A DNA stretch of 64,000 nt from Alphaproteobacteria bacterium. GTDB lineage: Bacteria; Pseudomonadota; Alphaproteobacteria; CALKHQ01. Positions 1 through 64,000 of this stretch are shown piece by piece. The DNA is taken from the NCBI GenBank assembly GCA_965227515.1, contig CBDDFZ010000001.1, forward strand, positions 3,744,001 to 3,808,000. The letters run 5' to 3'. Numbering within the stretch: position 1 is the stretch's first letter; each line of letters opens with the position of its first letter. The position numbers and the translations under genes were made by a program. Under the pieces are notes generated by a model. That model saw only the letters and a list, made by a program, of their open reading frames with translations. It ran no database searches and was not told the origin of the DNA.

Positions 1-767
1 TCCGGCCCGGTCTGGGTGCGGTGACCGCGACGACGCGCCTCAAGGATCCAGGGCGTATCCGCCGGGGTCGGCACGATATCGGCAACGAAGCAATCGGCCG
101 GCAAGCCATCCAGCACGCAGGGCATGCCGGGGTCGCCATTCATGCCGACCGGCGTCGCGTTGCACACCAACGCACAGACGAAATCCTCGGGCGACGTCGT
201 GGCAACGTGGCGGCCCGGGCGGGCCTGGGTCAACCGCCCCGCCAGATCGGCCGCCCGTATGCCGTCGATACTCTCGATGACCAGCCTGCCCACGCCCGCA
301 TCCAGCAGCGCCAGCGCGATGGCGGACCCGGCGCCGCCCGCACCGATCAGGCGTACATCGGCGCCTTCCGGGTCGAACCCGTTCTGCCGAAGCGCGCCCA
401 CGAAACCGAGGCCGTCGGTGATGTCGCCCTGCAAATCGCCATCGGCGCCACGGCGGATGACGTTGCAGGCCCCGACCACGCCCACGGCCTCGGACCGGCT
501 GTCCAGCGCGTCGACGGCCGCCTGTTTGTGGGGATAGGTGACCACGGCGCCCAGGCAATTCCCCCAGCCGCGAAGGGCGCGCAAGGTATCGGCGAGCGCA
601 CCGGCGGGCACATCCACGGGGATCATCACCGCGTCGGTTCCCGTCTCCGCCGCCCACGCATTGAAGGCGCCTGGCGTCCTCACTTGCCGGATCGGTTGCC
701 CCAGCATCACGGCGAACAGGGTCTCGCCTCCGATCGCCGCCAAAGTCCTGTGATCCGACGCGGTCAT
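1..767 (-). CDS. Shikimate dehydrogenase family protein (3' end runs off window)
   Basis: Not in ORF track because it has no stop in the window. Manual translation from ATG 767 (ATGA overlap with tctA stop): MTASDHRTL...LGQPIRQVRTP...GAVVTYPHK...GACNVIR...DITDGLGF...IGAGGAGSAI...CNATPVGM, which are AroE-family motifs. Confidence 0.85.
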   Translation of the reverse strand, partial: MTASDHRTLAAIGGETLFAVMLGQPIRQVRTPGAFNAWAAETGTDAVMIPVDVPAGALADTLRALRGWGNCLGAVVTYPHKQAAVDALDSRSEAVGVVGACNVIRRGADGDLQGDITDGLGFVGALRQNGFDPEGADVRLIGAGGAGSAIALALLDAGVGRLVIESIDGIRAADLAGRLTQARPGRHVATTSPEDFVCALVCNATPVGMNGDPGMPCVLDGLPADCFVADIVPTPADTPWILEARRRGHRTQTGP

Positions 768-2287
768 GCCCGCCGCCGCCATCGGCCCGTGGCGCGCGCC
801 GCCAGTCGGCCTGCGCCACGGCGCAGCGGACCGATCTGGACCAGGATCATCCCGACTACGATGGCACAAAGCACGGCGGAGATCGGCCGGGTGAAGAACT
901 GCGAGTAGTCGCCGTCCGCCAGCGTGAACGAGCGGCGCAAATTGCTGTCCAGGATTGTGCCCAGGACGATTCCCAGCACCAGCGGCGCCATCGGGTAGTT
1001 CATCATCCTGAGCACGAAGCCGACCACGCCGAAGACCACCACGACCCCGATATCGAAGAACCGGGACTGGATGGCGTAGGGGCCGACCAGACAGAGCACC
1101 GCGATCACCGGCATCAGCCAGGTGTCCTTGACCCGCAGCACCAGGATCATGACCTTGGTCAGGCTGAGCCCCAGGATCAGGATGCCGAGCGTCGCCAGCA
1201 CCAGCATGGCAATGATGTCGTAGACGAGCTGCGGGTTGATATCCATCAGCAGCGGCCCCGGCTGCGCGCCGTGGATGATCAGCGCCGCCATCAGGATCGC
1301 GGCCACGCCCGACCCCGGAATCCCCAGCGTCAGCACCGGGATGATCGCGCCGGGAACGGAGGCGTTGTTGCCGGTTTCCGCCGCCGTCAGCCCCTCGACC
1401 GAGCCGTTGCCGTACTCCTCCGGCTTGCGGCTGGTCCGCTTCGCCAGCGCATAGGAGGTCCAGGCACCGATATCCTCGCCGACGCCTGGCAGCAGGCCGG
1501 TGAAGGTGCCCAGGATACCGGATCGCCCGATGACCCAGCGCATGGCGAACACATCGCGCAGGCGTGGCAGGATGCGGTCCGACGCATTGCTGATCGACGC
1601 ATTCAGCTTGCGCCGCATCACGCACAGCACCTCCGCGAACCCGAACGCACCGACCATGGCGGGCAGCAACGAGATGCCGGCAGACATCTCCGTGAAGCCG
1701 AAAGTGAATCGCAGGTGGCCATAGGCCGGTTCGCGCCCGATCGTCGCCACCAGCAACCCCAGGACACCCGCCACCCACCCCTTGATGGGATCGTTGCCGC
1801 TGAGCCCGCCCGACAGCATGACGCCAACGACCGCCAGCCAGAAGAACTCGTAGGCGCCGAACGAGAGTGCGAACTCGCCCAGTGGCGGCGTGATCACGGC
1901 CAGCAGCAGGATGCCGAGCAGGGTGCCGATTGCCGAGCCCACGGTCGCCATCGCCATCGCCTCGCCGGCCCTGCCCTTGCGGGCCAGCGCGTAGCCGTCC
2001 AGCGCGGTCGCCGCGGACGATGGCGTGCCGGGAATGTTCAGCAGAATGGCGCTACGGCTGCCGCCATAGATCGCCAGCACATAGGTGCAGACCAGCACCA
2101 GGATCGCATCCGACGAATTCATGTGGATGGTCATGGTGGTCAGCAGGGCAAGGCCCATGGTGGCGGTCAGCCCAGGCAAGGCCCCGATGATCAAGCCACC
2201 GAGGCAAGCCGCCGCGGCCAGCCCCAGCGACTGCAGGTCGAACAGCTCCGCGAAGGCATTGCCGAGATATTGCAGGAAGTCGAACAT
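764..2287 (-). CDS. tctA: Tripartite tricarboxylate transporter permease TctA
   Basis: 507 aa hydrophobic; GALPGLTATM, YGGSRSAILLNIPGTPSSAATALDGY, AETGNNA, LTLGIPGS motifs. Confidence 0.92.
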   Translation of the reverse strand: MFDFLQYLGNAFAELFDLQSLGLAAAACLGGLIIGALPGLTATMGLALLTTMTIHMNSSDAILVLVCTYVLAIYGGSRSAILLNIPGTPSSAATALDGYALARKGRAGEAMAMATVGSAIGTLLGILLLAVITPPLGEFALSFGAYEFFWLAVVGVMLSGGLSGNDPIKGWVAGVLGLLVATIGREPAYGHLRFTFGFTEMSAGISLLPAMVGAFGFAEVLCVMRRKLNASISNASDRILPRLRDVFAMRWVIGRSGILGTFTGLLPGVGEDIGAWTSYALAKRTSRKPEEYGNGSVEGLTAAETGNNASVPGAIIPVLTLGIPGSGVAAILMAALIIHGAQPGPLLMDINPQLVYDIIAMLVLATLGILILGLSLTKVMILVLRVKDTWLMPVIAVLCLVGPYAIQSRFFDIGVVVVFGVVGFVLRMMNYPMAPLVLGIVLGTILDSNLRRSFTLADGDYSQFFTRPISAVLCAIVVGMILVQIGPLRRGAGRLAARATGRWRRRA

Positions 2288-2293
2288 CGCGTG

Positions 2294-2794
2294 TCAGGGA
2301 AGCCGGACCAGGAACACTACTTCGAAGACGAACTCGACGATGAAGGCCGTGGCGACGCCGACCGCCAGGGCGCCGGCGACAACCTTCGCAATGCCCAATC
2401 GGCTGCGGCCCTGCCAATTGAACGCAACGATGAACAGCGTGATGAAGACGATGGTGGCCGGAATGAACGGCTGGCGGGTGCCCAGGCACGCGCCATAGGC
2501 GATCATCAGCACCATGGCGCCGAGCGCGCGCGGCATTGACACGGATGCCGGATCGACGGCGCCCTCGCCACCCACGATCACCTTGCCGGCAAGCGAGCGG
2601 ATCGACAGCACCGCCCCGAGGACGATCAGCGCACCGCCGAGCACGCCCGGCAGCAGCCCCGGCCCCGTCAGCACCGTCGCGCCCAGGTGGGTCGGGATCG
2701 GCATCCCGACCGCCTCCACGATGATCAGGCTGCCCAGGGCGATCCAGAACAGCCCACCCCAGAAATCCGTGCTGCGAGGTTGTGGGCGAACCAC
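2294..2794 (-). CDS. tctB: Tripartite tricarboxylate transporter TctB
   Basis: 166 aa, ~4 TM, GPGLLP motif, C-terminal FLVRLP, located between tctC and tctA. Confidence 0.85.
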   Translation of the reverse strand: MVRPQPRSTDFWGGLFWIALGSLIIVEAVGMPIPTHLGATVLTGPGLLPGVLGGALIVLGAVLSIRSLAGKVIVGGEGAVDPASVSMPRALGAMVLMIAYGACLGTRQPFIPATIVFITLFIVAFNWQGRSRLGIAKVVAGALAVGVATAFIVEFVFEVVFLVRLP

Positions 2795-2819
2795 TGCGGC
2801 GCTCCCCGTCTAATAGTTG

Positions 2820-2847
2820 TCCCGACCGGGTTTCGCCCGGCCGGGAC
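2820..2847 (-). other. Intergenic stem-loop between tctC and tctB (mRNA stability/attenuation)
   Basis: Imperfect inverted repeat TCCCGACCGGG-TTTCG-CCCGGCCGGGA. Confidence 0.45.
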
Positions 2848-2877
2848 GACGCACTCAATACATTACTGCGGTTCGGC

Positions 2878-3897
2878 CTATGGGCGCGGGATGCCGAGTT
2901 CCTCCGGCGACACCTCGGTGGTGCCGTCGTCGTACATCCGCCACGCGGTCTCCGAAACCGCCGCACGGGCCAGCGCCATCGCCTCCTCACCCCAAATCGG
3001 CGAGAAGATCGAGCCGTTTTCGGCCGCGTAGGTCTGCAAGGCCTCGGAGTTGGCGATCTCGTTGTCCCAGAGCTCACCCATACGGTCGACCACCTCCTGC
3101 GGTACGTCCGCCGGCACGAAGATGGCCACCTGGATGGTGATGCCGGGCGCGGAGAAATCCGGGTAGAAGTCGGTGATCGGCGGGATCGGATCGACACCCT
3201 GGATCGACAGCGGGGCGTCGGTCAGCACCGCGAGCGGACGGACCCTGCCACCGCCGATCATGGCGGATTGGCCCGGCCCCGACTGGGTCGATGCCATGAC
3301 CTCACCGGCCACCAAGGCGACCATGGTCGGCGCGTCGCCGTCGTAGGCCACGGCGCGGAACTCGCCACCGACGTGGGACTGGAACGCCTGCATCGCCGAA
3401 TAAGCCGTCGAGGGTATGCCCGACGTGCCCACCGTCAGTTCGCCCGGGCTCTCATTCATGAAGGCGGCCACGTCCTGCGGCGACTGGAACGGGGTGTCCA
3501 AGTTGACGCTCAGCACGGGCGCGTTTCGCACGATCATGAAGACGTGCCAGTCGTCGATGGACGTGTCGAGCAGGCCCTGGACGCCATAGGTGCCGAGATC
3601 CTGGACGCCGCCCGAAGCCCAGGTATTGCCATCGTGCGGCGCGTCGATCACCGCGACAGTGCCGACCGTGCCGCGCGCGCCGGTCTGGTTGACGACACTG
3701 ACCGGAATGTCCAGCGCGTCGGAGACTTCGGCCCCCAGTATGCGCATGACCGAGTCCGTCGCGCCGCCGGCCGACCACGGCACGACGATCTGGATCGGCT
3801 CGGTAGGCCATGCATCCTGCGCTGTAACCGCTTGCGTCGCCACGATCGGCGCGGCGAGCGCCATGGCAAAGACGCCAAGAATTCTTCGTCCGGACAT
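2878..3897 (-). CDS. tctC: Tripartite tricarboxylate transporter substrate-binding protein (Bug/TctC)
   Basis: Signal peptide; WPTEPIQIVVPWSAGGATD and VVNQTGARGTVG are Bug-family signatures. Confidence 0.9.
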   Translation of the reverse strand: MSGRRILGVFAMALAAPIVATQAVTAQDAWPTEPIQIVVPWSAGGATDSVMRILGAEVSDALDIPVSVVNQTGARGTVGTVAVIDAPHDGNTWASGGVQDLGTYGVQGLLDTSIDDWHVFMIVRNAPVLSVNLDTPFQSPQDVAAFMNESPGELTVGTSGIPSTAYSAMQAFQSHVGGEFRAVAYDGDAPTMVALVAGEVMASTQSGPGQSAMIGGGRVRPLAVLTDAPLSIQGVDPIPPITDFYPDFSAPGITIQVAIFVPADVPQEVVDRMGELWDNEIANSEALQTYAAENGSIFSPIWGEEAMALARAAVSETAWRMYDDGTTEVSPEELGIPRP

Positions 3898-3933
3898 GAC
3901 TGATGCCTCCCTATGCCTCGGCTCGTTCTTGTC

Positions 3934-3947
3934 TGTAACCGGTTACA
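3934..3947. promoter_or_regulatory. Putative LacI-family operator TGTAACCGGTTACA (copy 1, upstream of tctC)
   Basis: Perfect 14-bp palindrome with central CG; identical copy at 6460-6473; LacI gene lies between the two. Confidence 0.75.
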
Positions 3948-4033
3948 TTGATGATCAAGCAAGCCGGCCGAGTCAAGGCCGGTGATGCGATCGGACAAGC
4001 TGCTATGCGAACCCGGCGCGGAATTGGCGGCGG

Positions 4034-5077
4034 TCAGTCGGCGGGCGCCGGCCCCGATGTTGCGCGCACGACGACCTCGCTGGGGATCTTGCGGCTGGCG
4101 ACGGGAACGCCCTCCTCCACCATGTCCGCCACCATCTCGGCCGCCACCCGGCCAACTTCGTCGGAGGCGACCCGTACGGTGGTGATGGGTTGCGGCAGTT
4201 CGGACATCAGCTCGATATCGTCGTAGCCCACGATCGACATCTGCTCCGGCACACGAATGCCCATGGCCGCCGCTTCCAGAACCGCGCCTACCGCCAGCAA
4301 GGAGTTGCCGCAGATCAGCGCGGTCGGACGTCCGCCGTCGACCAGTTGGCGGAACAGCTTGCGGCCCTCGCCAATGCTCCAGCGGCCCTCGACCGAGGCG
4401 CTGGGCGGTATCGCGATGCCGTAGCGTGTCAGGGCGGCACGCACGCCATCCCGCCGCGCCGCGGCGCGGTCGTTGTTCAGCACCGTTTGCGCCATCAGGC
4501 CGAACCGCCTGTGGCCCAGCGAGACGAGGTAGTCGACCATATCGGCCATCGCCACCGCGTTGTCCGGCCCCACGCACGGGGCGGTCGCATCCTCCAGATA
4601 GACGAAGGAATTCACGATCGGAATCTCGACCCTGGCCAGGAACCGTTCGTACTCCGGCGCGCGCGTGCTGCCGACCAGCACCAGCCCTTCGACCCCGCGC
4701 TCGACCATCTTGCGCGCCAGGCTGAATTCCAACTCGGCGTTGTACTGCGAGCGCGCCAGCAGGAGCAGGTAGTTGCGCGCGGCCAGCGCGTCCTGCATGG
4801 CGTCCATGGCGCGGGCGAAGTCACCCAACGCCAATGCGGGGAAGATCGCGCCGATGGCGCCGTTGCGGTTGGACGCCAACGCGCGGGCGGCGGCATGCGG
4901 CACCCAGCCGAGCTGCTCGATGACCATGCTGACCCGCGTGCGCAAGGTCTCCGACACCAGTTCGGGATTGTTGAGCACGCGCGAGACGGTGGCCGTCGAG
5001 ACCCCGGCAATGGCCGCGACCTGGCGCAGGCCAACCCGCGATTTCCCCCCATTCTCGGCGCTCGGCTTGACCGGCAT
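4034..5077 (-). CDS. LacI family transcriptional regulator
   Basis: LRQVAAIAGVSTATVSRVLN HTH, AARALA hinge, SIVGYDD. Confidence 0.95.
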   Translation of the reverse strand: MPVKPSAENGGKSRVGLRQVAAIAGVSTATVSRVLNNPELVSETLRTRVSMVIEQLGWVPHAAARALASNRNGAIGAIFPALALGDFARAMDAMQDALAARNYLLLLARSQYNAELEFSLARKMVERGVEGLVLVGSTRAPEYERFLARVEIPIVNSFVYLEDATAPCVGPDNAVAMADMVDYLVSLGHRRFGLMAQTVLNNDRAAARRDGVRAALTRYGIAIPPSASVEGRWSIGEGRKLFRQLVDGGRPTALICGNSLLAVGAVLEAAAMGIRVPEQMSIVGYDDIELMSELPQPITTVRVASDEVGRVAAEMVADMVEEGVPVASRKIPSEVVVRATSGPAPAD

Positions 5078-5166
5078 GCTCGCTCCGACCTGCTTCGGCG
5101 ATATTGCTGCTCACGAACAACGGGGACGTCGCGATGGGCCCCCGCCGGAGCGTCGAGAGGATAAGA

Positions 5167-5192
5167 AAACCGCCCGCGAAAGGCGAGCGGGC
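5167..5192 (-). terminator. Putative intrinsic terminator after the DUF4286-like gene
   Basis: Minus strand CCCGCTCGCC-TTTC-GCGGGCGG followed by TTTTCTT (imperfect stem). Confidence 0.45.
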
Positions 5193-5870
5193 TCAGCCCG
5201 ACATGCCGTCGATCGGCCTGTCCAGCAGGTAGTCAAGCTGATAGAGGCCGCGATTGGCAGGCGATGATGCGCCTGCCGCCGCGAGCGCCGCGTCGGACGC
5301 GATCTCGCCGACAACTTCGCGCAGCGCCTTCGGCACCGCACCTTCCACCAACAGGATCGTCCGCGACGTCTCGTCCGGGCGGTCGCGCATGGCCGATTCG
5401 GCGGACGCACCAGCCGCCGTCTCGTGCCGTGCGAGCAGATGCACCGCCGACACGTCGGTTGCGGCGGCAAGCCGGTCTGCCAGCGGGCGCATGTCCTCGG
5501 CGGGCGCGTCGATGCGCAAGGTGGCGACCGTGCCGGCGGCACCCCGGCCTCGGCTTTCGACGACGCGGCACAGGGTGCGCGCGGTATCCGTGAAATAGGG
5601 CACCACGGCGCGCGTCCATGCCGACGGTGCATTGAGGCGCGCGAGATAGGCCTCGGAGCTGAGTACCTCCGGCGCCGTCACCTCGTAGAAATTGAAGTAG
5701 GCGGGGTGGCCCTGAAGGGCGACGTATCTGCGCGCGCGCAGGAACCCCGGCACCGAAATCCGCTCAGGGATGTGTTCGCTCACATGCCAGCGCAGGAACT
5801 CCCGGTCGAAGCCGTCCGCGATGCCGTTCCAGATCGCCAGCACGCCGGCGCCGCGCAGCCCCCCGGTCAT
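5193..5870 (-). CDS. DUF4286-like/dimeric alpha-beta barrel protein
   Basis: LAIWNGI...FLRWHVSEHIPERISVPGFLRARRY...YLARLNAPSAWT pattern; ATGA overlap with the MaoC gene. Confidence 0.7.
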   Translation of the reverse strand: MTGGLRGAGVLAIWNGIADGFDREFLRWHVSEHIPERISVPGFLRARRYVALQGHPAYFNFYEVTAPEVLSSEAYLARLNAPSAWTRAVVPYFTDTARTLCRVVESRGRGAAGTVATLRIDAPAEDMRPLADRLAAATDVSAVHLLARHETAAGASAESAMRDRPDETSRTILLVEGAVPKALREVVGEIASDAALAAAGASSPANRGLYQLDYLLDRPIDGMSG

Positions 5871-6367
5871 GCGGATGCCGATGCAGATGCCGCCCCTGTC
5901 GCGGCCTGCGACCCGGACAACTTCTTCGCCCAGCGCATCACGTGGACCCCCACGGCCAGCAACTCGCCCTTCTGGTTCACCGCCTCCATCTTGGCCAGGC
6001 TCTTGCCCGCCTCGCGATCGACCTCGGTGATCTCGTAACTGACGGTCACGGTATCGCCGAGGAACGTGGGCCGCAGGAACCTGATCTTGTCGTAGCCGGC
6101 GGAGACCGGGAAGTCGGTCAGATCCGGCTTGTGGATGATGTGCGCGATGCTGATGGTCGACACCGTGGACATGTACCCGACGATCAGCGCGCCGTGCGCG
6201 ATCCGCGTCCCCAGCGACGACCGCTCCTGCATGTATTGCTCGTTGATATGGGTGTCGCTGAAGTCGCCCGTCAGGCCCGCGAACAAGGTGACATCCACCT
6301 CGCCCACGGTCTTGGCGAACCTGAACACCTCGCCGACTTTCACGTAATCCAGGCCGGAATGCGCCAT
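5867..6367 (-). CDS. MaoC-family (R)-enoyl-CoA hydratase/dehydratase
   Basis: FAGLTGDFSDTHIN and RIAHGAL hot-dog motifs; start set to ATG 6367, which follows a GGAGG RBS. Confidence 0.88.
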   Translation of the reverse strand: MAHSGLDYVKVGEVFRFAKTVGEVDVTLFAGLTGDFSDTHINEQYMQERSSLGTRIAHGALIVGYMSTVSTISIAHIIHKPDLTDFPVSAGYDKIRFLRPTFLGDTVTVSYEITEVDREAGKSLAKMEAVNQKGELLAVGVHVMRWAKKLSGSQAATGAASASASA

Positions 6368-6459
6368 GCCGCCTTGTCCTCCCTGCTTGCAGGCTGTCGA
6401 GGCCCTTCTGGACCGGACCTTAGCCACTTGATCTGCCGAATGCGCTCTGATAACAGCAA

Positions 6460-6473
6460 TGTAACCGGTTACA
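6460..6473. promoter_or_regulatory. Putative LacI-family operator TGTAACCGGTTACA (copy 2, divergent maoC / CoA-transferase promoter)
   Basis: Perfect palindrome; shares CAATGTAACCGGTTACA (17 bp) with the reverse complement of copy 1. Confidence 0.75.
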
Positions 6474-6519
6474 CGGCAGCCGGCCGGCAGTCAACCGCGC
6501 GCTATCCAGGGGACCGAAC

Positions 6520-8058
6520 GTGAAGATCATTACAGCGGCTGACGCGGCGAAACTGGTTGCGGACGGACATGGCGTGATCGCCAGCGGGTCCGGCGGCGGC
6601 CACGCCGTGCCGGAGGCGCTGCTGGCGGCCCTTGGCGCGCGCTTTGCCGACAGCGGCAGCCCGTCCGGCCTGACGTTCGTGCATGTGGTCGGCATCGGCG
6701 ACCGCCAGACACGCGGCGCCGCCCATCTGGCACAGCCCGGCATGGTGCGCCGCGTCATCACCAGCGCCCTCATCGACTCGCCGGTGTTCATTCCGCTAGC
6801 CCGGGAAAACAAGATCGAGGCCTACACCCTGCCGCAGGGCGTGCTCTCCCAGCTCATGCGCGAGATGGCCGCCGGCCGGCCCGGGCTGATCACTCGCACC
6901 GGCCTGCACACGTTCGTCGACCCGCGCCAGCTTGGCGGCCTGCAAGGCGGCACGATGACCGAGCCGCGAGTCGAGCTGATGCAGATCGACGGCGAGGAGT
7001 GGCTGCGGTTCCGCCCCTTTCAGCTCGACATCGCGTTCCTGCGCGGCACCACCGCCGACGAGGACGGCAATGTCTCGATGGAAGAAGAGGCGATACCGGG
7101 CGAAATGCTGTCCACCGCCCAGGCGGTGCGGCGCATGGGCGGCAAGGTCATCGTCCAGGTCAAGCGGGTTGCCAAGGCCGGTGCCCTGCCCGCCCGCAGC
7201 GTGAAAATCCCCGGCATCTTGGTCGATCACATCGTCGTCGACCCCGACCAGCGCCAGACCTACGCCACCGATTTCGATCCCAGTTACGCCGGCGACATCA
7301 AGGTGCCGCTGCAATCCATCCGCCCGCTGCCGTTCGGGCCGCGCAAAGTGGTTGCGCGCCGCGCGGCGATGGAGCTTCGGCCCGGCGCCATCTGCAACGT
7401 CGGCGCGGGCATTTCCACCGGTATCTCCGCGGTCGCGGCCGAGGAAGAGCTGCTCGACCGCATCGTGCTGACCAACGAGCAGGGCTTCATCGGCGGCGCG
7501 CCGTTGACCGGCGTCGACTCCGGTGCGGCGCAGAACTGGGCAGCCATGGTCGACCAGCCCTACCAGTTCGACTTCTACGACGGCGGCGGCATCGACCGCG
7601 CGTTCCTGTCGTTCGTCGAGGTCAACGCGGCGGGCGACGTCAACATCAGCCGGTTCAACGACACCATCGTCGGCATCGGCGGCTTCGTGAACATCAGCCA
7701 GAACGCGAAGGAAACGGTGTTCAGCGGCACCTTCACCGCCGGCGGGTTGGAGGTCGCCTGCGACGACGGCCAACTGCGGATCGTCCAGGAAGGCAGGCAT
7801 CGCAAGTTCCGCGACCGGATCGAGCAGGTCTCCTACAGCGGCACGTTCGCGGCGCAGGAAGGCCGCAAGGCCGTGTTCGTCACCGAGCGCGCCGTCTTCC
7901 ATCTGGTCGACGGGCGCCTGCGCCTGTCGGAGATCGCGCCGGGCGTGGACTTGGAACGCGACGTGCTGGGGCAGATGGATTTCGCACCCGACATGCCGGA
8001 ACCGCCCCGCCTGATGGACGAGCGCCTGTTTCGTCCGGAGCCGATGGGGCTCGCCTAG
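6520..8058 (+). CDS. Acyl-CoA:acetate/3-ketoacid CoA-transferase (YdiF/propionate CoA-transferase type)
   Basis: 512 aa fused alpha/beta; LPQG, GLHTFVDPR, catalytic NEQG, FDFYDGGG, GGFVNISQN, VTERAVF. Confidence 0.92.
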   Translation: MKIITAADAAKLVADGHGVIASGSGGGHAVPEALLAALGARFADSGSPSGLTFVHVVGIGDRQTRGAAHLAQPGMVRRVITSALIDSPVFIPLARENKIEAYTLPQGVLSQLMREMAAGRPGLITRTGLHTFVDPRQLGGLQGGTMTEPRVELMQIDGEEWLRFRPFQLDIAFLRGTTADEDGNVSMEEEAIPGEMLSTAQAVRRMGGKVIVQVKRVAKAGALPARSVKIPGILVDHIVVDPDQRQTYATDFDPSYAGDIKVPLQSIRPLPFGPRKVVARRAAMELRPGAICNVGAGISTGISAVAAEEELLDRIVLTNEQGFIGGAPLTGVDSGAAQNWAAMVDQPYQFDFYDGGGIDRAFLSFVEVNAAGDVNISRFNDTIVGIGGFVNISQNAKETVFSGTFTAGGLEVACDDGQLRIVQEGRHRKFRDRIEQVSYSGTFAAQEGRKAVFVTERAVFHLVDGRLRLSEIAPGVDLERDVLGQMDFAPDMPEPPRLMDERLFRPEPMGLA

Positions 8059-8239
8059 TTCGGTCTGTTCGCTGCACTCGCATCAAGATAGGGAGCGGCC
8101 CGATACGCGGGAGATCGTCCGCGCACGCATCGGCGATGTGGCACCCAAACCGGCGGACGGCGGCGAGATGGACGCGTTGCCGTGATCCACTTCGAGTCTT
8201 GACCGACGGTTTGCGCTCAGTTGCGGCTGGCCTGCCTGG

Positions 8240-8974
8240 TCATTGCATGAACACGCCACCGTTTACGTCGAGCACCGTGCCGCAGATGTAGCTCGCCGCG
8301 TCGGAACAGAGGAAGGCAATCGGCCACGCGACCTCTTCCGGCCGCGCCATCCGGCCGAGCGGGACCCGCGACAGGTCAACCGGCTGGCCGTCCATCATCG
8401 GCGTTTCCACCGAAGCCGGGGCCACACCGTTGACCAGCACGTTCCCGGGAGCGGCCTGTTTCGCGAGCCACTTCACCAGCGCATGGACCCCGCCCTTCGA
8501 CGCCACATAGTGGGGCGATGCAATCAGCCCGCCCACCTTCCCGGCCACCGAGCCGACCAGGACGATGCGCCCAGACCCGCGCGCCAGCATGCCGGGCAGG
8601 AACGCGCGCGCGGCAATGATCGGCCCGCCCAGATTGACCGCGATCACGCGGTCGAATGCGGCATCCCAGTCCGGCTCGGTCCAGTCATCGAACGGGCAGA
8701 CCGCGGCATTGACGACCAGGGCGTCGATGTCGCCCACATCGGCCGCAACGCCCTCGATCGCGGCACGGTCGGCGGCGTCGGCGACATGGGTCTCTGCCGT
8801 GCCGCCCGATTCCTGAATCTCCTTGGCAAGTCCATCGGATCGTTCGCGGTCGACAAGAACCACGGCAGCACCAAGGCGGGCACACACCCGCGCGGTCGCC
8901 GCGCCGATGCCTGCGGCCGCCCCGGTGATCAGGACCCGGCGTCCGCCAAGCGAGAATGCATCGGGTGTGGTCAT
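8240..8974 (-). CDS. SDR family oxidoreductase
   Basis: ITGAAAGIG, VVNAA, YVASKGG; true start ATG 8974 (MTTPDAF), overlapping the permease stop. Confidence 0.9.
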   Translation of the reverse strand: MTTPDAFSLGGRRVLITGAAAGIGAATARVCARLGAAVVLVDRERSDGLAKEIQESGGTAETHVADAADRAAIEGVAADVGDIDALVVNAAVCPFDDWTEPDWDAAFDRVIAVNLGGPIIAARAFLPGMLARGSGRIVLVGSVAGKVGGLIASPHYVASKGGVHALVKWLAKQAAPGNVLVNGVAPASVETPMMDGQPVDLSRVPLGRMARPEEVAWPIAFLCSDAASYICGTVLDVNGGVFMQ

Positions 8975-9989
8975 TGCCCGCCGGCGGCACGGCGCTGCTC
9001 GCGCCGGCGCTGGGTGTAGACCGCGAGCCCGACCGCCAGGATCAGCATGCCGCCGTTGAACAGGTTCTCCACGAAGAACGGCGCGCCGAGCTGGGTGAGT
9101 CCCGACACCGCAACCGCCAGCACCGCGACGGCGAATACGGTGCCCCAGACATTGGGCCGGCCCGGCCTGATGCAGGTCGCGCCCAACAGCGCGCCGGTGA
9201 ACGCCGGCAATAACAGTTCCTGCCCCACCGTGCTCTGGCCGACCCGCAACTGCGCTTGCAGGATGATGCCGGCGAACGAGGCCAGCGTGCCGGAGGCCAT
9301 GAACGCCAGTGTCACGAAGAACGGACGCGAGATGCCGGTGAGTTCCGCCGCGCGCACGTTGTCGCCGATCACATAGAGGTAGCGGCCGAGCGGCAGGTAG
9401 TCGAAGACAACCCACAACACCAGCGCGAACCCGATCACGTAGACCACTGGCATCGGGATGCCAAAGATCTGACCGGAGAGCGCGGCGAACTCGGGCGGCA
9501 GTTCGCCCACCACCTGCATGCCGCCGGTGTACCACTGGTTCAGCCCCAGGATCAGCGTGCCCGACCCCAGTGTCGCGATGAACGAGTGAATGCGCAGGCG
9601 GGTCACCAGAATGCCGTTCGCGAAGCCGACCGCGGCGCCGATCAGCAGACAGATCAGGCAGGCGAGCTCCCAAGACAGGCCCTGCTGGGTCTGCAAGCCG
9701 TTCGCCAGCACCTGCGAAATGCCGAGGGTGGAGGCCACCGACAGGTCGAAATTGTCCGATGCCAGCGGGATCATCACCGCTAGCGCCGCCAGCACATAGA
9801 TCGAGCGGCTGTTCAGCATCGACTGGAAGGTGAAGGCGGTCAGGAAGGTGTCCGGCTTCAGGATCGAGAACACCACGATCAGCAGCACCAGGATGATCGC
9901 CAGGTTCCAGATCGAGAAGAAATGGACGACACCGCCCCAGCCACCGCCCTTGCGGTGTGCGGCTCTTGGATTGCCGTGCGGTGCCCCGC

Positions 9990-9993
<4 letters not shown>
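8971..9993 (-). CDS. Sugar ABC transporter permease (RbsC-like)
   Basis: FDLSVAS, IHSFIATLG, GRYLYVIGDNVRAAELTGI (EAA-like loop). Confidence 0.92.
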
Positions 9994-11525
<1,532 letters not shown>

Positions 11526-11547
11526 GTCTAGCGCTCAGTCTGCGGGC

Positions 11548-11590
11548 AAAAAAAGACCTGCGCGCGAAACCTTGCGGCATCGCGCGCAGG
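11548..11590 (-). terminator. Intra-operon terminator/stem-loop after the SBP gene
   Basis: Minus strand CCTGCGCGCGA-loop-TCGCGCGCAGG followed by TCTTTTTTT. Confidence 0.65.
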
Positions 11591-11608
11591 CCGGACGCGG
11601 ATCGGGGA

Positions 11609-12715
11609 TCAGCCTTTGACGCCCCACAGCTCCATGTACGTCTGCTCGTAATTGTTGGACGGGATGAAGGTGTTCTGGTCACCGCCCTCCGCATCCACGT
11701 TGTCGGTGGTCACCAGATACGGATCCTGAACGAAGCCGCTGGGGTCCTGGCCGTTGAACGCACGGTTCAGCTCGTCGACCGCCTGAAATGCCTGCATCTG
11801 ATAGGGCTCCGACACCGTGACCTGCTGGTACTGGTCGCCCGCACGGATGCGCTCGTAGGCCGACTGGTTGCCGTCGGCGGAGACCAGGATCACGTCCTCC
11901 GACGACAGGCCGCCGGAACGCAGTGCCGGCACCTGGTAGTCGGCGGTGTAGTCCGCGACGGAGGTGATGTAGAGCGGCGTGCCGTACTGCTGCACCCATG
12001 AGGTCACGGCCGCCGGCTGGCGCTGCGCCACCTCGGCAATCGGCGAGTTGAAGAACTCCAGCACCTCGCAGCCCTCGCACTCCATGATCCGTTCCTCGGT
12101 GGCGTGCGCCTTGGTGCAGGCAATGGCGTACTCGCAGTGGCTGGTCACCACCACGCGCGCCGTGCCGCCGGAATGCTCGATGATCCAGTCGGCCTGCGCC
12201 TTGCCGATGTCGCGCGGGTCCTGCTGGATGTTGACGAACAGGCCCAGGTCGGGCTGCGGGCCGGGGAACGCGGAGGCGTGGATGCCAACCACCACGATAT
12301 CGTTCTCAAGCGCGGTCTCGATCTGCGGCTGAAGGCTGGCGGCGTCGGCATCCATCACGATGCCGTCGACTTGCAGTGCAATCGCCTGGTTGACCGCCTG
12401 CTGCCAGCCGACCGGGCTGCCCTGGCCGTCGATCACCGTCACTTCCCAGCCGATCGTCTCACCGATGTTTTCGATGTGGGTGCCCCACTCGCGCGACGCA
12501 TCGTTCTGCTGGTTGCTGGAGACGTAGGCGATGTGCTTGCCCTCGGCGATGGGCGGCGATTCCGTCGGCCCACGCCAGTCCGACTGCGGGCCCGCGTAAC
12601 GCACCACGTTCGCCGAAACCTCTTCCATGAAGGCGGCGTCCTGGGCGGTCGCTACGGCCGACAGACCGGCCAGCGCCGCCGCGCCGACCACCGGAATCAT
12701 AAGTACATGCTTCAT
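11609..12715 (-). CDS. Sugar ABC transporter substrate-binding protein
   Basis: Signal peptide MKHVLMIPVVGAAALAG..AQD after GGAGG RBS; Peripla_BP_4-like (IDGQGSP, AIALQVDGIV). Confidence 0.88.
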   Translation of the reverse strand: MKHVLMIPVVGAAALAGLSAVATAQDAAFMEEVSANVVRYAGPQSDWRGPTESPPIAEGKHIAYVSSNQQNDASREWGTHIENIGETIGWEVTVIDGQGSPVGWQQAVNQAIALQVDGIVMDADAASLQPQIETALENDIVVVGIHASAFPGPQPDLGLFVNIQQDPRDIGKAQADWIIEHSGGTARVVVTSHCEYAIACTKAHATEERIMECEGCEVLEFFNSPIAEVAQRQPAAVTSWVQQYGTPLYITSVADYTADYQVPALRSGGLSSEDVILVSADGNQSAYERIRAGDQYQQVTVSEPYQMQAFQAVDELNRAFNGQDPSGFVQDPYLVTTDNVDAEGGDQNTFIPSNNYEQTYMELWGVKG

Positions 12716-12806
12716 TCTCGTCCTCCCCACGCGCCCTTGCATCGTCTGCTCGCGAGCGATCGCGACGCGTTGTCTTGTTGACCTGAAGCGGTGTACGGCT
12801 ATCCTA

Positions 12807-12817
12807 CTGTCAGACAG
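12807..12817. promoter_or_regulatory. Possible GntR/FadR operator CTGTCAGACAG
   Basis: Odd palindrome resembling FadR-type GT-CAG-AC boxes, in the divergent region between the ABC operon and gntR. Confidence 0.4.
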
Positions 12818-12938
12818 CCTGATAGATCAATTGACATGTTGCCCGTAGATGCCAGTCGGCTGTACCGATGCCCCGACCGAAGCCCGAATCTCTTGAGGCA
12901 ACGTCACGCGACGCAACAACATTGGGAGCCATTGGGCG

Positions 12939-13685
12939 GTGCAGCATGATGCGATCCTGAAGCCGATCCGCCGGCGCAAGGTCTACCAGGAAGTGGCGCA
13001 TCGCCTGGAAGGCATGATCGCCGACGGGCAATTCGCACCGGGTGACCCGTTCCTGTCCGAGCGCGAGATCATGGATGCCTTCGACGTCGGGCGGTCCGCC
13101 GTCCGCGAGGCGATGCTGTCGCTGGAGCGGTCCGGCCTGATCAGGGTGCGCAGCGGGGAGCGCGCGCAGGTCACCCGCCCCACCGCCAAGATGATGGTCC
13201 GCGAGCTGTCGACCGCCGCGCGCCTGCTGCTGTCGGAAGACGGCGGCATCGTGCATTTCCAGGAAGCGCGCACGCTGCTGGAAACCGGGCTGGCGCGGCG
13301 GGCGGCGATGATGGCAACCGACGAGGATATCGAACGGCTGCGCCGGGCATTGGAAGCCAACCGCGACAGCATCGGCGACTACGAAGGCTTCAAGCGCACC
13401 GATGTCGCCTTCCACTACGCGCTGGCCGCAATCGCCAAGAACCCGATCTTCCTGTCGTTCAATGACGCGATGGCCGAGTGGCTGACCGAGCAGCGCGCCA
13501 TCTCGGGCCAGGTCAAGGACGCCTTCGAGATTGCGTACAACGCGCATGCCCGCATTTTCCAGGCAATCGCCGCGCGCGACCCGGAATCCGCACAGACTGC
13601 CATGGAAGAGCACATGAGCACGGTGGTGCAGAACTACTGGAAGGCCCGCAGCGAAACCGCCGACAAGGCGACGGGCGACTCCTGA
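12939..13685 (+). CDS. GntR family (FadR/NanR-like, FCD domain) regulator
   Basis: SEREIMDAFDVGRSAVREA wHTH; DVAFHYALA..AKNP and AH..I..AI FCD motifs. Confidence 0.93.
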   Translation: MQHDAILKPIRRRKVYQEVAHRLEGMIADGQFAPGDPFLSEREIMDAFDVGRSAVREAMLSLERSGLIRVRSGERAQVTRPTAKMMVRELSTAARLLLSEDGGIVHFQEARTLLETGLARRAAMMATDEDIERLRRALEANRDSIGDYEGFKRTDVAFHYALAAIAKNPIFLSFNDAMAEWLTEQRAISGQVKDAFEIAYNAHARIFQAIAARDPESAQTAMEEHMSTVVQNYWKARSETADKATGDS

Positions 13686-14776
13686 TGGCACGCTACCCCG
13701 GCTCGGAGCGCGAGCGGCGACTGGATGCCGGTGTCTTGCGCGATGGCGTCACTGCCGTGTTCGGCGCCTGCGGCATGGCGTACGACAATGCCTGGACGCT
13801 GGCCGACAGTCTTGTCGGCGCCGACCTGCAAGGCATTCACTCCCACGGTGTGTTGCGGGTGCCGGACTATGTCGGCAAGCTGACCCGTGAGGGGGTCGAT
13901 CCCAAGGGGCGGCCCAGAATCGTCACCGACAATGGCGGCGCGCTGGTGGTCGACGGCGGCAATGCCATGGGCCAGATCGCCGGTGTGTACGCTATGGACG
14001 CCGCCATCGAACGGGCGCGCACGGTCAACGTCGCGCTCGCTGCAGTCGGCGGCAGCAACCATGCCGGCACGATGGAGTACTACACGCGCCGGGCAGCCGC
14101 GGCCGGCATGATCGGGCTCGCCGGCACCAACGCGCTGCCGACCATGGCGCCATGGGGCGGGCTCGACAAGATCGTCGGGCTGAACCCGCTGTCGGTCGCG
14201 ATGCCTACCGCGGCCGGCGCGCTCTTCGTGCTGGATGTGGCGCTGGGCGCGACCGCGCACGGCAAGATCCGGGTCTATGCCCAGAAGGGCGAGCCCATCC
14301 CGGAGGGTTGGGCGTTCGACGCGGACGGCCAGCCGACCACCGACGCAGCCGCCGCGCTCACCGGTCTGATACAGCCGATCGGCGCGTTCAAGGGGCTGGG
14401 CCTCGCCATGATGGTGGGCATCCTGTCCACACTGCTTTCGGGCGCAGGCTACGGCACGGAATCGGGCAACATGGTCGACGGCCCGGTGCCGGGAAAAGAC
14501 GGCCAGTTCTATGTCGCCATCAACATCTCGGCCTTCGTCGATCCGGCGGAATTCGGCCAGCGGATGGACAAGCTGTTGGCGGAGATCCGCGCCAGCCGCA
14601 AGGCCGATGGCGTGGACCGCATCTATGCGCCCGGCGACCTGGAGGACGAGATCGGAACACGGTACCGGGCCGATGGCATCCCCTTGAACGACGAGACGAT
14701 TGCCGGGCTGGCGCGATCCTGCAGCGAGCTTTCGGTCAACGCGGACTGGCTAGAGCTGCCAAACCGGCACGACTAA
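13685..14776 (+). CDS. Ldh_2 family oxidoreductase (AllD/YiaK/ComC-like)
   Basis: ADLQGIHSHG, NHAG, GLNPLS, FKGLGLAMMVGILS; start ATG 13685 overlaps gntR stop (TGATG). Confidence 0.9.
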   Translation: MARYPGSERERRLDAGVLRDGVTAVFGACGMAYDNAWTLADSLVGADLQGIHSHGVLRVPDYVGKLTREGVDPKGRPRIVTDNGGALVVDGGNAMGQIAGVYAMDAAIERARTVNVALAAVGGSNHAGTMEYYTRRAAAAGMIGLAGTNALPTMAPWGGLDKIVGLNPLSVAMPTAAGALFVLDVALGATAHGKIRVYAQKGEPIPEGWAFDADGQPTTDAAAALTGLIQPIGAFKGLGLAMMVGILSTLLSGAGYGTESGNMVDGPVPGKDGQFYVAINISAFVDPAEFGQRMDKLLAEIRASRKADGVDRIYAPGDLEDEIGTRYRADGIPLNDETIAGLARSCSELSVNADWLELPNRHD

Positions 14777-14897
14777 CAAATGCACCGCCAGCCCTGCGGC
14801 ACGGCTTCGACAAACCAGTCGTCGATCATCCGGTCGGGGCTGGTGGCCGCGCGTTTGCCCGAAACACCGAGTCGCGGTGACGCGCCATCTCGAGCAC

Positions 14898-16523
14898 CTA
14901 ACGAAGATGGAACTGTATGGGCACGACGAGGGCCAAGGTTGACCGGCCTAACGCGGTGGGGATGGGCGGAAACGGCGCCGCGCGGCGCACCATGTCGAGC
15001 GTGGCATCGTCCAGCAGGCTGTGGCCCGACGAGGCCTGGATCGATGCCTGCACCAGATTGCCGTTGCCGTCGATGGTGAACGCGAGCATGGCGACGCCCT
15101 CCTGCCCGCGATCGCGCGCGCGTTCGGGATAACTCTGAGAGCGGGCAAGTTGTGCTTGCAGCGCAGCAATGTAGGACGCCTGCACGGCGGCCGCGGATGG
15201 ACCTCCGGGGCCCAGGCTTCCGCCACCGGCCGCGCCGTCCGGCCCCGGTCCTTCGCTGTCGCCAGCGGCCTGGTCCGTCGCTTGACCGTTGCCCGCGCTC
15301 GCGATGTCCTCAGAAGAGGCGCCATCCGGCGCGGCAGGGGCCGCCGGTTCAGGCGTCGCGGCCGGAGGGGCCGTGGCCTGTTGCGGGGGCGGTGGCGGGG
15401 CAGGCTGCGGATCCGCCGAGCGGCTGGGCATCATTGGGGGCGGAGCCGGCATGTCGTTGGCCACAACCTCGGCATCTGCATCCGGCGGTGCCCCGGCATC
15501 GACCGCTTCCGTTGGGTCAGTGATGGTGGCGTTGGCCAACAGCACCTCGGCAACCTCAAGCGACGGCTGCGCCTCGGCGGCACGCGGCACATCTGGCGTG
15601 ACCGCAAGATCTGGGGACGCATCGGCGGTGAGTTGGGGCGGGACCGCTGGGACCTCGTCGGCCGGTTCAAGGCGTTGATCATCGGCCACGTTCCGTGTCG
15701 GCTGCAAAGCCGGCAGCGGCTGTTGCGGCGGATTGCCGGCTGCGGGGACCGGAACCACCGCTGGTGTTGCTTCGGCGGTCTCCGCTTGTTGCGGCGCCGA
15801 CTGCGCGGCCTGCATCGGCTCGGCTTGCTGGATGACCTCGGCAGGTGCGGGAGGCTGAGGACCTGTTGGGATCCGGTCCACGGCGGAAACCGCCACATCG
15901 GCCGGCGGCTCCGCCGCTTCCACCATCTGTGGTTCCACTGTCGGCGGCTCCGCCGGTACCGCAACGACTGCCGACTCAGACGCGTCCGCTTCCGCCGGGG
16001 TCTCCGTGGCGACGGCATCGGTCCTGGCGACTACATGCGGCGCGACAGCAACAGCAGGCACCGCGACCACCGGATCGGGGTGTAATCCCGCCGCCGGCCG
16101 CGCGGCAAAATCGGGAGCCGCACTCAGCGATGGTGCCTCAGAAGCGGATTGAGGCTCGTCCTGTCGGGCCGACTGTGGCTGTTGTGACAATGCTTCGGGT
16201 GCACTCTCAACCAGCTCAGCGGACGGTGGTTCCTCAGGTGCCGACGCCTCCGGAACGGGCGCCTGGCTGGCAACGTCCTCGGCTTCCACGGTTGCTACCT
16301 CGTTTGGGCGGGGCGGGGCGACGACCGCCGCGGACCCGGCAACAACCGGTTGCGCAGGCTGTCCGCTCCCGCCGCCGCCGATCTCGATGCTGACCGAGAC
16401 GCCCTGCCCGCCGCCGCGACCCCCTGACATCGGTGACGACGGCACGACGGCCAGGGCAGCGGCGAGATGCAGCGCCGTGGAGACCACGAGCACACAGGTC
16501 CAACGTTTGAGGGCGCGCCGCAT
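14898..16523 (-). CDS. tonB: Energy transducer TonB with very long Pro/Ala/Glu-rich linker
   Basis: N-terminal TM with S-x3-H (STALHL); C-terminal YPERARDRGQEG...SSGHSLLD...AAPFPP; start ATG 16523. Confidence 0.88.
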   Translation of the reverse strand: MRRALKRWTCVLVVSTALHLAAALAVVPSSPMSGGRGGGQGVSVSIEIGGGGSGQPAQPVVAGSAAVVAPPRPNEVATVEAEDVASQAPVPEASAPEEPPSAELVESAPEALSQQPQSARQDEPQSASEAPSLSAAPDFAARPAAGLHPDPVVAVPAVAVAPHVVARTDAVATETPAEADASESAVVAVPAEPPTVEPQMVEAAEPPADVAVSAVDRIPTGPQPPAPAEVIQQAEPMQAAQSAPQQAETAEATPAVVPVPAAGNPPQQPLPALQPTRNVADDQRLEPADEVPAVPPQLTADASPDLAVTPDVPRAAEAQPSLEVAEVLLANATITDPTEAVDAGAPPDADAEVVANDMPAPPPMMPSRSADPQPAPPPPPQQATAPPAATPEPAAPAAPDGASSEDIASAGNGQATDQAAGDSEGPGPDGAAGGGSLGPGGPSAAAVQASYIAALQAQLARSQSYPERARDRGQEGVAMLAFTIDGNGNLVQASIQASSGHSLLDDATLDMVRRAAPFPPIPTALGRSTLALVVPIQFHLR

Positions 16524-16936
16524 CAGGGTGTCGCCAATATCGTCAGCAAGCGCACCTCCTGCACGCCGGCCGCGCGCGCCGCGTCGATCACATCCAGCAG
16601 GCCGCCGGCGGAAGCATTGGCGTCCGCCTTCACCCATACCGTCGATGAGCGATCCGCGGGCATGAGACGGTCCAGTTCGGCAGGCAGGTCGGCCAACGTC
16701 ACGACCGTGTCGCCGACGGCAACGCGACCGTCGCGGCCGATCAGGATCTCCACCTCGCGCTCGCCCGCCTCCGTCTCGCTGACCGATTGGGTGGGCTCCA
16801 GCGGAAACGGGCCTTGCGTCACGAACTGACCGGCCAGCATGAAGAACACAAGCAGCAGGAAGACCACGTTGATCAGCGGCAGGATGCCGTCTTCGCTGTC
16901 GACTCTAAGTCCGCGGCCGTGTCGGGTCCCGCGCAT
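16523..16936 (-). CDS. exbD: Biopolymer transporter ExbD (copy 2)
   Basis: LPLINVVFLLLVFFML, VKADAN...AAG; N in place of the usual TM Asp. Confidence 0.85.
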   Translation of the reverse strand: MRGTRHGRGLRVDSEDGILPLINVVFLLLVFFMLAGQFVTQGPFPLEPTQSVSETEAGEREVEILIGRDGRVAVGDTVVTLADLPAELDRLMPADRSSTVWVKADANASAGGLLDVIDAARAAGVQEVRLLTILATP

Positions 16937-16937
16937 A

Positions 16938-17375
16938 TTAGGCCCCGCGCTGCAAACTGACCGCGCCACCCACTTGGCGGCTCAGCACGTCGAGAAGATC
17001 GATCACCACCTGAACCGGCACGTCATCGGCCGGGCGCACGACCACGTTTAGCGCCGGATTGTCCGCAAGAAGCGTATCGAGCCGGTCCAGCAAGGTCGCA
17101 CGCTCGAGCGCCTGGCCGGACAGGCGAAGTGTGCCGTCGGCGCCCAGGTCCACGACCACCGCGCCGATCATGCCTTCGCCATCCATTGGCGACATCGGTG
17201 CCGCTGGCCCGTTGGCGAGCGAGATCGTCCGCCAATCCAGGAACGAGGACGCCAGCATGAAGAACACCAGCAGGATGAACACGACGTCGATCAGCGGCGT
17301 CAGGCTGATCATCCTGCGGCGGCGGTTAATCGACGGCCGAGAGCGACGCGCGCGGTTTGAAGCCATGCTTTCCAT
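16938..17375 (-). CDS. exbD: Biopolymer transporter ExbD (copy 1)
   Basis: ISLTPLIDVVFILLVFFML; start uncertain (17375 or 17366). Confidence 0.85.
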   Translation of the reverse strand: MESMASNRARRSRPSINRRRRMISLTPLIDVVFILLVFFMLASSFLDWRTISLANGPAAPMSPMDGEGMIGAVVVDLGADGTLRLSGQALERATLLDRLDTLLADNPALNVVVRPADDVPVQVVIDLLDVLSRQVGGAVSLQRGA

Positions 17376-18084
17376 CGGGTTCCCAGACAGGCTGGCTGCG
17401 TTGCGGTACCGCCGGAATGGCGATGCGGCCGACCATGACCTCCAGGTCGTTGGCAAGACTTTCGATCGCCCTGTCGAACAAATTGACCAGCACCACGGCG
17501 GGCATCGCCACCGCCAGCCCCACGGCCGTGGTCAGCAGCGCCTGCCAGATACCGCCCGACAGGATGGCGGGATCGGCACGCGCGCCTGACCCCTCCAGGT
17601 TCTGAAACGCCTCGATCATGCCAAGGACCGTGCCGAACAGGCCCAGCAGCGGGGCGAGGCCGGCGATCAGCTCCATGATACGCATATGCCGACGCAGCTT
17701 TTCCGCTGCCTCGTCGATCAGGCGATAGGCCTCGGCACGGCCTGGCTCCTCTCCATAGGTGCGACGCGCCGCAATCGCGGCATCGACGATGCGGCTGGCG
17801 ATGCTCGGCCGCGCACCCGCGGGCGCCTGGCGGTCGCCCTGCCGGTAACACTCAACGAGTTGCCGTGCCCGCGCACGATGCCACACGCCCAACCGCAGGA
17901 ACTGGCCGCCCTTCATGAGCGCGACCGCGAGCAGCAGGATCGACAGTCCGACCAGGATCAAGACCACCGGCCCACCTGCGTCGGCAAAATCCATCAGCCG
18001 CGCGAGCACGTCGGGCGGTTGGGCATCGTCCAACTGGGAAACCGGCCCTGTGGCAGTTTCCGAAAACCGACCTTCCCCATCCAC
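17326..18084 (-). CDS. exbB: MotA/TolQ/ExbB proton channel
   Basis: APLLGLFGTVLGMI, GIWQALLTTAVGLAVAMPA. Confidence 0.92.
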   Translation of the reverse strand: MDGEGRFSETATGPVSQLDDAQPPDVLARLMDFADAGGPVVLILVGLSILLLAVALMKGGQFLRLGVWHRARARQLVECYRQGDRQAPAGARPSIASRIVDAAIAARRTYGEEPGRAEAYRLIDEAAEKLRRHMRIMELIAGLAPLLGLFGTVLGMIEAFQNLEGSGARADPAILSGGIWQALLTTAVGLAVAMPAVVLVNLFDRAIESLANDLEVMVGRIAIPAVPQRSQPVWEPDGKHGFKPRASLSAVD

Positions 18085-18108
18085 GGTGCTGTCTCCAGGC
18101 GCCCGGCG

Positions 18109-18576
18109 CTACTTGAAGAAATCGGTCGCCAGGCGCGACGAGACCTCAACTACCGACAGGCAATCACCGGCGACCGGCGGCTCTGCTTCGCAAGCGATGA
18201 CCGTGTTCAGCAGGACACTGCCAATGCCGTCGCACGGCAGCGACGGGATCTCGAAGACGATCAGGCTCGTCTTGTCGGCCGGCAGCGGCGTCGCCGACAC
18301 CGCCAGCCGATCCGCAACAATGCCGTCGGCATCGAACAGCACGAGGTCCAGACGCAGGTCGCTGAAGGTCATGCCGGTGTGGTTGCGGAACAGCAGGTAC
18401 GGCTGACAGCCTTCGCCGGAGTCCGATAGCCGATTGAGTTCGACCTTCAGTTCCTGGCCACCCTCCGCCGCAGCCAGGTTCTCCGGCTCGACCGTCTCCT
18501 GAGCGCTTGCTTGCGCCGATATGGCTGCCAACACCGCCAAACCGCCAATCCAACCTTCCAGTGCTCGCGTCCCCAA
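18109..18576 (-). CDS. Exported hypothetical protein (4 Cys), first gene of the exbBD-tonB operon
   Basis: Signal peptide ending ASA-QE; ELNRL...C...LDLVLFD..GIV...KT....F....C. Confidence 0.7.
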   Translation of the reverse strand: MGTRALEGWIGGLAVLAAISAQASAQETVEPENLAAAEGGQELKVELNRLSDSGEGCQPYLLFRNHTGMTFSDLRLDLVLFDADGIVADRLAVSATPLPADKTSLIVFEIPSLPCDGIGSVLLNTVIACEAEPPVAGDCLSVVEVSSRLATDFFK

Positions 18577-18645
18577 TGCCCTTCGCCCCCTTGGTGCCGG
18601 CCAATCGTCAGCCGATGAGCAAGGCAGTAGAACCTTTCAGTTTGG

Positions 18646-18707
18646 AATGCAAGTGACTCTCATTCGCACTTGACGGGCTGCGAGATGTTGTGAGAATGAC
18701 TCTCAAT
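18646..18707. promoter_or_regulatory. Tandem Fur-like iron boxes in the divergent heme-uptake promoter
   Basis: AATGCAAGTGACTCTCATT (18646-18664) and TGAGAATGACTCTCA (18691-18705) fit the TG(C/A)GA-N5-TC(G/T)CA alphaproteobacterial Fur-type palindrome. Confidence 0.7.
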
Positions 18708-18746
18708 TGCATGGCTGCGGGAGGTTGCCGTGAGGGGGATTCCGAA

Positions 18747-20843
18747 TTGTATCGCGCAATCATCGGTGGTGCATGCACCACAGCAGGCGTGTTGGTCTTG
18801 AGCATGACAGCGGCGGCACAGGACGCCGAAACCGAAACGAACGGTGCGGGCTTTCTGGAGCCGATTCTTATGACGCCGCTCACCGTGAACGCACCCGGAC
18901 GCGATGAGCGCACGCTCCTTGAAACGCCGGGCACCGTGACCATCCTCACCGACGATGAGATGCAAAGGCTGCTCCCCTCGACGTTCGAGGACGTGTTCGC
19001 CACGACGCCCGGCGTCAACATCGATGGCGGCCCGCGCGGTGTCGCGCAGGAACCGAACATTCGCGGTTTTCGGGACGAGCAAGTGGTGCTTCGTCTCGAC
19101 GGTGCGCGGCAGAACTTCAACCGGGCGCACAGCGGTCGTTTCTTCATCGACCCGTCGGTCCTGAACCGGATCGAGGTTGTGCGCGGCGCGTCCTCCACGC
19201 TCTACGGGTCGGGCGCCATGGGTGGCGTCATCTCGCTGGAAACCAAGGACGCGCACGACCTGCTGGACGAGGAAGACAGCTTCGGCGGCCGTTTCCACAC
19301 CACCTACTCGACCAATGGCGGAGAATGGTTCAACGGCCTGACGCTCTACGGTGACTATGGCGACTTCGACGCGCTGGGGTTCGCCGGGTACCGGCCGATG
19401 AGCGACGACCTGGAGGACGGCGATGGCGCGCCGATCCTCAACAGCGAAGTCGACGTGCGAAACGGGCTGGTGAAATTCGGCTACGAGCCCGGCGCCAGCC
19501 AGCGGCTGGAATTCGGCGCGCTCTACTATCACGACGAAGGCACGTTGCCGCCGAATGCCAATGCCACCGCGACATCGACGACGATCGCAGATCGTAACGC
19601 CGACGTGCGCGGTTATCAGCTGTCCTACGAACTCGACCCGGCGGACAATGACCTGGTCGACCTGTCCGTACTCGCCTACATCAATGACCTGGCCATCAGC
19701 GAGGATCGCCTGGCGGACGGGCGCCTCGACGAGTCCAACTACCGGACCTACGGCTTCGACATCGTCAACCGCTCCGATGTGGAGCTCGGGCTGCCCGTGC
19801 GCCTGACATATGGGTTCGAGGGTTACCTCGACATGCAGACAGGCACCCGAAACGGGGCCGTGCGCCAACAGTTCCCCGACGCGGAGGCCCTGTACCTGGC
19901 CGGCTTCGCCCAGGCTGACCTGGAAGTCTCGGAGTTCTGGACCGTCTCGCCCGGCCTGCGCTTCGACTACTTCTCGCTGGACCCGGACACCGCCACGCAG
20001 CCCGAGCGCAGCGAGAGCCAGGTGTCGCCAAGACTGACCGTCAGTTTCGAGCCCAATGAATCGATGCTCATATGGGCAGGCTGGGCCCGCGCCTTCCGGG
20101 CGCCTTCGCTCACCGAACTCTACAATGACGGCATTCACTTCTCGGTGCCCGGTTTCGGGTTGGGCCCGTTTCTGACCTTCACCGGCAACAACCTGTTCAT
20201 CCCCAACCCTGACCTGAAAGCCGAACGGTCCAACTACTTTGAGCTCGGTTCCAGGCTGTATGACGATGACAGGCTGGTCGAAGACACGCGGATCATGGTT
20301 GCCGGCAGCATCTACTACGCCGAGGTCGATGACTATGTGGACACGTTCGTGACCTTCATCGACGCGGACACGACCACCGGCGCCTTTCCCGCCCAGTTCG
20401 TCAGCGGGTCGACCCGGACCCGCAACATCGATGCCGTGCTGTACGGCCTGGAGCTGGAGGCTTCGGTCGATGCACCGGCGTGGTTCTTTGGCGCCGGATG
20501 GCAGGTCCCGTACGGCGAAGCGGCGGACGGATCCCCGCTTGGCTCGATCCCGCAGACGAAGCTGGCCCTGACCGGGGGCTGGCGCCCCATGCCGGACTGG
20601 GAGGTTGGCGCCCGCGCGACCTTCGCCACCGGCCAAAAGGACGTGCCGCCCGACACCACGCAGGGCAGCGGTTATTCGGTCTTCGACGTGTTTGCGTCAT
20701 GGGAGCCGACCGAGGGACTGCTGGAAGGCATGGCCTTTCACGCCGGCGTCGACAACGTGCTGGACCGACAATTCACCATCTATCCGAACGAACTGCCCCA
20801 GCCGGGGCGGACGTTCAAATTGTCGGCCGCGTTCACGTTCTGA
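18747..20843 (+). CDS. hmuR: TonB-dependent heme/hemoglobin receptor (HmuR-like)
   Basis: Plug motifs NIRG, IEVVRGASSTLYGSGAMGGVI; heme receptor FRAP and NPDL motifs with His between them; C-terminal F; start TTG 18747 after GAGGGGG. Confidence 0.9.
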   Translation: MYRAIIGGACTTAGVLVLSMTAAAQDAETETNGAGFLEPILMTPLTVNAPGRDERTLLETPGTVTILTDDEMQRLLPSTFEDVFATTPGVNIDGGPRGVAQEPNIRGFRDEQVVLRLDGARQNFNRAHSGRFFIDPSVLNRIEVVRGASSTLYGSGAMGGVISLETKDAHDLLDEEDSFGGRFHTTYSTNGGEWFNGLTLYGDYGDFDALGFAGYRPMSDDLEDGDGAPILNSEVDVRNGLVKFGYEPGASQRLEFGALYYHDEGTLPPNANATATSTTIADRNADVRGYQLSYELDPADNDLVDLSVLAYINDLAISEDRLADGRLDESNYRTYGFDIVNRSDVELGLPVRLTYGFEGYLDMQTGTRNGAVRQQFPDAEALYLAGFAQADLEVSEFWTVSPGLRFDYFSLDPDTATQPERSESQVSPRLTVSFEPNESMLIWAGWARAFRAPSLTELYNDGIHFSVPGFGLGPFLTFTGNNLFIPNPDLKAERSNYFELGSRLYDDDRLVEDTRIMVAGSIYYAEVDDYVDTFVTFIDADTTTGAFPAQFVSGSTRTRNIDAVLYGLELEASVDAPAWFFGAGWQVPYGEAADGSPLGSIPQTKLALTGGWRPMPDWEVGARATFATGQKDVPPDTTQGSGYSVFDVFASWEPTEGLLEGMAFHAGVDNVLDRQFTIYPNELPQPGRTFKLSAAFTF

Positions 20844-20891
20844 CCGGAGCGGGGCGGAGCGGACGCAATCCAAGCGGAAGGACAGTCAAGC

Positions 20892-21800
20892 ATGCATAAG
20901 GTACGAAAGTGCGTGTGGCGGGGGTTTGTCGTCGCCTGGGCCGCGGCAACCGCGGCCGCCGCGCCAATAGCTGCCGATCAGCCGGCGTCGCGTGTGGTGG
21001 CTGTCGGCGGCGACCTGACCGAGATCGTCTACGCACTCGGCGTGGGCGACTTGCTGGTCGGCGCCGACACCACCAGCACCTGGCCGGCCGCCGCGAACGA
21101 CCTGGCCAAGGTCGGCTATATGCGCCAGCTCTCGCCGGAAGGGGTGTTGTCCCTGGCGCCGGACCTCATCCTCGCCAGCGCCGACGCCGGTCCCCCGACC
21201 GCGATCGATCGGTTGCGCCAGGCCGGCGTCGACGTGCGCATCGCCCCCGACGAGACGACCGTGGCCGGGGTGGTCGACAAGATTCGGTTTGTCGGCGATG
21301 CCTTGAATGCCACTCAGGCCGCCAATGAGCTTGTCGTGCGTTTCGAAGCGGACATTGCGTCGGTCGAGGCAGCGATTGGGTCGCTTCCGGCCCGGCCCAG
21401 CGTGCTGTTCCTGATATCGACCGCGTCAGGCGCACCGGTCGCCGCCGGGCGCGATACAAGTGCTGAGGCTATCATCGCCATGGCCGGCGGGCGCAATGCG
21501 TTCGACGGTTTCGAAGGCTACAAGCCGGTGGGCGCGGAGGCCGTGATCGCGGCGGCCCCCGACGTGATCCTGTTGCCGACCCACGTAGTGGACGCAGCCG
21601 GCGGCATCAATGCCATCGTGGCGGCACCTGAGCTCGCCGCTACGCCCGCGGTGCGAGACGGCAATATCATCGTGATGGACGGGCTGTTGCTGCTCGGCTT
21701 CGGCCCGCGCACGGCCCAGGCGGCGATCCAACTCGCCCAGGAACTGCACCCGTCGCACGCGACCGACCTGGCGGAGACGTTCGACGACGTCACCGAGTGA
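20892..21800 (+). CDS. hmuT: Heme ABC transporter substrate-binding protein
   Basis: GGDLTEIVYALG, VGYMRQLSPEGVLSL (heme Tyr), LLLGFGPR. Confidence 0.92.
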   Translation: MHKVRKCVWRGFVVAWAAATAAAAPIAADQPASRVVAVGGDLTEIVYALGVGDLLVGADTTSTWPAAANDLAKVGYMRQLSPEGVLSLAPDLILASADAGPPTAIDRLRQAGVDVRIAPDETTVAGVVDKIRFVGDALNATQAANELVVRFEADIASVEAAIGSLPARPSVLFLISTASGAPVAAGRDTSAEAIIAMAGGRNAFDGFEGYKPVGAEAVIAAAPDVILLPTHVVDAAGGINAIVAAPELAATPAVRDGNIIVMDGLLLLGFGPRTAQAAIQLAQELHPSHATDLAETFDDVTE

Positions 21801-21822
21801 GCCGCTGCGCATCCGTTCCGGC

Positions 21823-22866
21823 ATGAGCCGCCCGCAGGCGCTGGTCTGGCTGATGGCGGCAACGACGATCGGCCTGGCGGTCGCGGAGCTGGCGTTGGGA
21901 CCGGTGAATCTGGGCCTTGCCGAGATCGGCCGCGCGTTCGCCACGCTGTTCTCCCAGGGCACAGGGACCGACCCGGTGGCCGAGACCATCGTCATTCACG
22001 TGCGCCTGCCGCGGGTTCTGCTCGGCATCGCGGTCGGTGGCGCGCTGGGCCTTTCCGGCTGCGCGCTGCAAGGCATCCTGCGCAACCCGCTGGCCGAACC
22101 GGGCCTGATCGGGATCTCGGCCGGCGCAGCCGCCGGAGCGGTCGCGATGATCGTGCTCGGCGACCTCCTTGTCGAGACTATCCCACAGGCAGCCCGAACC
22201 TATGCCGTGCCCCTCGCCGCCCTGGCCGGTGCCGGCGCGGTCACCGCGTTTGTATTCAACGTCTCCAGCCGCTCCGGGCAGACGTCTGTCGCAATGCTGA
22301 TCCTGGCCGGCGTGGCGGTCAACGCCATCGCGGCGGCCGCCATCGGTGCGCTCATGTTCGTGAGCACCGATCAGCAGTTGCGCGACCTGACGTTCTGGAC
22401 GCTGGGCGGCCTCGGTGCGGGCGATTGGATTTCCGTGGGGATCGCGGCCGCCGCAATCACCGTGGCATCGGCCGTGCTGTGGCGTTTGCGACTGGCCCTC
22501 GACCTGCTGCAACTGGGCGAGCGTGCCGCGTTTCATGCCGGGCTGCAGGTGGAACGCAGCAAGCGGCAGATCGCGCTCGCCACCACCCTGGCGGTGGGGT
22601 GCGCCACAGCCGTTGCCGGGCCGATCGGCTTTGTCGGGCTGGTCGCCCCGCATCTCGCCAGGCTGATGCTGGGTCCTGCGCACCGCAGATTGATGCCGGC
22701 CTCCGCCATCGTCGGTGCCAGCCTGGTCCTGGCGGCCGACCTGGTCGTCAGGACCGTGGTGCCGCCGGCCGAGCCGCCGATCGGGCTGGCAACCAGTCTG
22801 CTGGGTGGACCGTTCTTCCTGTGGCTGCTGCTGACGCGTCTGCGCAGGTCAGCACCGTATGCTTGA
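21823..22866 (+). CDS. hmuU: Heme ABC transporter permease (FecCD family)
   Basis: RLPRV, QGILRNPLAEPGLIG, IGFVGLVAPH, GGPFF. Confidence 0.93.
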   Translation: MSRPQALVWLMAATTIGLAVAELALGPVNLGLAEIGRAFATLFSQGTGTDPVAETIVIHVRLPRVLLGIAVGGALGLSGCALQGILRNPLAEPGLIGISAGAAAGAVAMIVLGDLLVETIPQAARTYAVPLAALAGAGAVTAFVFNVSSRSGQTSVAMLILAGVAVNAIAAAAIGALMFVSTDQQLRDLTFWTLGGLGAGDWISVGIAAAAITVASAVLWRLRLALDLLQLGERAAFHAGLQVERSKRQIALATTLAVGCATAVAGPIGFVGLVAPHLARLMLGPAHRRLMPASAIVGASLVLAADLVVRTVVPPAEPPIGLATSLLGGPFFLWLLLTRLRRSAPYA

Positions 22867-23704
22867 GGTCCGGTCTCTATCCCTGCGGCTTGGCGAGACA
22901 ATTGTCCTCGACAATGTGACGCTGTCGCTTCCCGAAGGCGAGATGACAGCGGTCTGCGGCCCGAACGGGGCCGGAAAGTCGTCGTTGCTGTCCGTACTTG
23001 CCGGCGACCGCCAGCCCAGCCAGGGCACCGCGCTGTGCGACGGCCTGCCCATGGCACAATACCCCGCGAATGCGCTCGCCGCACGGCGTGCGGTGCTCGA
23101 GCAGTCACCGAAGTTGGATGCGCCGTTCAGCGTACGGGATCTGACGGAATTTGGCCTTGCCAGCATGCCGGCACTCGCGCCGTCCGAGGTAACCGCCATC
23201 GTAGACCGGGCGCTTTCCATGGCAGGCGTGGCACACCTCTCGCAGCGCACGGTGAACACGTTGTCAGGCGGCGAGCGCCACAGGGCCCACCTGGCCAGGG
23301 TCTTGGCCCAGACTGCCGGCGGGCGGGCGCTTGGTCATGGCCGCCATCTCCTGCTCGACGAGCCAACCGCCAGCCTGGACCTCCGCCACCAGATCGGCAT
23401 CCTGAGGGCGGTGCAGGCATTGACCGATATTGGGACCGGGGTCCTGATCGTTCTGCACGATCTCAACCTTGCAGCCGCGTTCTGCGACAGGGTGATCCTG
23501 CTCGGCCAGGGCCGGGTGGTTGCCGATGGAGCGCCGGAAGACGTGCTGACGTCAGAGGGCCTAAGCACGCTGTTCGAGGCCCCGATCGCGGTGTCCCATG
23601 CGCCGGGACGGGCCTTGCGCGTTACGCCGGACCTGTCCAGCCGCGCTGTTTGCCGGCGGACCCCGAACGCCGCCGCGCGGGGCCGTTCCGCAACGGCTAC
23701 CTGA
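22859..23704 (+). CDS. hmuV: Heme ABC transporter ATP-binding protein
   Basis: GPNGAGKSS, LSGGERHRAHLARVLAQ, LLDEPTASLD, LHDLNLAA. Confidence 0.92.
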   Translation: MLEVRSLSLRLGETIVLDNVTLSLPEGEMTAVCGPNGAGKSSLLSVLAGDRQPSQGTALCDGLPMAQYPANALAARRAVLEQSPKLDAPFSVRDLTEFGLASMPALAPSEVTAIVDRALSMAGVAHLSQRTVNTLSGGERHRAHLARVLAQTAGGRALGHGRHLLLDEPTASLDLRHQIGILRAVQALTDIGTGVLIVLHDLNLAAAFCDRVILLGQGRVVADGAPEDVLTSEGLSTLFEAPIAVSHAPGRALRVTPDLSSRAVCRRTPNAAARGRSATAT

Positions 23705-24008
23705 GCTCCTGCACCGCCTCGAAACCCTCGAACTGCGGATGACCCAGATAGAGCCCCCGATTCTGGCCGGCATCGGCATGAGCGCGCCGGAACGCTTCCG
23801 ACTTCGTCCAATCCTCGAAGGCGGACTGCGAGGCCCATTCGGTGTGCGAGGCGTAGAGCGTGTGGTCGTCGTTTTCCGGCCCCTTCAGCAGGTGAAAGGA
23901 CTTGAAGCCGGGCACCGAACGCAACTGGCTGTCGCGGGTTTTCCACACCTGCTCGAAATCGGCCTCGCTGCCGCGCCGCACCTGAAACCTGTTCATTGCG
24001 ATAAACAT
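23697..24008 (-). CDS. Antibiotic biosynthesis monooxygenase family, IsdG/HmuQ-like heme-degrading enzyme
   Basis: MFIAMNRF, VPGF, WTKSEAFRRAH (N/W/H triad of IsdG-type enzymes); adjacent to hmu genes. Confidence 0.85.
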   Translation of the reverse strand: MFIAMNRFQVRRGSEADFEQVWKTRDSQLRSVPGFKSFHLLKGPENDDHTLYASHTEWASQSAFEDWTKSEAFRRAHADAGQNRGLYLGHPQFEGFEAVQELR

Positions 24009-24093
24009 CTGGAAGTCGCCTCTACCTGTTTGGTTGGCGGAGCATCGCGCGTCGGCAATCCTCGCCCCTGGTCCTCACGTGCCGCTCAGTTTA

Positions 24094-24114
24094 TGCGAAT
24101 GATACGCACTCGCA
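24094..24114. promoter_or_regulatory. Overlapping Fur-like boxes upstream of the heme-degrading monooxygenase
   Basis: TGCGAATGATACGCA (24094-24108) and TGATACGCACTCGCA (24100-24114), same pattern as 18646-18707. Confidence 0.6.
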
Positions 24115-24313
24115 ACAAAAATCCCCTGAGGGGTGTCGAAAACCAGGCAGCGAGGTAGCTGGAATGAAGTTCGATCCGGCAAGCCGTCAGACCGTTGGGT
24201 TTGACGCCGCCTGGTTTCTGATACCGGGGTCTGGCCTGCAACGCTTCGGGCGGCTCCAAGAGCCTTCATTGGCTTTCGCGTTCGGGCACGAACCGTGTTG
24301 ATCGTGGTGCGTC

Positions 24314-24538
24314 CTAGAGCAGCAACAATGCCAACACGGCATAAGTGATAACCGTGCCGATCAGAACGATCCCGACGACCCTGGCACCGGACCGGCGATC
24401 CCGCCGATCATCGCGGCGTCTCGCAATTCGGCGTTGGCGCGCGCCCGCGACTTTTCGACGAGATTTGCCGGGTGGCGGCTCCGCCAGACCGATCATTGGA
24501 CGAGCCGGAGCCACGCTCGCCGGGTCGATGTGTTCCAT
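24314..24538 (-). CDS. Small membrane protein, last gene of the alginate-like operon
   Basis: 74 aa; starts 8 bp after the upstream stop; Arg-rich stretch, then a C-terminal TM helix (VVGIVLIGTVITYAVLALLLL). Confidence 0.55.
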   Translation of the reverse strand: MEHIDPASVAPARPMIGLAEPPPGKSRRKVAGARQRRIARRRDDRRDRRSGARVVGIVLIGTVITYAVLALLLL

Positions 24539-24546
24539 GTTGCCTG

Positions 24547-26955
24547 CTACTGCGATTCACTGCATGCGGCCGGGAGCCGCCCCAACAGGCTATCGAGCAG
24601 GTCCTGCGCTTCGGCGCGTTGAGCATCGGTTAGCGCTGACGACACGTTGTTGAGCCTGTCGCGCGCACCGATGATGCCCGCATCGGCCGCAATCGCGTAG
24701 TAGGCATAGGCGCTTTGAAAATCCGGCCGTGCCGCGGCCAGGCCCGAGAGATAGATGCCGCCAAGCCGTTCGGCCGCCAGATACCAGCCCGCATCAAGGG
24801 CTTCGCGGTAAAGCGTCACGGCGGAATCGCCACCGTCGCGGCTGGCTTCCTCGGCCTGGATCAGCGCGAGGCGCCCGGACTCGCAGACGTTGCTCGTGCC
24901 CGCCAGATTGAGTTCGAGCTGCGGCTGGATGATGGCCGCCAGGCTGGCATCCGCCGCCGCAAGGTCGCGCAGTTCCTCGAACGCGCCGCGAACGCCTTGA
25001 CTGTGGGCTTCCAGCAGGTAAGGCACGGCCTCGGCCGACCGGCGCAACTCGATCAACACCACGCCGTACCAGTACGCCGCCACCGCGTCGCCCCCGCTCA
25101 CCGTTGGCTGCGTCAGACTGAGCGCGGTCTGCAATCTCGCTGGGTCGTCCGAGAACCGCGCAACCGTCCGCAACAGGCGGAAGGCGGACCGGCCATCGCC
25201 GGCACGCACCGCCTGCTCGTAGTAGGTCATTGCCTCGGCTGTCGACGGGCCCGACGCGTTGTCCATGGCCAGGTCACCGAGTATGCGGAACGCCCGCGCC
25301 TCGCCCTGGTTGGACGCCTGAACCAGCAGGTTGCGGGCCCGCGCCATGTTGTCGGCGCCGCCCTGGCCGATCAGCAGCGTGGCCAGTTCCAGCCGGGCTT
25401 CCGAATTCCCGGTCGCAGCCGCCCTGTCCAGAACGCCAATCAGGGTGGCTGTGTCGGCCAGGTTCGGGCGCTCCTCGACCAGTTTCGATAACCGCACTGC
25501 CGCCGACGCATTGCCGGCCTGCGCGGCGCGCAGATAGCTGTTCGCCGCAGCCTCGTAGTCGCCGCCTTCCTCCTGGATCCGGCCAAGGTCATACAGAGCA
25601 CCAGCGTCGCCCGATTGCGCCGCCTGTTGTAGCGCGGCGACAGACTGCGGGCCGGCCCCGCCCCCAACCAGGCGCGCGAGCCGGTCGGCGGCGTCGCCAC
25701 GGCCGCCGTTCGCGGCAAGCTGGTAGTAGCGGATCGCCTGCTGAACGTTGGCGATGTCCCTGCCGCCGGATTCCAGCACCCGGCCGACGCGGTAGTACAC
25801 TTCAGGGTCGCCAAGCAGGTCGGCCCAGGCGATGACGATGGCGAGTGCCGGCGCGCGGTTGCCGTCCGGGTCCGTCACGCCATCCTCGAACAGGTTGAGT
25901 ATTCGGCGCGGTGCGGCGTCACGGCCGGCGGCATACGCCGCTTCCAAGTATGCGTAAGCTTCGCCGCGACGGCCGTCGGGCCCGTCGGCAAGGATCGCCC
26001 CGGCGTCATACGCCAGGTCGGGCTGGCCGGCGTCGATAAGCTGCCGGTAGATGGCCAGCGCCTCGTCGATCCGCCCTGTTGTAGCATAGAGATCGGCCAG
26101 ATCCTCGCGCGCCTCCGACGAGCCGGCGGCGTTGGCCTGCATGAATGCGCTTTCGGCCGCCGCCGGATCGTAACCCGGCGCGCCCGGATCTGACGCTATC
26201 CTGCCGAGCACGACATGGCCGCGCGCGTCGCCCCGGTCGATTGCGTAGCCGGCGTATTCGATCGCCCTGGCGCGATTGGCATATGCCGACCCTGGCTCGC
26301 TGTACAACCGAGCCAGGTTGACTGAGGCGCTGGCGTTGCCGCGAACATGCGCCCGTTCCAGCAATTCCATCCCGCGCACACGGTCGACCCGACCATATTG
26401 CGGGTCGAGGTAGATAACGCCGAGGTCGACGAGCGCCGACGTATTGTTTTGCGATGCCAGCGCTTCAAGCAACTCGATCGCACGCGCAATGTCGCGCGGC
26501 CGCCCGCCACCACCGGTCAGTTCGAGCCGCGCGAGCTCCAACTGGGCGGAATCGGAACCGCGCAATGTCGAAAGCACCAGCAAGTCGCGCGTCCGCTCCG
26601 GCGCCAGGTCGACCTCGCCGCGCGCCGACAAGATCGCGAGCCTTTCGCTGGCCCGCGGCTCGCCACGTCGCTGCGCCTCTTCGTACAGCTCCACTGCCCG
26701 GGCGACATCCAACGGCACACCGTCGCCGGTTTCGTAGGCGCGGCCACGGTCGTAGAAGTCACGGGCCGTTTCCAGTCGGACGCCCTGGTCCTGCTGCGCC
26801 TGGGTGGGCGTGAAGCTCGGCCTGTTGCCGCCGACGCACCCCGCCAGCGCCAGCGCCAGCGCACAGTAACCGAGGCCCCTGCCCAGGGGACGGAGTCCTA
26901 TCGTGGAGAGTGGCCGGCTTCGGCGGGACCGCTCCAGTCTATCGATGTCAACCAT
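24547..26955 (-). CDS. Sel1/TPR-repeat lipoprotein (AlgK-like scaffold candidate), ~802 aa
   Basis: Start ATG 26955, 2 bp after upstream stop; lipobox LALAG-C; many Sel1 repeats (A..LG..Y...G...D...A...Y..AA..G). Confidence 0.8.
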   Translation of the reverse strand: MVDIDRLERSRRSRPLSTIGLRPLGRGLGYCALALALAGCVGGNRPSFTPTQAQQDQGVRLETARDFYDRGRAYETGDGVPLDVARAVELYEEAQRRGEPRASERLAILSARGEVDLAPERTRDLLVLSTLRGSDSAQLELARLELTGGGGRPRDIARAIELLEALASQNNTSALVDLGVIYLDPQYGRVDRVRGMELLERAHVRGNASASVNLARLYSEPGSAYANRARAIEYAGYAIDRGDARGHVVLGRIASDPGAPGYDPAAAESAFMQANAAGSSEAREDLADLYATTGRIDEALAIYRQLIDAGQPDLAYDAGAILADGPDGRRGEAYAYLEAAYAAGRDAAPRRILNLFEDGVTDPDGNRAPALAIVIAWADLLGDPEVYYRVGRVLESGGRDIANVQQAIRYYQLAANGGRGDAADRLARLVGGGAGPQSVAALQQAAQSGDAGALYDLGRIQEEGGDYEAAANSYLRAAQAGNASAAVRLSKLVEERPNLADTATLIGVLDRAAATGNSEARLELATLLIGQGGADNMARARNLLVQASNQGEARAFRILGDLAMDNASGPSTAEAMTYYEQAVRAGDGRSAFRLLRTVARFSDDPARLQTALSLTQPTVSGGDAVAAYWYGVVLIELRRSAEAVPYLLEAHSQGVRGAFEELRDLAAADASLAAIIQPQLELNLAGTSNVCESGRLALIQAEEASRDGGDSAVTLYREALDAGWYLAAERLGGIYLSGLAAARPDFQSAYAYYAIAADAGIIGARDRLNNVSSALTDAQRAEAQDLLDSLLGRLPAACSESQ

Positions 26956-26957
26956 GG

Positions 26958-29234
26958 TCAGCTCTGGCTTTCCTGAGACTGCAGCATGCGCCCCAGCTCG
27001 CTTCCCGCCTGGAAGAAACCGTTCTCGGAAGCCTGGCGCATCCAGTAGATGGCACGCTCCAAATCGGGCTCGCTGAGGAGCCCGCGCTCCAGCGCCACGG
27101 CAAGCTGGAACTGCGCCTCGCTGTCGCCGCTGTTGGCCGCACGCTCCAGCCACGAGAGCGCCGCGACATTGTCCGCGCCTTCCAGTTCGCCGAACGCGAT
27201 CAGGTTCGACATGTAGATCATCGCCGGCACATGGCCGGCCTCTGCCGCCATGAGAAGCCAGTCGTACGCCCGCTCGAAATCGGTGGGCACGACGCCGCCG
27301 GCGGTATACATCAGTCCCAGTTCGGTCGCCGCCGCGACATTGCCTGCCTCCGCACTGGCGGTGAAGTACTCCATCGCGAGGCGCTGATTGATCTCGGCCC
27401 CAATGCCAGTCGCGAAGGCCCGGCCCAGATAGTACTGCGCCTCGACATTGCCCGCCGCGAGCGCGGCCTTGTAGAGTTCGACGGCCTGGTAGGGATCGAA
27501 CTGGCCGGCGGAGCCGTCCCAGTAGGTTCCGGCCAACTCGACCATGGCGTCGGTGTTGCCGAGGTCCACCGCGCGCTCCAGCCACTCCAAGCCTTCCTCG
27601 GTGGTGCCGGCATCGCCCATCTCACCTCGCACGATTGCACGTCCAAGGTCGAGCATATGGTCGCTGGACCCGTTCTCGGCCACGCGCCGGGCCTCGGTCA
27701 GCCACTCCGCGGCATGCTCATCGGACTTGTCGACGCCGATGCCCTGGGCGTAGTGCCGCGCCACCTCGACGATGCCGCGGAAATAGCCGCGTTCCGCGCT
27801 CTGGCGGTAATAAGCGAACGACTGTTCCGGGTCCGGTTCGGCATAGCCGTCATCGCCATGGGCCACGCCGAGGTAGTAAAGCGCGCGCCCGTCGCCCTGC
27901 GCACCGGCGTCGCGCAACAGGCGCAGGCCGTTCTCGGGATCGTAGAGCGGCGAACCCGGATCGGCCTCCAGCTTGATCATGGCCAGTCCGATCGTCGCCG
28001 ACGTCGTCAATGGACGCCCGTTCTCGAGGGACTCCACCACCGTGACGGCGCGGTCGATCCGCCCGGTCGCGACCAGAACCTCGATCAGGTCGATGCTTGC
28101 GCTGACATCGCCCAGGAACGCCGCACGTTGCAGCAGCCGCTGCTCGGCGACCACGTCACCACTGCTGCCGGCCAGCCGTGCGGCAAGGCGGAAGGCGCGC
28201 GCCTCGTTGACCGCCATCGCGCGGTCGAGCCATTGCTGCGCAACGGTCGAGGGCACGTCCATCGCCGACGCCTCGTCGACCAGCAGGGTGCGGGCCAGGA
28301 TGATCGCCGCATTAGCCGAACCTTCGCTGGCGGCCTGGATCAAGAGGTCGCGGGCACGGGTCGGATCGGGTGCACCGTATGTCGGGTCCAGGTACATCTC
28401 GGCGCGACCGACCATGGCGTTCGCGTCGCCCCTGGCCACCGCATAATCAAGCCAGTTCAGCGCCTGGGCGACATCCTGCTCGATGGCAGGATGGCTGAGA
28501 TATGCCTGGGCCAGGTCCACCGCCTCGCCGGTGTCACCCTGCAGCGCATTCTGGCGCAGCATGGCGATGCCAAGCCTTGCCATGCCCTCCGCCTCGGCAA
28601 GGTCCTCCTCGGAGCCGCGGACGATCAACTGGCGCGACAGCAGCAGGGCTGCACGCCCCTCGCCTGCATTCAGGGCTCGGCGCAGCCACGGTTCGCTGGC
28701 CGCCATGTCGGCGGGCGCGCCAACGACGCCTTCGGCCAACGCCCGGCCGAGCTGCAGCGCCGCCGGGCCGTAGCCCGAGGAGGCGGCCTGCTCCAGCATC
28801 GTGCGCGCGGTCGCCAGGTCTTCCGCCGACTCCCGGGTTTCGATCAGCAGCAACGCCAGCTCGTATCTCGAGCGGTTGAGCAGCCGGCGCGCATCGCGCC
28901 CCGGCTCACCGTCCAGCACCTCCACTGCGCGCCTGAGGACGGCAATCGCCTGCTCGGCGTCGGACTGCCACAGGATGTGAGGGCTGGGATGGTTGCTGAG
29001 GTACCGGCCCAACTCGAACAGAACCGCGCCGTTATCGCTGGCACTCATTTCGGTCACCAGCGTGTCGATCAGTTCCTGATCGTTGGACAGCACTGCCGTG
29101 CGCAGGAGATCCAGCTGGTCGACCGTGCCTTCGGCCTCGACCGCGTCGACCGACTGCGCGTTCACGGGCAGCGGGTTCACGACGGCCAGTCCGGCGCTCA
29201 GAATGGCTGCACTCGCCAGAAGCATTTTTCTCAT
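26958..29234 (-). CDS. Periplasmic Sel1-repeat protein, ~758 aa
   Basis: Signal peptide MRKMLLASAAILSAGLAV..VNA-Q after an AAGGGGG RBS; canonical Sel1 repeats (EAQYYLGRAFATGIG, EAQFQLAVALERG). Confidence 0.85.
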   Translation of the reverse strand: MRKMLLASAAILSAGLAVVNPLPVNAQSVDAVEAEGTVDQLDLLRTAVLSNDQELIDTLVTEMSASDNGAVLFELGRYLSNHPSPHILWQSDAEQAIAVLRRAVEVLDGEPGRDARRLLNRSRYELALLLIETRESAEDLATARTMLEQAASSGYGPAALQLGRALAEGVVGAPADMAASEPWLRRALNAGEGRAALLLSRQLIVRGSEEDLAEAEGMARLGIAMLRQNALQGDTGEAVDLAQAYLSHPAIEQDVAQALNWLDYAVARGDANAMVGRAEMYLDPTYGAPDPTRARDLLIQAASEGSANAAIILARTLLVDEASAMDVPSTVAQQWLDRAMAVNEARAFRLAARLAGSSGDVVAEQRLLQRAAFLGDVSASIDLIEVLVATGRIDRAVTVVESLENGRPLTTSATIGLAMIKLEADPGSPLYDPENGLRLLRDAGAQGDGRALYYLGVAHGDDGYAEPDPEQSFAYYRQSAERGYFRGIVEVARHYAQGIGVDKSDEHAAEWLTEARRVAENGSSDHMLDLGRAIVRGEMGDAGTTEEGLEWLERAVDLGNTDAMVELAGTYWDGSAGQFDPYQAVELYKAALAAGNVEAQYYLGRAFATGIGAEINQRLAMEYFTASAEAGNVAAATELGLMYTAGGVVPTDFERAYDWLLMAAEAGHVPAMIYMSNLIAFGELEGADNVAALSWLERAANSGDSEAQFQLAVALERGLLSEPDLERAIYWMRQASENGFFQAGSELGRMLQSQESQS

Positions 29235-29269
29235 GATTATCCCCCCTTCTTGAGGTTGTCGGTCATGCG

Positions 29270-30430
29270 CTATTGCAGGTCGGCGCCGTTCGGTTCCCAC
29301 CAGAAGCATGTCGCGTTGCCGCCCGCGTAGTCGTCGATCAGCGGGCGCACAGGCGCCAGTTCCAGGTCGCGAAAGGCTTCGATGGTGGAAATGTCGTAGG
29401 CTGCCAGAACAGGCTGATGGCCCAGCTCGGTCCATGCCATGTAGTGCCGCTGGTGGCCGCGGGTTTCCATGAACCCCACGTCCTGCAGCCGGTAGTCCGC
29501 CGTGGGCCCCGGAATGTAGTTCTGGGCGGCGTAGGGGAAGATCAGCGCCGGCTCGACCAGCACAGTTCCCAGATAGTCCAGAATGGACTGGAAGCCCGCC
29601 TTTCCATCGCCGGACGTCAGGTCGATGCCATTCAGGGCCGCGACCTGAGCCATCAGGGCAAGCTCACCTGTCGACATGTTCGTGTACCACATCGCGCGGG
29701 CGCCACGGCGCGCCTCCAGCGGCAGGCTGCCGTCCGCACGCGCCTGGCCCAGCGCGATGTTGAAGCGCTCCACGCCCTTGTCGATGAGTTCGGCGTCGCC
29801 CACGATCGAACCCCACGTCATAAGGGCGGCGTCGGCGAGGTAGCGATGGTTGTTGTGGTCCACGTCCCCGTCGAAGGTGGCATCCAGCCGGCGCACGATG
29901 CCGTCGATCCACCGCTCTACCAGCTCGCGCTGGTCCGGCGTCATGTCGTCGGCGGCGATGCGGAACGCCACCATGGTGGGCAGCATCACGCGCTTGGTCG
30001 CATAGAACGGGTCGTAGTGTGTCGGCGTTTCGCCCAGCGCATCGGCCTCGGCCCAGGCCACCAGACCGTCGATCAGACTCTCGGAGGCGACCGCGTCGCC
30101 CGCCAGGCTGCGGCCGGCCAGCACCATGATCGACCAGGAAAACGCCTCGGCCCGGTTGTCGGTGCCGTACTCGTCGGTCGGGCCGAGGCCGGCGATGGGG
30201 TCGGCGATCGGCAGGACCTCTTCTGCCTCCGCAGCCATGCACGCCGCGAGCGCAGGCGCGTATTCCGGCTGTTGCAACAGACCCCGCCGCACATCGACGT
30301 CGAACACCGCCGGCCCGTAGGCCCCATCGGCGGCGTGTGCGGAGACCGACGCCAGCATCGCACCGCCGGCCAGCAGGCACCGCAGGCCCAGCCGCGCGGG
30401 CCGGACGGTTGAGACTTTCAACGGGTTCAT
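29270..30430 (-). CDS. algL: Periplasmic alginate lyase, PL5 (AlgL-like)
   Basis: Signal peptide ..SAHA-A; NNHRY (PL5 NNHSYW variant); DGSLPLEARRGARAMWY catalytic Tyr region; ATGA overlap with algG. Confidence 0.8.
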   Translation of the reverse strand: MNPLKVSTVRPARLGLRCLLAGGAMLASVSAHAADGAYGPAVFDVDVRRGLLQQPEYAPALAACMAAEAEEVLPIADPIAGLGPTDEYGTDNRAEAFSWSIMVLAGRSLAGDAVASESLIDGLVAWAEADALGETPTHYDPFYATKRVMLPTMVAFRIAADDMTPDQRELVERWIDGIVRRLDATFDGDVDHNNHRYLADAALMTWGSIVGDAELIDKGVERFNIALGQARADGSLPLEARRGARAMWYTNMSTGELALMAQVAALNGIDLTSGDGKAGFQSILDYLGTVLVEPALIFPYAAQNYIPGPTADYRLQDVGFMETRGHQRHYMAWTELGHQPVLAAYDISTIEAFRDLELAPVRPLIDDYAGGNATCFWWEPNGADLQ

Positions 30431-33400
30431 GATCCGGGTTCCCAGGTTACGCCGATGTTCGACACCGAATACGTGCCCTCGCACGTAGGCGCCGGCCCGC
30501 CGAATGCCCAGTCGTCCTGTCCGTCGCCGTGGAAAATTCCGGCTTCACGGAACGGGCACCCGTGGTGGCGTTCGAGAGGTTGCTGGCAAAGGTCGGCCAG
30601 CATGAACGACGAGCTTTCAAACGGGTATTGGCGGACCAGCAGGTTCAGCAGCGGCAGGAAGTCGCCTTCCAGCAGGCTGTTGCCGTTGGCGGCCACCCGG
30701 TTGTCAACGAATGTCGCCGCGTAGACATCTTCCATCCGTACGGCGCCGACATTGCCGCTGATGTGGTTGCCGATCAGCGTCGCGGACGCGTAAGTCCAGA
30801 ACGGGTCCTGTTCGAGGTCGCGCCAAGTGTGATCCAGCAACGGATCGGTATCGATGATGACGCCCTCCTTGTCGTTCTGCGTCATCACGTTGTCGAAGAC
30901 CGCGATATCGATGCTGTTGCGGATACGCAGGCCCGTGAGGCTGTTGTGGGAGAGCTGATTGTTCGCAACGATGGCGCATGCCGTCTCATAGACCGCGATG
31001 CCGTCATTGCCGTTTCCCCAAGCCGTGTTTCCGTAGATGATCGACCGGTTGCTGAGCCGATCGAGCATGATCCCGGCGCCGTGGTTGTCGAAGGATATGT
31101 TGCCGACGAAGAGGCCGGAAACCTCGCGCGAAACGATCAGCCCGTGCTTCTTCAACGTGCCGTACGCTGTATTCAGCGCCATCAGCACCGACTCGCTGTA
31201 GTCGTGCGGGTCAGGGCCGTAGATCACATTGTTCCGGTATTCGTTGCCGACGATATCTATGTCGTGGGTGTTGTAGCTGTAGAAGCCGTAGAACAGCCGG
31301 TCGAACAGGTTCTCGACCAGCACGATCTTCGGGCTCTCCATCACGGTCTCGCCCTCGAAGGTGAAGCCCTGCGGGCCGGACGAGACGCTGACACCCCACG
31401 ACTTGCGGTTGTTGTAGCCGAGCGCGCGGAAGTTGGTGCGGGTCGCGTAGATCTCGCTGCCGCTCCACCCGATGAGGAAGGGGCGGAAATTGAAGTCGTT
31501 CTCGCCGCTGACGAGCTCGCTGGGCGCTGACTCCTCGATACCCCAGGACGTGATGACGGTGTCGGCCACCACCATCCTGCCGCCGACCACCAGGTAGGCG
31601 TATTCATCGGTGGAAAGCCGCAGCTCCTTTGCGTCGGCGCCTGAGATCACCAGGGTCGCGCGCGGCCCGACGACGATTGGGCGATGCAGCGTGAAGACAC
31701 CGCCATCCACGGTCAGATAGTCGGCACGGCCCAGGCCGATCAGCGCCTCGCGCAGCATCGAGATCGTGTAGGTGCCGTGCTCAATATAGATAAGGTGGGG
31801 CAGCATCTCGCCTTGCCGCTGGGCGTAGTCCACCACGCCCACGATCTCGATGTACTTCTCGTTGTACGGGGTGCCGGTGATCGGCAGCCGCACGGTCAGC
31901 CCCTCCTCCGAGCCGGCGACAACGCGCTCGCGCACATCGGCGGGGACCAGGGTCAGCGCATCGGCGACGCGGTGGGAGAGGCCCGACAATTCCGGCCAGT
32001 CCGCCATTCCGGCGTCCGCAACGTCGAACACCGCCATCCCGGCGCGCTCCTGCACGAAGTCGCCGGGCGCCGCGCCATTGCCCGCGGGTGCGGCAATAAC
32101 CTGGGCGGACAGGCCCGCCGGTCGGCTCGCGTAGATCTCGGGCACGAGCTGGTAGGCATCGAGCCGGTGGGCCTGCATCTCCGCGATGATCCGGAATGTG
32201 ACCAGCCGGGCCTCGTAGTCCCGGATGCTGCGCGCCAGCCGGGCGGCGCCGGGCAGATCGTCGCCTTCCGCCATGACCAGGGCGACATCCCCCCGGGCCC
32301 GGTCGCGCAGGCCGTCGTCGTCAATCTCCTCGGTCGCGGCGATGGCCTCGCCATAGTCGCCGCGATCCGCCAGCACCCGGGCAATGGCGGCCTTGACCTG
32401 ATCGACAGCCCCGCCCATCGCCCCGGATCCTTGCAGGCGTGCCGACAACGCTTCGAGCGCCGCCATGTCGCCGCGGTCGACGTGCACGTCGAGGATTGGC
32501 TCGATGGCGAATTGCACCTGATCGGTGGACGCAATATCGATGACGGCGTCGGTCCGCTCTTCCAACAGCTCCTCGAATTCCGCGCCGCCCTGCACACGCC
32601 CGATTTCCATCATGGCGCGGGCCCGCTCTTCCTCGTCGACGATCCGCTCCACGTAGGACGTCGCAGCCGCCACGTCGCCGCTGCGAGCCAGCCCGACGGC
32701 AATCGTGCGCAGGGCCTGATCCAGGTAGGTGCCGGTGAGATCGGGCCTGAGGTCGATCAACGCGCGCGCGTCGTCCAGGCGATCCATTTCCGCCATGCGC
32801 TTGGCGATGGGCCCCAAGGCACGGGTGCGGATCTCCGCATCGATGGCCGGGTCGTCGATCAGCAACGCCCATTCCAGGGCCTGGCTGACGTCGTCCAGTT
32901 CGGCCAGCCGCTTCGCCAAGTCCGCGATGGCGCGAGGACGGCCTTCGGCCTCACTGATCTCGGTCAGAATCTCGGCGGCGCGGTCGGTCTGGTCGAGCTG
33001 GGCGGCGCGCCCGGTCACCAGCATCAGCGCGCTGCCGTCGTCCTCATCGAGCAGGCCGCGCGCGATCGCCTCGGCCCGGTCCAGCGCTTCGATCAATGCT
33101 TCCGGATATTCGGCATCGCGATAGGCGGCGGCAACGTCGAGCCACACATTGATGGTGTTGCGGGTCGGCTCCATCAGGCGGGCCGCGTATTCAGCGTCGG
33201 CCGGCAGGTCGGCGGACAGGGCCCGTTCGGCGGAATATTGGAGCCAGTCACTCCGCAGGGAAGAATCGGCGATGGCGCGCGCCACCAGCCGGGCGGTGGC
33301 ATGGTCGCCCATATCGGTCGAGAGGCGCGACACGGATTCCAGCAGCGGCGTGCGCAGGTCGGTCAGGCTGACCTCAATGGCGGCGGCATATTGGAATGCA

Positions 33401-34182
33401 CGCTCCATGTCCGCCTGCGACAGCGCTTCGGCGGACAGTTCGGCCAGGCGCTCGTTGTCGAATTCGGGGGCTTCGTATGCGCCCACGGCGGGCAACTCCG
33501 GCACCTCGCCCCACCGATGCAATGCCGAGATCGCCCACGCCCGCATGATGGTGGCTTCGTACGCGGGCGCATTGATGCCCTGGAGCAGCGCAAAGACCTC
33601 CTCGGGCGCCAGCATGTCGCTGAGCGCCGCGGCGTCGGCAATCCGTGCGCGAAGGGACGCCCCCTCCTCCGACGGATCGACCAGGACTGCGACGTCGACC
33701 GCCGCGCGAAACAGATCGCCGGCGGCCCAACTGTCGCCCTGGGCATTGAGGCACTGTGCGACGCCTATCAACGCTTCCAGGCGATAGGCCGCCGAGGCGG
33801 TGTCGTCCTGTACCGCACGGTCCGAAACGGCCTGCAGCCAGTCACCGTCCTCCGGCGTCACCAGCGCGGACCGCTCATCCCCCATGTTGCAGGCCGTCGC
33901 GGCAAAGCCGATGGTCCAGCGCAGCACATCGTCGTCGAGGGGAGCGTCGGCGCCGTTGGGCAGCGCGCCCGCGATCAGACCACGATACGCATCGGCACGT
34001 TCCGCATCGGACCCGTCCAGCAGAACGGCCATCGTTTCCGGCGAAACAGGTTCGGCCCCCTGGACGGCCCCGGCCGCGCCAATGGCGGCGGCCAGCATGA
34101 CCGGCAGGGCGAGCCGGTGCGCGGCGCCTCGGCCCGGGCCACGCCGCTCTGCTATTGCGCTCATTGAGTTGCTGAAGGTCAC
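30427..34182 (-). CDS. algG: Mannuronan C5-epimerase AlgG domain fused to ~700-aa N-terminal alpha-helical repeat region
   Basis: C-terminal part has FRPFLIGWSGSE, LGYNNRKSWGVS, FYGFYSY, YGPDPHDYS (DPHD catalytic motif at 31201-31212), KKHGLIVSREV and beta-helix repeats; GTG start with GGAGG RBS; signal peptide. Confidence 0.85.
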   Translation of the reverse strand: MTFSNSMSAIAERRGPGRGAAHRLALPVMLAAAIGAAGAVQGAEPVSPETMAVLLDGSDAERADAYRGLIAGALPNGADAPLDDDVLRWTIGFAATACNMGDERSALVTPEDGDWLQAVSDRAVQDDTASAAYRLEALIGVAQCLNAQGDSWAAGDLFRAAVDVAVLVDPSEEGASLRARIADAAALSDMLAPEEVFALLQGINAPAYEATIMRAWAISALHRWGEVPELPAVGAYEAPEFDNERLAELSAEALSQADMERAFQYAAAIEVSLTDLRTPLLESVSRLSTDMGDHATARLVARAIADSSLRSDWLQYSAERALSADLPADAEYAARLMEPTRNTINVWLDVAAAYRDAEYPEALIEALDRAEAIARGLLDEDDGSALMLVTGRAAQLDQTDRAAEILTEISEAEGRPRAIADLAKRLAELDDVSQALEWALLIDDPAIDAEIRTRALGPIAKRMAEMDRLDDARALIDLRPDLTGTYLDQALRTIAVGLARSGDVAAATSYVERIVDEEERARAMMEIGRVQGGAEFEELLEERTDAVIDIASTDQVQFAIEPILDVHVDRGDMAALEALSARLQGSGAMGGAVDQVKAAIARVLADRGDYGEAIAATEEIDDDGLRDRARGDVALVMAEGDDLPGAARLARSIRDYEARLVTFRIIAEMQAHRLDAYQLVPEIYASRPAGLSAQVIAAPAGNGAAPGDFVQERAGMAVFDVADAGMADWPELSGLSHRVADALTLVPADVRERVVAGSEEGLTVRLPITGTPYNEKYIEIVGVVDYAQRQGEMLPHLIYIEHGTYTISMLREALIGLGRADYLTVDGGVFTLHRPIVVGPRATLVISGADAKELRLSTDEYAYLVVGGRMVVADTVITSWGIEESAPSELVSGENDFNFRPFLIGWSGSEIYATRTNFRALGYNNRKSWGVSVSSGPQGFTFEGETVMESPKIVLVENLFDRLFYGFYSYNTHDIDIVGNEYRNNVIYGPDPHDYSESVLMALNTAYGTLKKHGLIVSREVSGLFVGNISFDNHGAGIMLDRLSNRSIIYGNTAWGNGNDGIAVYETACAIVANNQLSHNSLTGLRIRNSIDIAVFDNVMTQNDKEGVIIDTDPLLDHTWRDLEQDPFWTYASATLIGNHISGNVGAVRMEDVYAATFVDNRVAANGNSLLEGDFLPLLNLLVRQYPFESSSFMLADLCQQPLERHHGCPFREAGIFHGDGQDDWAFGGPAPTCEGTYSVSNIGVTWEPGS

Positions 34183-35360
34183 GAGAAGTTACCTCCGACC
34201 GATGAATGGGATTGCAATATCGCCTCCACGCCCTGGTTCTCGGGCGCAGGGTCCTGGGCCGGTCTCGCAGCCGCCGGTGGCGGCGCTGCCGACCGCCCGT
34301 CGCGCTCTTTCAGCAACGCTTGGACCTGCTTCACGTTCTCCGACTGGTGCCGGTCGCAGATCAGCAGCGCGCCATTGGCTTCGACGACCACGATGTCGCT
34401 GACGCCGACCACGGCCACGGTCATGTCGCTGCGGACAAGATTGTTTCGGGCCTCGACGAACAGGCTGTCCGCCCCGCCATGATTGCCCTCGCCGGACTTT
34501 TCGCTGATCTCCCAGATCGAGCCCCAGGACCCGATGTCGGACCAATCGGCCGAGAGCGGCACCACCACCGCGTTGCGCGTCGGCTCCATCACCGCATAGT
34601 CGATGGAGATGGCCGGGCACTCCTCGAACCTGGCCGACGGGTAGAACCTGCCGGAGTGATAGCGGCCGGTCTTGAAGCTTCGATGCGTGTTGTCGAACAC
34701 GTCCTCGGCGTACTGGCCGAGCTCGTTCAGATAGGTATCGGCGGCAAACAGGAACATGCCGCTGTTCCAGTAGTACTGACCGGACTCCACATAGGCCGTC
34801 GCGTTCTCCAGCGCGGGCTTCTCGCGGAAGCCCGCCACCCGATACATCTTGGAGTAGCCGTCAACCTGCACGCCGCGGCGAATGTAGCCGTAGCCCGTGT
34901 GCGGCGTGGTCGGCTCTATACCGAACGTCACCAGGCTGCCTTCGGCGGCCGCGTGCGCCGCATCGCGCACCGCGATGATCAGCGGCTCCAGCTCGCCGAT
35001 ATGATGGTCGGACGGCAACACCCACATCAGGCTGTTGCCCCGGTCCCGCCGCAGCCAGCGCGCGGCAAGTGCGATGCCGGGAGCGGTATTGCGGCCTGTG
35101 GGCTCCGCGATGATGCAAGCCGGCTCGATGTTGACTTCCGCCAGCTGTTCGGCGACCCGCGCCACATGTTCGGCATTGGTGACCAGTACCGGCGCGCTGC
35201 CGGTCACCGCCATCGCGCGCAGCACCGTCATCTGAAGCAGCGAGTGCTTGCTGTGCAGCCGGTGAAACTGCTTGGGCATGGCGTCGGTGGACAGGGGCCA
35301 CAGGCGCTTGCCTCCCCCCCCGCATAGGATCACCGGACAGATATTGTTCAATGGCAGCAT
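34179..35360 (-). CDS. Mannose-1-phosphate guanylyltransferase (AlgA/ManC GMP domain only)
   Basis: ILCGGGGKRLWPLS..MPKQF, EPTGRNTAP, PSDH, TGYGYI, WNSGMF, ISIDYAVME, WSDIGSW; ends without the C-terminal RPWG PMI cupin; alternative start 35414. Confidence 0.9.
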   Translation of the reverse strand: MLPLNNICPVILCGGGGKRLWPLSTDAMPKQFHRLHSKHSLLQMTVLRAMAVTGSAPVLVTNAEHVARVAEQLAEVNIEPACIIAEPTGRNTAPGIALAARWLRRDRGNSLMWVLPSDHHIGELEPLIIAVRDAAHAAAEGSLVTFGIEPTTPHTGYGYIRRGVQVDGYSKMYRVAGFREKPALENATAYVESGQYYWNSGMFLFAADTYLNELGQYAEDVFDNTHRSFKTGRYHSGRFYPSARFEECPAISIDYAVMEPTRNAVVVPLSADWSDIGSWGSIWEISEKSGEGNHGGADSLFVEARNNLVRSDMTVAVVGVSDIVVVEANGALLICDRHQSENVKQVQALLKERDGRSAAPPPAAARPAQDPAPENQGVEAILQSHSSVGGNFS

Positions 35361-35433
35361 CAGGTTTCTCGCAAGTGCTCGGTCATAGGTACTGTCGGGC
35401 AAGCGCGCCGGCACGTCGCCGGCACGGCATCCG

Positions 35434-36552
35434 CTATGACTGGTCCCCGCCGGCGAAGATCTGGCCGAGCCAACTCTCGCCGAACGTATCGATGGTTATG
35501 GCGACCGGCCGGCCGATCCATTCCAGCGGAATGTCCTCGGCGGTGCGCACTGTCACCTCGGCCGACACCACGGCCTTCGGGTCCAGGATCGGCTGGCCGA
35601 TTTCGGAAAGCTGGCGACGCATGTCGACCTTGGCGACCAAGCCCCACATGTTCTGGCCCGTGGCCGGGAATGTGAGCAGCACCTCCATCCCCTCCTGCAG
35701 TCGCAGCGCGCTGTCGTAGGGCACCAGGGCCGAGACCCGGGTTGCGGCGTCCAGCGGCGCCAGCAGGAACAGATTGGCGTCCACCCCGACCTGGCTGTCA
35801 TCGGTGACAAGCACATCGACGATACGGCAGGCGCAGGGGCTTTCCACGAAGTATGCCGAACCGCCCGGGGTGGTGACGGTGGCCAGCAGGTCGCCCGGCG
35901 CGACCGTTTCCTCGCCGGCGGCCTGGCTGAAGACCACGCGCCCGCCTTGGGGAGCCGCGATCTGAATGAGGTCGGACGTCACCACCGCGCTGTGCGCGGA
36001 GATGAGAAACGAGCGTTCGTAGATGCTCATCGCCACCAGCGCCAGGATGGCCAGCGCCGCGACCGAGAGCACCACCGGCATCAGGCGGCGGCTGCGCTTC
36101 TGGCGCGCGCTTTCCCGGGCGGTGGGTGCCGGCACGTCGAGCTTGGCCCCGGAATCCGCCCTCTGCATGAGGTTGAGCACGTCGTTGACGTGAACGATCT
36201 CGCCAGCCACGTGGGCGCGGACCATGTACTGCAGGATTGAGGCCTGGCTGGCCGACTGGTCCACCAGCCGGCATCCCATGCGGCCGGTCTCGGGCGACCG
36301 GTAGCAGACCTCGAACCTGACCTTGACGTCCATGTCGAAGTCGTCGAAAGGCAGGATCAGCCGGCCCGAATAACTGTTGCCGACCGACAGTGTCAGGCTC
36401 TCGGCCTGCACCGCGAAACCGCCGACAGACCAGTCGAGGATGTGATACCTCTGGCCGCCGATATCTATCGAGAGCGGAATCTGCAGCCGCGCGAACTGAC
36501 GCTGGCGCTCAGACTCATGAACAATGGCGGGTGTTTTCGTTACAGCATTCAC
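35434..36552 (-). CDS. alg44: Alginate co-polymerase Alg44 (PilZ c-di-GMP domain + TM + membrane-fusion-like domain)
   Basis: VHESERQRQFARLQIP (RxxxR), DWSVGG (DxSxxG), single TM LMPVVLSVAALAILALVAMSIY, periplasmic SPCAC. Confidence 0.88.
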   Translation of the reverse strand: MNAVTKTPAIVHESERQRQFARLQIPLSIDIGGQRYHILDWSVGGFAVQAESLTLSVGNSYSGRLILPFDDFDMDVKVRFEVCYRSPETGRMGCRLVDQSASQASILQYMVRAHVAGEIVHVNDVLNLMQRADSGAKLDVPAPTARESARQKRSRRLMPVVLSVAALAILALVAMSIYERSFLISAHSAVVTSDLIQIAAPQGGRVVFSQAAGEETVAPGDLLATVTTPGGSAYFVESPCACRIVDVLVTDDSQVGVDANLFLLAPLDAATRVSALVPYDSALRLQEGMEVLLTFPATGQNMWGLVAKVDMRRQLSEIGQPILDPKAVVSAEVTVRTAEDIPLEWIGRPVAITIDTFGESWLGQIFAGGDQS

Positions 36553-36555
36553 GAT

Positions 36556-38085
36556 TCATGATCCCAGCTTGGCGGTCCAGAACCCGAGATCGGGCAGTTC
36601 CAGGACGTTGATGAAAATTGCGACGGCGATGATGAGGCAGGCGAACGACATGGCCTGCAGGGCGACGGCCGACTGGCGCAGCCGACGTTCCCGGCTGCTC
36701 GACAGGCCTCGATTGAGCGTCGTTTTCTGTCGGGTCCATTTCTGGCGATCGAGCTGGAAGATGACGCTCGACTTCACGAGAGAGCCGACGATCTGGTTGT
36801 AGTAGAGGAGGAAGGGATAGGTGGCCGATACGTGCCGGCGCGCCGTCAGCAAGCTGAGGGTGAGCACGTATCGGGTCAGCCCGATCCAGCAGAGGTAATA
36901 GATCCAGGCGTACGGTGTGATGAACAACGTGGCCAGGATCGCGCCGATTGGCCCGACCATGGTGGTCCAGATCGACACGCGCTGGTCGACGATGCACCAC
37001 CAGGTGAACAGCCCCATCCGCCGCGGGCCCAGCGCAATGGCGCGCGCGTTGGTGCGCAGCATGTTGCCGAACCAGCGCCGCATCAGCATGACCGAAGCCT
37101 TGGTGAACTTCGGGTGCGGCGGCGATTCCACCGTCAGCACCTGGGCGTCCGGGATGTAGAGCATCTCGTAGCCGTTCTTCAGCATCCAGTACCACGACGA
37201 TTTGTCGTCGCCGGTCAGGAACCGGAAGCGCCCCAGGCGCCAGTGATCGATCCAGTCCAGCTCGACCTGGGAGATGAACGACGGATCGGTCAGCAGCTCG
37301 CCGCGGAACATCGACATGCGGCCGGTCAGCGTGAGCACGCGCCTGGAGAGCCCCACCGACGACATGGCGATGTGGCGCTGCGCGAACCGCATCGAGTACC
37401 AGTTGCGGAATATTCCAGCGCCCTCGACCGAGCAGAACTCGTCGGTCGTCAACGCGCCGACGTTCTTCCGCAACCGGAAGAACGGCACGCACTTCGACAG
37501 CAGACCGGGCATCAGCAGGCTGTCGCCATCGATGACGGCTGCAATGAAGCCGGCCGGCGGATTGTCGCGCGAGATCGCGCGGAAGGCGCAGGCCAGGCCG
37601 TCGCGCTTGCCTGAGCCCTTGATGCGAACCACCATCAGCTTGACGTGCTCCGGTGGATTGCAGGACTGGAAGAGCTGCTTGATGACGCGCTCGTCAGACA
37701 TTTCGACGATGGAGGCGACGATCGTGGTCGGCGCCCCGTATCGCGCGGCCTCCTCGATCACCGAGCGGTAGACGGCCAGCGTCGTGTCGGTGGAGATCCT
37801 GAAGCTGGTGACCAGTAGGTAGAGATGACTGGGCCGGGCGGCATCCCCCAACGCGTCGGCCTGGCGGCGCCAGCGCGGGAACACCACAAGCCGGTAGATC
37901 AGCGAGCGCACGAAGTGCACGCCGCCCCAGCCATAGCGCCAAACGCCGATGGCCCCGATGATGAACAGAAACTGCGCGGCATCGGGGTCCAGCAGCACTG
38001 GCGGAAGCTGCAGAATCGCAAGCGCCAGGACTGCCACGTAGAGAACGTGGCCCAGCAATGACGGTCGGCTACCTGCCTGTTCCAT
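36556..38085 (-). CDS. alg8: Mannuronan synthase Alg8 (GT2)
   Basis: LLVTSFRI, GKRDGLA, VIDGDS, LTTDEFC, LTLTGRMSMFR, FLTGDDKSSW, LMRRWFGN (LxxRW); N- and C-terminal TMs. Confidence 0.92.
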   Translation of the reverse strand: MEQAGSRPSLLGHVLYVAVLALAILQLPPVLLDPDAAQFLFIIGAIGVWRYGWGGVHFVRSLIYRLVVFPRWRRQADALGDAARPSHLYLLVTSFRISTDTTLAVYRSVIEEAARYGAPTTIVASIVEMSDERVIKQLFQSCNPPEHVKLMVVRIKGSGKRDGLACAFRAISRDNPPAGFIAAVIDGDSLLMPGLLSKCVPFFRLRKNVGALTTDEFCSVEGAGIFRNWYSMRFAQRHIAMSSVGLSRRVLTLTGRMSMFRGELLTDPSFISQVELDWIDHWRLGRFRFLTGDDKSSWYWMLKNGYEMLYIPDAQVLTVESPPHPKFTKASVMLMRRWFGNMLRTNARAIALGPRRMGLFTWWCIVDQRVSIWTTMVGPIGAILATLFITPYAWIYYLCWIGLTRYVLTLSLLTARRHVSATYPFLLYYNQIVGSLVKSSVIFQLDRQKWTRQKTTLNRGLSSSRERRLRQSAVALQAMSFACLIIAVAIFINVLELPDLGFWTAKLGS

Positions 38086-38130
38086 GTTTCGCCTCGCCCT
38101 GATGCGAACCTTCCTCGTCGCCTCGTCGCC

Positions 38131-39414
38131 CTACCAGCAAATCCCCTGGTAACGGTCGGAGCTCATCATCTGCGGGTCGATCCGCACCAGGTCGACCAAG
38201 TCGACGTTCTCCTCGGTGCGCGACAGCGCCGAGCGGAACGCCGGGGCGCCGTTGCCGATGATGATCAGTTCGGCGTGGTCGTAGATGTCCTCGATCTGAT
38301 CGGCCATGTAGCCGGCCAGCCCGTTCAAGCGCGTCTTGTCGGTCGAGTAGTACTCGTCGTAGATCTTGAGGTGGTAGCCGAGGCCGATCAGACGCTCCGC
38401 CAGTGTGACCAGCGGGCTTTCGCGAAGGTCGTCGGTGCCCGACTTGAAGGTCAGGCCCAGAAGGCCGACCCGATTGCGGCCGGAATCCTTGACCAGGTCG
38501 ACCGCGCGCTCGATCTGATGATCGTTCGCGCTCAAGAGCGCGTCGAAGACCGGGGTCTGCACGCCGTTGCGCCGCCCGAGCGCCACCAGAGCCCGCAGAT
38601 CCTTGGGCAGGCACGATCCGCCAAAGGCGAAACCGGGCTTCAGATACGCCGGCGAGATGTTCAGCCGATCGTCCTTGCACAGGATGTCCATGACCTGGTG
38701 GCTGTCGATGCCGACCGATCGACAGAGGTTCCCCATCTCGTTGGCGAACGTCACCTTGGTCGCATGCCAGGCATTGTTGGCGTACTTGACCGCCTCCGCG
38801 GTCTGGATGTCGGTCGTGACCTCCAGTGCCGAGAGTCGGCTGTTCAGCTCGTGCAGACGGTTGCGGGTGATCGCATCGCGCACTCCAAACAACGAGATCG
38901 CGGGATCGTAGAAATCCTTGATCGCCGTGCTCTCGCGGAGGAATTCGGGATAAAGCGCGATGCCAAACCCCTCGCCCGCAACCATGCCGGCTTCCTGCTC
39001 CAGCGCCGGGATGATCGTGCCGGCCATCGACCCCGGCAGCATCGTGCTACGGATCACGACCGAGTAGAACCGATTGAGCCCCTTCACCGCCGCGCCGATC
39101 TGGCGGGCGACCGTAGCGACATACTTCAGATCTACGTCGCCCTGCCCATCGCTGGGTGTGCCGACGCAGACAAAACACAGCTCAGTTGCCTTGATCGCCT
39201 CATCCGACGACATCGTTGCCGAAAGACGGCCGGCACGCACATTGTCGGCGACCAGTTCATCAAGACCGGCTTCGCCAATGGGTGCCCACCCGTCGTTGAT
39301 CGCATCGACCTTTCGCGAGTCGATGTCGACGAGCACCACCGTGTGGCCCTGATCGGCCAGGCAGGCCGCGCTGACCGTTCCCACATAACCGGCACCGAAT
39401 ATGGCTACCTGCAT
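38131..39414 (-). CDS. algD: GDP-mannose 6-dehydrogenase AlgD
   Basis: IFGAGYVG, CVGTPS, PEFLRESTAIKD, NAWHATKVTFANE, PGFAFGGSCLPKD, TDDLRESP, C-terminal QGICW typical of AlgD. Confidence 0.92.
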   Translation of the reverse strand: MQVAIFGAGYVGTVSAACLADQGHTVVLVDIDSRKVDAINDGWAPIGEAGLDELVADNVRAGRLSATMSSDEAIKATELCFVCVGTPSDGQGDVDLKYVATVARQIGAAVKGLNRFYSVVIRSTMLPGSMAGTIIPALEQEAGMVAGEGFGIALYPEFLRESTAIKDFYDPAISLFGVRDAITRNRLHELNSRLSALEVTTDIQTAEAVKYANNAWHATKVTFANEMGNLCRSVGIDSHQVMDILCKDDRLNISPAYLKPGFAFGGSCLPKDLRALVALGRRNGVQTPVFDALLSANDHQIERAVDLVKDSGRNRVGLLGLTFKSGTDDLRESPLVTLAERLIGLGYHLKIYDEYYSTDKTRLNGLAGYMADQIEDIYDHAELIIIGNGAPAFRSALSRTEENVDLVDLVRIDPQMMSSDRYQGICW

Positions 39415-39686
39415 ATTATCCCCCTTGAAGGATTCGTGACGTTCGGTTTGTCGACCCGGTGCGGCTGCCGAGCGCCGCTACGACGCTCTCCGACCAGATC
39501 GCTTCTGCCTGCAAAGCCAGTTCGGGCTTTCCGTTAAGCTGTTGGCCCGGCGGTTCCGTTTGCCCCGCTGCGCACCGACATCACACGCATTACGATAGTT
39601 TCATATCGAGCGGCCGGCGTGCCTGCACAGCGCTGGAATCTACTCTCACGGCCGTTGTGGAAGCCTGAGACTGGCGTATTTGTTCG

Positions 39687-39914
39687 CACGTGCACAAAAA
39701 AGCGGCGACACGTGCACGGGCCTGAACACCAGAGAAACAGAGGGTTTGAGTGCCTCCTGGCGTGTTAAGGAAAGGACATATTGCAAATTTTTTAACTTGA
39801 TCGGCGATCACACCGATTTGATCAACTTGATAACATAGGTTTATTTGGCTTTGACAAAGAGGCCCATCGCCCCACATACAAACATATGTTTGAGTAGTGT
39901 TACTCAGTTGAGTA
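39687..39914. promoter_or_regulatory. Divergent algD / regulator control region with repeats and palindromes
   Basis: CACGTGCAC direct repeats (39687, 39709); TTGACA at 39851; perfect palindrome CAAACATATGTTTG (39879-39892); TGAGTA-N4-TACTCA-N2-TGAGTA (39891-39914); AT-rich. Confidence 0.5.
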
Positions 39915-54017: not shown

Positions 54018-54854
54018 ATGAGCGCCCAGCCGTCGGCGGCCACGCCGCAGCCTTCCCACTCACCGACAAGCCAGGCCGACGCACCGCTGGTGCTTGCCGA
54101 CAGCGCCGACGGTGTCGTGACCCTGACCCTGAACCGGCCGGCACAATACAACGCGCTGTCGGAGGCGATGCTGGATGCGGTGCAAGAGGCGCTTGACGAG
54201 GCCGGCCGCGACCCGGCGACCCGGGTGGTGGTGCTGGCCGCCAACGGCAAGGCGTTCTGCGCCGGCCACGACCTGAAGGAAATGCGGCGCAACCCCGACC
54301 GCGCCTACTACAACATGCTGTTCGAGCGCTGCTCCAAGATGATGCTGACGATCGCGCGCCTGCCGGTGCCAGTGATCGCGCGGGTGCAGGGCATTGCCAC
54401 CGCCGCCGGCTGCCAGTTGGTCGCGCAATGCGACCTGGCGGTCGCGGTCGAGGAGGCGCGGTTCGCCGTCTCCGGCATCAATGTCGGCCTGTTCTGTTCC
54501 ACCCCGGCCGTCCCGCTCAGCCGCAACGTCAACCGCAAGACCGCGATGGAGATGCTGATGACGGGCGACTTCATCGATGCCGCCACCGCCCAGACCCAAG
54601 GCCTGATCAACCGGGCGGTGCCGGCGGCAGACCTGGATGCGGCGGTCGCGGAGCTGGCGGCCAAGATCAATGCGAAGTCGCCGGCCGCGGTGCGCATCGG
54701 CAAGCAGATGTTCTACCAGCAGCTCGAAAAGGGCCTGATCGACGCCTATGCCTTCGCGGGCGAGACCATGGCCTGCAACATGATGGAGGCGGACGCCGGC
54801 GAGGGCATCGACGCCTTCATCGAGAAGCGCGCGCCGGTCTGGGGCAAGCCGTGA
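54018..54854 (+). CDS. Enoyl-CoA hydratase (crotonase family, ECHDC3-like)
   Basis: AFCAGHDLKE, ATAAGCQLVAQCDL, VGLFCSTP. Confidence 0.92.
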   Translation: MSAQPSAATPQPSHSPTSQADAPLVLADSADGVVTLTLNRPAQYNALSEAMLDAVQEALDEAGRDPATRVVVLAANGKAFCAGHDLKEMRRNPDRAYYNMLFERCSKMMLTIARLPVPVIARVQGIATAAGCQLVAQCDLAVAVEEARFAVSGINVGLFCSTPAVPLSRNVNRKTAMEMLMTGDFIDAATAQTQGLINRAVPAADLDAAVAELAAKINAKSPAAVRIGKQMFYQQLEKGLIDAYAFAGETMACNMMEADAGEGIDAFIEKRAPVWGKP

Positions 54855-55333
54855 ACCACGACGCCTACCCCAACCGCTACCTGCGCGACATTCTGCAAAA
54901 GGTGCGCACCATCGCCATGGTGGGCGCCAGCCCGAACTGGAACCGGCCCAGCTATTTCGCCATGAAGTACCTGCAGCACAAGGGATTCCGGGTGATCCCG
55001 GTCAACCCGCGCGCGGCGGGCGAGGAGATCCTGGGCGAGAAGGTCTATGCCGACCTGGCCGACGTCCCCGGGCACATAGACATGGTCGACATCTTCCGCA
55101 ACTCGGAGGCGGCGGGCCCGATCACCGACGCGGCGATCGAAATAGGCGCCGACGTGGTGTGGATGCAGCTTGGCGTGCGCAACGACGCGGCGGCGGCGCG
55201 GGCCGAGGCCGCCGGCCTAGAAGTCGTGATGGACCGCTGCCCGAAGATCGAGTTCGCGCGCCTGCACGGTGAGCTGGGCTGGAACGGCATGAACTCGCGC
55301 GTCATTTCGTCGAAACGCCGCAAGCTGGTGTGA
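54851..55333 (+). CDS. CoA-binding protein (YccU-like)
   Basis: IAMVGAS...RPSY, VIPVNP, DMVDIFRNS, WMQLG, VMDRCPKIE; GTGA overlap. Confidence 0.9.
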   Translation: MNHDAYPNRYLRDILQKVRTIAMVGASPNWNRPSYFAMKYLQHKGFRVIPVNPRAAGEEILGEKVYADLADVPGHIDMVDIFRNSEAAGPITDAAIEIGADVVWMQLGVRNDAAAARAEAAGLEVVMDRCPKIEFARLHGELGWNGMNSRVISSKRRKLV

Positions 55334-55363
55334 GTTGATGCCATTTGCCAACTGCCTTTTTCT

Positions 55364-55482
55364 GTCATGCGCGGACTTGATCCGCGCATCCACGCGGTTG
55401 ATGACAATTGCTGGCATTGCCGTGTTCCTGCAATGCCCACGTGGATACCCGGGTCTCGGCTTTCAGCCGGCCCGGGCATGAC
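55364..55482. repeat. Alphaproteobacterial REP/RIME-like palindromic intergenic element
   Basis: GTCATGCGCGGACTTGATCCGCGCATCCAC...GTGGATACCCGGGTC...CCCGGGCATGAC. Confidence 0.75.
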
Positions 55483-55544
55483 GTTCTAGTGGTTGTTTCG
55501 GCGAGCCTTGCCGGCTGGAGCCGAGTTGCCGACAGAGAGTGACC

Positions 55545-56858
55545 ATGACCGACAGCAAGAACCCCGGTTTCAACACACTGGCGCTGCACGCCGGGGCCGC
55601 GCCGGACCCGACCACGGGCGCGCGCAGTGTGCCGATCTACCAGTCGACCTCGTTCGTGTTCGACGACGTGGACCACGCTGCCTCGCTGTTCAACCTGCAG
55701 ACCGTGGGCTTCATCTATTCGCGGCTGACCAACCCCACGGTCGCGGCACTGGAGGAGCGAGTCGCGGCACTGGAGGACGGTCGCGGCGCCACCGCCACGT
55801 CGTCCGGCCACGCCGCCCAGATATTGGCGCTTTTCCCGCTGATGCACCCGGGCGACCACATCGTCGCCTCCAATAAGCTCTATGGCGGTTCGCTGAATCA
55901 GATGGGCCACAGCTACAAGAAGTTCGGCTGGTCGACCACGTTTGTGGACCCTGACAGCGCCGATAACTTCAAGGCCGCGATCGCCGACACCACCAAGGCG
56001 ATCTTCATCGAAAGCCTGGCCAACCCCGGCGGCGTGGTGGTCGACATCGAGGCGGTGGCCCAGGTGGCGCACGATGCCGGCATTCCGCTGATCGTGGACA
56101 ACACGCTGGCGACCCCTGCCCTTTGTCGTCCGTTCGAATGGGGCGCGGATGTGGTGGTGCACTCGACCACCAAATTCCTGTCCGGCAGCGGCACCGCGGT
56201 CGGCGGCGCGGTGGTCGACAGCGGCACATTCGACTGGGCGCAAAACGACAAGTTCCCCAGCCTGTCGACGCCGGCGCCGGAGTATCACGGCCTCACCTTC
56301 ACCGAGACGTTCGGGGACATGGCTTACACCATCTATGGGCATGCCATCGGGTTGCGCGACCTGGGGCCGAGCCAGGCGCCGATGAATGCGTGGCTGACCA
56401 TGCTGGGCATCGAGACCCTGTCACTGCGCATGGAGCGGCAGTGCGCCAACGCGCTGAAAGTGGCGGAATACCTGGAGGGGCACCCGGCGGTCGAGTGGGT
56501 GTTCTATGCCGGCTTGCCGTCCAACCCCTACCACGCGCTGGCGCAGAAGTACCTGAAGGGCGGCGCGGGCGCGGTCTTCACCTTCGGCCTGAAGGGCGGG
56601 TTCGACGCCGGCATCGCCATGGTGGAGAACTGCGAGTTGCTGTCCCACCTCGCCAACATCGGCGATTCGAAGTCGCTGATCATTCACCCGGCCTCGACCA
56701 CCCACCGCCAGCTCGACGAGGCGGCGCAGATCGCCTGCGGCGCCGGGCCGGATGTGGTGCGGCTGTCGATCGGCATCGAGGACGTCGCCGACATTATCGC
56801 CGACCTGGAACAGGCGCTGGCCGCGGCCCAGGAAACCACGCGCGCGGCAGCCGAATAA
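55545..56858 (+). CDS. metY: O-acetylhomoserine aminocarboxypropyltransferase (OAH sulfhydrylase)
   Basis: [27 protein letters not shown] (PLP Lys), [15 protein letters not shown]. Confidence 0.92.
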
Positions 56859-57044
56859 CGTTCAGGCAATCAAGTTCCGCCTGGGGGCTGGCCTGCAACC
56901 GAGTACGCCCGCTAGCTGAACATTAATTTCGCCCCGCATTTTCAATTGATCTTGCCGGCGCATAGCTGACAGAATGCGTCGTTCGATTGCAGTGATTTTA
57001 TTCGCTCAGAAGTTCATTTTTCATTCATTTAAAGGAGGGCGGCG

Positions 57045-58220
57045 GTGTCAGAGCCCGACTCAAGCCTAACCGAGCGCACGCAGTCTCGGTCAAGTCTCGA
57101 ACTCCTCGGCGCATATGTCGATAACGCATCCAACCACACCCCGCGCTGGCTCAACTGGCTGTTTGTCCTCGTGCCCATCGCCACGATTGCGGGGGCCGCA
57201 TACGTTTTCAATGAGACAGTTGAAGTCGGCAGAATCGAACTTCGCTTTATTGGCGAGGTTTTCGGCACGATCGAGCCGACCGAAATTCCGCCCAAGGTCG
57301 TCCACGGAATCTACGGCTGGGGCCTGGCATTTGTCGCCATGTGCGTCGCCGGACTGGCCACCACTGCCATCTGCCTGCGCGTTATCTACTGTCAGGCAGA
57401 GGGACAACGCACCGCGATATTTGCTGTCGCCACTGTGCTGGGCTTGGCTGTCTTCGCGGCGGTCGTAAGCCTCGACTACTATCCAAAAAACGCTATCAGT
57501 GGCGCGCTGTTCGATGGAACCGTGGGGCATTTGCCGTCTTGCGGCCCGGACGATGAGACCGCCGACGACGTCCACGCATGTTTCAACGACGCGGGCGAGC
57601 GGGTCTCGATCGGCAACACCGGTTCCAGCATCAAGGACATCCTGCCCTGGGGCAGCGCAGTGCTGTGCATGGCCGCCGTGCTCGCATTCATCGCTGCCGC
57701 ATCGACCATCGCGACCGGCCGCCCACCCAAGCCACCGAGCACCGAGCACGACCAATCAAAGGTCGCCAGCGGTTGGAGCGACTTGCGCCTCATCGTCATG
57801 ATGACCGCGGCAACTTTGGTCCTGTCCTATCTGACATCCCATCTCCTGCTCAATCTGGGCGCCGAAACCGTGGCGGCCGCCGAAATTCCGGCGGACGACC
57901 CCAACGCGGTTACGGGCGATAGCGAAGATGCGGAGGGGGGCGAAGAACTGGAGGAAAACGCCTCGCCTTCGCCCCATGACCTGACGGTCGCGCGGTATGC
58001 CGAGTTGCAGAGCGCAGCGGAACTCTACTGGACAGTCATCACGACCGTCGCCCTTGCATCGATTTACTTTCCCGTGGCCGCAATACTGTGGATCAGGACC
58101 ACGCCGGATAAGCGAAAACCCGACCAGAACCCTTGGATGGCGGTCGCGAAGCAGATTCTTACCATCGTCAGTCCGCTGCTCGCTGGCCTCGTGGTCAATC
58201 TCTCAGAGTTGTTTGCCTGA
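57045..58220 (+). CDS. Hypothetical multi-pass membrane protein
   Basis: 391 aa, ~7 hydrophobic segments, AAGGAGG RBS; no recognised family. Confidence 0.7.
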   Translation: MSEPDSSLTERTQSRSSLELLGAYVDNASNHTPRWLNWLFVLVPIATIAGAAYVFNETVEVGRIELRFIGEVFGTIEPTEIPPKVVHGIYGWGLAFVAMCVAGLATTAICLRVIYCQAEGQRTAIFAVATVLGLAVFAAVVSLDYYPKNAISGALFDGTVGHLPSCGPDDETADDVHACFNDAGERVSIGNTGSSIKDILPWGSAVLCMAAVLAFIAAASTIATGRPPKPPSTEHDQSKVASGWSDLRLIVMMTAATLVLSYLTSHLLLNLGAETVAAAEIPADDPNAVTGDSEDAEGGEELEENASPSPHDLTVARYAELQSAAELYWTVITTVALASIYFPVAAILWIRTTPDKRKPDQNPWMAVAKQILTIVSPLLAGLVVNLSELFA

Positions 58221-58239
58221 CCGCCGGGCTGAAAAAGCG

Positions 58240-58698
58240 CTAGACGCTGCAGCTGTCGCCGGCGCTGATGGTGGCGTCCTCGGGGAAGCTGCCGGAGCCC
58301 TCGGCGTTGTAGATGGTCACCCGGCCGAGCGGCAGGAAGTCCATGGTCTTGCAGCCCTGGACACCCCCCAGCGTCTCGCAAACGAACTCGCCATTGACGT
58401 TCCAGGTGCCGCCCTCGGGCAGCGACCGGTCGACTTGGTGATAGAGCGAGCCGTCGGCGTTGTAATAGGTGCAATATCCGTCGCCCGCCACGTTGGTGCT
58501 GCGGATGGTGTGGCCGGCCAGGTTGTTGCGCAGCACGTCGCCGGTCGGCGCGCCGACGACATCGGGACCGGTCGATGCCGGTGAGATCGGCGTGAAGGTC
58601 TGGCCGGCACCGCCCGAACCGCCACTGGAATTGCAGGCCGCGAGCGCGAACGATGCCGCGACGGCCAGGACGAGGGAAAACGCGGTTCCGATACGCAT
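58240..58698 (-). CDS. Hypothetical lipoprotein
   Basis: MRIGTAFSLVLAVAASFALAA-C lipobox; GGAGG RBS; several Cys. Confidence 0.75.
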   Translation of the reverse strand: MRIGTAFSLVLAVAASFALAACNSSGGSGGAGQTFTPISPASTGPDVVGAPTGDVLRNNLAGHTIRSTNVAGDGYCTYYNADGSLYHQVDRSLPEGGTWNVNGEFVCETLGGVQGCKTMDFLPLGRVTIYNAEGSGSFPEDATISAGDSCSV

Positions 58699-58795
58699 GG
58701 CGGTTGCCTCCAGAGCAATGTTCAAACCAGTTGTCTCAGACAGTTGCACACCGCGACAACCGCCGCAACGCCCCTGCCCGGCCCGTAAGTCCAGC

Positions 58796-60217
58796 CTACT
58801 TGCCGCGCACGCGTGGGCCGCTGTTGCTGTCCTGTTGCGGCGGTGCCGGCGCGTCGTCGTCCGGCGAGCGGAACAGCGAGCTGCCGGGGCTGTCGTCCTG
58901 ATTCGCATCTGGCCCCTGGTCTGGCCCCTGGCCGGCATCCACTAGATCGGGCAGATCGGGCCCGTCCGGCTCTTGCCCCGGTGGCGCGAAGCCCGGCAGC
59001 AATTCCAGCCCCGTCGGCGGCGGCGCCTCCGGATAGGCAGCAACCGCCTGGCCGTCATCGCCAAGTGCCGGTCCGTAATTCGGGCCGGCATAGAACGGCC
59101 CCCAGTCGCCCGGCCCGCCGCCCAGCTCGAACGTGTTGACCATGGCCAGCACGTTGGGCTGCATCACCGGGCCGTCGTCGCGGCGGAACGTGTAGATGAA
59201 CTGCACCACCCAGCCAGCGGCGGTCTCGGCGCGCGTATAGACGTAGCGCAGATCGTTGCGGCCTGAGAGCACGAACCAGTCGTCCCGGCTCGCCGCATAG
59301 GGCACCTCGTATTCGGCCGCCAGGTCCGCGGCCGTCGCCGCGTAGTCGTCCGCCAGTTGCGCCACGCCGCCGGTGTGCCACCGAAGCTCAAGCTCGGCAT
59401 CGAACCTACTGGAATAGAAGGCGATTCCGCCGCCCGGCAATGCCGACTGCTGGTCGAAGATGTTCTCCGGCACACCGATGCGGAACGGCGGCACGGCCAG
59501 GGTGTAGGGCGCGAAACCGGCCGCCGTGCGGCGCGCCGTCGCCTCGGTCAGCAGGTCCACCATCTGGCTGGCGGTCAGATAGCCGGTTTCCGCCGCCCCG
59601 ACCGATTCCTGATAGCTGCTGACGGCATCGCGCGTGCCTGGGCCGAACGCGCCGTCGATCAGGCCGTTGTAATGGAACGTCCACTGCAGGCCCCATTGGA
59701 TGTCGCGCCGCTCCTGCTCGCTCAACACGCCTTCCAGCGCCGCGCCGGCGGCCGCCGGATCCCGTGCACGTAGTTCGGCCAGCCCGGCATCGATTTGCCA
59801 GCGCGCGATCGCCTGCTCGGCCGCGACGCTCATCGGCTCCAAGCCCAATGCGCCGACCGGCGCCACCGCGCCCGCCGCGAGCCGCATGACCCGTACATTG
59901 CCCGTATCGGTGTCGACCGCCAGCAGGCTGCGGTCCGTGTCGCAAGACCGCGGGTTGCAGCCGGTGACCAGCAGCACCCGCTCGCCGATCAGCACGGCCG
60001 GCGCGGCGCGGACCATGGACTGCGACCACGGCCCGAGTTCGCCGCCAAGGCCCTGGCGCAGGGCGTCCAGCAGGGACGGATCGGCCAGGACCTGGGCGCC
60101 CTCGGCCCCGTGGAAATAGCGCAGATGCGCCAGGTCCTGCGCGAATGCCGGCACCGTGGCAATCGCGACCGCTGCTGCCATGGCGGCAGCACGAATCACC
60201 TCATTCACTGCATTCAT
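58796..60217 (-). CDS. Exported peptidoglycan-binding-domain protein with N-terminal Ivy-like Cys motif
   Basis: Signal peptide ..PAFA-Q; IQWGL..YNGLIDGAFGPGTRDAVSSYQ..TGYLT (PG_binding_1); GCNPRSCD. Confidence 0.75.
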   Translation of the reverse strand: MNAVNEVIRAAAMAAAVAIATVPAFAQDLAHLRYFHGAEGAQVLADPSLLDALRQGLGGELGPWSQSMVRAAPAVLIGERVLLVTGCNPRSCDTDRSLLAVDTDTGNVRVMRLAAGAVAPVGALGLEPMSVAAEQAIARWQIDAGLAELRARDPAAAGAALEGVLSEQERRDIQWGLQWTFHYNGLIDGAFGPGTRDAVSSYQESVGAAETGYLTASQMVDLLTEATARRTAAGFAPYTLAVPPFRIGVPENIFDQQSALPGGGIAFYSSRFDAELELRWHTGGVAQLADDYAATAADLAAEYEVPYAASRDDWFVLSGRNDLRYVYTRAETAAGWVVQFIYTFRRDDGPVMQPNVLAMVNTFELGGGPGDWGPFYAGPNYGPALGDDGQAVAAYPEAPPPTGLELLPGFAPPGQEPDGPDLPDLVDAGQGPDQGPDANQDDSPGSSLFRSPDDDAPAPPQQDSNSGPRVRGK

Positions 60218-60272
60218 ATTCCACCCCAACATATTGAAGTGAATATGTTTTGAAGCGCTGTCGGCGGCGAAC

Positions 60273-61232
60273 CTACATCACCCCGTCGCGCTTCATCTGC
60301 TGCGTCAGCAGTTCGAGTTCCACGTCCAGATCCAGCCGATCCTGACGCTGCAGCTTGTGGTACTGCTCCTCAAAGACACGCTCCATCTCCTTGAGGGCAA
60401 TACTGAAATTCTCGTCCAGCACATCGTCGCTGAGGCCGGAGCGAATCTGCGTCTGCTCGAACTCAACCAGCACCTGGGCGCCGTGCGCGCCCTCCTCGCC
60501 GCCCGAGGCCGCATCGGTCACCGAGCTCGACGCGACGGCGGCGGAGTCCGTACCGCCCCAGCCGCCGGAAACCCCGCGCAGGCTGACGTACTTCTCGGTC
60601 ACCCGCTTGGCGCCGTCGAGATAGATGTTCAGGAACTGCCGCGCCCGGCGCAGCGAGGCCGGCACCGCGTCCTCGCGCAAATCGTCCAGGATGCGGTCGC
60701 CCCATTTCACCAGGTTGCGCACCCGCTCACGGTACTCGCGATGCCGGAGCTTGCTTTGCAGGCGCTTGAGTGTGCGCAGGGCCTCGCCGGCTTCCTCCAG
60801 CGTCTCGCGGACCAGGATCTGGGTCTCGTTGGCGTGCCGGCGCCCGAACGAATGGTCCAGGCCATAGGCCAGCACGTGGCCGGCCCATGCGCCGACACCG
60901 AACACGATAGAGGCGATGAAGCCGTGGCCGACCGCCAGCGAGGCGACGAAGAACGTCGCCACGCCGACGATGATGGACGCCGGCAGCTTCATCGGCAGCC
61001 ATTTCAGCGGGTCTTCGCGGCGCGGCCGCACTTCGCGCTGGATGCCGACCCGGGTGATCACGCCGGCCACCGCGTAGACCGCGTAGAGGATGGCCACGAT
61101 GGCCGCGCGCAGGCCCTCGCCGATGGCGAGCGACCAGATCGCATCCACGATCAGCGGACTCGGCAGGATGAACAGCCACAGGCCCGCGGTCTTGTACCGG
61201 GCGCGCGCCAATGTTTCGGCGGGGGATGCCAT
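60273..61232 (-). CDS. XpaC-like (5-bromo-4-chloroindolyl phosphate hydrolysis family) membrane protein
   Basis: N-terminal TMs, AYGLD, RARQFLNIYLDGA..VT.KY, C-terminal DLDVELELL..MKRDG. Confidence 0.75.
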   Translation of the reverse strand: MASPAETLARARYKTAGLWLFILPSPLIVDAIWSLAIGEGLRAAIVAILYAVYAVAGVITRVGIQREVRPRREDPLKWLPMKLPASIIVGVATFFVASLAVGHGFIASIVFGVGAWAGHVLAYGLDHSFGRRHANETQILVRETLEEAGEALRTLKRLQSKLRHREYRERVRNLVKWGDRILDDLREDAVPASLRRARQFLNIYLDGAKRVTEKYVSLRGVSGGWGGTDSAAVASSSVTDAASGGEEGAHGAQVLVEFEQTQIRSGLSDDVLDENFSIALKEMERVFEEQYHKLQRQDRLDLDVELELLTQQMKRDGVM

Positions 61233-61235
61233 GGC

Positions 61236-61403
61236 TCAGCCCTCCCCGCCGCTGCCGTCAACCGGACCCTGCCCGGTCTCCGGATCGTCGCCCATGGGAT
61301 TCTCGTAGAGCCCCTGCTCGGTCAGCAGGGCCTGGCAGCTGCCAAGCCCGATGGTCGCGATCATCAGGACGATGCCGGCCAGCTTCAGAAACGTGTTGTC
61401 CAC
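61236..61403 (-). CDS. Small hypothetical membrane protein
   Basis: GTG start after GAAGGTAGG; one TM; ends 3 bp before the xpaC-like start. Confidence 0.5.
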   Translation of the reverse strand: MDNTFLKLAGIVLMIATIGLGSCQALLTEQGLYENPMGDDPETGQGPVDGSGGEG

Positions 61404-61567
61404 CTGCCTACCTTCGCAGCGTTTGGCGCAACGAATGACACGCAGCGCCGTTGTTCGGGCGTGTATAGTCGAATTCGGCGCGCGTCGAAACCATGCCTGC
61501 GGCATTGCCATTGGCTGCCAAGGCCGGTATCGACGCGGCGAGACTGACCGGCAACGGAGGCCGCAAT

Positions 61568-62542
61568 ATGGCAGCCCACGGCTCCAAGATCGTCATCTAT
61601 GCGGCACTTGCCGGTAACGGACTGATCGCAATCACGAAATTCACGGCCGCTGGCATCACCGGCAGCTCGGCGATGTTCAGCGAGGCCGTGCACAGCCTGG
61701 TCGACACCGGCAACCAGGGCCTGCTGCTCTATGGGCTCAAGACATCGGCCAGGCCCGCCGACAAGAAGCACCCGTTCGGCTATGGCATGGAGCTCTACTT
61801 CTACGCCTTCCTGGTCGCGATCCTGATTTTCGGGCTCGGCGCCGGCATTTCGCTCTACGAAGGCATTCACAAGGTCATCGACCCGCATCCGGTCACCGAC
61901 ACCCTGATCAACTACATCGTCCTGGGGCTCGCCATCTGCTTCGAAGCGGTGGCCTGGTACTTCGCGTTTCGCGAGTTCCGCGCGACAAAGGGGTCGCGCG
62001 GCTGGGTGGAGGCGATCCGCCATACCAAGGACCCGACCGTACTGACCGTGCTGTTCGAGGACAGCGCCGCGATGCTGGGCCTGGTGGTTGCGCTGATCGG
62101 CGTGACCATCGTCGACCTGACCGGGATCTATTGGATCGATGGGCTGGCATCGATCGTCATCGGCTGCATCCTGGCGACGACCGCCGTCATCCTGGCCTTG
62201 GAGTGCAAGGGGCTGTTGATCGGCGAGGCCGCCGGCGCCGAGGTTATCGACGACATCCGCTCACGCGTGAAGCGTCACAGCTCCATCGAGCAGATCAACG
62301 AGTTGCGGACCATGCACATGGGCCCGAACGATGTTCTGGTCGCGATGTCGCTGGACTTCCGCAACGACATCAGCGTCGGCGCGGTCGAGAGCTCGATTAC
62401 GGCGATCGAGAAGGAGTTGCGCGAGGCGCACTCGGACATCAAACGCATATTTATTGAGGTCCAAAGCCGGCGCGATCACGACGCTCTGGTCAAGGCCGCG
62501 GACGCCGAGCGTCTCGCCGAGGCGGAAGCCAAGAAGCCGTAG
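61568..62542 (+). CDS. Cation diffusion facilitator family transporter
   Basis: SEAVHSLVDTGNQ, HPFGYG, VLFEDSAA, LLIGE; GGAGG RBS before ATG 61568. Confidence 0.92.
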   Translation: MAAHGSKIVIYAALAGNGLIAITKFTAAGITGSSAMFSEAVHSLVDTGNQGLLLYGLKTSARPADKKHPFGYGMELYFYAFLVAILIFGLGAGISLYEGIHKVIDPHPVTDTLINYIVLGLAICFEAVAWYFAFREFRATKGSRGWVEAIRHTKDPTVLTVLFEDSAAMLGLVVALIGVTIVDLTGIYWIDGLASIVIGCILATTAVILALECKGLLIGEAAGAEVIDDIRSRVKRHSSIEQINELRTMHMGPNDVLVAMSLDFRNDISVGAVESSITAIEKELREAHSDIKRIFIEVQSRRDHDALVKAADAERLAEAEAKKP

Positions 62543-62551
62543 GCGCGCGAC

Positions 62552-62902
62552 ATGAGGCTCACCGGCCTGGTACCGATGCTGCAGGTCGACGATATCGAGG
62601 CCACCGTCGCCTGGTACCAGGAAACCCTGGGCTTCACCTGCACCGGCAGGTTCGGGGAGGACTGGTCTCGGCTCGAGCGCGACGCCGTCTCGCTGATGTT
62701 CATGCGCAACGACCATATGGGCGCTCCACACGCCACCGCCACCCAGTACATCTATGTCGATGACGCGATGGCGTTGTGGGAGGCGATCAAGGACCGCTGT
62801 ACCGTCGAGTGGGGCCCGGAGCGCTACGAGTACGGCAACCTGGAATTCGCCATCAAGGATATCAACGAATACCTGATAAGTTTCGGCCAACCCGTTGATT
62901 AG
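62552..62902 (+). CDS. VOC/glyoxalase-bleomycin resistance family protein
   Basis: PMLQVDDIEATVAWYQETLGF, YGNLEFAIKD.NEYLISFG. Confidence 0.85.
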   Translation: MRLTGLVPMLQVDDIEATVAWYQETLGFTCTGRFGEDWSRLERDAVSLMFMRNDHMGAPHATATQYIYVDDAMALWEAIKDRCTVEWGPERYEYGNLEFAIKDINEYLISFGQPVD

Positions 62903-62920
62903 GCGCGTTCTTTCGTCGCT

Positions 62921-64000
62921 CTACTCCGCCGGCTGAACCACCGGCTGGTGCGACGGGCTGCGGTCCGACGGCAGCGTCATCGCGGTCAGCGCCACAACGG
63001 CGGCGAAAATGGCCAGCGCGATGAACACGATGGTGAAGTCGCCGGTCCATTCGAACAGCACGCCGACCAGCAGCGGCGCCACGACGCCGGCCCCCATCGC
63101 AACCACGAACCGGAAAGCGAAGACCCGGCTGAGCCAGGACTCGGGCACCGAGCGGACGACCAGCAGGTCCTCCACCGCCTGGAAGCCCATCGACAGGCAG
63201 ACTGCCAGCAAGGCCAGGCCCAGCAGAGAGCCGCCAGACATATAACCGATGACCACCAGCAGCGGGATCTGAACCACGTAGGACGAGATGAACATCGCCC
63301 GCTTCGGCAGCCGGTCGGCCAGCACACCGATGCCGATCTGCACGCCGCCGGCCAGCAGGTACAGGATGGTGACGAAGATGCTGGTGTCGGCGCCTTCCGC
63401 GCCGAACAGGGCGGTCGCGATGTCGCCGGTCGACTGCTCGAACAGCTTCGGCATCGCCACGCTGGAGGTGTGGAAGACCAGGCCGGCGAAGAACGCGATG
63501 ACCATCAATGCCGCCAGCAGACGCATCATCGACGGCGTGCGCAGCAGGCCGGGCGCGCTGCCCATGCCGGCACTGATGCCGCGCTCGTCGTCGCGCACCA
63601 GCAGCAGTTGCAGCACGCCGCATGCCGTGATCAGGCCACCCGGGATGTAGAAGGCCGCCCGCCAGTCCACCGCCTCGATGCACACCACCGCCATCACCGG
63701 CGCGATGGCCACGCCGACCGCGCCGAAGAAGCCGTTGACGCCGATGGCAAAGCCCTTCTTCTCGCCGGCCTTTCGCAACAGCCACGGAATGCCGACCGGG
63801 TGATAGATCGACGCGAACAGGCCGATGGCCGCCAGGCCCAACAGAAGCTCGAACGTGGTATCGGCGAACCCGGTTGCGATCGACGACAGGCCGAGGCCGA
63901 AGAAGAACACCTGCATCATGCGCGCCGCACCGATGCGATCGGCCAGGAAGCCGGCCGGCAGGGCGCCGAGGCCGAACAGCAGCCAGCCTGTCGAGGCCAG
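62921..64000 (-). CDS. MFS transporter (5' end outside window)
   Basis: GFLADRIGAAR motif A, IYHPVG, GVLADRLPKR; frame stays open to the window edge. Confidence 0.85.
   Translation of the reverse strand: MASTGWLLFGLGALPAGFLADRIGAARMMQVFFFGLGLSSIATGFADTTFELLLGLAAIGLFASIYHPVGIPWLLRKAGEKKGFAIGVNGFFGAVGVAIAPVMAVVCIEAVDWRAAFYIPGGLITACGVLQLLLVRDDERGISAGMGSAPGLLRTPSMMRLLAALMVIAFFAGLVFHTSSVAMPKLFEQSTGDIATALFGAEGADTSIFVTILYLLAGGVQIGIGVLADRLPKRAMFISSYVVQIPLLVVIGYMSGGSLLGLALLAVCLSMGFQAVEDLLVVRSVPESWLSRVFAFRFVVAMGAGVVAPLLVGVLFEWTGDFTIVFIALAIFAAVVALTAMTLPSDRSPSHQPVVQPAE

What the first reader, a model, noticed from the sequence alone, without database searches (positions are those of the whole stretch)
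24314..39414. Alginate-type synthase-dependent exopolysaccharide operon in an alphaproteobacterium
Seen: a closely spaced minus-strand operon, with several overlapping or near-abutting junctions, containing AlgD (GSCLPKD, terminal GICW), Alg8 (LxxRW, TGDDK), Alg44 (ESERQRQFAR/DWSVGG PilZ), a GDP-mannose pyrophosphorylase, AlgG (DPHD), a PL5 lyase (NNHRY), two Sel1 proteins and a small TM ORF. The neighbouring rRNA genes look alphaproteobacterial. Established: experimentally characterised bacterial alginate synthesis comes from Pseudomonas and Azotobacter, with order algD-8-44-K-E-G-X-L-I-J-F-A. Inference: this is a distinct, rearranged (D-8-44-A'-G-L-Sel1-Sel1) c-di-GMP-controlled alginate machine in a lineage where alginate production is not textbook knowledge.
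Basis: partly seen in the sequence, partly recalled or inferred. Interest (0 to 1): 0.92.

Follow-up and report, generated by a model that had tools for sequence, protein, structure and literature searches.

The report
Porin-less alginate operon in alphaproteobacterium
An obscure alphaproteobacterium carries a compact, rearranged set of genes for making the slime polymer alginate but lacks the usual outer-membrane pore, so alginate-type machinery reaches beyond Pseudomonas and Azotobacter, though chemical proof is still missing.

Summary
Window 24547-39414 (minus strand) is a tight eight-gene operon with junctions of 45, 3, 19, -4, -4, 35 and 2 nt: algD, alg8, alg44, a GMP without the PMI domain, a 1251-aa TPR-like::AlgG fusion, a PL5 AlgL-like lyase, a periplasmic Sel1 protein and a Sel1 lipoprotein. 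The ninth, small TM ORF is doubtful.

AlgD, Alg8, Alg44, AlgG and AlgL are reciprocal best hits of a canonical algD-8-44-K-E-G-X-L-I-J-F-A operon. In the tree, Alg8 sits in the same subgroup as canonical Alg8. The 16S is about 90% identical to Azospirillum, so the host is alphaproteobacterial.

No AlgE porin, AlgX, AlgJ or AlgF was found in the 99.7%-complete genome; positive controls worked. All 4 species of the GTDB family carry the cluster. One relative adds AlgI/AlgJ/AlgF and Azotobacter-type secreted epimerases.

Best reading: a c-di-GMP-gated, non-acetylating alginate-type system whose route across the outer membrane is unknown.

Novelty is moderate. Alg8 homologues occur in 19 of 401 sampled alphaproteobacterial species, and "atypical alginate operons" were noted in 2020. 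This architecture was not found in print. There is no chemistry yet.

The parts
38131..39414 (-). algD, GDP-mannose 6-dehydrogenase (427 aa)
   Evidence: PDB 1mfz 'GDP-mannose 6-dehydrogenase' scores 403 bits over the full length, against 231 bits for the best UDP-glucose dehydrogenase. It is 44% identical to the AlgD of the canonical operon L054 and is its reciprocal best hit.
36556..38085 (-). alg8, GT2 mannuronan synthase homologue (509 aa)
   Evidence: Pfam Glyco_tranf_2_3, 132.8 bits. It is 54% identical to canonical Alg8 and is the only hit of that protein in the genome. Motifs are conserved.
35434..36552 (-). alg44, PilZ - TM - membrane-fusion-like co-polymerase (372 aa)
   Evidence: PilZ and HlyD_3 match. 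PDB 4rt0 'Alg44' matches at E 5.9e-13 with RxxxR and DxSxxG aligned. It is the reciprocal best hit of canonical Alg44 at 27% identity.
34179..35414 (-). GDP-mannose pyrophosphorylase without the PMI domain (411 aa, start uncertain)
   Evidence: NTP_transferase plus the ManC beta-helix match. TIGR01479 scores 386.8 bits over profile positions 1-349 of 467 only. The canonical AlgA covers positions 1-467.
30427..34182 (-). TPR-like solenoid (about residues 45-675) :: linker :: AlgG-type mannuronan C5-epimerase beta-helix (about residues 800-1146), 1251 aa with a signal peptide
   Evidence: NF038177 AlgG scores 264 bits over residues 784-1145. PDB 4nk6 matches at E 8.3e-59 with DPHD aligned. The AF2 model of residues 1-801 is all-alpha (pLDDT 74.4). 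Foldseek returns only TPR/PPR-type solenoids. The same fusion is seen in 6 other loci and in 22 further representative proteins.
29270..30430 (-). AlgL-like PL5 alginate lyase (386 aa from the ATG that overlaps the upstream stop)
   Evidence: Pfam Alginate_lyase, 86.7 bits. PDB PL5 lyases 7fhu, 1hv6 and 4ozv match. It is the best hit of canonical AlgL.
26958..29234 (-). Sel1A, periplasmic Sel1-repeat protein (758 aa, Sec signal)
   Evidence: Sel1, 146 bits. AlgK model NF038194 scores 45.4 bits against a cut-off of 700. PDB 7ula_B 'AlgK' matches at E 2.6e-8.
24547..26955 (-). Sel1B, Sel1-repeat lipoprotein (802 aa, lipobox LALAGC)
   Evidence: Sel1, 56 bits. The lipobox is visible in the sequence and is conserved in relatives. 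The AF2 model is all-alpha over residues 64-791 with no strands (pLDDT 83.7). Foldseek places Sel1-repeat proteins at the top.
24314..24538 (-). Small ORF with a C-terminal TM segment (74 aa); doubtful gene
   Evidence: The ORF is. Its GC3 is 0.67. There is no Pfam hit. Nothing comparable follows Sel1B in L066 or L067.
39415..40164 (.). 750-bp divergent intergenic region (presumed promoters and leader)
   Evidence: GC is lower here, 0.60. No gene passed the GC3 filter. The consensus scans and the repeat search were uninformative.
40165..42522 (+). Divergent PAS - (weak HisKA) - REC - LuxR/GerE HTH regulator (785 aa)
   Evidence: Pfam hits are. A homologue sits divergently beside algD in L001 and L002 but not in L056.
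42907..45180 (-). RTX-repeat PL7 alginate lyase (757 aa), probably secreted
   Evidence: Alginate_lyase2 scores 186 bits and HemolysinCabind 169 bits. PDB PL7 lyases match at about 1e-30, and AlgE6 R-modules 2ml3/2ml1 also match. It is the only PL7 in the genome. A homologue is linked to algD-8-44 in L005.

Best explanation
The cluster encodes a synthase-dependent system for an alginate-type (poly-beta-1,4-mannuronate, partly C5-epimerised) exopolysaccharide.

Inferred pathway:
1. The GMP makes GDP-mannose and AlgD oxidises it to GDP-mannuronate.
2. Alg8 polymerises it at the inner membrane. It works together with Alg44, whose cytoplasmic PilZ domain makes polymerisation depend on c-di-GMP and whose periplasmic membrane-fusion-like domain reaches into the periplasm.
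3. In the periplasm the chain is handled by three long helical-repeat proteins: the TPR-like arm fused to the AlgG epimerase, Sel1A, and the Sel1B lipoprotein. These take the place of AlgK and AlgX.
4. The AlgG domain converts some M residues to G. The PL5 lyase clears stray polymer.
5. There is no acetylation module in this genome, so the polymer should be non-acetylated.
6. Passage through the outer membrane does not use an AlgE-family porin. The component is unknown and is not encoded in the operon.
7. A divergent PAS/REC/LuxR regulator probably controls transcription, and a neighbouring RTX-PL7 lyase probably trims or releases the polymer outside the cell.

Shown here: gene identities, orthology to canonical alg genes, motif conservation, operon structure, conservation across the family, and absence of AlgE/AlgX/AlgJ/AlgF homologues.

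Inferred, not shown: the product's chemistry, c-di-GMP dependence, the scaffold role of the repeat proteins, the export route, and the roles of the regulator and the PL7 lyase.
For: - Five proteins (AlgD, Alg8, Alg44, AlgG domain, AlgL) are reciprocal best hits of the genes of a canonical operon, L054. L054 was validated by AlgK at 792 bits (cut-off 700), AlgG at 963 (700), AlgL at 656 (429), a full GMP_PMI, and AlgE PF13372 at 350 bits in the AlgE position.
- AlgD scores 403 bits against GDP-mannose dehydrogenase and 231 against UDP-glucose dehydrogenase.
- The Alg44 PilZ aligns to the solved Alg44 PilZ with both c-di-GMP motifs.
- AlgG's DPHD motif is conserved and nearly invariant in 24 fusion proteins.
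- In the careful ML tree the family's Alg8 clade (support 100/99) lies in a 22-row group (81/85) that also holds the canonical clade (99/96). The Hyphomonas and Pelagibius types lie outside.
- The operon junctions are tight and all ORFs are intact.
- All 4 of 4 genomes of the GTDB family hold Alg8. The same gene order is seen in L001, L002 and L056.
- The relative G006 adds alginate-specific genes beside its cluster: an ALGX-domain protein at 267.8 bits and an MBOAT, AlgF at 86-88 bits, and two AlgE-type secreted epimerases (PDB 2pyg, 165 bits).
- An RTX-PL7 alginate lyase lies 3.5 kb from algD.
Against: - There is no chemical, genetic or expression evidence.
- No AlgE-family porin exists in the genome: PF13372 finds none and tblastn with canonical AlgE finds no hit. 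No beta-barrel is encoded in the operon. Completion of export is therefore unexplained.
- The AlgG domain (264 bits against 700), the AlgL-like lyase (at most 64 bits against 366-743) and the Sel1 proteins (34-45 bits against 700) are all far below NCBIfam equivalog cut-offs, so substrate specificity could differ.
- Alg44 is only 27% identical to the canonical protein.
- No PF01050 PMI domain is found in the genome, so the source of mannose-6-phosphate is not identified.
- L002 shows no AlgL between the fusion gene and Sel1A.
Confidence: 0.8

Rival explanations
1. The cluster makes a related but different polyuronide. This could be pure polymannuronate that is never epimerised, or a mannuronate-containing polymer with other linkages, so 'alginate' would be a misnomer.
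For: The AlgG, AlgL and Sel1 proteins score far below the equivalog cut-offs. The architecture differs strongly from the canonical operon. More distant Alg8-like synthases of unknown product exist.
Against: AlgD is clearly a GDP-mannose dehydrogenase. Alg8 lies in the same subgroup as canonical Alg8. DPHD is conserved. The PL5 and PL7 families both act on alginate. A relative carries AlgF, AlgJ-like and AlgE-type epimerase genes beside the same cluster.
Confidence: 0.1
2. The cluster is a cryptic or crippled remnant. Without a porin the polymer cannot leave the periplasm, where the lyase degrades it, or the operon is silent.
For: No AlgE, AlgX, AlgJ or AlgF homologue was found.
Against: All eight genes are intact with translationally coupled junctions. 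The cluster is kept in 4 of 4 species of the family at 68-75% Alg8 identity. None of these 4 has an AlgE-family hit. Of 15 other alphaproteobacterial genomes that hold an Alg8-like synthase, 8 have no AlgE-family hit either. This points to a working porin-less design rather than decay.
Confidence: 0.07
3. The locus serves alginate uptake and degradation (a utilisation locus), not synthesis.
For: Two alginate lyase genes (PL5 and RTX-PL7) lie in 16 kb.
Against: A synthase, a co-polymerase, a GDP-mannuronate pathway and an epimerase have no role in catabolism. No transporter or oligoalginate-lyase genes were seen in the cluster.
Confidence: 0.02

Closest known systems
Canonical alginate operon algD-8-44-K-E-G-X-L-I-J-F-A of Pseudomonas/Azotobacter (names recalled; represented here by the unnamed locus L054)
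   Same: AlgD, Alg8, Alg44 (PilZ-TM-MFP), the AlgG catalytic domain with DPHD, a PL5 lyase and a GMP are present. The order algD-alg8-alg44 at the head of the operon is the same, and a TPR/Sel1 lipoprotein is present.
   Different: There is no AlgE porin, AlgX, AlgJ or AlgF, and AlgI-like genes occur only at unlinked housekeeping loci. AlgG is fused to a TPR-like arm of about 630 aa. Two Sel1 proteins of about 760-800 aa stand where the 465-aa AlgK ORF stands in L054. The GMP lacks PMI and sits mid-operon. The regulator is different. The host is an alphaproteobacterium.
'Atypical alginate operons' of environmental/deep-sea bacteria (Bundalovic-Torma et al. 2020, PMC7112194; passages read)
   Same: They are described as rearranged and as having lost algKE or parts of algGXLIJF. 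This matches the loss pattern seen here.
   Different: The text I could read names no alphaproteobacterium, no TPR::AlgG fusion and no Sel1 pair. The species list is in the S5 Fig and S3 Table, which I could not open because supplements are closed.
TPR-porin export proteins of other synthase-dependent systems (BcsC, PelB, PgaA; recalled, described generally in PMC7112194)
   Same: Long periplasmic helical-repeat scaffolds are coupled to a synthase gated by c-di-GMP.
   Different: In those proteins the TPR is fused to a beta-barrel. Here none of the three repeat proteins has any beta-barrel.
Azotobacter-type secreted RTX alginate enzymes (AlgE epimerases: PDB 2pyg, 2ml3; the AlyA3-type PL7 lyase is recalled)
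   Same: The neighbouring PL7 lyase carries RTX repeats that match AlgE6 R-modules. The relative G006 has two A-module+RTX epimerases beside its cluster.
   Different: The window's own genome has no AlgE-type A-module (tblastn). The lyase has RTX blocks on both sides of the catalytic domain.

Membership tests
Alginate (alg) synthase-dependent biosynthesis system | GDP-mannose 6-dehydrogenase AlgD | tested here: met
   403 bits over the full length to PDB 1mfz, against 231 bits for the best UDP-glucose dehydrogenase. Reciprocal best hit of canonical AlgD.
Alginate (alg) synthase-dependent biosynthesis system | Alg8-type GT2 synthase orthologous to canonical Alg8 | tested here: met
   54% identity and sole reciprocal hit. 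Same tree subgroup as the canonical clade. Motifs invariant. No curated Alg8 model exists in NCBIfam; even the canonical Alg8 hits nothing.
Alginate (alg) synthase-dependent biosynthesis system | Alg44: PilZ with RxxxR and DxSxxG, a TM segment and a periplasmic MFP-like domain | tested here: met
   PilZ and HlyD_3 match. It aligns to the solved Alg44 PilZ at E 5.9e-13 with both motifs. Actual c-di-GMP binding was not tested.
Alginate (alg) synthase-dependent biosynthesis system | Periplasmic AlgG C5-epimerase with the DPHD motif | tested here: met
   PDB 4nk6 matches at E 8.3e-59 with DPHD aligned. The match is only a domain of a fusion protein, and NF038177 scores 264 bits, below the 700 cut-off.
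Alginate (alg) synthase-dependent biosynthesis system | AlgL PL5 lyase | tested here: met
   Pfam PF05426 scores 86.7 bits, above the 22.2 cut-off. NNH and the RA..Y region align to PL5 structures. NCBIfam equivalog scores are below their cut-offs.
Alginate (alg) synthase-dependent biosynthesis system | AlgK TPR outer-membrane lipoprotein | tested here: inconclusive
   Sel1B has a lipobox and an all-alpha Sel1 solenoid. Sel1A matches PDB 7ula_B AlgK at E 2.6e-8. However, NF038194 scores only 34-45 bits against a 700 cut-off, and canonical AlgK finds nothing by tblastn with the low-complexity filter on.
Alginate (alg) synthase-dependent biosynthesis system | AlgE outer-membrane porin (PF13372) | tested here: not met
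   No PF13372 match in the 99.67%-complete genome or in G006-G008. tblastn with canonical AlgE finds no hit. Positive controls: G569 at 350 bits in the AlgE position and G002 at 279 bits.
Alginate (alg) synthase-dependent biosynthesis system | AlgX and the AlgI/AlgJ/AlgF acetylation module | tested here: not met
   No PF16822 match, no PF11182 match, and no tblastn hits for canonical AlgX, AlgJ or AlgF. Two AlgI-like MBOATs exist, but at unlinked housekeeping loci. These families were detected in the relative G006: AlgF by the same genome search and the ALGX domain by hmmscan of its proteins. The AlgX genome search itself had no ringing control.
Alginate (alg) synthase-dependent biosynthesis system | Bifunctional AlgA (PMI-GMP) | tested here: not met
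   Only the GMP part is present: TIGR01479 positions 1-349 of 467, against 1-467 in the canonical AlgA. PF01050 is found nowhere in the genome, while the control rings in 10 of 14 genomes.
Alginate (alg) synthase-dependent biosynthesis system | The product is a mannuronate/guluronate polymer | not testable with these tools
   Needs EPS chemistry.
PL7 alginate lyase (neighbouring gene 42907-45180) | Alginate_lyase2 jelly-roll domain | tested here: met
   PF08787 scores 186 bits, above the 29.7 cut-off. PDB PL7 lyases match at E about 1e-30.
TPR-like::AlgG fusion family (defined here) | A helical-repeat N-terminal arm of about 650-780 aa, colinear with and fused to an AlgG domain | tested here: met
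   The profile search finds 22 colinear proteins of 1166-1282 aa among the listed 150. Of 24 aligned members (own included), 23 hit NF038177. Six loci show the fusion.

The most novel reading that the evidence does not exclude
This lineage, and many other alphaproteobacteria with TPR-like::AlgG fusions, secretes alginate by a route that needs no AlgE-family porin. Three giant helical-repeat proteins (the TPR arm on AlgG, Sel1A and the Sel1B lipoprotein) would form a new kind of periplasm-spanning conduit. It would dock either to an unrelated outer-membrane channel (for instance a TolC-type factor engaged by Alg44's membrane-fusion domain) or to a so far unknown one. That would be a fifth design of outer-membrane export for synthase-dependent polysaccharides, and the first alginate producers outside the Pseudomonadaceae.
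Probability: 0.3. Interest if true: 0.72.

Novelty: new variant of a known kind. Interest (0 to 1): 0.5.

Why it matters
Experimentally characterised bacterial alginate comes only from Pseudomonas and Azotobacter (recalled; the reviews listed treat only these).

The genome here is complete (2 contigs, 99.67%), so it may come from a culturable isolate. Its alginate-type cluster is compact, so whether alginate is made outside that family can be tested directly.

The cluster is also a natural minimal design. It has no acetylation, no AlgX and no AlgE. Each of these raises a mechanistic question:
- What replaces the porin?
- What does a 630-residue TPR arm do for the epimerase?
- Can two 800-residue Sel1 proteins substitute for AlgK and AlgX?

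A non-acetylated bacterial alginate from a non-pathogen could also interest polymer producers.

The limits: Alg8 homologues are already seen and auto-annotated in many alphaproteobacterial genomes, the general idea of atypical operons is in print, and nothing here is more than sequence inference.

Tried and rejected
- Alg8 has no sequence relative in the PDB. No NCBIfam model hits Alg8, even the canonical one. Orthology therefore had to rest on a canonical operon recognised by its content, reciprocal tblastn and a tree (quick, 82 careful).
- The search for homologous proteins on the N-terminal arm returned only 2 proteins, probably because of its word pre-filter on alanine-rich repeats. The exhaustive profile search replaced it. 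Most of that search's 2766 hits are multi-stretch matches to generic repeat proteins, so I counted only the single-stretch colinear ones in the listed 150.
- The ESM Atlas gave TPR clusters at 0.79, below its reliability line, so it is a lead only.
- The promoter/terminator scan found 0 promoter-like sites and 3 terminator-like sites against 9.0 expected. It is uninformative.
- The repeat search of the algD-regulator intergenic region found nothing convincing.
- Search for a porin. The unannotated proteins in related loci (L003:6578-8461, L059:16308-17765) look like hydrophobic multi-pass membrane proteins (my reading of the printed sequences) rather than barrels, and they are absent from this genome. 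The flanks of L001, L002 and L056 hold no barrel. AF2 shows Sel1B and the TPR arm as all-alpha. Sel1A was not modelled; it is judged helical because its Sel1/PDB matches cover residues 241-755.
- The two AlgI-like MBOAT genes lie near Lpt genes and LepA, and I could not link them to alginate.
- Expression: no RNA holder listed.
- Literature searches that found no paper describing an alphaproteobacterial alginate cluster: (listings and abstracts only) and passages of PMC11890756. The supplements of PMC7112194 (S5 Fig, S3 Table) may name such operons and could not be read.
- L001 and L002 show the same match coordinates or identities as two of the three family genomes. I therefore count three relatives, not five.

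Full report
**1. What is there**

The minus strand of window 24547-39414 carries eight intact genes. Their junctions are 45, 3, 19, -4, -4, 35 and 2 nt. GC3 is 0.77-0.88 for the seven genes that the GC3 filter lists; Sel1B is not in that list. In order of transcription:

| Gene | Coordinates | Length |
|---|---|---|
| algD | 38131-39414 | 427 aa |
| alg8 | 36556-38085 | 509 aa |
| alg44 | 35434-36552 | 372 aa |
| GDP-mannose pyrophosphorylase | 34179-35414 | 411 aa |
| TPR-like::AlgG fusion | 30427-34182 | 1251 aa |
| PL5 lyase | 29270-30430 | 386 aa |
| Sel1A, with a Sec signal | 26958-29234 | 758 aa |
| Sel1B, with a lipobox (LALAGC) | 24547-26955 | 802 aa |

A ninth ORF (24314-24538, 74 aa, C-terminal TM) follows after 8 nt. 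Its GC3 is only 0.67 and it has no family. Nothing comparable follows Sel1B in the two relatives where that region could be read. I regard it as doubtful.

Downstream lies an unrelated iron/haem uptake set: a TonB receptor, FecCD, an ABC ATPase and an ABM protein.

**2. Identity of the parts**

- AlgD matches the solved GDP-mannose 6-dehydrogenase 1mfz over its whole length (403 bits, E 1e-119). The best UDP-glucose dehydrogenase scores 231 bits.
- Alg44 has PilZ and HlyD_3 domains. Its PilZ aligns to the solved Alg44 PilZ (4rt0, E 5.9e-13), including RQRQFAR (RxxxR) and DWSVGG (DxSxxG).
- Residues 784-1146 of the 1251-aa protein match AlgG (NF038177, 264 bits; PDB 4nk6, E 8.3e-59, with DPHD aligned).
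- The lyase is PL5 (PF05426, 86.7 bits). NNH and the RA..Y region align to solved PL5 lyases.
- The GMP matches TIGR01479 only over positions 1-349 of 467, so it lacks the PMI cupin domain. PF01050 is found nowhere in the genome, although the control rings in 10 of 14 genomes.
- Alg8 has only the generic GT2 Pfam domain. It has no PDB relative and no NCBIfam model.

**3. Orthology with the textbook operon**

I needed a canonical reference and could not type one. I therefore searched 201 genomes of the order that holds the Pistricoccus genome of L007; 18 held an Alg8 homologue.

Locus L054 (G569) has the gene order AlgD, Alg8, Alg44, two further genes, AlgG, one further gene, AlgL, three further genes, AlgA. 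It also has:
- AlgK at 792 bits (cut-off 700), AlgG at 963 (700), AlgL at 656 (429) and a full-length GMP_PMI;
- PF13372 (AlgE) at 350 bits in the gene between AlgK and AlgG.

That is the canonical algD-8-44-K-E-G-X-L-I-J-F-A layout.

Identities of the window's proteins to L054's are: Alg8 54%, AlgD 44%, GMP 43%, AlgG 35%, AlgL 33% (over 103 aa), Alg44 27%.

In the reverse direction, the L054 proteins were searched against the whole genome of the window:
- AlgD, Alg8, Alg44, AlgG and AlgL find the window's genes as their best hits. For Alg8, Alg44, AlgG and AlgL these are the only hits.
- AlgK, AlgE, AlgX, AlgJ and AlgF find nothing at E <= 1e-3.
- AlgI finds two unlinked MBOAT genes (43-45% identity). 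These sit near Lpt genes and LepA.

A careful ML tree of 45 Alg8-type sequences (one short row and one duplicate were dropped) gives the following:
- The family of the window forms a clade (support 100/99).
- That clade lies inside a 22-row group (81/85), which also holds a 4-row alphaproteobacterial clade (97/92) and the 13-row clade with the canonical sequences (99/96).
- The Alg8-like proteins of Hyphomonas, Pelagibius/Kiloniellaceae/Pistricoccus and others lie outside.

**4. Host**

- The rRNA operon (16S, tRNA-Ile, tRNA-Ala, 23S, 5S, tRNA-Met) lies at 46340-52099.
- The 16S is at best 90.4% identical to Azospirillum chromid copies in the plasmid collection.
- The two closest loci bear the title 'Alphaproteobacteria bacterium'.
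- In the GTDB-based set the genome is the only species of its genus. Its family has three further species, and no 'same order' genome was returned among 40 relatives. It is thus an isolated, little-studied alphaproteobacterial lineage.

**5. What is missing, and the controls**

- PF13372 (AlgE) has no match in this 99.67%-complete genome or in the three family relatives. It is found in G569 (350 bits) and G002 (279 bits).
- PF16822 (AlgX/AlgJ) and PF11182 (AlgF) have no match here, but both families are found in the relative G006.
- AlphaFold models show the first 801 residues of the fusion protein as helical repeats from about residue 45 to 675, followed by a low-confidence linker (pLDDT 74.4). 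Sel1B is helical repeats from residue 64 to 791 with no strand at all (pLDDT 83.7). Foldseek returns only TPR/PPR/Sel1 solenoids for both.

No beta-barrel is therefore encoded in the operon, and the way through the outer membrane is open.

Of 15 other alphaproteobacterial genomes that hold an Alg8-like synthase, 8 have no PF13372 match either. The porin-less state is thus not peculiar to this genome.

**6. Conservation and relatives**

- Alg8 is present in 4 of 4 genomes of the family at 68-75% identity.
- The order algD, alg8, alg44, GMP, TPR::AlgG, (AlgL), Sel1A, Sel1B is shared by L056 (G006) and, as far as its sequence reaches, by L002. The contig of L001 ends inside its AlgL-like gene. 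L002 shows no AlgL between the fusion gene and Sel1A.
- The divergent regulator is shared by L001 and L002.
- G006 is richer. It has an MBOAT and an ALGX-domain gene divergent from algD. Downstream of Sel1B it has an AGE-family epimerase/isomerase gene, AlgF (86-88 bits), a third Sel1 protein, and two proteins with an AlgE-type A-module plus RTX repeats (2pyg, 165 bits). These alginate-specific neighbours in a sister genus are the strongest indirect support that the family's polymer is alginate.
- The window's genome has no A-module homologue.

**7. The TPR::AlgG fusion is a family**

- Long ORFs that contain the AlgG match (stop-to-stop 1201-1673 codons; about 1200-1280 aa from the likely start in five of them) occur in six other loci: L001, L002, L056, L059, L004 and L057. 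The start in L057 is uncertain.
- A profile of the N-terminal arm, searched against 1.84 billion representatives, gives 23 hits at E <= 1e-30. Within the 150 listed there are 22 single-stretch colinear proteins of 1166-1282 aa.
- Of 24 aligned members (own included), 23 hit the AlgG model, and DPHD is nearly invariant.

**8.

- 40165-42522 (+) encodes a PAS, weak HisKA, REC and LuxR-HTH protein.
- 42907-45180 (-) encodes a 757-aa protein with RTX repeats on both sides of a PL7 alginate-lyase domain (186 bits). Its C-terminal repeats match AlgE6 R-modules. It is the only PL7 in the genome.
- PL7 genes exist in all three relatives but are unlinked there. A homologue is linked to algD-8-44 in a Novosphingobium MAG (L005).

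**9. How common, and is it in print**

- Alg8 homologues (E <= 1e-40) occur in 19 of 401 sampled alphaproteobacterial species, own included.
- The protein search lists many alphaproteobacterial MAG proteins at 55-76% identity. Some are already named 'glycosyltransferase Alg8' or 'mannuronan synthase' by JGI.
- PMC7112194 (passages read) found 64 alginate operons in 1733 genomes, mostly Pseudomonas. It mentions atypical operons with rearrangements and loss of algKE or algGXLIJF. Its supplements could not be read.
- Seven further searches found no paper on an alphaproteobacterial alginate cluster. PMC11890756 (passages) links alg8/alg44 with PL5 only in Halomonas and Pseudomonas.

**10. Verdict**

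I rate it a new variant of a known kind. It is an alginate-type system with a fused TPR::AlgG, two giant Sel1 proteins, no acetylation module and no AlgE-family porin, in an isolated alphaproteobacterial family.

Confidence that it makes a mannuronate-based, alginate-type polymer is 0.8. Interest is 0.5. It is worth a bench test and raises a real question about export.

Noticed in passing
window 42907-45180 (-): A 757-aa protein with RTX repeat blocks on both sides of a PL7 alginate-lyase domain. It is the only PL7 in the genome. Its C-terminal repeats match Azotobacter AlgE6 R-modules.
   Followed up: partly
window 40165-42522 (+): A PAS / weak HisKA / REC / LuxR-HTH protein lies divergent from algD across a 750-bp gap. 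It is conserved in that position in L001 and L002 but is replaced by algI/algJ-like genes in L056.
   Followed up: partly
L056:16371-18969, L067:2990-4853, L071:2-11108 (genome G006): The sister-genus cluster carries an MBOAT and an ALGX-domain gene, an AGE-family epimerase/isomerase gene overlapping the Sel1B stop, AlgF, a third Sel1 protein, and two Azotobacter AlgE-type secreted epimerases (A-module plus many RTX repeats).
   Followed up: partly
G000:C1:2868560-2869960 and G000:C2:640691-642115: Two MBOAT genes are 43-45% identical to canonical AlgI. They sit next to Lpt genes and near LepA, each followed by genes with no Pfam family. They may acetylate another envelope polymer.
   Followed up: partly
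whole genome G000: No PF01050 (type II PMI cupin) domain is found anywhere, so the route to mannose-6-phosphate is not identified. G006 has an AGE-family gene in its alg operon that might supply it.
   Followed up: no
L003:6578-8461, L059:16308-17765, start of L057: Homologous hydrophobic membrane proteins of no known family sit beside alg clusters of other alphaproteobacteria. They are absent from this genome.
   Followed up: partly
window 18690-24008: A TonB-dependent receptor, a periplasmic binding protein, a FecCD permease, an ABC ATPase and an ABM-domain protein form a haem/iron uptake set directly downstream of the alg operon.
   Followed up: no
window 46340-52099 (-): A complete rRNA operon with a tRNA-Ile/tRNA-Ala spacer and a trailing tRNA-Met. 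The genome also holds very many RTX-repeat proteins (tblastn).
   Followed up: no
G322 (L058 and C1:339997-341286): One alphaproteobacterial genome has an Alg8 that branches with the canonical gammaproteobacterial clade and has an AlgE-family gene right next to its cluster. This is a likely transfer of a canonical-type operon.
   Followed up: no
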